The translations under genes were made by a program, and so were the position numbers. DNA of 27,852 nucleotides from an uncultured virus (IMG/VR IMGVR_UViG_3300026522_000846). Its lineage: Duplodnaviria; Heunggongvirae; Uroviricota; Caudoviricetes. The notes under the pieces were generated by a model, which was given only the letters and a program-made list of their open reading frames with translations, had not been told where the DNA came from and did not search any database. The stretch lies in IMG/VR virus record IMGVR_UViG_3300026522_000846; one strand, written 5' to 3'. Below are positions 1 to 27,852 of this stretch, piece by piece. Numbering within the stretch: position 1 is the first letter of the stretch; the number at the start of each line of letters is the position of its first letter.

Positions 1-127
1 CTGCCCTCCGAATGTCAGCAGTATCGTTGCCTGTGTGGTAAAGTATCACACCTGTCTTTTTACTTCCGCAGTTGGGACAGTTTTCCATTCTCTTTGGCAG
101 AAATCCCAGAATGTCGGAAAGGCTCAT
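1..127 (-). CDS. 5' part of a hypothetical protein with a CxxC (zinc-ribbon-like) motif; runs off the window edge
   Basis: Hand translation gives MSLSDILGFLPKRMENCPNCGSKKTGVILYH...; its ATG overlaps the TGA of the 500-aa gene (ATGA coupling). Confidence 0.6.
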   Translation of the reverse strand, partial: MSLSDILGFLPKRMENCPNCGSKKTGVILYHTGNDTADIRRA

Positions 128-1626
128 TCCTGACCACCCTCTTCCTTGTCATTGCTTTCATTATCACCCTGTGACGACTCTTCGTTATCGCTCTGCGATG
201 ACTCAGATGTCCGACCTTTGGTCTTTGACTCCTCCAGACTTGTTCCATTCAGTGTTGCTGTTACGTCTCCTGAAAATCCCTTCACGATAATGCTGTTCTC
301 TTTTCCGTCTCCAGTCACGGTTGCCGAGAATGTTACCGAACCGTCATCGTTTGGTGTCTGTTCAAAGGTCAGTCCGCTTATGGGGTTTTTCATCGTTACG
401 GATCCGTCTCCGTTCGGTACAGTGACCTTGATTTTGTACTTCTTTCCTTTTTTGAGATCCACATCAAAGGCTTTGTCGGAATTCTCCGCAGTTATGGTCT
501 GACTCTCTTCTTCCGTTTCCTCTGCATTCTCTTCTGTTCTTGCATATCCGAAAGCGTTCGGATCTTTGGTAGAATATGAGTTCAGTGCAGGAACGGTACT
601 GTAGCAGGCTGTCTCTCCGATAGGCGACTCTGTAGCCTGATTTGTAGCCGAGTCGTATGTTGCATTTACAGATAGCTGCCTTTTATTAAAGTTTTCAGCC
701 TTGTCTTCATATTTCGTTCCGTGTACGAGTCTGAATACACCGCCAAAGTTCGGAACATAATATCCGTCAGGAAGATAGTCAGGGAGCTTCAGTTCCTGAT
801 AGACGCTGTTTGCCTTCAGACCTTTTGTATATTCAGCATACAGTTCCATTCCTGAAAAATAATGTGTGTCTGATTTAACATCGAATGTGTGACATTCTGT
901 ACCTGAATATATATTTACAGGATATGCCCTGTCTTCGGGTGCAGTCTCGCCCGCCTTGGGATCACTCACAAGTACGTCTGACTTTACAAAACCGCCGATG
1001 GAAAGTATGTCGGGCTTTACCTTTACCGCACTCTTGCCTTTTCCGACACTATCAAAGGTGTAGGTCGTTTTTGAGTTATTAAGTGCTGTGGCGATCGCCT
1101 GTGCTGACGAGTTTGGTCTGACATTTGATTTATCACTGGAACTTGATTCACTCGAAAGATTTATCGTATATGTCTTGTTTGCCTGCTCTGTTACGCCGTA
1201 TATTCCGAACGAATAACCCTCATCCTTATATCTCTCGTAATATATCGTATTAATGGGCGTAGTATTGCTCCTGTAGATCAGCTTGTCTTTATCACCGAGA
1301 TATAGCGTGGGAACGGTTTTGTAAGTTTTTGCGTCCATCATGATAAGCCTTGTAGCATTGGTCGAGTTCTCGGCTCTCTTTGTGACATTCGCCTGCACAT
1401 TAAAGCATATCGGATATGCCTTCCCTTTGTGATAAACATAGTAGTTTCCTGCCGTGATCTTTGACAGGTCTACACCTGTATCAGGCTCATCACCCTTATG
1501 TACTTTCATTTCTATTTTCTGCGGTTTGCCCGATGTATTCTTCATCGTTTTCAAGAGTACACTTCCCGCAATAAAAACTACCAGTAAGACAATAATAGGA
1601 ACCTTTAATTTCTGTATAACTTCCAT
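124..1626 (-). CDS. Membrane-anchored or exported protein of unknown function (500 aa)
   Basis: Long ORF with GAGGTG RBS, N-terminal hydrophobic helix (PIIVLLVVFIAGSVLL), polar body and acidic Ser-rich tail. Confidence 0.8.
   Translation of the reverse strand: MEVIQKLKVPIIVLLVVFIAGSVLLKTMKNTSGKPQKIEMKVHKGDEPDTGVDLSKITAGNYYVYHKGKAYPICFNVQANVTKRAENSTNATRLIMMDAKTYKTVPTLYLGDKDKLIYRSNTTPINTIYYERYKDEGYSFGIYGVTEQANKTYTINLSSESSSSDKSNVRPNSSAQAIATALNNSKTTYTFDSVGKGKSAVKVKPDILSIGGFVKSDVLVSDPKAGETAPEDRAYPVNIYSGTECHTFDVKSDTHYFSGMELYAEYTKGLKANSVYQELKLPDYLPDGYYVPNFGGVFRLVHGTKYEDKAENFNKRQLSVNATYDSATNQATESPIGETACYSTVPALNSYSTKDPNAFGYARTEENAEETEEESQTITAENSDKAFDVDLKKGKKYKIKVTVPNGDGSVTMKNPISGLTFEQTPNDDGSVTFSATVTGDGKENSIIVKGFSGDVTATLNGTSLEESKTKGRTSESSQSDNEESSQGDNESNDKEEGGQE
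201..230 (-). repeat. Palindromic element type II, partial copy inside the 500-aa CDS
   Basis: Reverse complement AGTCAAAGACCAAAGGTCGGACATCTGAGT resembles AGTTAAAGACCGAAGGTCGATCTTCTGA at 19520-19547. Confidence 0.6.
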
Positions 1627-1685
1627 ACAACACCTCTCTATTTGTTCAAAAAAAATAGACCTGAAAGTCGAAACGATATTTCTGT

Positions 1686-1707
1686 ATCAAGCAACTTGTT
1701 GCTTGCT
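1686..1707. repeat. 22-nt palindromic module CAAGCAAC-TT-GTTGCTTG
   Basis: ATCAAGCAACTTGTTGCTTGCT is identical at 1686-1707 and 26933-26954. Confidence 0.85.
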
Positions 1708-1736
1708 ACGGTAGTATCATTTCACCCTTCAAGTCA

Positions 1737-1757
1737 TTTATGAATAAAATGTAAGTG
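1737..1757 (-). promoter_or_regulatory. Conserved upstream motif, copy 1 (CACTTACATTTTATTCATAAA)
   Basis: 19/20 identical to 9981-10000; about 110 bp upstream of the 500-aa gene and oriented with transcription. Confidence 0.65.
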
Positions 1758-1773
1758 CTGATTTTTTCTAACT

Positions 1774-1797
1774 GTTAAAGACCGTAGGTCGAACGTC
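1774..1797 (+). repeat. Palindromic element type II, partial copy (GTTAAAGACCGTAGGTCGAAC)
   Basis: The 21-mer is identical to 13489-13509. Confidence 0.85.
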
Positions 1798-2515
1798 ACA
1801 GATCCACTCCACGGAATACGTCATCCATTGTATGCCCTTCTTCTACTGCTTTTATGCAGACGGCTGACAGCTGCTTTACGGCTGTGTCTGTTTGAATTTT
1901 GACGATCGTTGTCCTGTCTCCGAATATACTGCGGAATACCGACTCTATTTTCTTTTGGTCGGCATAAGCTTCTTTTGGAATGTCAAACTCTTCTTTCTTC
2001 ATCGCATCCTTCAGATCCCACACCGTACTGAAACCCTCTTTCTGCAAAAGAACGTCATTTTTCCTGTCGCCAAAGAAGGGAATTCTCTCGTTTTTCATGT
2101 ACTTTGCATACATCTTGTCGTATTTCCTGTTCTGTACAGGAACATAGGAGCAGTCATACGTCAAATAGTCTTTTTTGTTATACAAAAAGTTGTATGTATG
2201 CCCTATGATCTCGTCTTCTCTCGGTCTCCTGAACATGGAGATAGTCATACTGTCTGTTTTTCGGGAATATTCAGCAGACGCTTTTCGATATTCAGGACTC
2301 GTTATGTCATACGTTCTGCACATCCATAAGCGTCCGTTCCGAAACTCATCGGCTAGGCTGTTATCCTGCATCATCCATGTTTCGGGAACGGCAGGACAAC
2401 CAAGTTCCGTCAGTGCATGATTTAATTCAGCTACTTTCTTTTCAAATGTTTCAGTGTCTTGAAAACTGTCTGTGCGTATCTCAAGTTCCAGATCAACTGT
2501 AAATTTCGTATTCAT
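1796..2515 (-). CDS. Hypothetical protein (about 239 aa) with its own promoter
   Basis: ORF 1796-2581; start moved to MNTKF at 2515 (AAAGGGGG RBS) because the first 22 codons run mostly through a palindromic element. Confidence 0.7.
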   Translation of the reverse strand: MNTKFTVDLELEIRTDSFQDTETFEKKVAELNHALTELGCPAVPETWMMQDNSLADEFRNGRLWMCRTYDITSPEYRKASAEYSRKTDSMTISMFRRPREDEIIGHTYNFLYNKKDYLTYDCSYVPVQNRKYDKMYAKYMKNERIPFFGDRKNDVLLQKEGFSTVWDLKDAMKKEEFDIPKEAYADQKKIESVFRSIFGDRTTIVKIQTDTAVKQLSAVCIKAVEEGHTMDDVFRGVDL

Positions 2516-2529
2516 AAAACCCCCTTTAA

Positions 2530-2580
2530 TGGAGTGAACCAAAGGTTCACTCCTAGGAATGAATGCAGGCATTCGTTCCA
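2530..2580. repeat. Palindromic element type I (double hairpin) in a 5' UTR
   Basis: T-GGAGTGAACC-AAA-GGTTCACTCC-TA-GGAATGAATGC-AG-GCATTCGTTCC-A. Confidence 0.9.
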
Positions 2581-2614
2581 TTTGATTTCGACATTCGTTG
2601 TATCTTATATCTAC

Positions 2615-2642
2615 ATTGTATGCCTTTGTACGTTTCTGTCAA
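2615..2642 (-). promoter_or_regulatory. Sigma-A-type promoter
   Basis: Minus strand TTGACA-16 nt-TACAAT, just downstream of the virB4 terminator and about 100 bp upstream of the 2515 start. Confidence 0.65.
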
Positions 2643-2644
2643 AC

Positions 2645-2679
2645 AAAAAAAGATGGAAGGGATTATTCTCTTCCATCTT
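2645..2679 (-). terminator. Rho-independent terminator after virB4
   Basis: AAGATGGAAGGGA-TTAT-TCTCTTCCATCTT stem with a T run on the minus strand. Confidence 0.75.
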
Positions 2680-2693
2680 CCTTCGCGTTTATC

Positions 2694-5177
2694 CTACGCC
2701 TGTTCCGCATCTTTCGGCTTCGTACTCATGATACGGTAAAGTTCCGTGTCGGTCGGGAAGTTGTTCTCGAACGGAATGTTCTGCGTTCCGATATGAATGA
2801 GTCCGTGTCCGCTGTCCACACCATTGATATATGATATTTCTGTCTCATTAAGGCTCAACATCTGTCGCAGAGCCTCACGGTCAAGCATTGCCTGATTGAG
2901 CATTTCAATGAAGTTGGTGTTATTGATGATGGAACGTGCATCCGGGGACTGAAGAAGATCTTCAACGTTCTGGGTAATTCCCGTCAGCACCAGTCCGAAC
3001 TTTCTGGCACGCTTCCACATGGTCTTTACAGTCTCGGAAGATGTCTCATTTCGAAGGAGCATATGAAACTCATCAATAAAGGCATAAGTCAGTCTGCCTT
3101 TGAGTGCATTCTCCGTAGCCTTTGTCCATATCATGTTCAGACACACCTTAAGTCCAAGCTCTTCCAAGGTCGAACCGATATGATGTATGTCGAATACGAT
3201 AAGTCTCTTATCTATATCAACATCAGTCCTGCTTGCAAAAGAGTCATATCCCTGTCCGCAGAACATCTCGATGTTCAAAGCCAATTCCTGTGCTTCGGGA
3301 TAGTCCTGTCCGTATTCAAGAAGTCCCTTCATTAAGTCCTGAAGCGTAGGTGCTACCCTCCTGTCGATCGTTGGCTGTCTGCCGGTCACGGGGTCAGGGT
3401 TCTCATTCGAAAGAGTTCGTATATAACTCTGATACAGTCTTGTAAGCACCTTATTGATGAGAGACTTGTGAGCCGGTGTAAGGGTACTGTAGTTCCTCGA
3501 CACACCGCCCTGCATCATGGTGTCGCAGAGACTGGTCACAAAGTCTGCCTGCTGTGCAAGCGGATTTGTGGTCTCATCGATAGATGTATCCATATCGAGG
3601 TCGAACGGATTAAGATGTACGCCGTTGCCGGGTGCGATCTTTATCACAGTACCGCCAAGTTCGTTTGCGATGGCTGAATACTCACCATCGGGATCGATAA
3701 CGTAAACATAGGCGTTACTGTTTAAGATGGCATTTATCATGAGCATTTTAGCTGCAAAGGATTTACCTGAACCTGATGCTCCAAGGATAAGACCGTTATA
3801 GTTCATGCCCTTCATTCGGTCGAGGAAGATGACTGATTTATTAACGGAATTGAGACCGTAATAGAATCCATGCTCATCCAATGTAGATGTTTCCGTGAAC
3901 GGCATGAATGCGGCCATATTCTCTGTCGTGAGAAGTCTCTTCATGTAGGTATGGTTAGTATTCAGAGGAAGGCTTGCATTGAAGCCGTTTTCCTGCTGAA
4001 GCACAAACGGTGTAAAGTGGCACAGGTTCTGATTCTGTACTGACTTTATCGCAGCCTTTGTCCTGTCGAGTTCATCTACTGTATTTCCAAATGCCGTAAG
4101 GTTCATCTGGAAATAGAACACTCTCTGGTCTCTCGACTGCATATCACGTTCAAGCTGTTCTACCTGATCCTTGACTATCTCAAGGTCTCCTCCGATAAGG
4201 TCGGGGCTGTATCCTGACTTTACGGCAGCCTTCTGTTTCTCAACAAGCTCCGAGTTTATCATGACTTTTTTGTTATGTACGATCTTTGTTCCCTCGGCTT
4301 GGTCTAGCGGCTGTACGTCAATGGATATCAGAAGCTTTGCATTGATGTCCATGAGATTACCCACAAAGTCTGTAGAAAGGAAGTTCGCTATACCTGACAG
4401 ATACATGGACTGTGCCACTTCTTCTCCGACAATGAACCTGTTGGAAGAAAACTTGAATGCGGGCGGAGCAATAAGATCCTTTGTTGTCATTCCTGTTTTC
4501 TTTAACATATCAAAGTCCACAGTGGTATTTCCCTTTTCATCATGATGGAAAAGAGGATTGTCAGATGTGCCGTATATCTCGGCAAGGACTTCGAGATACT
4601 CATCAATAGTCAGTGCCCTTACTTCCTTTTTCAGGAATGTTCTCATCTCCTGTGCGACTCTCAGATCAAGATCTTTGAAATGCTTTGCCGCAGCGTCTAC
4701 GCTCTTCTCACGGACACTGTAACAGAGATACCTGTTCGTGATTATTGAACCTCTTGACTCCACAAGCTTTGTGTGGATAATGTCGTTCATTTCCTCACGA
4801 AGATGATCCATGGAGTCGCCCTGTTCCTGCATCTTCATTTTTGCAAATCGAAGATCAATATCGTCTACCGTATTGAGAAGTATGAACTGCACATGCTCAT
4901 TCGCTTCGATGGAATTTAAGAATGTCTCATACTTGTCAAAGAAATTGTTCTGCTCTTCATCAGAAAGCGTTTTGAAGTTCGCTTCGGGTAACTGATAGAG
5001 TTTACAGAACACGCCCGGTTCAGACTGTATCATTCCATTCGGATATACATCAATATATGGAATGGTACGCTGTGCCGTTGTTGCCTGTTTCTTTCTTGCC
5101 TTTTCGCTTGATGCGGACGCACCATTATTTGAACTTGTACTGCTGACACCTGTCAGCATTTTCTGCCAATCAGCCAT
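2694..5177 (-). CDS. virB4: VirB4-like conjugative transfer ATPase (TraE/TrsE family)
   Basis: 827 aa; Walker A GASGSGKS, IDPDGEY, LNPFD, Walker B FIDEFH, KRARKFG..TGITQNVEDLL; lies downstream of a PrgI-like gene. Confidence 0.93.
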   Translation of the reverse strand: MADWQKMLTGVSSTSSNNGASASSEKARKKQATTAQRTIPYIDVYPNGMIQSEPGVFCKLYQLPEANFKTLSDEEQNNFFDKYETFLNSIEANEHVQFILLNTVDDIDLRFAKMKMQEQGDSMDHLREEMNDIIHTKLVESRGSIITNRYLCYSVREKSVDAAAKHFKDLDLRVAQEMRTFLKKEVRALTIDEYLEVLAEIYGTSDNPLFHHDEKGNTTVDFDMLKKTGMTTKDLIAPPAFKFSSNRFIVGEEVAQSMYLSGIANFLSTDFVGNLMDINAKLLISIDVQPLDQAEGTKIVHNKKVMINSELVEKQKAAVKSGYSPDLIGGDLEIVKDQVEQLERDMQSRDQRVFYFQMNLTAFGNTVDELDRTKAAIKSVQNQNLCHFTPFVLQQENGFNASLPLNTNHTYMKRLLTTENMAAFMPFTETSTLDEHGFYYGLNSVNKSVIFLDRMKGMNYNGLILGASGSGKSFAAKMLMINAILNSNAYVYVIDPDGEYSAIANELGGTVIKIAPGNGVHLNPFDLDMDTSIDETTNPLAQQADFVTSLCDTMMQGGVSRNYSTLTPAHKSLINKVLTRLYQSYIRTLSNENPDPVTGRQPTIDRRVAPTLQDLMKGLLEYGQDYPEAQELALNIEMFCGQGYDSFASRTDVDIDKRLIVFDIHHIGSTLEELGLKVCLNMIWTKATENALKGRLTYAFIDEFHMLLRNETSSETVKTMWKRARKFGLVLTGITQNVEDLLQSPDARSIINNTNFIEMLNQAMLDREALRQMLSLNETEISYINGVDSGHGLIHIGTQNIPFENNFPTDTELYRIMSTKPKDAEQA

Positions 5178-5187
5178 AAACTCTCCT

Positions 5188-5616
5188 TCACTTTATCGCA
5201 ATGAGCATCGGATCTTTGCTTGCCTTGACCGGGTGCTTTTTATCGACAATATTCTTATCTTTGCCTTTTTCTTTGCCCTTTTCTACACCGTTCTCTTTTT
5301 CAAACTCCGCAATACACGCATTCTCGGCATGATACAGTCTTTTTACGGGGTTCAGAAAATTATCCCTTACTATGATTGGAAGTATCTTTTCTATAGGCTC
5401 GCCGTATATCTTAAGGAACCCTAATGCAAAAAACGGCAGGGCTGCGGCCATGGCAAGATATATCCTGTTCTGTGTGCTGAAATTCGCTGCACCCTTGAAT
5501 CCCACGAACAATGCAAAAGCAAGTCCGATTCCGCCAAACACTACCTGTCTTGTGGTAAAATCTCCAATTGCTCTGTTTTCACGGGATAATATGTCCTTCG
5601 ACATCGTAACAAACAT
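5188..5616 (-). CDS. prgI: PrgI-family (VirB3-like) membrane protein
   Basis: 142 aa; KDI..E...GDFTTRQ motif, two TM segments and GF.KIYGEPIEK, as typical of PrgI; immediately upstream of virB4. Confidence 0.85.
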   Translation of the reverse strand: MFVTMSKDILSRENRAIGDFTTRQVVFGGIGLAFALFVGFKGAANFSTQNRIYLAMAAALPFFALGFLKIYGEPIEKILPIIVRDNFLNPVKRLYHAENACIAEFEKENGVEKGKEKGKDKNIVDKKHPVKASKDPMLIAIK

Positions 5617-5634
5617 AATATTCTCCTTTTATGT

Positions 5635-6603
5635 TCACGCACCAAATGCTTCACTGACAACGCTTTGAAGCTTTTTGATCATTCCTACTTCGCCAAGTCC
5701 GATTGCCATATTCACGATTATCATTACGATAAATGACGCTACGCCACTCGCATCGCCTATCGACGAATTTATACCTGCCTGTATTACCTTTGCCATGGAA
5801 AAGACGACCTTGATGAGCGGACCCATCGCAAGCAGTGCTATATAACGCTTGAAATATCTTACTGCCGTTCCACGCCAACCTTCTTCCGTTGCAAACGAGA
5901 ATGCTATCGGCATTAATGCACCACGAATACACATCTCCATTAGCCTCGACAGAAGCGTCGTTAGTATCAAAAGCAATGGTATAAATTGGAAGAAACTGAA
6001 CATACCATTTGATGCTGCATTCATGGCTCGCTCAAATCCGTTGTTTGGCATCATACTGTTTATCGAGTTAAACATCGATTTTGCCGACATCGAAGTTCCT
6101 CCGGCACTGCCCTGATGATCTATAAGGTCACCCATCCAGTCAGCTACCGCCTGTCCGCCGTCAAGGAACTTCTGACAGTTGTCGATCATGAATATGCCGA
6201 CAACGAGCCTTGCAAAGAATTTTGTGAAACTGTCTATGTTCATTCGCTCACTCATGCCAAGTTCCACGAGAGCGATGATAAAAAAAATAAGTGCTATGGC
6301 ATATGCTACAGGCACAAGTGACGCTGACACCGAACTCTGAAATCCGAGAAGAAAGTTATCTTCCCCCGATCCAAATCCGTTAAGAGAAACCGCTTTATCT
6401 ATCAACGTGCTGAAAGGTCCGTTATCACAGGAAGCCTGAGTCCAGATGACGTTTTTGGCATAGTCAGCTTCTGACATTTTGAACAAGCCACCTTTATCGG
6501 AGAATCCAAGATCCATAGCAAGCTTCTTGGCGTCATCTTTACCTTTCATCGCCTTATATTGTTTTGTGAAGTCGGCATCCGACATATTTGAAAATTTAGC
6601 CAT
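5635..6603 (-). CDS. VirB6/TrbL-like polytopic conjugation membrane protein
   Basis: 322 aa with several TM segments; RLMEMCIRGALMPIAFSF...RYFKRYIAL resembles Gram-positive VirB6-like proteins; position in the operon fits. Confidence 0.72.
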   Translation of the reverse strand: MAKFSNMSDADFTKQYKAMKGKDDAKKLAMDLGFSDKGGLFKMSEADYAKNVIWTQASCDNGPFSTLIDKAVSLNGFGSGEDNFLLGFQSSVSASLVPVAYAIALIFFIIALVELGMSERMNIDSFTKFFARLVVGIFMIDNCQKFLDGGQAVADWMGDLIDHQGSAGGTSMSAKSMFNSINSMMPNNGFERAMNAASNGMFSFFQFIPLLLILTTLLSRLMEMCIRGALMPIAFSFATEEGWRGTAVRYFKRYIALLAMGPLIKVVFSMAKVIQAGINSSIGDASGVASFIVMIIVNMAIGLGEVGMIKKLQSVVSEAFGA

Positions 6604-6640
6604 AAAATATTTTCCTTCACTTTTTAACGATTAAAAAAAA

Positions 6641-6678
6641 CGAACTAAAGGATCGCTCAAAGAACGATCCTCGGTTCG
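6641..6678. other. Intergenic imperfect hairpin with a C-AAA-G loop
   Basis: CGAAC..AGGATCGCTC-AAA-GAACGATCCT..GTTCG, with a T run on the minus strand; a terminator/attenuator or a relative of the palindrome family. Confidence 0.55.
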
Positions 6679-6698
6679 TGAATAACTCTTCGTTCCTT

Positions 6699-7076
6699 TT
6701 ATAGTCCGATCTGACCTTTGAGAGGAGCCCAAAGAAGTGCCTTGAATGCGATCAGGACTGCACCTATAACGACATCCTTTGCACCACTCGAAATAGCTTC
6801 GGGGTTATTATCATTTCTTACACCCTGAACAACTTTGAATCCGCCCATAAGCACGAAGAATACTCCAATATAAGGAAGAACTCCCGCTATGGCATCCGCA
6901 ACTGTGGTTACAAGACCCTTTGCCTTGGTCTCGTCACCGCCTATGGCGTCTGCGTGTACTCCCGGCACAAGTACTGTACCGCCTATGGCACCTGTGACCA
7001 TCGCTGTTGTTACAGCCGTCCTCATGGACGACATCTTGTCTTCTGCCTTCAGAAGAATCTGTTTTGTTTTCTGCAT
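6699..7076 (-). CDS. VirB2/TrbC-like pilin (small membrane protein)
   Basis: 125 aa; signal-like N-terminus ending VHA, then two hydrophobic helices; first gene of the T4SS run. Confidence 0.65.
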   Translation of the reverse strand: MQKTKQILLKAEDKMSSMRTAVTTAMVTGAIGGTVLVPGVHADAIGGDETKAKGLVTTVADAIAGVLPYIGVFFVLMGGFKVVQGVRNDNNPEAISSGAKDVVIGAVLIAFKALLWAPLKGQIGL

Positions 7077-7175
7077 ACTTTACCTCTTTTCAATACGCAT
7101 TTTTTGGGGACAGAATGAAAAGGTCTGTCTCGTTTTTTTCTCTAGGAAAGGGACTTTAGTCTCTTTCTCTTCGAT

Positions 7176-7211
7176 AAAATATATGAGTAAAACGTTAAGT
7201 GTACTTTTGAA
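7176..7211 (-). promoter_or_regulatory. Conserved upstream motif, copy 2
   Basis: AAAATATATGAGTAAAACGTTAAGTGTACTTTTGAA is 35/36 identical to 15568-15603; about 100 bp upstream of the T4SS genes. Confidence 0.75.
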
Positions 7212-7237
7212 TGGAACGAATGCTTACATTCGTTCCA
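7212..7237. repeat. Palindromic element type I, single hairpin
   Basis: T-GGAACGAATG-CTTA-CATTCGTTCC-A; same module as 2556-2579. Confidence 0.8.
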
Positions 7238-7246
7238 ATGGATAGT

Positions 7247-8221
7247 TCATTCCGCTGTTTTCGTATCCTTATTGACGCTTTCCTGACTGAATTCACCATC
7301 GGCATTCGTATTTGCAAACCCTTCCGTGTTAACGCCGTCTGTAAGACTTTCGGTGCTTGATCCCTTTACCGAAATGTTATCCTCTGCATTCCCGTCAGAG
7401 TTCTCTTTATCGGATTTGTCAGCGTCCTTTGCGTCTTCCGCATCGCTGTTCTTTTTCTCGTTCAGCACTTTCTCATATCCGTCTGCCGTATTGACGATCC
7501 TTGAAACGGTCATGGTGTTTCCTGACGCCATAGCTTTACCAAACATGATCTGCTCATCCTTATCCATGAGAAGCTGAAGCATGCTTGCTCTTGTCGCATT
7601 GTCGGCAGATGAGATCGGATTACCGTCTCCGTCAAAAGCGTTCTTGATATAAACGTTTTCCATTACGAAGTTTGCGGTAACGGTATCGTCATCCTTTGCC
7701 GAAAGCATGAAGTTTACAAGGTCGCCTTTTCTTAAAAGTCCTGCATTCGCATTCTCTGCGGATACTGCCATCGAGACCTCAACGGGATCTGTAAAGATAT
7801 TTTCTATATCTTTTGTAGACACCGTAGCCTTCTTCGAAAGAATTGCACCCTTGCTCATAGAGACAAGCGTCTTTCTTCCGATAAGGTCGTTTACCGTTGA
7901 CATCGCATCCCCCGGACGTATCGTGTCATCCATATTTATGCCGGTAAGATAATTCTTCCAGTTCTTCTTTGTTATGACTGTTCCCTTGGGAATGGCTTTA
8001 GATGTCACGATCGTCATCGTGTAGTGCTTCGGCGTATTGATGTATCTTTCCAGATAGACCAGTCCGCAGAAGATAGCAGCCGCTGCAATCACGCCAACAA
8101 TGGCGTAGACATACTGCTTTGTTTCCTTTTTCTCTTTCATTTTCAGGTTCTGAATGTTCGGCATCATTTCATAATCTGCCTTGGATCCATCGCCCTTTTT
8201 CGTGTTGTCAAAAAATCCCAT
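7247..8221 (-). CDS. cpaB: Flp pilus assembly protein CpaB/RcpC (SAF domain)
   Basis: N-terminal TM, VTSKAIPKGTVIT and LIGRKTLVSMSKGAIL (SAF-like), AGLLRKGDLVNF (RcpC-like); Tad cluster context. Confidence 0.8.
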   Translation of the reverse strand: MGFFDNTKKGDGSKADYEMMPNIQNLKMKEKKETKQYVYAIVGVIAAAAIFCGLVYLERYINTPKHYTMTIVTSKAIPKGTVITKKNWKNYLTGINMDDTIRPGDAMSTVNDLIGRKTLVSMSKGAILSKKATVSTKDIENIFTDPVEVSMAVSAENANAGLLRKGDLVNFMLSAKDDDTVTANFVMENVYIKNAFDGDGNPISSADNATRASMLQLLMDKDEQIMFGKAMASGNTMTVSRIVNTADGYEKVLNEKKNSDAEDAKDADKSDKENSDGNAEDNISVKGSSTESLTDGVNTEGFANTNADGEFSQESVNKDTKTAE

Positions 8222-8233
8222 GAGATGCTCCTT

Positions 8234-9109
8234 CTATTCTCTTCCATCATTTTCCGCAGTCGTAATGTCCATGATCTCGGTCACTGCAACACCGGGAAGG
8301 TTGCCCTTTGTGTTATAGCGTACATAATAACTGTCCGGATCTTTCACATTTGTTGCATTTGCTTTTTCCATCGTTTTGTCATCAAACCGCACAAGAAGTC
8401 CTCTGCCGTTCTCGGTATCGGGAATAGAACCGTTATTTAAAAGCACGGCTTTCATGGCGGCATCCGTTCTGTTTGCAAAAGCTACTCTTGCGTAAATGGT
8501 AGAACCTGACGGATATACACTATCGCTACGAGTAATTTTCTTTATGTACGGCAGAGCCTTGTTCCCTGTTATCGTTGAAAGCTCGTCATCCTTTACGGTA
8601 CAACCGTTTGTTTCCTTTACGGTGCCGTTATCACAAGTGTACGGATAGACACGGAAGTTATTCAATGTGTAATTTCCGTGTGCGTCAGGATCGCCTACAC
8701 ACTCTATGACGAAAAACTCGAGGACTTGTACCTTTTTATCTCCCGCCATGTTATGGAGAGCACCGCTTTTGGGACGAAGGTCTGTTCCGAGGTCAAAGTT
8801 CTGTACCAAGGCATGATTAAACTTTCTCGCTATCTTGTCTTTTGCCGACTGTATCGCCATTTCCCTACCGCCATTATCGTATGACTCCAATATCAGCGTA
8901 GAACCAAGTTCGGTCTTTTCTATTTGGTTCGCAAATATAGCGTCCGATAATGCGATTTGAGTGCCGTTATGCAGTTCTTCCGACGCAAGCTCCGAATTAT
9001 CAGTCAACATGCGGTAATGGATCGACACTATCACTATGAGGAACAGTGCCATTGAAAGCACGGATATTACCGCATTTACCGCTCCCTTTTCCCGCATTAC
9101 CTTCTGCAT
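8234..9109 (-). CDS. Tad pseudopilin or minor pilin-like protein (TadE/G-like)
   Basis: Start re-placed at MQKVMREKG (AAGGAG RBS); EKG followed by a hydrophobic helix resembles a class III signal peptide. Confidence 0.6.
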   Translation of the reverse strand: MQKVMREKGAVNAVISVLSMALFLIVIVSIHYRMLTDNSELASEELHNGTQIALSDAIFANQIEKTELGSTLILESYDNGGREMAIQSAKDKIARKFNHALVQNFDLGTDLRPKSGALHNMAGDKKVQVLEFFVIECVGDPDAHGNYTLNNFRVYPYTCDNGTVKETNGCTVKDDELSTITGNKALPYIKKITRSDSVYPSGSTIYARVAFANRTDAAMKAVLLNNGSIPDTENGRGLLVRFDDKTMEKANATNVKDPDSYYVRYNTKGNLPGVAVTEIMDITTAENDGRE

Positions 9110-9591
9110 GTCGTACTCCTTACAATGTGGTAAGTAACAGGACGCCTTGTTTCCGGCATCATGCCGTGCCACACAGAACCAAAAACATTAGTCATCGGAG
9201 AATAGAAATAGATCGTAACGTCCATCGTTACCTGTTCGCCGTAAAGAGCCGATTTCGTACCGCCCTTACCACTGCTCTTATTTAAAAGCGTTATGTCCTG
9301 ATTATCCTGTGAAGCAGTGTTGACGGCACTACCGGCAGATTGAACAAGATGAACATTATTCTCGGCAAGTTCCTTCTTGAAGTTCCTGTCGATCTCATTC
9401 GTCCACTCGCCTGTCTCTTCCATCTGGTACAGAGCGTTCTTGGCAGCAAGGTCGATCGCCATCTTCATTCGGACGCCTCTTGCGTAATTGAAATAAAGCA
9501 ACATTAAAGCAAACACTATAACGGAAACAAGCATGACTTCAAAGAGATCTACTGCACCGCCCTTTTCTGTTTCATTTGATTTGTTCCGCAT
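9097..9591 (-). CDS. TadE-like pseudopilin
   Basis: Start re-placed at MRNKSNETEKGG; EKG plus hydrophobic helix, then IDLAAKNAL and YGEQVT; between flp and cpaB. Confidence 0.65.
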   Translation of the reverse strand: MRNKSNETEKGGAVDLFEVMLVSVIVFALMLLYFNYARGVRMKMAIDLAAKNALYQMEETGEWTNEIDRNFKKELAENNVHLVQSAGSAVNTASQDNQDITLLNKSSGKGGTKSALYGEQVTMDVTIYFYSPMTNVFGSVWHGMMPETRRPVTYHIVRSTTCRR

Positions 9592-9610
9592 ACGTTTTTT
9601 CCTTATGATA

Positions 9611-9638
9611 TGGAAAGGGGTACGAGACGTACCCCTCC
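9611..9638. other. Strong hairpin between flp and the tadE-like gene
   Basis: AGGGGTACG-AGA-CGTACCCCT bracketed by TGGA...TCC, like type I modules. Confidence 0.6.
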
Positions 9639-9663
9639 TCATTTTTTACTACAAGATGCTAAG

Positions 9664-9903
9664 TTACTGCTCAACACTAGAATCAGTGTCACTGTTATAC
9701 AGAGAATTGATTGCTTTTGTGGTGCTCTGTGTTGCCTTATGTGTTGTGCTAACGAACATATTCTTTACAATTACAAGCACAACGATAGCGACAATGACCA
9801 GACCAACAACGGTGGTGATCTCCATACCACCTTTCTCTCCTCTTTCTCTCCTTTCCTTTGCCTTAAGATAAGCGTTTCTTGTTTTCTCACGGATCCAATT
9901 CAT
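9664..9903 (-). CDS. Flp-like major pilin (79 aa)
   Basis: Start at MNWIREK (GAAAGGAAG RBS); basic leader, GEKG-GMEITTVVGLVIVAIVVLVIV helix, short C-terminus. Confidence 0.75.
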   Translation of the reverse strand: MNWIREKTRNAYLKAKERRERGEKGGMEITTVVGLVIVAIVVLVIVKNMFVSTTHKATQSTTKAINSLYNSDTDSSVEQ

Positions 9904-9980
9904 TTTCTTCTTCCTTTCTTTGTTAAAAATATGAATTACTCCATTAAACAAGGAAAAATCCCTGTTTCGTTTTCTAAATT

Positions 9981-10000
9981 TTTATGAATAAAACGTAAGT
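9981..10000 (-). promoter_or_regulatory. Conserved upstream motif, copy 3
   Basis: TTTATGAATAAAACGTAAGT, about 80 bp upstream of the pilin start. Confidence 0.65.
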
Positions 10001-10017
10001 ATCATTTTTTTACTGTT

Positions 10018-10899
10018 TTATCCGAATATTCCCTGCATCGTCATGACCTGCATCATACCGAACATCATCAGGAAGAACATAAGAGCAAAGAACACGAGCG
10101 ATGCCAGACCCATTTTCTGGTCAAGGTCGTTTTCCTCTGCCATGCCTTCCGCTTCAGACATTGAGTTTACCTGTGACATCATATCTTCGAGATACTTATC
10201 GCTTATGCCATAAAGCTGATAGTTCTGTAAAAAGATTTTCAGGTTCATGACGTTTATGTTTTTGAACTTGTTTCCGAACGCTTCTATAGCGTCAAGATTG
10301 GAAACATTCTGATTACCAAAATCATTTATAAGTTCATCTATTGCCTTCTTGAACCTCTTATTCTTTATCAGCGGTTCACACGACATCAGAGCGTCTACAA
10401 TGAACACATTCGCTTCAAGCTGCACTCTCAAATTCATAAGGAGCATGAATACGTCTTTCTGTATCTCTCTGTTGTCCTGTGAATTCATTACCCTCATCAG
10501 AGCGTCAAGACCTATAAATCCTGCAAGAAATCCGAATATGAAATACTTCCCAAAAAGGACTTCCGTACCTGCACCGATGATGGCACCGAAAAGAAGCATG
10601 AGAAGTATGTATGTAGCCGGGGTTATCGGCAGGTCATGGAATCTATCCTGTATGCCTGTCTGGATTATGTATCTCTTGAACCCTCTTACGCCGTCAGTCT
10701 TTATTACTTTTTTAAGAGCATTGTCTAGTCCGGTTATCGTTGACTTCTGACGTTCTTCGGTGAATGCCCGAATACATACGGAAACCACTATGATCGCTCC
10801 GAACACGGCGACTCCTACCATTGATATGATTTTAAGTACCTGAAGCACCGTCCTGACCTCGGGCGTCGTTTCAAGCACTTTTATTCCAAAATTCAGCAT
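10018..10899 (-). CDS. tadC: TadC-like (T2SS F domain) pilus platform protein
   Basis: TM-soluble-TM layout; second of two paralogue-like membrane genes after cpaF; GAGGTGG RBS before MLNFG. Confidence 0.7.
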   Translation of the reverse strand: MLNFGIKVLETTPEVRTVLQVLKIISMVGVAVFGAIIVVSVCIRAFTEERQKSTITGLDNALKKVIKTDGVRGFKRYIIQTGIQDRFHDLPITPATYILLMLLFGAIIGAGTEVLFGKYFIFGFLAGFIGLDALMRVMNSQDNREIQKDVFMLLMNLRVQLEANVFIVDALMSCEPLIKNKRFKKAIDELINDFGNQNVSNLDAIEAFGNKFKNINVMNLKIFLQNYQLYGISDKYLEDMMSQVNSMSEAEGMAEENDLDQKMGLASLVFFALMFFLMMFGMMQVMTMQGIFG

Positions 10900-10916
10900 A
10901 AAACCACCTCGTTCCA

Positions 10917-11873
10917 TTAATCCGGAGAGACTGTCATAACGAGAACCGACAAAACGACCATTCCTGCAATAAGCATTACGCCGATGGGACTTGAAATCAC
11001 TACGGATAGAAATCCGTCATAAAATCCATTACATGATATAAGTGCCACAACGCCGAGAACACCAAGCAGTATTCCGTTCGCTCTTGCGTTTCTTATGATC
11101 GCCTTCTTTTTCTCAAGATTGTTGTTATAAATGATCAGCGTTTTTGAGAGCGATTTTATCGTCTTTTCGTATTCTCCCGATGTTTCGGAACAGATATACA
11201 GGTTATTGACGACCGAATAAAACTCATCCGATGCACTCCTGTCTCTCAAATGTGCTATTGCTTTCCTCTTGTCGTTTGTCGTATTGGCTTCGGTAACACA
11301 CGCTTCAAGCATTGAGCGGAGCGGTTCATCCATACTCGGATAAATATCCTGAAAGATGGAAATTATGTCAGCCTGTCCTGCCGAACTCGACATACACGAA
11401 TTGATAAAGGGCAGAAGTTCCGTATCTATTTTCATCTTCCGTCTGCCGATCAGCGTACGTCCCGTCTGGAGTACGATCACAAAGACGACCGCCACGACTA
11501 TCAGTCCATCGGTAGCCGAACCTGTTATAGCTCCGACAACGAGACCAATGATAAGAAGTATCATTCCAAGCCATGCCAGAATGGATATCTCGTTTGCTCC
11601 GGGAAAGGTTTCCATGATTCCCGTCTGCGCTATGAACCTGAACACCTTTTCACCGAACGAGAATTTGACATTATGAACACCCTGCCGTTCAGCCTTGATC
11701 TTCTTTTTCAGGGCGTGTCTTTTTATTTCTGCAACTTCTTTGATGTTTCCGCTTATCTTCGCACCAAGGATCTGCAAGACCTGATCTTCTATCAGCCATT
11801 TTATAAGGTGATAGACAAAGAATATGATGGAGGCTATGAGCAGCCCCCATAATACATAAATCGTGCTTTCCAT
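10917..11873 (-). CDS. tadB: TadB-like (T2SS F domain) pilus platform protein
   Basis: TM segments flank ELLPFIN...MDEPLRSMLE...ETSG; directly after the ATPase gene. Confidence 0.75.
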   Translation of the reverse strand: MESTIYVLWGLLIASIIFFVYHLIKWLIEDQVLQILGAKISGNIKEVAEIKRHALKKKIKAERQGVHNVKFSFGEKVFRFIAQTGIMETFPGANEISILAWLGMILLIIGLVVGAITGSATDGLIVVAVVFVIVLQTGRTLIGRRKMKIDTELLPFINSCMSSSAGQADIISIFQDIYPSMDEPLRSMLEACVTEANTTNDKRKAIAHLRDRSASDEFYSVVNNLYICSETSGEYEKTIKSLSKTLIIYNNNLEKKKAIIRNARANGILLGVLGVVALISCNGFYDGFLSVVISSPIGVMLIAGMVVLSVLVMTVSPD

Positions 11874-11887
11874 CGTACCGCCCTTTC

Positions 11888-13411
11888 TTAAAATGCCATC
11901 ATCTGGAATGAAGAACTACCGTTATCATCTGTCGTGGACTCCTGTTCTCGCATAGGAACGGGAACCGTTCCATTCGTATCATCTTCACTCGATATGTTTG
12001 AGTTCGATATTTGTTCTTCTACAAACTTTGGTTCTCCATCACGTTCAGAGCCTACGACCGTAGGTCGAATGTCCAAATCCTGAACTTTTGTATCGCCTGA
12101 ATTTTCATTCTGTGAAAGCTCCGTTATTTCCTTACCGTCAGCTCCTATGCGGTTTATTCCCAGATCCTCATTTACAACGTCATGGAAGTCGAAGAACCCC
12201 TCGGCGTTCGGATCAAACTTTGCCGTAACGATCTGTGATATGTGATAGTCCTTAACATAAATGACCGTATCCATAGCCTGAAACTGATTGGCATACTGTT
12301 TAGCCGTCATCTTGGAATCCGACTCCATAGCGTAGTCGATCATCTTCTGATATCCGTCATGTGCGGAAATCGAATGCACGGATGTCATGCACTGGGAACC
12401 GGTATAGGTGGCATAGGCGATCTGTGCAGCTTCCGGACCTTTTACCTCACCGATAACGATGATGTCAAAGGATTCCATAAGGGCAAGCCTGCCAAGGTCA
12501 ACGATCGAATAAGAGATATTACTGTTATTCTTCTTCGGAACTATACGCCTGAATATCATTTCGGGGTGGTCGTCACAGAACAGCTCTTCCGATTCCTGTA
12601 TAACATCGCACGATCTGTTCTGGGGCGTAACGTCAAGCACGGCATTGATGAGTGTTGTTTTCCCTGAACCGTTCGGTCCGCATATAAGAAAGCTGTGTCC
12701 CGAAAGCCATCTGTTCGTTATCCATATCTTCTCCGCCAGTGTCATATATTCATCTTTTACAAGCGTATCGAACGTTTTCTTATGCTTCAGTATCTTTCTT
12801 ATGAGAAGTGTTGGTCTGTCGTTCGTATTCACAAGGTCTGACACAAGTGAAAACCTGAGAATTGAATTCTCTGACGAATCCTTATCCGTAAATACCTGTG
12901 CAGCGTTTGAAATCGCTGTATTTGTATTGTTTCGTGTCGTAATATGCTCGATAAACCGAATGTATGCTTCCTTTGAGGGGAATCTGATCGGATCACCGTT
13001 CTTATCCGTTGCAGCCATTCGTTTACCGCGTTTCTTTACCCTGATGTCGTTCTCGTTGATGAGTCGAATGTCGGAAACAGAGTCATCATTATTGATAAGG
13101 TCGTCTATGATGTCGAACCCCCACAGAGCCTTATCGATATCATCAGCAACGGCTTTTACCACATCATCTGATATTCCACGCTTTTTACCGTCCTCTACGA
13201 TCTTCTGACGGAAGTCCTTCCGTTTCAGCGTCTTTCTCTGCACCTGTATGTAGATACGGTTCGTGGGATCGTCGATATAGTCACGCCATATCTTCTCGAA
13301 CTCTTTACGTTCGGACTCTTTACGCTGTTCTTCATCTGATGGAATGGATCTTTGATCCATTCCTAGGAACGGTTCTTTTAGAACCGTTCCACTGTTCGTA
13401 ATGTTGTTCAC
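11888..13411 (-). CDS. cpaF: CpaF/TadA (VirB11-like) pilus assembly ATPase
   Basis: LINNDDSVSDI, Walker A GPNGSGKTT, QESEEL, IVIGEVKG, MTSVH; GTG start overlaps the upstream TGA. Confidence 0.9.
   Translation of the reverse strand: MNNITNSGTVLKEPFLGMDQRSIPSDEEQRKESERKEFEKIWRDYIDDPTNRIYIQVQRKTLKRKDFRQKIVEDGKKRGISDDVVKAVADDIDKALWGFDIIDDLINNDDSVSDIRLINENDIRVKKRGKRMAATDKNGDPIRFPSKEAYIRFIEHITTRNNTNTAISNAAQVFTDKDSSENSILRFSLVSDLVNTNDRPTLLIRKILKHKKTFDTLVKDEYMTLAEKIWITNRWLSGHSFLICGPNGSGKTTLINAVLDVTPQNRSCDVIQESEELFCDDHPEMIFRRIVPKKNNSNISYSIVDLGRLALMESFDIIVIGEVKGPEAAQIAYATYTGSQCMTSVHSISAHDGYQKMIDYAMESDSKMTAKQYANQFQAMDTVIYVKDYHISQIVTAKFDPNAEGFFDFHDVVNEDLGINRIGADGKEITELSQNENSGDTKVQDLDIRPTVVGSERDGEPKFVEEQISNSNISSEDDTNGTVPVPMREQESTTDDNGSSSFQMMAF
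12043..12073 (+). repeat. Palindromic element type II, partial copy in the cpaF C-terminal tail
   Basis: GTTCAGAGcctAcGACCGTAGGTCGAA versus GTTCAGAGTTAAAGACCGTAGGTCGAA. Confidence 0.75.
13340..13391. repeat. Palindromic element type I in the cpaF 5' coding region
   Basis: GGAATGGATC-TTT-GATCCATTCC-TA-GGAACGGTTCT-TTT-AGAACCGTTCC; encodes GTVLKEPFLGMDQRSIP. Confidence 0.92.
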
Positions 13412-14022
13412 CTTGCACCCCCTTCCTCTACTGAAGAATTAGAATTCACAGGACGAACTTCTGAATCTTTGCGAAGCAAAGGTTCAGAGTTAAAGACCGT
13501 AGGTCGAACTTCTTTTTTCCTTATTGTTCCGTCAGCATTTATCTGACATCGGCATGAAACAAGCTCTCCGTCTTTTCCGTTCAGTCCTTCGATCTTGAAC
13601 ACATCATGCGATGTGATGTTCTTCTTCTGTCTCACTCTCGGAACGACAAGCTGTCCGTTCTTCAATTCTCCCTTCAAAAACAGAAGTGAACCTGTATGCC
13701 CCGCAAGACGCATGACGGCATTTTCCTTTGACTTCGCAAAGCCCGCCTCTGTATATTCAAGAAGATAAAGATACAGCCGTCCGTCTGTATGACGCTGAAT
13801 ATGTCCGTGAAGTGAAAGGATGTCGAACGGTTTTTTCCTGGTAAACTCATCCTTGCCGTCGGAATCGGCAAGCACGACATCGATCTCGGCTAATCTAACA
13901 TTGGGATAATGTTCTGTTAAAAAGTAGAACGGAACCGTTATCCGCCATACATCCTTATTCACTTTCATTTTTGGTGACTCGCTTATAAACCCAAACAGGT
14001 AGCAGTCATTGTATGTCTCCAT
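13408..14022 (-). CDS. Hypothetical protein, possibly a divergent SSB-like OB fold
   Basis: GAAAGGA RBS; NDCYLFGFISESP and DILSLHGHIQR loosely recall SSB motifs, so the product call is weak. Confidence 0.55.
   Translation of the reverse strand: METYNDCYLFGFISESPKMKVNKDVWRITVPFYFLTEHYPNVRLAEIDVVLADSDGKDEFTRKKPFDILSLHGHIQRHTDGRLYLYLLEYTEAGFAKSKENAVMRLAGHTGSLLFLKGELKNGQLVVPRVRQKKNITSHDVFKIEGLNGKDGELVSCRCQINADGTIRKKEVRPTVFNSEPLLRKDSEVRPVNSNSSVEEGGAR
13450..13513 (+). repeat. Palindromic element type II, full copy in the 204-aa CDS
   Basis: AGGACGAACT-TCTGAATCTTTGC-GAA-GCAAAGGTTCAGA-GTTAAA-GACC-GTA-GGTC-GAACTTCT; end repeats 51 nt apart. Confidence 0.92.
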
Positions 14023-14040
14023 GTAATTCCTTTCTCGGTT

Positions 14041-14208
14041 CTATTTCATAAACTTCATTTCACCTAGCACTACGCTCCCGTGCTTAAGGAATTTCAGAAC
14101 GTCCGCAAAGATTCCGGTTCGCCAAAAAACCCATCCGCAGCCGATCACCAGAAGCAACAGGAAACCAGGTAGAGCCTTCGACAGTACCCCGGAAAGAACA
14201 GACCTCAT
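14041..14208 (-). CDS. Small membrane protein (55 aa), below the ORF-track cutoff
   Basis: Hand translation MRSVLSGVLSKALPGFLLLLVIGCGWVFWRTGIFADVLKFLKHGSVVLGEMKFMK; fills the operon gap; weak RBS. Confidence 0.5.
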   Translation of the reverse strand: MRSVLSGVLSKALPGFLLLLVIGCGWVFWRTGIFADVLKFLKHGSVVLGEMKFMK

Positions 14209-14241
14209 GCGGACTGTTTTCTTTCCGGATTGTCGTTTCTT

Positions 14242-15450
14242 TCAATTCTCGTATGGCACAAGTTCGGCAGAAACCATTGAGTTGCCGTCAACAACGCCCT
14301 TCTTTCTGTCAGTTCTCTTTATGGCGATCTGTGTCATGTGTCCGTCTGCTGTCTGGATAGCAACATCGCCATTACCGTACATTCTCATGTCGCAGAAGTT
14401 CTCGACCTTGTGGATGTAAACGAAGTTTGCACCGAAGGGGAATACCTCAAGCTGTCCGGTCACGCCCTGTCCTGCATCGTAGTAGAAACGAATGTGTCCG
14501 CAACCGATAATGTCAGCGGAAGGGTTCTGACCGCCATGCTTTACGATATGCATCCTGTCACCTCTCTGCTGTGTTTCTCCGGTCAGCATTACGTTCACGG
14601 TAAACTTGCCGTTTTCGATAGAGCCTGTGATGAGGAAGTCATTACCGCCAATGGATGTTTTTATCATGTTTCCTGTCTCACGGTTATAAGAGCAAGCGAA
14701 TACAGGCTCGGCGTTCGGGATAGCGAGGACTACAAAGATAGGTGTGTTGCTGCTGTCATCAGTTGTCAGGGGATATGCCGTGACGATGACCTCATCGTGT
14801 CTCTGTCCGTCAGCCGAATTTACGGTAAGAGCGACCTGATCGTACTGAAATGAGTTGAGTGTCTTTGACCGTTCTTCGGGCAGTCTGGAAGAAGTATCAG
14901 TCTCGGCTTTTGCCTTGTTGAACATATCGAACATACCTACCATTCCGAAAGAGCTGTCCTCTTTTGATACTTCTGCTGTCGGCTCTTCTACCGGTTCTTC
15001 CGATGGAGCAGAGACCGTAGGAGTATCTTCTACTGCCGATTCTTTTGCGTTCGGTGTCTCATTCTTACCCGAATTCAGATACCCTTCAAATCCAACCTCA
15101 TCAGATCCGCCATCCACAAAATCATCATCGTCACCACCGGACAAATCGTCAGGCGGGTTTGCAGCCTTTGACTCTTCATCAGCAGATGACGAACCAACAT
15201 CCTCTGTTTCCTTCGGCTTTTCATCCATGTAGGACGAGTACACGGAAGAAGCGTCATCATCATCAACGATATTGTCAAGATCTGCATTGTCGGGATCATT
15301 CACTCCACGGACATTTGCTTCAAATCCTAACGCAGTGAGTTTCTGTGCGATCTCGAAGCATTCCTTTCGTATCTCGGGATCTTTTACCTTCGCACTCTCG
15401 TGGCTTATCAGTTCCGCAATTTCGAAAAACATCATAATGTCTTCTGACAT
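14242..15450 (-). CDS. Hypothetical protein with an acidic disordered N-half and a beta-rich C-domain
   Basis: 402-aa ORF; first gene of the leftward unit. Confidence 0.75.
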   Translation of the reverse strand: MSEDIMMFFEIAELISHESAKVKDPEIRKECFEIAQKLTALGFEANVRGVNDPDNADLDNIVDDDDASSVYSSYMDEKPKETEDVGSSSADEESKAANPPDDLSGGDDDDFVDGGSDEVGFEGYLNSGKNETPNAKESAVEDTPTVSAPSEEPVEEPTAEVSKEDSSFGMVGMFDMFNKAKAETDTSSRLPEERSKTLNSFQYDQVALTVNSADGQRHDEVIVTAYPLTTDDSSNTPIFVVLAIPNAEPVFACSYNRETGNMIKTSIGGNDFLITGSIENGKFTVNVMLTGETQQRGDRMHIVKHGGQNPSADIIGCGHIRFYYDAGQGVTGQLEVFPFGANFVYIHKVENFCDMRMYGNGDVAIQTADGHMTQIAIKRTDRKKGVVDGNSMVSAELVPYEN

Positions 15451-15567
15451 AGGTCAAACCCTTGACTCTATGCCTTTCTCCTTTCTTTGAGAAACAACTT
15501 TAACTTTTCCAAACGGTCTTATGACCGCTCTTTTCTCCCCGTTGGAGAGAACCTTTTAACCTTCTGC

Positions 15568-15603
15568 AAAATATATGAGTAAAACGTTAAGTGCACTTTT
15601 GAA
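15568..15603 (-). promoter_or_regulatory. Conserved upstream motif, copy 4
   Basis: 35/36 identical to 7176-7211; about 120 bp upstream of the Tad operon's first gene. Confidence 0.75.
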
Positions 15604-15668
15604 GATTTACATTCTGTTTGGATAAGGTGGATATGGGTAGAGTTTGAACAGAGTTTGAAATGGAATTT

Positions 15669-15722
15669 GAAGTTCTGTCTATGGTCTTTAACTCTTTACC
15701 CTTGCTTTACAAAGGTTCAGAA
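15669..15722 (-). repeat. Palindromic element type II, degenerate inverted copy
   Basis: GAAGTTCtgtCTAtGGTCTTTAACTCTttACCcTTGCTTtaCAAAGgTTCAGAA aligns to the reverse complement of 13459-13512. Confidence 0.75.
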
Positions 15723-15970
15723 ACAAAGTTTAGAACAAAGTTTGAAACGGAACTTAAGACAGAGTTTAAAGGTAGATTGGATAAAGAAATAGGGATAGGT
15801 TAAGAGATAGATTATAAGGATGGGTTAAGGGGCATAGAGTGTAAGGGTAGGTTTAAGGATAGGTTTAGGAAAGGATGTGTAGGACAGGGTATAGGAATTG
15901 TTTGGAAGGTTGATTGGAAGATGGTTTAAGGATGGGTTAAAGGTAGGTTGGAAGTATGGGTATGAAAAGC
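15721..15970. repeat. Degenerate 11-12 bp tandem array, strongly C-depleted on the + strand
   Basis: Units such as AAACAAAGTTTA, GAACAAAGTTTG, AGACAGAGTTTA, AAGGGTAGGTTT, AAGGATAGGTTT, AAGGATGGGTTA. Confidence 0.65.
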
Positions 15971-16221
15971 ATGAGAGAATGCAGCTTTGAATTGGTACAT
16001 ATAGGAAACGCATTTTTTGCACAACATTTCCGAAAATATTTCGTTAGTTCGTTAAAGCGTTAAAGTGCGTAAAATAAGGGTTAATTTTGTGCAAAAAGTG
16101 CGAAATGTATATGTACCAAGTCAAGTCTGCAAAAAATTTCCCAAACTTTTGTCTTTCGCTTAAAAAATTACGCATAGAAAATGTGTAAGGCGAAAACAAA
16201 CACAGAAAGGAATCTTTTGCA

Positions 16222-19200
16222 ATGTACGGAGCATGGCATGTGCATTTTGAATCACCAAACGATACAGGCAACGTTTTGGATGAGATGTTAGATGAGTTTG
16301 AGAGTGTCGGTGCAAAAAAGGTAACAGTTACTGAACACGATGTTTTCACTTCCTTTGTTGAACTGAAAGACAAGTGCAGGGACAGGTCTGTCAAGGTGAT
16401 ACCCGGTGTAGAGGGAACGATGACGGATGTTATAGACGGATTCCCCCTCCACAATGCTCACATGGTTCTGGTGGCAAAAGACAAGGTGGGTTATCGTTCC
16501 CTGTCCAAGATCATCACGGATGCAAACAAGCACTTCTCTCTTCATTCGGAGGATAAGCGTCCTATCATCACATGGGAGAATCTGGAAAAGAATGTTGCAA
16601 AGGGACACATCTTTATGTCTTCTGCCTGTATTCAGGGAATTTTTGGTCAGATCGTAAAGTCCCCCGACATCACAAAACAGGAACTTACCAAAAAGGCGGA
16701 AAGGAAACTTGGTCTTACCGCAGAAGAGGTCGAACATATCCTTGCAGTTGAAAGTGAACTGTCTGAAAAGAAAAAGGCAAAGACTATTACCGCAGATGAA
16801 ACAAAGGTTTATAAGGACAATCACAAACTGTATCTGCATTACAAACGCTATAAGACGGAAATCGAAAAGGTCAATGAAATACCCGTCCTTTCCAAGGAAC
16901 GCATCCTCGAATTATGTTCCAAGGCTTATGACAAGCTGTGTTCCATTTTCGGAAAAGACTTCGTGTATTTTGAATTGCAGAATCACGGATTACCATCAGA
17001 GAAACAGATATATTCCACGATCGCACGGTTACCGCAGGTTCACATGGACAATGTTCTTCTTACGAACGATATCCATGTCGGGAAAGTACATCCGACAGAG
17101 ACTGATTTTCTCCGCAGGAATGTGGCACAATACAGCCGGTATCATACTGTATGGGAAATCACCGACGCAGACAAGGAATTATACATCAAAGATGACGAAG
17201 ATCTGATGAACGCTGTCAGAGAACTTCCCTCTCTGCCTGATGGTATCGTTGAATGTGGTATGGAGAATGTAAAGAAAGTTCTCTCTTCCTGTGAAACGGA
17301 TTATCTGTATGAAAAGTCAGAAGGACATTATCCAAAGTTTTCCGACCATGCTGAAGATGACCTGAAAGCCTGTGTAGAGATCGGAAAGAAAGAGAGATTC
17401 CCGAACGGATTCCCGTCAAAGGAATACGATGAGCGGTTAAAGCACGAACTCGATGTCATCTGCGGAATGGGATATGCCGACTATCATCTCATTGTTCAGG
17501 ATTATGTGAACTGGACAAAGAAGTACGGATATTGCGTTGACTTCTTCCGTGACCATGAAATCGACTTTACATCTGACCTTACCAACCAAACCATCTGTCT
17601 TGACAATTCTTCCATGACCTATCAGGGAGTCGTTCCGACTATGGCAGAACTCGATGAAACGATTGAGAAATTCCATATCCCCGAACAGGGAATAAACATG
17701 GGTCCTGGACGTGGTTCTGCGGTCTCATCTCTGGTCTGCTATCTTCTCGGAATTTCCGATATAGATCCCGTTCGCTATCACCTACTCTTTGAACGGTTCT
17801 TAAACCCTGAACGAAAGAGCATGCCTGATATCGACTGTGACTTCCGTCCCGATCTTCGTGGGAAAGCCATTGAATACACCAAGATGAAGTACGGTGAGAA
17901 CTCTACCTGCAAGATCATCACAAAGACCTACGGTGCATTGGCAGGTAACATCCGTCTGGCTGCACGGTATCTGGGAACAAAGGAATACGACAAGCTCCCT
18001 TTGATCAAACAGATGGAGATCAAAGAAAGCACATTCCTGAAACCGTGGTACAACGCTGCCGACAGACTGTCGAAGTCTATCGACAAAGACGGAAACATTA
18101 CGGACACTGGTTCTTTTAACAAAATGGAACAGGAAATATTTGACCTTGCAGAAAGTCTATCGGGCTTGTTCCTGTCCTTTGGTCAGCACGCAGGCGGAAA
18201 CATTATCAGCCGTGATGACATTACGGACTCCATGCCTTTGTTCTGGAACAGTAAAAAACAGAACTTCTCTACCCAGTGCGTACATGATGAAGCCGAACAG
18301 GCAGGATTCTTAAAGATGGACTTTCTCGGTCTCATAAACTTAAATCTTCTCACGGACATGATGGAACTTACAGGCGATAACTCACTCATGGACAGGGAAA
18401 AGCGTGAGAAGATACTGAACGATCCGAAGATCTATCAGGAGATCTTTTCCACAGGCAATACACAGGGCGTATTCCAGTTCGAATCGAACGGCATGAAAGA
18501 ACTCATGCGGGAATTTCAGCCTGACTGTTTCGAAGACCTTATCCTTCTTGTCGCACTCTACAGACCCGGTCCTCTTCAGTACAAGGATGAGATCGTAGCA
18601 ACGAAATGGTACAGAAAAGGACAGGGAAAGAAGCCAACGAAAGCCATTGATATAAATAATGACGTTCTGAACCGTATTCTGGAACCGACCTACGGCTGTA
18701 TCATCTATCAGGAACAGGTCATGCAGATATTTGAATTTCTTGCCGGTTACAGCCTTGGTGATGCCGATCTTGTCCGCAGAGCTATGGCAAAGAAGAATCT
18801 GGACAAACTCACCATTGAGCGTGAGGCTTTTCTGCACGGAGATAAGAGCAGAAATATCAAAGGCGTGCAGGCGACTTTCGGATTATCAGATAACGACCTT
18901 GCTCCTTACAATGCTCTCTTCGATCAGATGTTGGACTTTGCGTCTTATGCTTTCAATAAGTCCCATGCAGCGGCTTACAGTCTGGTTTCTTTCTTCACCG
19001 CCTATTTTAAGTGCTATCATCCGGGCGAGTTTTACGCCGTGTCTCTGAATCACACGGGAACGCTTGACGAGGTTGCTCCGTTTGTGTCCGAAATGCGTAC
19101 TCTTAATAGCACAAGAATAACTCTAAAACGTCCTGATGTAAGATATGCAACGCCTGATTTTAAGTTTGATGGTAAGGACATCCTGTACGGATATACCCAC

Positions 19201-20205
19201 ATCAAGGGCATGAGTAAAGACGTTAAGATACAGGGCGGTGACTATCCGACTCTGAAAGCGTTCTGGGAGAAAAACCCCCTGACGCTTCCCGTACTTGAAA
19301 CGCTCACGAATGCAGGATTCTTCCGGCATTTTGGAAGTCGCCAGAGCGTGATCGAATACTTTGAACAGGAAGTTCCGAACGCCCTGAAAAGGAAGAAGAT
19401 ACTCGATTCCGCAGAAAATGGCGTGCCAACGGATGCACAGGCAAAGAAACTTGAAAAGATCCCCGAAATGTCAGAATTTGTAGGTCGACCTTCTGAGCCT
19501 TTGCGTAGCAAAGACTCAGAGTTAAAGACCGAAGGTCGATCTTCTGAAGAACCGCTTTTGGAACTATACGGAAACGAATATCAGTCCATGGGTCTCGTAT
19601 TCCCTGACGATTCGATATGGAGAAGGCTTGCACTTACAGACGGATTTCCAAAAGAGGGAAAAGCAAGAGTCGGAGCTGTTGTCTGCTTTGTTAATAAAGA
19701 CAGACCTGTAAAGTCAAAGGGGCGGTTTTACTATGAGACCTATCTTATGGATAAGACCGGTGAGATAAGGAAGTTCTTCTCCGATGAGGTCATGGATAAA
19801 CCGTATGGATTATTCGACCTCACTCCGTCACCGTGGTGCATGGCATGGGGGAATACAAGGAAAGGAGAACTGCCGACCGAAAGCGTACTCATTTTTAATG
19901 GCAATGTCGGGAGTACAGGCTATATCACAAGGGGTGAAATGACAGACCTGCTTTGTAAGATAAAGAGCAAAGAACTACAAGTGTTTCATGGAACGGTTCT
20001 TTTAGAACCGTTCCGAGGAATGGATCCGATCCATTCCATTTCGCGATACCTTGTAATGTATGGTAACGAATCCATAAGAGAGTCAACAGGCATATATCTC
20101 TCATCGGTTGAATATCATGCACTCGAAAACACATTAAGCGAACAGCAAAAGACCACAGGTATCGAACCTGAAAGGATAATGAGGATCAGCAAGTGTTGTT
20201 TTTGA
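16222..20205 (+). CDS. dnaE: DNA polymerase III alpha subunit (DnaE-type, family C)
   Basis: PHP motifs (HVH, TEHD, PGVE, ELQNH, TNDIH), GPGRGSA, FERFLNPERKSMPDIDCDF, GQHAGG, KMDFLGL, GVFQFES, YAFNKSHAAAY. Confidence 0.96.
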   Translation: MYGAWHVHFESPNDTGNVLDEMLDEFESVGAKKVTVTEHDVFTSFVELKDKCRDRSVKVIPGVEGTMTDVIDGFPLHNAHMVLVAKDKVGYRSLSKIITDANKHFSLHSEDKRPIITWENLEKNVAKGHIFMSSACIQGIFGQIVKSPDITKQELTKKAERKLGLTAEEVEHILAVESELSEKKKAKTITADETKVYKDNHKLYLHYKRYKTEIEKVNEIPVLSKERILELCSKAYDKLCSIFGKDFVYFELQNHGLPSEKQIYSTIARLPQVHMDNVLLTNDIHVGKVHPTETDFLRRNVAQYSRYHTVWEITDADKELYIKDDEDLMNAVRELPSLPDGIVECGMENVKKVLSSCETDYLYEKSEGHYPKFSDHAEDDLKACVEIGKKERFPNGFPSKEYDERLKHELDVICGMGYADYHLIVQDYVNWTKKYGYCVDFFRDHEIDFTSDLTNQTICLDNSSMTYQGVVPTMAELDETIEKFHIPEQGINMGPGRGSAVSSLVCYLLGISDIDPVRYHLLFERFLNPERKSMPDIDCDFRPDLRGKAIEYTKMKYGENSTCKIITKTYGALAGNIRLAARYLGTKEYDKLPLIKQMEIKESTFLKPWYNAADRLSKSIDKDGNITDTGSFNKMEQEIFDLAESLSGLFLSFGQHAGGNIISRDDITDSMPLFWNSKKQNFSTQCVHDEAEQAGFLKMDFLGLINLNLLTDMMELTGDNSLMDREKREKILNDPKIYQEIFSTGNTQGVFQFESNGMKELMREFQPDCFEDLILLVALYRPGPLQYKDEIVATKWYRKGQGKKPTKAIDINNDVLNRILEPTYGCIIYQEQVMQIFEFLAGYSLGDADLVRRAMAKKNLDKLTIEREAFLHGDKSRNIKGVQATFGLSDNDLAPYNALFDQMLDFASYAFNKSHAAAYSLVSFFTAYFKCYHPGEFYAVSLNHTGTLDEVAPFVSEMRTLNSTRITLKRPDVRYATPDFKFDGKDILYGYTHIKGMSKDVKIQGGDYPTLKAFWEKNPLTLPVLETLTNAGFFRHFGSRQSVIEYFEQEVPNALKRKKILDSAENGVPTDAQAKKLEKIPEMSEFVGRPSEPLRSKDSELKTEGRSSEEPLLELYGNEYQSMGLVFPDDSIWRRLALTDGFPKEGKARVGAVVCFVNKDRPVKSKGRFYYETYLMDKTGEIRKFFSDEVMDKPYGLFDLTPSPWCMAWGNTRKGELPTESVLIFNGNVGSTGYITRGEMTDLLCKIKSKELQVFHGTVLLEPFRGMDPIHSISRYLVMYGNESIRESTGIYLSSVEYHALENTLSEQQKTTGIEPERIMRISKCCF
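19480..19547 (+). repeat. Palindromic element type II, in frame in dnaE
   Basis: GTAGGTCGACCTTCTGA and GAAGGTCGATCTTCTGA are 51 nt apart around TCTGAGCCTTTGC-GTA-GCAAAGACTCAGA; encodes VGRPSEPLRSKDSELKTEGRSSE. Confidence 0.92.
19989..20038. repeat. Palindromic element type I, in frame in dnaE
   Basis: GGAACGGTTCT-TTT-AGAACCGTTCC-GA-GGAATGGATC-C-GATCCATTCC; encodes GTVLLEPFRGMDPIHS. Confidence 0.92.
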
Positions 20206-20212
20206 AAACAGG

Positions 20213-20238
20213 CTTAACATTTTACTCATAGATATTTT
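20213..20238 (+). promoter_or_regulatory. Conserved upstream motif, copy 5 (inverted, matching + strand genes)
   Basis: CTTAACATTTTACTCATAGATATTTT matches the reverse complement of copies 2 and 4 (CTTAACGTTTTACTCATATATTTT). Confidence 0.7.
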
Positions 20239-20248
20239 AGAACGAGTG

Positions 20249-20271
20249 TTGGAACGATTCGGTCGTTCCAA
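20249..20271. repeat. Palindromic element type I, single hairpin
   Basis: TTGGAACGA-TTCGG-TCGTTCCAA. Confidence 0.7.
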
Positions 20272-20288
20272 AGGAAGGGAGATAAATT

Positions 20289-20417
20289 ATGGCATTACGA
20301 AATGCACTTGTAGCAGGACTTTTGGCTTGTATATTCGCAAGCATTTTTGCATCTGACGAGGACTACAACAAAGTTCATGGCAAAGTCGGGGAACTTTTGA
20401 AAAAGGCGGACGCATGA
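20289..20417 (+). CDS. 42-aa small protein with a hydrophobic N-terminus
   Basis: MALRNALVAGLLACIFASIFASDEDYNKVHGKVGELLKKADA; strong GGAAGGGAG RBS; TGA overlaps the next ATG. Confidence 0.65.
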   Translation: MALRNALVAGLLACIFASIFASDEDYNKVHGKVGELLKKADA

Positions 20418-21289
20418 GAAAAGCAACCCTTATGCACAAGGATATTCCGACCGTTGAATTCCTTATGAACGAACAGGGCAACTGTTCAAGAGTCCTGTCG
20501 GTATCAAACGAGAAGCATCTCCCTCCGTCCATTCCTCACATCAACGATGAGGATGACGTAAATTTCTGGCTCAAAAATCGGCGTGTCTCTGATAAGCGTG
20601 CCGATGTGAAAGCGTTGAAGGATGCCCGTGTCGTGAACGAGAGTTGGTTCTTACCGCTCCATTATCTGTCGCTTTATGACTGCTATTGGGTTCGTCTTAA
20701 TGAGAATGAGCGATGGGACAGCATTAACCTTTACATCCAACCCGAAACGGAAGATGTGTTCTCGCTGATGGAAGATAAGGACGAAAACAAGGATGTCCTG
20801 ATGTCGAGAGATACTGGCAACATGACGCTACCGTTGCCGAGAGAATGCAGATATTTGCAGGACGAATCCGACTGCAACATTTTTTATCTCGCCATAAGGA
20901 CTGAACTGACGGAACAGCCTGTTTTTCTTCAGGAAAAGTACAGACCATATGTTCCGACTGTTAAAGGCGACTACCTTTTCATATATGACGAGGTTTATTA
21001 CAGATTTCAGAATCAAGCAAGCCTTGCTATGGAATACATTCCTGCAGGTGATCTCTTTCATGGATATGCAAGCGATCCCATTTACAAAGGTCTGCCTGAA
21101 GAAAAAATATTTTTTATGGCGATAGACGATGTAAAAATACCCAATGCGAGAAAGTTCCTGTCGGGAATGCTCGCCTGTGACAGGAAATACAATGTGGCAA
21201 GGAACATATCAACATTCGGATATTACCGTGATCCGGACACATTAAAGCCGTTCGGATTTGCACCATTGTTTTTATGGCCAATGGCGTGA
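20414..21289 (+). CDS. HipA-like fold protein with degenerate catalytic motifs (putative pseudokinase)
   Basis: WL.NRR, LSLYDCYWV, W..INLY and MLACD..YNVARNISTFGYYRDPDT....FAPLF parallel HipA-like N.DRH..NFG...APIFD, but the catalytic residues are missing. Confidence 0.65.
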   Translation: MRKATLMHKDIPTVEFLMNEQGNCSRVLSVSNEKHLPPSIPHINDEDDVNFWLKNRRVSDKRADVKALKDARVVNESWFLPLHYLSLYDCYWVRLNENERWDSINLYIQPETEDVFSLMEDKDENKDVLMSRDTGNMTLPLPRECRYLQDESDCNIFYLAIRTELTEQPVFLQEKYRPYVPTVKGDYLFIYDEVYYRFQNQASLAMEYIPAGDLFHGYASDPIYKGLPEEKIFFMAIDDVKIPNARKFLSGMLACDRKYNVARNISTFGYYRDPDTLKPFGFAPLFLWPMA

Positions 21290-21302
21290 TGTAAGGAGAA
21301 TT

Positions 21303-22961
21303 ATGACTATTCGAGAAGCAATTAAAGAATATACTTTGCATAACCTCGGAATGACCTCCGAGGAATACAATGCCCTGAAGGACAAGTCTTTCGGCATGGA
21401 TGAAAAGGTCAGAAAGAAGTTCTATGCCATTGTAAAGAACTCTGACCATATCGACATTCTGGGCGACTATGACTGTGATGGTGTCACATCGACATATATC
21501 ATGTATAAGCTGATGACGAGTACCTTTCATAAAGACACAGGATTTCTGATCCCGAACCGTATCACAGATGGATATGGTATTCAGAAGAAACTCATAGACC
21601 GCCTGTATGAACGGAGAAAAGATGCCTTGGATAGGGGTGAAGTTTGTACCATTGTAACCGTGGATAACGGCATCGCAGGAGCAGAGCCAATTGCCTATGC
21701 AAAAGAACTCGGATTCCGTGTCATCGTGACAGACCATCACGAACAGGGACTGAACGAGATACCAAGGGCAGATCTTGTTATCGATCCGAAAGCCAAGGAC
21801 TGCAACCCCTTTGATTATGACGGTTATTGTGGTGCGGGTGTTGCTTATAAGATCGCAGAACAATTCGTGAAGAATCCGAAATTCTTACGTCATCTCCGCT
21901 CGTTCGCTGCCTTGGGTACGGTAGCTGATGTGATGGAGCTGACAGGCGATAATTATAAGATAGTAAAGACTGCTCTCAATGAACTTTCGAACGGAATAAT
22001 GCCGACATCGTGGAGATACCTCGGCAAGGCATACAACACATTCCCTAATCATGATTTTGCATGGGAGGACATTACGGAAAAGGACTTTGGGTTCATGTTC
22101 GGTCCGATCATCAACGCCCAGTCTCGTATGGAAGATGCTGGAGCGACCAAGGCAGAAAAGTATCTTCTGCACCCGACCGAGGAAATGGCAAAGGAAATGG
22201 TAAAGGTCAATGAGACCAGAAAAGACCTGACCAAAACCTTGTATGCAGGCGTGGAAAAGAAGATCGAAGAAACAGGTCTGAAGTCGCCTTTATGGGTATA
22301 TATTCCGCAGGTCAATGAAGGCATTATCGGTATTCTTGCAGGAAATATTACGGAACGGTTCGGAGTACCCTGTATCGTACTGACCGATACAGAGGATGAG
22401 AAAGTGCTGAAAGGCTCTGCCCGTTCCATTCAGGGATTTGACATCTTTGACTATCTGTGCAGTCTGCCCAAGGAATATTTTGTCGGATTTGGCGGTCATA
22501 CAGGTGCAGCCGGACTGTCGGTCTATCGGGATAAGTTAGAAGAAATTCAGAATCTTCCCGATCTGTCCGTCTATGCCGAATGCGACCATCTGGAACCGAA
22601 TTTCGTCATCGATCAGGACGAGATGGAAGAATGTTACCATGCCCTTCGTGAATTTGCTCCCTTCGGACAGGGTAATCCCGCTCCCCTCTTCGGTGTCCAC
22701 ATGAATCCCATGGAAAAGAAACCCTATCTGTGCGGAAGTGACAAGAATACTGCACTCTTCTTTGGCGACCATGGAAAGGTGACGGTGTTCCGATACAAGG
22801 ATATGCTTGGTGACATAAACCCTAACAAACCATTCCTTGCCGTTGGAGAATTGAATGCAGAACGGTACAAAGGCAATAAGGGAATCAATCTGATCGCCAG
22901 CGAACTGAAAGACGAACGGACCTTGGAAAAAGAAAAAGGCCCAAACTTGCAAATACGTTGA
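21303..22961 (+). CDS. recJ: RecJ-like ssDNA exonuclease (DHH/DHHA1)
   Basis: GDYDCDGVTS, TVDNG, TDHH, ALGTVADVM, KGSARS, GGHTGAAG, PFGQGNPAP; AAGGAG RBS before ATG 21303. Confidence 0.93.
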   Translation: MTIREAIKEYTLHNLGMTSEEYNALKDKSFGMDEKVRKKFYAIVKNSDHIDILGDYDCDGVTSTYIMYKLMTSTFHKDTGFLIPNRITDGYGIQKKLIDRLYERRKDALDRGEVCTIVTVDNGIAGAEPIAYAKELGFRVIVTDHHEQGLNEIPRADLVIDPKAKDCNPFDYDGYCGAGVAYKIAEQFVKNPKFLRHLRSFAALGTVADVMELTGDNYKIVKTALNELSNGIMPTSWRYLGKAYNTFPNHDFAWEDITEKDFGFMFGPIINAQSRMEDAGATKAEKYLLHPTEEMAKEMVKVNETRKDLTKTLYAGVEKKIEETGLKSPLWVYIPQVNEGIIGILAGNITERFGVPCIVLTDTEDEKVLKGSARSIQGFDIFDYLCSLPKEYFVGFGGHTGAAGLSVYRDKLEEIQNLPDLSVYAECDHLEPNFVIDQDEMEECYHALREFAPFGQGNPAPLFGVHMNPMEKKPYLCGSDKNTALFFGDHGKVTVFRYKDMLGDINPNKPFLAVGELNAERYKGNKGINLIASELKDERTLEKEKGPNLQIR

Positions 22962-22975
22962 TATGCGTATATAAT
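22947..22975 (+). promoter_or_regulatory. Sigma-A-type promoter for the inserted cassette
   Basis: TTGCAA-17 nt-TATAAT overlapping the recJ stop. Confidence 0.7.
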
Positions 22976-23072
22976 AAAAAGAACAAGAGAAACAATTTCT
23001 GTCAAAAAAGAGGTGCGTCTGCAAAAGCAAGTACGTCTGAGACCCAAAACAGGTACAAAAACAACGGACTAA

Positions 23073-23171
23073 AATTGGCAGAAATGTGCAGAAAGAGCGG
23101 TGAGTCTGATGATTGAAGATATATTTGATATGAGTGAAGAACGAGAAGACGATATTGAGGAAGAACGATGA
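23073..23171 (+). pseudogene. Probable 3' remnant of a gene ending ...EEREDDIEEER*
   Basis: Short open frame with an in-frame stop just upstream; shares its last codons with the kinase gene. Confidence 0.45.
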
Positions 23172-23188
23172 TGAGTCCGTTAAAACGA
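23149..23188 (+). repeat. 40-bp direct repeat, left copy
   Basis: ACGATATTGAGGAAGAACGATGATGAGTCCGTTAAAACGA, identical to 24740-24779. Confidence 0.95.
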
Positions 23189-23210
23189 GACCATCGGGAA
23201 AGGAAACAGT

Positions 23211-23432
23211 ATGCTTAGTTATTCTGAAAAGCTAGACGATGAGACAAAAGAAGACTTTGAAACTTACCAAAAAGCCTTATCTTTGTATCAGGAAAACTCC
23301 AATCCGGATACCCACTATGAACTGCTATGCGCTTATCAGAACATTTTCAATGACCTGAAAATGCTTCGATCCATTCATCGGATTTCGGATACGGAATTTG
23401 AAGTGCTTAGAAAGGAAATTAATAATGCATGA
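23211..23432 (+). CDS. Small acidic helical protein, candidate antitoxin or partner of the kinase
   Basis: 73 aa, GAAAGGAA RBS, overlaps the kinase start by 8 nt. Confidence 0.65.
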   Translation: MLSYSEKLDDETKEDFETYQKALSLYQENSNPDTHYELLCAYQNIFNDLKMLRSIHRISDTEFEVLRKEINNA

Positions 23433-24762
23433 ATTTCTAAACAATATTAATGCTCATATCATAAAGGAAGAACTCAACGTATATAGTGGCTCGGAAAGGA
23501 AGAAAACACTTTTGATGGACGACGGTCAACGATACATGTTAAAATTCCCAGATCCTACACGAGAAAAAGGATTGCGTCTTTCTTACATAAACAATACCAT
23601 CTCAGAATATCTTGGATGTCATGTTTATCAGACCATCGGACTTTCGGTTCAGAAGACTTCGCTTGGAATTTATATCGCAGACATGGCAGGGACAGGAACT
23701 CCGAAAATTGCATGCTTGTGTCGAGACTTCAAAAATGACGGAATTACTTTGCACGAAGCAGAGAAACTGCTTCTGTCCTCTGTTGACTCCGATGCACAAA
23801 ACAGTCTAACATTGTCAACCGTTAAAAGGCTCTTAAAAGAAACTACAAATGATTGGCAGACAGCGTGGAAGAAGTATTGTGATATGACAATTGTGGATGC
23901 CTTGATCGGAAACACGGATCGTCACAATGGAAATTGGGGATTGGCAGAATACCCAGATCATACAATTTCGATGGCGCCCGTCTTTGACTGTGGGTCTTCT
24001 TTTTCTCCTTTGCTCTCAGATGAAGAGTTGTCAGAAAGAATTGCGAATCGGGAAGCACTCACCGTACAATCCGCACTACGAGACGAAAATACACACAGGA
24101 AATTATCCTTTGCCGAAATCTTAAACGGTCATGAGCCAGAAATTCTTCGAGCAGAGCGAAGGATTATTCCAAAAATTTCTCTTCAGGCAATCAACGATGT
24201 GATTGACAGTATCCCTTATATTTCCGAAAGGAGAAAGGGGTTTTACAAGTCGCTAGTTTCTGTTCGATATGAGAAACTGTTGATCCCGACGCTGGAAAAA
24301 AATCTGTCTATTCAAAAGACAGACGAATACAAACAATGGAATTCTAAAGTAATTGCTAAGATTTTTGAACTCTATATTTCGGCACTTTGTCAATTGCCCG
24401 AAAATTGTGACACACAAATTACTATTAATCATCACAATTTCGTTGTAAGACGAAATGGCGATTATCTCTTTCTAATGAACAACCAAGAAGAATGTGACGG
24501 TCTCATTCACCTAAAAAAAACAAATCTGAATATCGGTAAATTTGTTCAATGTATGAGAAACTTAGGCTGTCCGATTAATATCCACGACATCATTTTAGAG
24601 ACAAGAAACGAAGCTTCGAATGTTGAAAAATCGGATTCTCGGAATGTAAACGCAACAGGTACTGTTGAAAACGGGGCAGATACCATTCCTATTGATTCGG
24701 CATGTAATCTGCTTGACGAGGAGGAAACCGTCGATATGAACGATATTGAGGAAGAACGATGA
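23425..24762 (+). CDS. HipA/CtkA-family Ser/Thr kinase with a C-terminal extension
   Basis: YSGSERKK, YMLKFP, SEYLGCHVY, DALIGNTDRHNGNWG, MAPVFDCGSS; about 150 extra C-terminal residues. Confidence 0.88.
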   Translation: MHEFLNNINAHIIKEELNVYSGSERKKTLLMDDGQRYMLKFPDPTREKGLRLSYINNTISEYLGCHVYQTIGLSVQKTSLGIYIADMAGTGTPKIACLCRDFKNDGITLHEAEKLLLSSVDSDAQNSLTLSTVKRLLKETTNDWQTAWKKYCDMTIVDALIGNTDRHNGNWGLAEYPDHTISMAPVFDCGSSFSPLLSDEELSERIANREALTVQSALRDENTHRKLSFAEILNGHEPEILRAERRIIPKISLQAINDVIDSIPYISERRKGFYKSLVSVRYEKLLIPTLEKNLSIQKTDEYKQWNSKVIAKIFELYISALCQLPENCDTQITINHHNFVVRRNGDYLFLMNNQEECDGLIHLKKTNLNIGKFVQCMRNLGCPINIHDIILETRNEASNVEKSDSRNVNATGTVENGADTIPIDSACNLLDEEETVDMNDIEEER

Positions 24763-24779
24763 TGAGTCCGTTAAAACGA
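24740..24779 (+). repeat. 40-bp direct repeat, right copy
   Basis: Spans the kinase stop and the HTH gene start; identical to 23149-23188. Confidence 0.95.
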
Positions 24780-24989
24780 ATCCTATCCGAAAGAGGAATG
24801 TCTCTAAAGAAATTTGCGGAACTCTCAGGTCTGTCTTCTCGGTCTTTAGAGCCGTATATGGCAGGAAGAAAAGACTTCCGAAATGCCAGAGCTTGGCAAG
24901 CTGTTCGTGTTGCAGATGCCCTTGGCATTGACATTCATGAACTTTTTTGTGACAAAGAGGAAAAAAGATCCCATGAACTAAAATTTTAA
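24759..24989 (+). CDS. XRE-family helix-turn-helix regulator
   Basis: LKRILSERGMSLKKFAELSGLSSRSLEPY..GR...RVADALGIDIHELF. Confidence 0.88.
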   Translation: MMSPLKRILSERGMSLKKFAELSGLSSRSLEPYMAGRKDFRNARAWQAVRVADALGIDIHELFCDKEEKRSHELKF

Positions 24990-25167
24990 TGACAATGGCA
25001 AGGTGACCGTTTTCCGATATAAGGACCTTTTGGGTGACATAAACCCTAACAAGCCATTCCTAGCGATTGGAGAACTGAACGCGGAACGATATAAGGGCAA
25101 CAGGGGAATCAACCTCATCGCTGCTGAACTGGAAGAAGATAAGGTGCGGGAAGGGGAAAAAGGGTAA
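24985..25167 (+). pseudogene. Second, diverged copy of the recJ 3' end
   Basis: Reads FNDNGKVTVFRYKDLLGDINPNKPFLAIGELNAERYKGNRGINLIAAELEEDKVREGEKG*, collinear with recJ 22761-22940; in-frame stop upstream and no start codon. Confidence 0.9.
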
Positions 25168-25219
25168 AACTCATTCCGAGAAGTGACAATTTTTGTACGA
25201 ACCAAAAAAAATTATTCAT

Positions 25220-25257
25220 AAAAGAGAAGAGAAAGAAACAGCTCTCTTCTCTTTTTT
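25220..25257 (+). terminator. Terminator-like hairpin
   Basis: AAAAGAGAAGAGA...TCTCTTCTCTTTTTT after the recJ remnant. Confidence 0.6.
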
Positions 25258-25278
25258 ATGTATTGGAAAGGATTTTTA

Positions 25279-25944
25279 ATGCTGAATTTGGCGATTTTGA
25301 TTCCGTGCAAAAATGAAGAAAAAACGATTCGACAAGTCATTCGTGACTGTCAAAAAGAGTTACCGCAGGCAGAGATATTTGTCGGTGACAATAATTGTAC
25401 CGACAATACCAAAGCTGTTGCCGAGGACTGTGGTGTGACGGTCATTCCATGCCCTATTTCGGGGAAAGGTGCTGCCTTAAAGGTAATGATTCGTAAAGTA
25501 AAGGCAGATAAGTATCTTTTTATCGATGGTGACGGAACATATTCGGCACGGGATGGGAAAATGCTTTTGGATAAAATGATACATACACCTCATTGTGCCA
25601 TGGCGATCGGTGACCGAAGGAAACAGTATTTTGTGGAAAATCAATCACTCTTTCATGCACTTGGGAATCGCCTAGTGCCATATCTTGTGGCGAAAAAGTG
25701 CCATGCCCGTTCCGTGGATGTGATGTCGGGACTTCGCATTGTAACGCGGGCATTTCTGTTAAAATATCCCATTCAGTCTGATGATTTCACTGTGGAAACG
25801 GAACTGACCATGAACCTTTTCTGTTCCAGACAGCCGTATGTTACAGAGGATATTTCCTATCATGACAGACAGAAAGGATCTCGTTCCAAGATTTGTTCCA
25901 TCAAAGATGGAAGAAAAATCATTATGTGGATATTGAAACATTAA
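25279..25944 (+). CDS. GT2 glycosyltransferase (polyprenol-phosphate sugar synthase, DPM1/GtrB-like)
   Basis: ILIPCKNEE, DNNCTDNT, GKGAA, FIDGDGTY, DVMSGLR, FTVETELT, GSRSKI. Confidence 0.9.
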   Translation: MLNLAILIPCKNEEKTIRQVIRDCQKELPQAEIFVGDNNCTDNTKAVAEDCGVTVIPCPISGKGAALKVMIRKVKADKYLFIDGDGTYSARDGKMLLDKMIHTPHCAMAIGDRRKQYFVENQSLFHALGNRLVPYLVAKKCHARSVDVMSGLRIVTRAFLLKYPIQSDDFTVETELTMNLFCSRQPYVTEDISYHDRQKGSRSKICSIKDGRKIIMWILKH

Positions 25945-25948
25945 CGAA

Positions 25949-27730
25949 ATGGAGAAACTGATGTTACAGTCTTTAACTTTTCATAAACAGAAAAATTTAT
26001 TTAATGGAGTGAATCAAAGATTCACTCCTATTATCGCTGTTGTTTTTCTGGCGATCGCTCTTCTGATCCCTCAATGTATCAATATTGGCGGAGTCAGTGT
26101 TGACTATTATTATATGCTAAAAGACGGAGGGTATCTTTTAGACCATCCATGGTCGTTTCCCAAATCAAATGTCTTTTCTTATATTCCCGGACAGAAAATT
26201 CTGTTTCAGCAATGGGGGTATATGGTGCTTGCAGCCTTCCTGACTCGTACTTTCGGAAATGCCATTGGAACGATACTTTTGGTTGATCTGTCCGTAGCTC
26301 TTTTTGTCATTTCTTTTACATGGTTCTTTCGCCTGCGGAAAATTCCCATGTCCTTGAGTTTTCTGTTCGCCGTACTTTTGGAAGTTATTGAACCCTATCA
26401 CGGTGTCCGACCGGAACTATTGACTATTGCACTTCTTATGTTACAAATCTGCGGACTGGAGCAGTTTTGTAACGTAGGGGAAAAAGTAGAAACACTTCCA
26501 TTTTTTCGTGCGAAAAAGTGGAGATGGCTCTTGTTTTTACCATTTATGACAGTCCTGGAAATGAACCTGCATGGCAGTATGTGGATAATGCACTTTGTTG
26601 TCGTCCTGCCTTATCTTGTTCAATGGCTATTCCATCGACGGTTTCACCGACAGCAATATCCAAGATGGTACGGAATTTTCCTGTTTCTTGGCATGGTTTC
26701 CATGATCCCCTGCCTGTTTTTGAATCCGTATGGAATAGACGGCATTCTCTATCTGCCACGTTCAATGAAATATTTGAATCAGTACGGCGGTTGTATTTCA
26801 GAACTTCGCTCTGTCACGATGCCAAAACAAATAGGATTGATATTCTTTAGTCCGTGGGTTCGTGTGATGTCTGGGGTTTTGTTGTTGACGGTTTTTACCG
26901 TTCTCTCCATTGAATGGAACGAATGCGAAGCGATCAAGCAACTTGTTGCTTGCTTCGGAAGAATCGTTCCTAGGAGTGAACTAAAGGTTCACTCCATTGA
27001 GCGAAAAAAGCTGCATATTGGTGACTTCTGCATGATTCTCGGACTGACCGTATTGGCGTGGACAAAAGTACGGCAGACAATGTGGATGGATATTGCCTTT
27101 GCTTTCCTTATTGCGTGGTCGTCTGAACTTTTGCGAAGCAAAGGTTCAGAGTTAATGGAACGACACAAAGTGTCGTTCCTAGGAATGGATCGTAGATCCA
27201 TTCCATTAAAGACCGTAGGACGAACATTTAAATTCGAAAAAAGTAACAATAAACTGTCTTTTCTTGTAATGGCTTTGTCTGCTTTGGTATTGGTAACGAA
27301 TACTTATACGACCAATCTGAATGCTACATTCCATCCGAAAGATAGTATTATTACCCCGATAAAGGCAGTAAGATGGCTGAACGCTCACGGAAAGAGCAAA
27401 GCATCGATCCTATGCTGTCATGATTTCGGTTCGTATTTGCAGTACAAAGGCTTTCGTGTAGCCATGGACAGTCGTCCTGAATGCTATTCCAAAGCCATTG
27501 GTGGGCGTTCCGTAGCAGAAAACATTGTGCCTTTGTACGATATGAAATCTTATCATATCAGGAATGCAGACGCATACTATCACAAAATAACGACATTATA
27601 CCGTGCAGACTATGCCATAGCTTATGATCGAAGTGACATATTTTCCTATCTCATAAAGAACGATCCAAATTATCATGCGGTAGTCAAAGGGAAAGGATAT
27701 ATCCTGTACGAATGTGAAGCCTCACACTAA
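25949..27730 (+). CDS. Polytopic membrane protein, putative GT-C glycosyltransferase
   Basis: About 10 or more TM segments; D in the first outer loop, QQW, RPEL, NLHG, NPYG, DSRPE; adjacent to the GT2 gene. Confidence 0.65.
   Translation: MEKLMLQSLTFHKQKNLFNGVNQRFTPIIAVVFLAIALLIPQCINIGGVSVDYYYMLKDGGYLLDHPWSFPKSNVFSYIPGQKILFQQWGYMVLAAFLTRTFGNAIGTILLVDLSVALFVISFTWFFRLRKIPMSLSFLFAVLLEVIEPYHGVRPELLTIALLMLQICGLEQFCNVGEKVETLPFFRAKKWRWLLFLPFMTVLEMNLHGSMWIMHFVVVLPYLVQWLFHRRFHRQQYPRWYGIFLFLGMVSMIPCLFLNPYGIDGILYLPRSMKYLNQYGGCISELRSVTMPKQIGLIFFSPWVRVMSGVLLLTVFTVLSIEWNECEAIKQLVACFGRIVPRSELKVHSIERKKLHIGDFCMILGLTVLAWTKVRQTMWMDIAFAFLIAWSSELLRSKGSELMERHKVSFLGMDRRSIPLKTVGRTFKFEKSNNKLSFLVMALSALVLVTNTYTTNLNATFHPKDSIITPIKAVRWLNAHGKSKASILCCHDFGSYLQYKGFRVAMDSRPECYSKAIGGRSVAENIVPLYDMKSYHIRNADAYYHKITTLYRADYAIAYDRSDIFSYLIKNDPNYHAVVKGKGYILYECEASH
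26001..26030. repeat. Palindromic element type I, single hairpin in frame
   Basis: TTAAT-GGAGTGAATC-AAA-GATTCACTCC-TA; differs from 2526-2555 by one compensatory pair (C-G to T-A). Confidence 0.9.
26914..26996. repeat. Palindromic element type I with a nested CAAGCAAC hairpin, in frame
   Basis: GGAACGA-[ATGCGAAGCG-ATCAAGCAACTTGTTGCTTGCT-TCGGAAGAA]-TCGTTCC-TA-GGAGTGAACT-AAA-GGTTCACTCC. Confidence 0.88.
27117..27225 (+). repeat. Type II element interrupted by a type I element, in frame
   Basis: TCTGAACTTTTGC-GAA-GCAAAGGTTCAGA-GTTAA-[T-GGAACGACAC-AAA-GTGTCGTTCC-TA-GGAATGGATC-GTA-GATCCATTCC-ATTAA]-AGACCGTAGGACGAAC. Confidence 0.92.
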
Positions 27731-27742
27731 AGTCGCGTGCTT

Positions 27743-27769
27743 CTTATAAGGAGTATCATACCTTATAAG
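27743..27769. other. Inverted repeat after the last gene
   Basis: CTTATAAGG-AGTATCATA-CCTTATAAG; no T tail, role unclear. Confidence 0.45.
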
Positions 27770-27852
27770 ACTCGCTGACTACAGATACAGCTAAAACCGT
27801 GCTACTGTATGCTTACGCATACAGAGCGGAGTTTAAGCTAATGAGTGTAGAC

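Follow-up and report, generated by a model that had tools for sequence, protein, structure and literature searches.

Hairpin mini-repeats spread between genes and in frame within genes of a large plasmid-like element of cattle-gut bacteria

Introduction

How do the same short palindromes come to lie in several unrelated protein-coding genes without breaking them, and what kind of DNA are they? The question is raised by a stretch of 27,852 nt (the window, i.e., the whole of the DNA that was analysed), for which a sequence-only reading had proposed a non-autonomous mobile family of DNA hairpins, inserted in frame in genes in the manner of the Rickettsia palindromic elements (RPEs). That proposal is supported by the analysis presented here. 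The host element is a large plasmid-like element of cattle-gut bacteria, and its hairpin mini-repeats, spread between genes and in frame within genes, are DNA-level insertions rather than protein motifs. It is probable (about 0.78) that they are selfish DNA elements, very small and non-autonomous, which form at least two families and a minor third and belong to one plasmid lineage. The carriers are conjugative-plasmid-like elements of ~145–150 kb from rumen/gut Lachnospiraceae. No hairpin family of such a kind was found described in the literature for plasmids or Lachnospiraceae, and the modules have no match in Rfam; that they might belong to a family already catalogued, which had been named beforehand as a refutation, was therefore not borne out.

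Anatomy and Distribution of the Repeats

In the window, type I (GGA..TCC hairpins, mostly doubles) occurs at nine sites and type II (a 51-nt module) at about seven (Table 1). Type I consists of hairpin only, usually two perfect 10–11-bp stems joined by TCC-TA-GGA, with a core of ~50 nt flanked on one side by a short A/T spacer. The type II unit (51 nt, 17 codons) combines an imperfect 13-bp hairpin with a bulged minihairpin, laid out as GAGTTAAA-stem-GNA-stem-GAAC. A third module (26933-26954) forms the inner hairpin of the double at 26910..26996. In hairpins of the form GGAACGGTTC, the T-rich loop lies on the same strand in 8/8. Repeats of both types were found at the positions claimed for them and in the genes previously named, and the common peptides that had been quoted are present in the translations. 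The earlier list of copies holds for most sites, but it omits the hairpin at 11955-11971 and the third module, and its copy at ~201-241 is weak.

Table 1. Repeat copies and one neighbouring gene in the window.
Feature	Position	Strand	Location and remarks
Weak degenerate minihairpin-like stretch	201..241	-	C-terminal tail, 500-aa gene; E 0.005-0.39
Third module, second copy, ATCAAGCAA-CTTG-TTGCTTG..	1684..1709		Intergenic
Type II, minihairpin only, GTTAAA-GACC-GTA-GGTC-GAAC	1774..1797	+	Intergenic
Type I double, 23 nt + TA + 24 nt, second stem with 1 mismatch	2527..2580 (hairpins 2531-2579)		At or just before the doubtful start codon of the 261-aa ORF
Type I single	7212..7237 (hairpin 7213-7236)		Intergenic, immediately 3' of a 43-nt repeat
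Type I, 17-nt hairpin GGAACGG..CCGTTCC	11955..11971		C-terminal tail, T2SSE/CpaF-like ATPase gene
Type II, minihairpin only	12050..12073	+	C-terminal tail, ATPase gene; 10-aa gap here in c6 homologue
Type I double	13337..13391 (hairpins 13341-13390)		ATPase gene, codons 8-25
Type II, full 51-nt unit (13458-13513) and partial unit	13441..13513	+	C-terminal part of 204-aa gene, which reads the opposite strand
Type II, degenerate	15668..15725 (15669-15723)	-	Intergenic; nhmmer E 5e-11
Type II, full copy (19489-19545)	19473..19545	+	DnaE linker, peptide SEPLRSKDSELKTEGRS
Type I double	19986..20038 (hairpins 19990-20037)		DnaE gene
Type I short single	20250..20270 (hairpin 20251-20269)		Intergenic, 3' of dnaE
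Type I single	26002..26030 (hairpin 26006-26028)		593-aa membrane-protein gene, codons 18-27
Type I double, inner hairpin within first hairpin	26910..26996 (26914-26995)		593-aa gene
Type II + type I composite	27117..27232	+	593-aa gene
3' end of 444-aa TnpB-like gene, IS605-like element	27809..27852	-	Context only

A chance origin of the repeats is excluded. Perfect hairpins (stem ≥9, loop 3–5) number 12 in the window against 0–2 in 10 dinucleotide shuffles, and 46 in a related 51.6-kb contig against 0–3 in its shuffles, while 40 further type I hairpins were found on a 97%-identical contig. The pattern GGAAYG..CRTTCC was matched 22 times, with no match in the control. The 51.6-kb contig has 24 CCTAGG junctions, flanked by hairpins in 23/24 cases, and a 143.8-kb relative (c6) has six. 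When folded as ssDNA, the repeats gave z-scores of -10.6, -4.3, -3.9, -9.1, and -7.2. Type I copies lie inside ORFs at 7/9 window sites and at 8/24 further sites; overall, roughly half of the copies or more fall between genes, although intergenic DNA is scarce. The genic copies sit in termini, linkers or loops.

The hairpins themselves appear to be constrained. Among 24 type II copies chosen by a sequence HMM, 89.3% of the stem is paired and 12 of 20 pairs have changed on both sides, a level of pairing and covariation reached by none of 500 shuffles. For type I, two-sided changes were seen at 6/10 pairs, in a set picked as palindromic and with four loci entering twice as reverse complements. 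Because the stems change by paired substitutions, hairpin formation probably matters for the spread or persistence of the elements. In a scan of the 2.6-Mb assembly of one sequenced host, all 10 type II pattern matches fell on contig 6 (the 144-kb plasmid contig; control 0), and no type II was found on the chromosome.

Homologues and Reading Frames

Homologues of 20/20 queried window ORFs with a match at E ≤ 1e-5 (40–86% identity) are present on the Lachnospiraceae contig c6; for the 261-aa ORF, no c6 homologue was found. Both the type I and the type II insert are missing from two homologues of DnaE (72 and 40% identical), and the alignment with c6 DnaE leaves a clean gap of 19 aa at the type I site and one of 13 aa at the type II site. 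Likewise, the 593-aa gene shows gaps of ~22 aa (26910..26996) and 30 aa (27117..27232) against c6, and the N-terminal stretch of the ATPase that holds the 13337..13391 double does not align to the c6 homologue. The in-frame palindromes of the DnaE, ATPase and 593-aa genes are absent from the orthologues compared (c6, P0002). The presence of the peptides in repeat-free homologues had been proposed as a way to refute the family, and the homologues of the related element carry none at those sites.

The peptides follow the DNA and its frame. In the window the type I insert of DnaE is translated as ..HGTVLLEPFRGMDPIHS.., and in a 97%-identical variant, via +2/-2 indels, as ..WNGSFRTVPRNGSTIHS.., and type II is read in three ways according to frame and orientation (SEPLRS..ELKT.., EVRSTNFNSEPLLRK.., and FDLRSLTL..). 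Genic copies have a length divisible by three and contain no stop codon in the frame that is read, so that a ribosome can read through and the protein would gain 17–19 arbitrary residues; to judge from these open frames, the inserts are probably translated. Among the doubles borne by ORFs, 7/9 have the 50-nt core, which results in a 57-nt insertion, the remaining two measuring 87 nt and, as observed, 54 nt; outside ORFs, the 50-nt core is found in just 3/8.

Evidence for Mobility

Two observations demonstrate mobility directly, a pair of filled and empty alleles and the nesting of one element in another. The empty allele is found on a 99.5%-identical metagenome contig, where 57 nt are absent; 3–4 nt, (C)ATC, are duplicated. 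In the nested case, a type I double is located inside a type II unit, the intact sequence of which is known: in the composite of the 593-aa gene, type II (27120-27155 and 27206-27229) is split by the double at 27153-27205 (hairpins 27157-27204), with the break point GAGTTAA/../TTAAAGACC. Of two more indel polymorphisms, one involves a double of 56 nt, with a TA repeat, and the other a single of 24 nt. The filled/empty difference fits insertion as well as precise excision, and recombination or deletion could have produced two of the three polymorphisms, which are located within or next to arrays of hairpins.

Copying has taken place at the level of DNA, into new sites that are often ATT/ATC, and short direct repeats flank the copies as a result. 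In 9/17 doubles the left flank of a copy matches its right flank, against 4.06 expected by permutation (P = 0.00025), and an exact 3-nt flank repeat is absent in 8/17. The three polymorphic sites have flank repeats of 3–4, 2, and 0–1 nt, and those of other copies reach 7 nt.

Candidate Agents and Alternative Explanations

As selfish elements, the modules would have spread on the plasmid's own DNA, plausibly while it is single-stranded during conjugative transfer or replication. The agent would be an enzyme that the plasmid encodes and that acts in trans, or else template switching promoted by the hairpins. The earlier statement that the window holds no transposase is nearly true; its last 44 nt are the 3' end of the TnpB-like gene, which a 99.7–99.9%-identical contig extends into an IS200-like tnpA. 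In near-identical contigs the TnpA (Pfam Y1_Tnp, E 2.8e-42) is encoded ~1.3 kb beyond the right end of the window. The search suggested by the sequence-only reading, for an IS200-type transposase with matching ends, has been answered in part, with a tnpA just outside the window but with ends unlike the modules: the IS605-like and IS1341-like copies in relatives bear no GGA..TCC or type II hairpins at theirs. The flanks of the one Y1 gene of a relative, paired with tnpB, contain no type I hairpin; the lineage-specific ORFs gave no nuclease or transposase domain, and no transposase beyond the IS605-like and IS1341-like ones was found among 66 ORFs.

A tentative possibility is that no dedicated enzyme is involved. 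Replication would stall at the hairpins and the nascent strand would switch template and back at 2–4 nt of microhomology, so that hairpin cores would be copied with variable flanks and perfect palindromes regenerated. Variable duplication length and spacer content agree with such a process, and so do the perfect stem pairing despite numerous stem variants, the modular shuffling of hairpins among doubles, and the arrays that differ between 97–99% identical contigs. A 40-nt, AT-bounded indel distinguishes c6 from the window at the o291/recJ junction, with a partial hairpin arm left in the window. Template switching accounts less well for a clean 57-nt insertion in an ORF remote from other copies, and the strong ATT/ATC flank preference and the constant TCC-TA-GGA junction resemble the work of an enzyme.

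Rather doubtful is the alternative that the modules are minimal IS200/IS605-type elements (PATE- or REP-like), moved as ssDNA hairpins by the Y1 HUH TnpA of the plasmid. The elements are all hairpin, the substrate that Y1 transposases bind, and the genes for TnpA and the 444-aa TnpB-like protein lie near the right end of the window. The layout of short flank, spacer, hairpin, TA, hairpin, and short flank resembles a left-end and a right-end hairpin flanked by cleavage sites, the empty allele is compatible with seamless excision, and the motif GAGTTAAAGACCG is found just 5' of tnpA and of a tnpB. Against this, the flanks of the same copy match more than their shared consensus predicts, whereas IS200/IS605 transposition is not known to duplicate its target. 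The IS ends described above, which bear no GGA..TCC or type II hairpins, and the variation of element ends among the three polymorphic sites also argue against it. The relative c6 bears on both sides: this TnpB has no homologue in c6, which is poor in type I, and this TnpA is just 45% identical to the TnpA of c6, but c6 is almost devoid of type I despite having tnpA and several tnpB genes.

It is improbable that the repeats are functional rather than selfish and are kept by plasmid-level selection, serving for example as palindromes bound by proteins or, once the plasmid has entered by conjugation, as hairpins for ssDNA initiation or as promoters. Stem covariation, the limitation of the modules to the plasmid contig, the retention of type II in both diverged lineages, and the strand constancy of the T-rich loops would all be expected of such sites, and C-GNA-G triloops form very stable DNA minihairpins. 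However, the two lineages share no type II sites at the compared positions, copy number differs ~10-fold among relatives, copies decay, near-identical contigs differ in copies, and many copies are genic in either orientation. The stem mismatches are equally divided between G·T (11) and A·C (10), so neither strand is favoured. Finally, a protein-level repeat (a linker or short domain) has next to no chance of explaining the common peptides, since it accounts for their similarity in unrelated proteins but is refuted already by the frame data (the same DNA read in different frames and orientations), and also conflicts with the intergenic half of the copies and the missing peptides in homologues.

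Comparison with Known Systems

Taken as non-autonomous selfish elements, the hairpins invite comparison with four known systems, of which the RPEs and the mitochondrial double-hairpin elements come nearest. Like MITEs and PATEs, they are small and multi-copy, and many copies have short flanking direct repeats. Typical MITEs are far larger; here the inverted repeat is merely the 6–7-nt base of a hairpin, the duplication length seems to vary, and no parent IS was found for the modules, the IS605-like and IS1341-like ends being unlike them. Derivation as PATEs of IS200/IS605, which would be expected to insert 3' of a fixed short target and to duplicate nothing, is not supported, the subterminal hairpins being unlike those of the co-resident IS and the flanks being duplicated copy by copy, despite the ATT/ATC preference.

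With REP, BIME and REPIN sequences they have in common short, often paired palindromes in high copy, covarying stems, and a Y1 transposase gene nearby. REPs are extragenic and surround their RAYT gene; here about half of the copies are genic, and the sole Y1 gene is of IS605 type, accompanied by tnpB and not flanked by modules. REPs are described as having the tetranucleotide GTAG or CGTC at one end of their palindrome (PMC3733652). Type I ends in GGA/TCC with no REP tag, and GTAG is found solely as a sequence that spans the loop of the minihairpin in type II. The analogy with REP/BIME mosaics drawn by the sequence-only reading is weak, since the repeats show none of the features that define REPs.

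Double-hairpin elements (DHE) were reportedly described from Allomyces mitochondria by Paquin et al. in 2000. The two consecutive hairpins that make up a whole mobile element tolerated by genes recall these DHE, as a likeness of architecture alone. According to the accounts in PMC2800124, which treats the repetitive hairpin-forming elements (RHE) of sponge mitochondria, and PMC4478555, the DHE, the RHE and the yeast mitochondrial GC clusters are, like the elements described here, tiny, with one or two hairpins and no known enzyme, mostly intergenic but also found within genes (in mitochondria, rRNA and protein genes), patchy among close relatives, and constrained in their stems. The yeast mitochondrial GC42 is described with a 2-nt target, AG, on each side (PMC4478555), and the Allomyces elements are reported without flanking duplications (PMC2800124), unlike the elements of this plasmid, whose flanking repeats are significant. 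The mitochondrial elements are organellar and these are of a bacterial plasmid, with no sequence relation between them.

The RPEs, as summarised in PMC10969869 from Ogata et al. (2000, 2002), measure ~100–150 bp and have one conserved peptide per family. Going by that summary, both they and the present elements are dispersed palindromic selfish DNA, located between genes and in frame within unrelated genes, with an added peptide that the protein tolerates, and a transposase is known for neither. Compared by description, the present elements are shorter (23–57 nt), and their peptide varies with frame and orientation, in contrast with the conserved RPE peptide. RPEs belong to the chromosome of an obligate intracellular alphaproteobacterium, whereas these elements belong to a plasmid-like element of Bacillota and are absent from the chromosome of the one host. 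Genes such as that of a plasmid DNA polymerase can, in the manner of the Rickettsia elements, take up hairpin repeats with their reading frame intact.

Structure and conservation of the hairpin modules

The palindromic modules dispersed in the window form a real and mobile family, a conclusion that is well supported, and they are read here as selfish elements with a probability of about 0.78. The positions proposed by the sequence-only reading were borne out by a repeat search, by reading the sequence directly and by scanning for hairpins; its copy list is correctly placed, the copy at 201 being weak. The type I hairpin starts with GGA, ends with TCC and has a stem of 9-11 bp and a loop of 3-5 nt, and it is commonly paired with a second hairpin through the joint TCC-TA-GGA. 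For type II, the best description is that of a 51-nt unit in which a 13-bp hairpin with an internal mismatch (TCTGA..TTGC-GNA-GCAA..TCAGA) is followed by GAGTTAAA, a 4-bp stem with a GNA loop (the minihairpin) and GAAC. A third small module is present in two copies. Perfect hairpins (stem of at least 9, loop of 3-5) exceed those of shuffled sequence in the window (12 vs 0-2), in the related 51.6-kb contig (46 vs 0-3) and in c6, the contig 6 of a Lachnospiraceae isolate (8 vs 1-2), and the single-stranded DNA folding z-scores of the modules range from -3.9 to -10.6.

The structure of the modules has been shown to be conserved. For 24 type II copies, selected by sequence profile and not by pairing, pairing reaches 89.3% in a three-helix model and falls to 31-47% when the partners are slid, and two-sided changes occur in 12 of 20 pairs, a number reached by none of 500 shuffles. 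The outer GTT/AAC helix of the minihairpin also covaries, from G-C to A-T in five copies. Type I stems comprise about a dozen variants connected by paired substitutions, with two-sided changes in 6 of 10 pairs in a set that was chosen for pairing and in which four loci are counted twice, as reverse complements; as an independent check, the junction word CCTAGG coincides with a hairpin at 23 of its 24 occurrences. Wobble asymmetry, a possible sign of an RNA or one-strand structure, is absent: G·T and A·C mismatches are balanced (11 vs 10), so that neither strand, and hence no RNA, is favored.

All eight hairpins with the GGAACGGTTC stem (13366, 19990 and six related-contig sites) present the T-rich loop form on the same replicon strand, irrespective of gene orientation and of the side of the putative origin on which they lie; in other stem types the loop strand is mixed. 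An exact scan of a genome collection for the GGAACGGTTC hairpin gave nine matches, all of them ordinary terminator-like hairpins of unrelated MAGs and not members of the family, and Rfam at E ≤ 1 gave just two sub-threshold chance matches. A lone hairpin with a 13-bp stem (26440-26473) lies within the 593-aa membrane-protein gene, at a 12-residue gap of the c6 homologue; it was rejected as a family member because no second copy exists in the three sequences.

The replicon and the distribution of the modules

The window encodes a VirB4/TraG-type ATPase, a PrgI-like protein and a T2SSE (CpaF-like) ATPase, together with a DnaE polymerase, RecJ, a HipA-like kinase, a GT2 glycosyltransferase and many ORFs without family. 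Its closest record, IMGVR_UViG_3300026549_001500 (51,580 bp, filed as viral with a CheckV completeness of 32%), is the related contig, collinear with window positions 13572-27852 at 96.8-98.4% identity, and adds ParA, an actin-like segregation protein, RecD-like and SNF2 helicases, a C5 methyltransferase, a 1527-aa NlpC/P60 protein, three TnpB genes and one IS200-like TnpA. A comparison of 46 ORFs with PHROGs gave no match to any phage structural family, and the element therefore reads as a conjugative-plasmid-like replicon. For the whole plasmid, a contig of 151,852 bp exists. The main comparator, c6, is the 143,829-bp contig 6 of Lachnospiraceae bacterium YH-ros2226; in tblastn, 19 of 20 window ORFs matched it at 40-86% identity, the genes being ordered differently, and no match was obtained with the 261-aa ORF. 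Window DNA, whole or in part, is present in 20 public runs, mostly from bovine gut, five of which are RNA libraries. Searching plasmid and phage collections with dnaE (blastn) returned short conserved-polymerase matches only, and no tRNA genes were found.

Type I has been seen in both the window and the related contig, and at about 11 loci of metagenome contigs that come from a few sample series. Type II has about 19 copies in c6, where it forms tandem dimers with a period of exactly 51 nt, while the window lineage has about 8, none of them at the sites used in c6. A scan of the kind proposed for the host chromosome, made on the one 2.6-Mb host assembly that includes c6, placed all ten type II pattern matches on contig 6.

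Other repeats of the replicon are listed in the table. Between 22767 and 25139 the window exceeds the 97% identical contig by about 2.1 kb, a stretch that includes the HipA-like kinase gene (23398-24762). A hipA homologue follows recJ in c6, so the cassette was probably lost from the relative by recombination between its bounding repeats. The intergenic region 15600-15960, between the divergent 402-aa gene and dnaE, contains short iteron-like repeats (GGATAGGTTTAA-like about six times, AGAGTTTGAAC two to three times); since it coincides with the cumulative GC skew minimum and a switch in gene orientation, it may be a replication origin. The two intergenic repeat pairs may be shared promoter or operator regions, and a type I hairpin comes immediately after the first copy of the 43-nt pair.

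Repeats of the window other than the hairpin modules
Feature	First copy	Second copy	Length	Identity	Form
Direct repeats bounding the hipA DNA	22767-22915	24991-25139	149 nt	80%	
Perfect repeats	at 23149	at 24740	40 nt		
Intergenic repeat pair ahead of operons	7169-7211	15561-15603	43 nt	91%	..AAAATATATGAGTAAAACGTTAAGTG..
Intergenic repeat pair ahead of operons	1737-1767	9981-10011	31 nt	81%	..AAAATATATGAGTAAAACGTTAAGTG..

Modules inside protein-coding genes

About half of all copies are intergenic, even though ORFs take up 84-90% of the DNA. Type I lies in ORFs at seven of nine window sites and at 8 of 24 further sites, of which 15 fall between genes and one straddles the end of an ORF. Several in-ORF copies are near the termini (at 2, 3, 8, 86, 88, 95 and 95% of protein length), and the remaining ones occupy internal segments where the homologue has a gap. 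The expectation that the peptides would behave as clean indels held for DnaE, where c6 has a clean 19-residue gap at the type I site; the type II site corresponds to a 13-residue c6 gap within a variable linker. Both inserts are absent from another DnaE, a more remote one with 40% identity in this region, and present in all members of the DnaE cluster (three proteins of 1326-1327 aa), which add no polymorphism. The 593-aa membrane protein agrees too, with c6 gaps of about 22 and 30 residues at two composite sites; for the T2SSE ATPase, the copies sit in termini that do not align with c6. Two 97% identical DnaE variants carry the same type I DNA in different reading frames, because +2 and -2 indels flank the element, and the 17 inserted residues are therefore unrelated between them. 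Type II is likewise translated in at least three frame/orientation combinations. Together these comparisons show that the inserts are DNA and not protein motifs.

The modules are also shown, at the level of predicted reading frames, to be tolerated in frame. A 50-nt core, which gives a 57-nt insertion, is found in seven of nine doubles inside ORFs vs three of eight outside, the other two in-ORF doubles giving insertions of 87 nt and an observed 54 nt; the mean number of open frames per double is 2.8 of six.

Gain and loss of hairpin units

Whole hairpin units are gained or lost at the DNA level with short flanking repeats, as a filled and empty allele pair and a nested insertion show, and the mobility that had been claimed from the window is thus upheld. 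The empty allele is a metagenome contig, 99.5% identical over 3959 nt, that lacks one double of the related contig (position 36089, window orientation) and has the sequence ..TTCATCAAGTGC..; the filled allele is 57 bases longer, by a TAAT spacer, the two hairpins and a repeat of (C)ATC. At 27117-27232 a type II unit is split by a type I double at GAGTTAA|..|TTAAAGACC, the uninterrupted type II reading GAGTTAAAGACC at this point. Further polymorphisms among metagenome contigs are a 56-nt double next to an existing double, with TA repeated, and a single hairpin of 24 nt, and one intergenic array differs wholesale among 97-99% identical contigs. In 9 of 17 doubles the three bases before the 4-nt spacer are the same as the three that follow the element (4.06 expected on permutation of right flanks, P = 0.00025), and in three copies the flank repeats are as long as 7 nt.

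The only type I double of c6 lies at the junction of the 291-aa gene and recJ (123531-123576, GGCGTG.. and GGAAAGGG..), where the window keeps a remnant only, AATGGCGTG alone and then the downstream flank (about 21275-21295). The difference is a 40-nt indel with AT at both bounds, and occupation of the site probably predates the divergence of the lineages.

Candidate agents of movement

The statement that no transposase is in the window needs amendment, as an IS605-like tnpA-tnpB element begins at its right edge (27809-27852 and beyond); the ends of this element are unlike the modules. It encodes an IS200-type TnpA of 163 aa and a TnpB-like protein of 444 aa, which was missed by Pfam and called a transposase by PHROGs. 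The plasmids carry several tnpB-only copies, the related contig has three more TnpB genes, and one 1.4-kb tnpB-only IS (IS1341-like) occurs both in the relative and in c6, with 95% identity over 1421 nt. The IS ends were rejected as the source of the modules, since the IS1341-like and IS605-like copies have unrelated ends and flanks. A search for nucleases (Pfam at E ≤ 1 with 10 lineage-specific or unknown ORFs; PHROGs with 46 ORFs) found none, its sole matches being a RecU-like resolvase and TnpB. The RecU-like Holliday-junction resolvase (related contig 2867-3355, PHROG E 4e-22) shares its replicon with many perfect palindromes, which could extrude as cruciforms.

Much of the probability falls to another factor as the agent. 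Hairpin-promoted template switching is a serious alternative, if a rather improbable one, because the length of the repeats and the spacers are variable and fit poorly with a fixed-stagger transposase. Movement by TnpA is unlikely, given that the ends of the IS605-like and tnpB-only elements do not resemble the modules and that canonical IS200/IS605 transposition leaves no duplication.

A more specific scheme is put forward as speculation that would more probably fail than hold. The modules would be hairpin-only mobile elements restricted to a conjugative plasmid and spreading only in its single-stranded stage, during plasmid transfer or lagging-strand synthesis, by the action of a plasmid HUH enzyme (TnpA or a relaxase) or by snap-back/template-switch synthesis in which each arm is rebuilt from the other. 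Such rebuilding of arms would account for perfect pairing in a dozen different stems, and the scheme would also account for the spared host chromosome and for the in-frame colonization of core plasmid genes such as dnaE.

Significance and relation to known systems

Selfish DNA that settles in protein-coding genes and leaves them working is textbook knowledge for Rickettsia and some mitochondria, but it has seldom been documented in other bacteria. Its setting here is a conjugative megaplasmid lineage of gut anaerobes, an unusually tractable one, with natural filled and empty alleles, a cultured host with a repeat-poor relative, and hairpins that reach a density of about one per kb. The questions opened are how hairpins alone move without a recognizable transposase, why they are confined to one replicon, and how much arbitrary peptide is tolerated by essential enzymes, a replicative polymerase among them. 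In practical terms, the modules inflate and blur protein families; they make close variants look frameshifted and can misdirect gene callers as well as plasmid/phage classifiers.

The family had not been recognized as described in the sequence-only reading, and full-text searches outside subscription journals turned up no account of such a family in plasmids; a preprint on Lachnospiraceae megaplasmids, as far as consulted, does not mention hairpins or palindromes. Mitochondrial double-hairpin elements were reportedly the subject of Paquin et al. in 2000. The modules lack the defining features of REP/BIME, an analogy that consequently fails, and also those of classical MITEs. The nearest architecture is that of the mitochondrial double-hairpin and hairpin-forming elements (PMC2800124, PMC4478555), and the match in function is with the Rickettsia palindromic elements (PMC10969869), so that this second analogy stands.

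Follow-up and report, generated by a model that had tools for sequence, protein, structure and literature searches.

REP/BIME elements and REPINs are, like the repeats analyzed here, 20–35-nt palindromes arrayed with linkers that alternate and located for the most part at the ends of genes or between cistrons, and it has been proposed that REPINs are mobilized as single-stranded DNA (ssDNA) hairpins by a HUH Y1 enzyme (RAYT). The BOX, RUP and SPRITE elements of Streptococcus pneumoniae are Firmicute repeats composed, again as here, of interchangeable hairpin modules in variable number. Frpo (an ssDNA promoter), the ssi priming sites of conjugative plasmids and the hairpin promoters used by the virion RNA polymerase of phage N4 are short DNA hairpins active only when single-stranded, and the triloop hairpins described below resemble them. 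PMC10969869, in which BOX is also named, describes the RPEs of Rickettsia, palindromic repeats that, like those reported here, are found in frame in unrelated functional genes, are read as an extra peptide, and also occur between genes. Similarly, PMC6649704 reports perfect inverted repeats within protein-coding genes of Nematomorpha mitochondria, with both arms translated, as is the case here.

We analyzed a stretch of 27,852 nucleotides filed as an uncultured virus (IMG/VR IMGVR_UViG_3300026522_000846), hereafter the window. It contained 20 perfect stems of at least 7 bp, compared with a mean of 4.0 (maximum 7) in 20 dinucleotide shuffles, and 10 of at least 9 bp, compared with a mean of 0.35 (maximum 2). 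A sequence-only reading had listed triloop hairpins in this DNA, and we found the loop it named at every site: GC-GAA-GC at 13471 and 27133, GC-GTA-GC at 19503, CC-GTA-GG or CC-GAA-GG at 1782, 12058, 13497, 19529 and 27213, TC-GTA-GA at 27190, and C-AAA-G at 2540, 6658, 26015 and 27166. Its exceptions (201, 13350, 15669 and two TTT-loop hairpins) were as described, and the occurrence of hairpins within genes of both directions was confirmed. Three further hairpins of opposite polarity, at 7213 (CTTA), 20017 (CCG) and 20258 (TTCGG), were absent from that reading. Both strands fold equally well as ssDNA, under folding parameters that treat the strands alike. We suggest, with a probability of roughly 0.7, that each of these hairpins is a copy of a short, non-autonomous palindromic repeat, of which two or more families multiplied within a conjugative megaplasmid lineage.

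The host replicon is conjugative, with a relaxase, a coupling protein and VirB4 detected by Pfam, and belongs to a conjugative megaplasmid lineage of about 140–160 kb from rumen Lachnospiraceae. Two relatives were compared: G1, which is 96% identical to the window, and C6, a complete circular relative of 143.7 kb in the 2.6-Mb genome G002.

The unit of the first family, B, is 51 nt (17 codons) long and has two hairpins: a hairpin of up to 13 bp is followed by GTTAAAG, a 4-bp mini-hairpin with a C-GNA-G triloop, and CGAAC. Loops of hairpin 1 were GNA in 12 of 24 copies and ANA in 7 of 24. The loop of hairpin 2 was C-GNA-G in 21 of 23 copies, with the middle base and the stem varying, and this form (a GNA loop with a 5'-C...G-3' closing pair) matches the class of stable DNA mini-hairpins, C-GNA-G or d(GCGNAGC), treated in PMC13037366 and PMC3201870. 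Only one G-U cell was present among 204 in the stems, and double changes were observed in 10 of 17 pairs. Because the covariation in B is almost purely Watson-Crick and the hairpins are oriented both with and against genes, the palindromes seem to be a feature of the DNA rather than of the mRNA. With a covariance model (CM), copies above about 37 bits numbered 4 in the window, 7 in G1 and 20 in C6, where tandem copies are spaced at 51 nt. The window copies are:

13456..13512, + strand: full; 13-bp hairpin with GAA loop, then a GACC-GTA-GGTC mini-hairpin (CM R1 79.4 bits, alignment A1); within the last 16 codons of minus-strand ORF 13408-14022.
19488..19544, + strand: full; in frame in DnaE (aa about 1084-1108), the ORF reading through (CM 78.3 bits).
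27118..27229, + strand: split at its GAGTTAAAG motif by a nested family A pair (27157-27204), at which TTA(A) is duplicated (27152); halves CM 43.8 and 17.8 bits; in frame in a 593-aa membrane ORF.
1761..1797, + strand: partial (second hairpin, CC-GTA-GG), intergenic (CM 28.4 bits).
12014..12073, + strand: weak partial (second hairpin) in the C-terminal part of a T2SSE-type ATPase ORF (CM 16.3 bits, E 0.15; direct repeat D3/D5).
15669..15725, - strand: reverse orientation, in a divergent intergenic region (CM 37.8 bits).
206..242, - strand: weak reverse remnant inside ORF 124-1626 (CM 17.8 bits, E 0.065).

The second family, A, is a 23–25-nt hairpin of the form GGA-N-loop-N-TCC, usually paired around CCTAGG; TA (CCTAGG) and ATTAAAT linkers alternate in its arrays, and a pair with its linkers measures 54–57 nt. 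The outer GGA...TCC and CCTAGG junctions are conserved. The inner stems vary freely across about ten subfamilies and are still perfectly complementary, and loops are found flipped even where stem and context are the same. The family numbers 13 in the window and 42 in G1 and is at background level in C6 (10 weak matches vs 0–5 in shuffles); it is a recent expansion in one lineage. Its members in the window, besides the nested pair, have no strand assigned:

2531..2579: pair (loops AAA, CAGG), probably intergenic because a putative RBS and ATG suggest that ORF 1796-2581 actually starts downstream of it.
6650..6670: single hairpin resembling family A (1 mismatch), intergenic.
7213..7236: single hairpin (loop CTTA), intergenic.
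13341..13390: pair (both loops TTT), located at the 5' end of ATPase ORF 11888-13411 or shortly before it; the homology of this ORF to C6 begins just past the pair, at aa 27.
19990..20037: pair (loops TTT, CCG), in frame in DnaE (aa 1257-1275).
26006..26028: single hairpin near the N-terminus of the 593-aa ORF.
26912..26995: pair, the first hairpin with a nested CTTG-loop hairpin insert (direct repeat D17); in frame in the 593-aa ORF.

Two host genes carry more than one insertion:

16222..20205, + strand: plasmid DnaE (1327 aa; Pfam; 72% identity to C6 DnaE), two repeat insertions.
25949..27730, + strand: 593-aa membrane protein, three repeat insertions.

The ORFs run open through the repeats in the window. 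At the A pair in DnaE, which adds 57 nt, the C6 protein has a clean 19-aa gap with homology on both sides, and at the B copy it has a 13-aa gap in a variable linker. Similarly, the C6 orthologue of the membrane protein has a 30-aa gap at the split B copy, with homology on either side. Since the ORFs read through and the C6 orthologues are without exactly these segments, the repeats in both genes are in-frame insertions. The hairpin pair in DnaE is read in different frames in the window and in G1, owing to compensating -2/+2 indels, and the two proteins are 96.8% identical; the peptides encoded by the inserts are unconstrained. With genes called by a greedy longest-ORF rule rather than a trained gene finder, many copies were located in short spacers between co-directional genes or in the last 9–28 codons, and several were deep inside ORFs. 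The repeats land between genes, and also inside genes provided that they span a multiple of three nucleotides and bring in no stop codon; in the latter case they are translated as short extra peptides.

All 20 B copies in the G002 genome were on C6, and among 401 genomes of that bacterial family the B pattern was found in G002 alone and in none of the 400 others. Every hairpin in the overlap of the window and G1 was common to both, and no empty-site polymorphism was found between these close relatives. When site lists were compared with the synteny map, none of the window's B sites had a counterpart at the equivalent C6 position; related plasmids have their insertions at different sites.

The best reading of these data is that the hairpins are selfish DNA-level palindromic repeats and not strand-specific priming or promoter sites. 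Insertions into coding sequence that orthologues lack are better accounted for by mobile or selfish DNA than by functional sites set at particular positions. Extrusion of ssDNA hairpins during replication or transfer would preserve the perfect pairing of the arms and allow loops to flip by template switching inside the palindrome; template switching is able to create and maintain perfect stems, according to PMC8794818. The extruded hairpin may also be the form recognized by the enzyme that spreads the repeats. The repeat ends are palindromic (ATGGA...TCCAT), and target-site duplications are inconsistent, with 7-bp duplications at G1 positions 11335, 24816 and 23492 and none at other copies. 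No transposase linked to the repeats was found, although IS200/IS605, IS21 and TnpB copies are present on the relatives, and the end hairpins of IS200/IS605 in G1 and C6 bear no resemblance to A or B. It is conceivable, if unlikely, that the repeats are a plasmid-bound class of hairpin modules mobilized as ssDNA, and that the C-GNA-G mini-hairpin with its free stem is the structure that a plasmid HUH-type enzyme (relaxase or Y1 transposase) recognizes while the plasmid is single-stranded in conjugation or replication. Such recognition would explain why spread occurred only within the plasmid, and why the modules evolved lengths of 51–57 nt and stop-free frames, with which they can colonize a replicon dense in genes and even its DNA polymerase gene. 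Retention of the GNA triloop while the B stems covary looks like selection on structure in our alignment. This combination is not required of a purely selfish, drifting repeat, and it counts against selfish repeats as the best explanation, as do the missing link to a transposase, the inconsistent target-site duplications and the lack of empty-site polymorphism between the window and G1.

A role in RNA, similar to that of enterobacterial REP/BIME, in which the repeats, as stem-loops at gene ends and between cistrons, stabilize the mRNA upstream of them or affect read-through along long operons, appears improbable. The many copies in co-directional spacers and final codons are consistent with it, and metatranscriptomic contigs hold all sampled words of window 19300-20300, which has two inserts, though the run may hold this stretch as DNA. 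However, B copies run both with and against transcription (21 vs 11, a non-significant antisense excess), the stems are nearly free of G-U pairs, no T-run follows the hairpins, and copies also lie deep inside genes. Besides, Rfam gave no match covering the repeats at the gathering threshold or at E up to 1, its only significant match, RAGATH-18, being elsewhere in G1.

The sequence-only reading had placed the loops mostly on the + strand and proposed that they may serve to protect, prime or transcribe the transferred or lagging strand. We found about 15 purine-type and 10 pyrimidine-type + strand loops in the window (p=0.42). As the window hairpins are non-independent, they were grouped into 16 elements, which divided 10 vs 6 by polarity (p=0.45), and that reading's own count of 13 vs 5 gives p=0.096. 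Family A loops in the window and G1 divided 21 vs 26 (p=0.56). Around the whole replicon, B copies of C6 divided 14 vs 6 (p=0.12) with the orientations interspersed; minority copies were spread round the circle with no confinement to one arm, and no relation to GC skew was seen (8 vs 12). In the window, B orientation was 5 vs 2. Loop polarity follows each element's own orientation, which is itself close to random with regard to the replicon strand, and polarity across the replicon was essentially random, an outcome that the sequence-only reading had itself named as speaking against it. The 14 vs 6 in C6 and the 21 vs 11 antisense excess are non-significant trends, which might become firmer with more data.

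Functional ssDNA signals on one strand (priming sites, ssDNA promoters or exonuclease blocks, possibly acting with the plasmid DnaE and RecJ) would be consistent with the C-GNA-G triloops, conserved in hairpin 2 of B and common in hairpin 1, with the restriction of B to a conjugative plasmid, and with the mild excess on one strand. This explanation requires replicon-wide polarity, and since the B orientations are interspersed and A has none, it is unsupported, as are the roles proposed for the transferred or lagging strand. Moreover, A loops flip, copies lie in coding sequence where orthologues lack them, and sites are not conserved between the window and C6. Pfam scans of ORFs from the window, G1 and C6 recovered the RecJ and DnaE to which the earlier proposal had appealed but matched no SSB family and no phage-type RNA polymerase family. 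We regard one-strand signals as quite unlikely. That a dimeric protein encoded by the plasmid binds the palindromes as double-stranded sites, e.g. in partition, silencing or condensation, is highly improbable: the repeats are plasmid-restricted and spread round the replicon, their outer GGA...TCC and CCTAGG junctions are conserved, and ParA, an actin-like protein and a bactofilin are encoded on the plasmid, but the inner stems vary while remaining complementary, which fits structural constraint or self-templating and not sequence-specific recognition, C6 keeps the same gene set although it is without family A, and repeats lie inside coding regions.

Selfish repeats remain our preferred explanation. 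It removes an attractive but unsupported idea, a strand-specific ssDNA code round a conjugative plasmid, and puts in its place documented selfish palindromic DNA within essential genes of a plasmid from a gut Firmicute. Three points are of interest: the confinement to the plasmid, the unit lengths in multiples of three, and the DNA-type GNA triloop kept in one family while its stem covaries. For annotation, such repeats give spurious N- or C-terminal extensions and odd inserts in proteins, and they may help explain the filing of a plasmid fragment as a virus in a viral collection.

With regard to known systems, a MITE should have terminal inverted repeats, target-site duplications of fixed length, and a parent transposon or transposase with ends matching the repeat, and no such parent was found. 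The conserved GTAG head of REP and REPIN is not present here, and these elements are extragenic whereas many of our copies are intragenic. No RAYT-like gene flanked by repeats was found in G1 or C6, where Y1 transposases belong to ordinary IS200/IS605 units: the Y1_Tnp genes (G1 37715-38206, C6 42824-43231) each have a TnpB partner and IS-type ends with different hairpins, and the only repeat near the G1 copy is a partial B hairpin. Frpo, ssi and N4-type signals are few, at defined positions, with nearly all copies on one strand or a switch at the origin; the present hairpins number dozens, occupy both strands, occur within genes and vary in position from one related plasmid to another. BOX, RUP and SPRITE are chromosomal and have other sequences and another module design, whereas these repeats are plasmid-confined with prominent in-frame intragenic copies. 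The coding palindromes of Nematomorpha reach 284 bp, are mitochondrial and, unlike the repeats here, form no dispersed short-module family. Both hallmarks of RPE-like elements, a repeat family at many unrelated loci and in-frame copies in conserved ORFs, were observed. RPEs are about 100–150 bp, compared with 51–57 nt here (a comparison of length and not of sequence), and reside on the chromosome of an intracellular alphaproteobacterium, whereas the repeats described here occupy a Firmicute conjugative plasmid, in modular arrays with near-perfect stems.

Perfect stems of at least 9 bp were strongly over-represented: 10 were found in the window versus 0.35 in dinucleotide shuffles, 35 versus 0.5 in G1 (an IMG/VR relative of the window), and 5 versus 0.9 in C6 (a circular contig within the Lachnospiraceae genome G002). 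These hairpins were not independent of each other and could be grouped into repeat families. Family B is an oriented repeat of two hairpins with the consensus TCTGAnCC-TTTGC-loop-GCAAA-GGnTCAGA-GTTAAAG-nnC-GNA-Gnn-CGAAC, the second hairpin being a mini-hairpin with a C-GNA-G triloop. When 12 copies were aligned, 93% of the paired cells were complementary, changes on both sides were seen in 10 of 17 pairs, and G-U occurred in 1 of 204 cells; on these pairing and covariation measures the alignment outperformed each of 500 shuffles and every slid control. In a model alignment, loop 1 was GNA in 12 and ANA in 7 of 24 copies, and loop 2 was GNA in 21 of 23. Subtype 2 of this family has a shorter first stem, and tandem copies have a period of 51 nt, i.e., 17 codons. 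The unit of family A is a 23–25-nt hairpin of the form GGA-N-loop-N-TCC with some ten stem variants, each present at several loci, and its units are chained in the order hairpin-TA-hairpin-ATTAAAT-hairpin. We found 13 copies of family A in the window and 42 in G1; in C6 it was at background level (10 weak calls versus 0–5 in shuffles). A third family with CAAG/CTTG loops and variable 7–11-bp stems was also observed (window 1686–1721 and 26933–26968), one window copy being nested within a family A hairpin; its C6 copies (1300/1330 and 57851/57881/57911) are arrayed at intervals of 30 nt.

The sequence-only reading had proposed that the triloop hairpins lie mostly on the plus strand, and that selection acts on single-stranded DNA, with possible roles on the transferred or lagging strand. 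All loops that it listed are indeed present, at the positions it assigned them; the polarity did not hold. Its own count of 13 versus 5 corresponds to p=0.096. Counted per hairpin on the plus strand of the window, there were approximately 15 purine-type and 10 pyrimidine-type loops (manual tally; p=0.42), and counted per independent element, 10 versus 6 (p=0.45; family B, 5 versus 2; family A, 5 versus 4). When calls with stems <9 bp were excluded, family A in the window and the non-overlapping part of G1 gave 21 versus 26 in window orientation (p=0.56), and 28 versus 19 when scored against the coding strand of whichever ORF was closest (p=0.24). On the complete circle of C6, 14 family B copies were on the plus and 6 on the minus strand (p=0.12), with the minority copies, at 8.1, 36.0, 69.8 (two), 76.0 and 88.0 kb, interspersed with the majority. 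A comparison with local GC skew on C6 divided the copies 8 versus 12 (manual count against the skew table). Loop polarity was thus in effect random, the outcome that the sequence-only reading had itself named as refuting it, with no significant bias in the window, G1 or C6, and single-stranded folding of the repeat stretches was equal for both strands. Relative to the nearest gene, 21 of all 32 family B copies were antisense and 11 sense (p=0.11), a mild excess which is the outcome that a stop-codon filter would produce, as the consensus, read by hand, is free of stops in two antisense frames but in a single sense frame. Besides, complementary loops were found on identical family A stems with the arrangement unchanged. 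In 12 orientable family A pairs, the loop of the GGAACG hairpin was purine-type in 9 and pyrimidine-type in 3, and that of its partner was purine-type in 7 and pyrimidine-type in 5. Loop flipping in family A is independent of context.

The features of the window needed here are as follows (gene calls are greedy ORFs).

124–15450, minus strand: minus-strand genes
2694–5177, minus strand: VirB4-like ATPase
5188–5616, minus strand: PrgI
11888–13411, minus strand: T2SSE-type ATPase
15450–16222: divergent intergenic region, with a GC skew sign change within it
16222–20205, plus strand: DnaE
21258–22961, plus strand: RecJ
Further plus-strand genes: HipA-like kinase, GT2 glycosyltransferase, 593-aa membrane ORF

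Of the replication genes that had been associated with the hairpins, RecJ and DnaE were confirmed, and no SSB family was matched. VirB4 of the window showed 33% identity to genes annotated as "VirB4-like conjugal transfer ATPase, CD1110 family" on Firmicute plasmids, and the closest DnaE and VirB4 matches in PLSDB were at just 30–34% identity. C6 is contig 6 of "Lachnospiraceae bacterium YH-ros2226" and shares 66–77% identity with the window in rearranged blocks; a 90-nt terminal overlap indicates that it is a closed circle of 143,739 bp. It codes for a Rep3 initiator, ParA, an actin-like protein, VirB4, PrgI and a coupling protein, as well as a Mob_Pre relaxase, topoisomerase, DnaE, RecJ, IS200/IS605 units and IS21. 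Given these replication, partition and transfer genes, the element is a conjugative megaplasmid. C6 also codes for its own sigma-70-family protein (69882–70757). G1, a 51.6-kb record, matches the window from 13572 on at 96% identity in reverse orientation and reaches approximately 39 kb past its right end. This nearest record found is classed as viral, a linear contig with 32% completeness, yet its genes include ParA, an actin-like partition protein, helicases and IS elements, and its gene order is collinear with that of a conjugative plasmid. G1 is therefore more likely part of a plasmid than a phage. According to the run listing, the DnaE stretch is present in rumen (bovine gut) sequencing runs, one of them metatranscriptomic.

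Several other repeats were noted in this region. The divergent intergenic region contains iteron-like direct repeats, e.g., TAAGGATGGGTTAAGGG, which occurs about four times at 15790–15950. Window 15922–16057 has two more copies in G1 (6372–6493 and 8634–8719) that flank the ParA operon and could be partition or origin sites. Conserved direct repeats of 31–43 nt with 81–91% identity (7169–7211/15561–15603 and 1737–1767/9981–10011) are located upstream of minus-strand operons and may be shared promoters or leaders. A segment of approximately 2.05 kb with the HipA-like ORF (window 22938–24991; ORF at 23398–24762) is absent from G1, which is 96–98% identical here; a direct repeat of 149 nt flanks it on either side (22767–22915 and 24991–25139, 80% identity), and an exact 40-nt repeat is present at 23149–23188 and 24740–24779.

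Where families A and B occur in genes, the ORFs stay open straight across them. For example, DnaE contains a family B copy (aa about 1084–1108) and a family A pair of two chained hairpins (aa 1257–1275), and the 593-aa membrane ORF has three inserts, one of which is a B copy with a nested A pair. By tblastn, the C6 DnaE lacked 19 aa at the A pair, as a clean gap, and 13 aa at the B copy, and the C6 membrane-protein orthologue lacked 30 aa, in each case with homology on both sides. Similarly, intragenic copies were found in bactofilin-domain, C5-methyltransferase and other ORFs of G1 and in a penicillin-binding protein ORF and others of C6, and many other copies occupied short intergenic spacers. 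Intragenic copies were multiples of three in length. Since every one of them was in frame and free of stops, the idea that the inserts are excised or bypassed during translation was set aside. The DnaE proteins of the window and G1 are 96.8% identical, yet one hairpin pair is read in different frames, because the second loop carries a 2-nt indel that offsets another 2-nt indel upstream; the inserted peptide itself is not conserved.

None of the window's family B sites had a copy at the corresponding place in C6 when site lists were compared by hand with the synteny map, and in the spacer that follows VirB4, the window has an A pair and C6 a B copy. In the 2.6-Mb genome G002, 20 strong family B matches were found among the 150 of 1447 first-look candidates that were scored, all on C6, a placement with which BLAST and pattern matches agreed; of 401 genomes from the bacterial family to which G002 belongs, G002 itself was the only one with the pattern. 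A scan of the genome collection with the 16-base hairpin-2 motif gave 64 loci, mostly single chance-level matches, and the sole related contig was one Lachnospiraceae contig with 5 loci. The IMG/VR scan gave 19 loci, with multiple matches on G1's own contig only and singles elsewhere, and the metagenome scan gave three contigs, two being pieces of the window or G1 and one unrelated. No look-alike of the repeats was found in PLSDB and no matching family in Rfam, the GA-cis motif included. For the two lineages covered, the analysis shows that the repeats are insertions, in both orientations, at sites that turn over between lineages, that family A underwent a recent burst in one lineage, and that family B is restricted to the plasmid. 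Separately, a Methylococcales MAG had approximately nine hairpin-2 motif matches over several contigs, above chance for one genome, and may hold an unrelated repeat containing the same mini-hairpin.

With regard to mechanism, IS200/IS605 ends were rejected as parents of the repeats, as their end hairpins look different; the Y1 transposases of G1 and C6 sit within ordinary IS200/IS605 units. Downstream of one TnpB (OrfB_IS605) ORF in G1 (21010–22170) is directly a RAGATH-18 RNA match in Rfam (22218–22290; 72 bits versus a gathering score of 44.9). No transposase on G1 or C6 could be tied to the repeats. Target duplications were inconsistent among copies, and no polymorphic empty site was found among the window/G1 overlap and related metagenome contigs. 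It has been reported that template switching is a mutational route which creates and maintains perfect stems (PMC8794818, PMC7202029). A palindrome folded in single-stranded DNA would allow template switching within it, which would keep the arms perfectly complementary and could also invert the loop. Besides template switching, the conserved C-GNA-G loop of family B, with its free middle base and covarying stem, suggests that the folded single-stranded hairpin is the form recognized by some enzyme.

These repeats resemble several known systems. Like Rickettsia palindromic elements (PMC10969869), they are inserted in frame in unrelated genes, and like REP/BIME and BOX-type repeats they form modular arrays. 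Their triloops belong to the class of stable DNA mini-hairpins (PMC13037366, PMC3201870). No description of families A and B was found in a non-exhaustive literature search. The repeats are of a known kind of element, and restriction to a plasmid and the conserved GNA mini-hairpin could set them apart.
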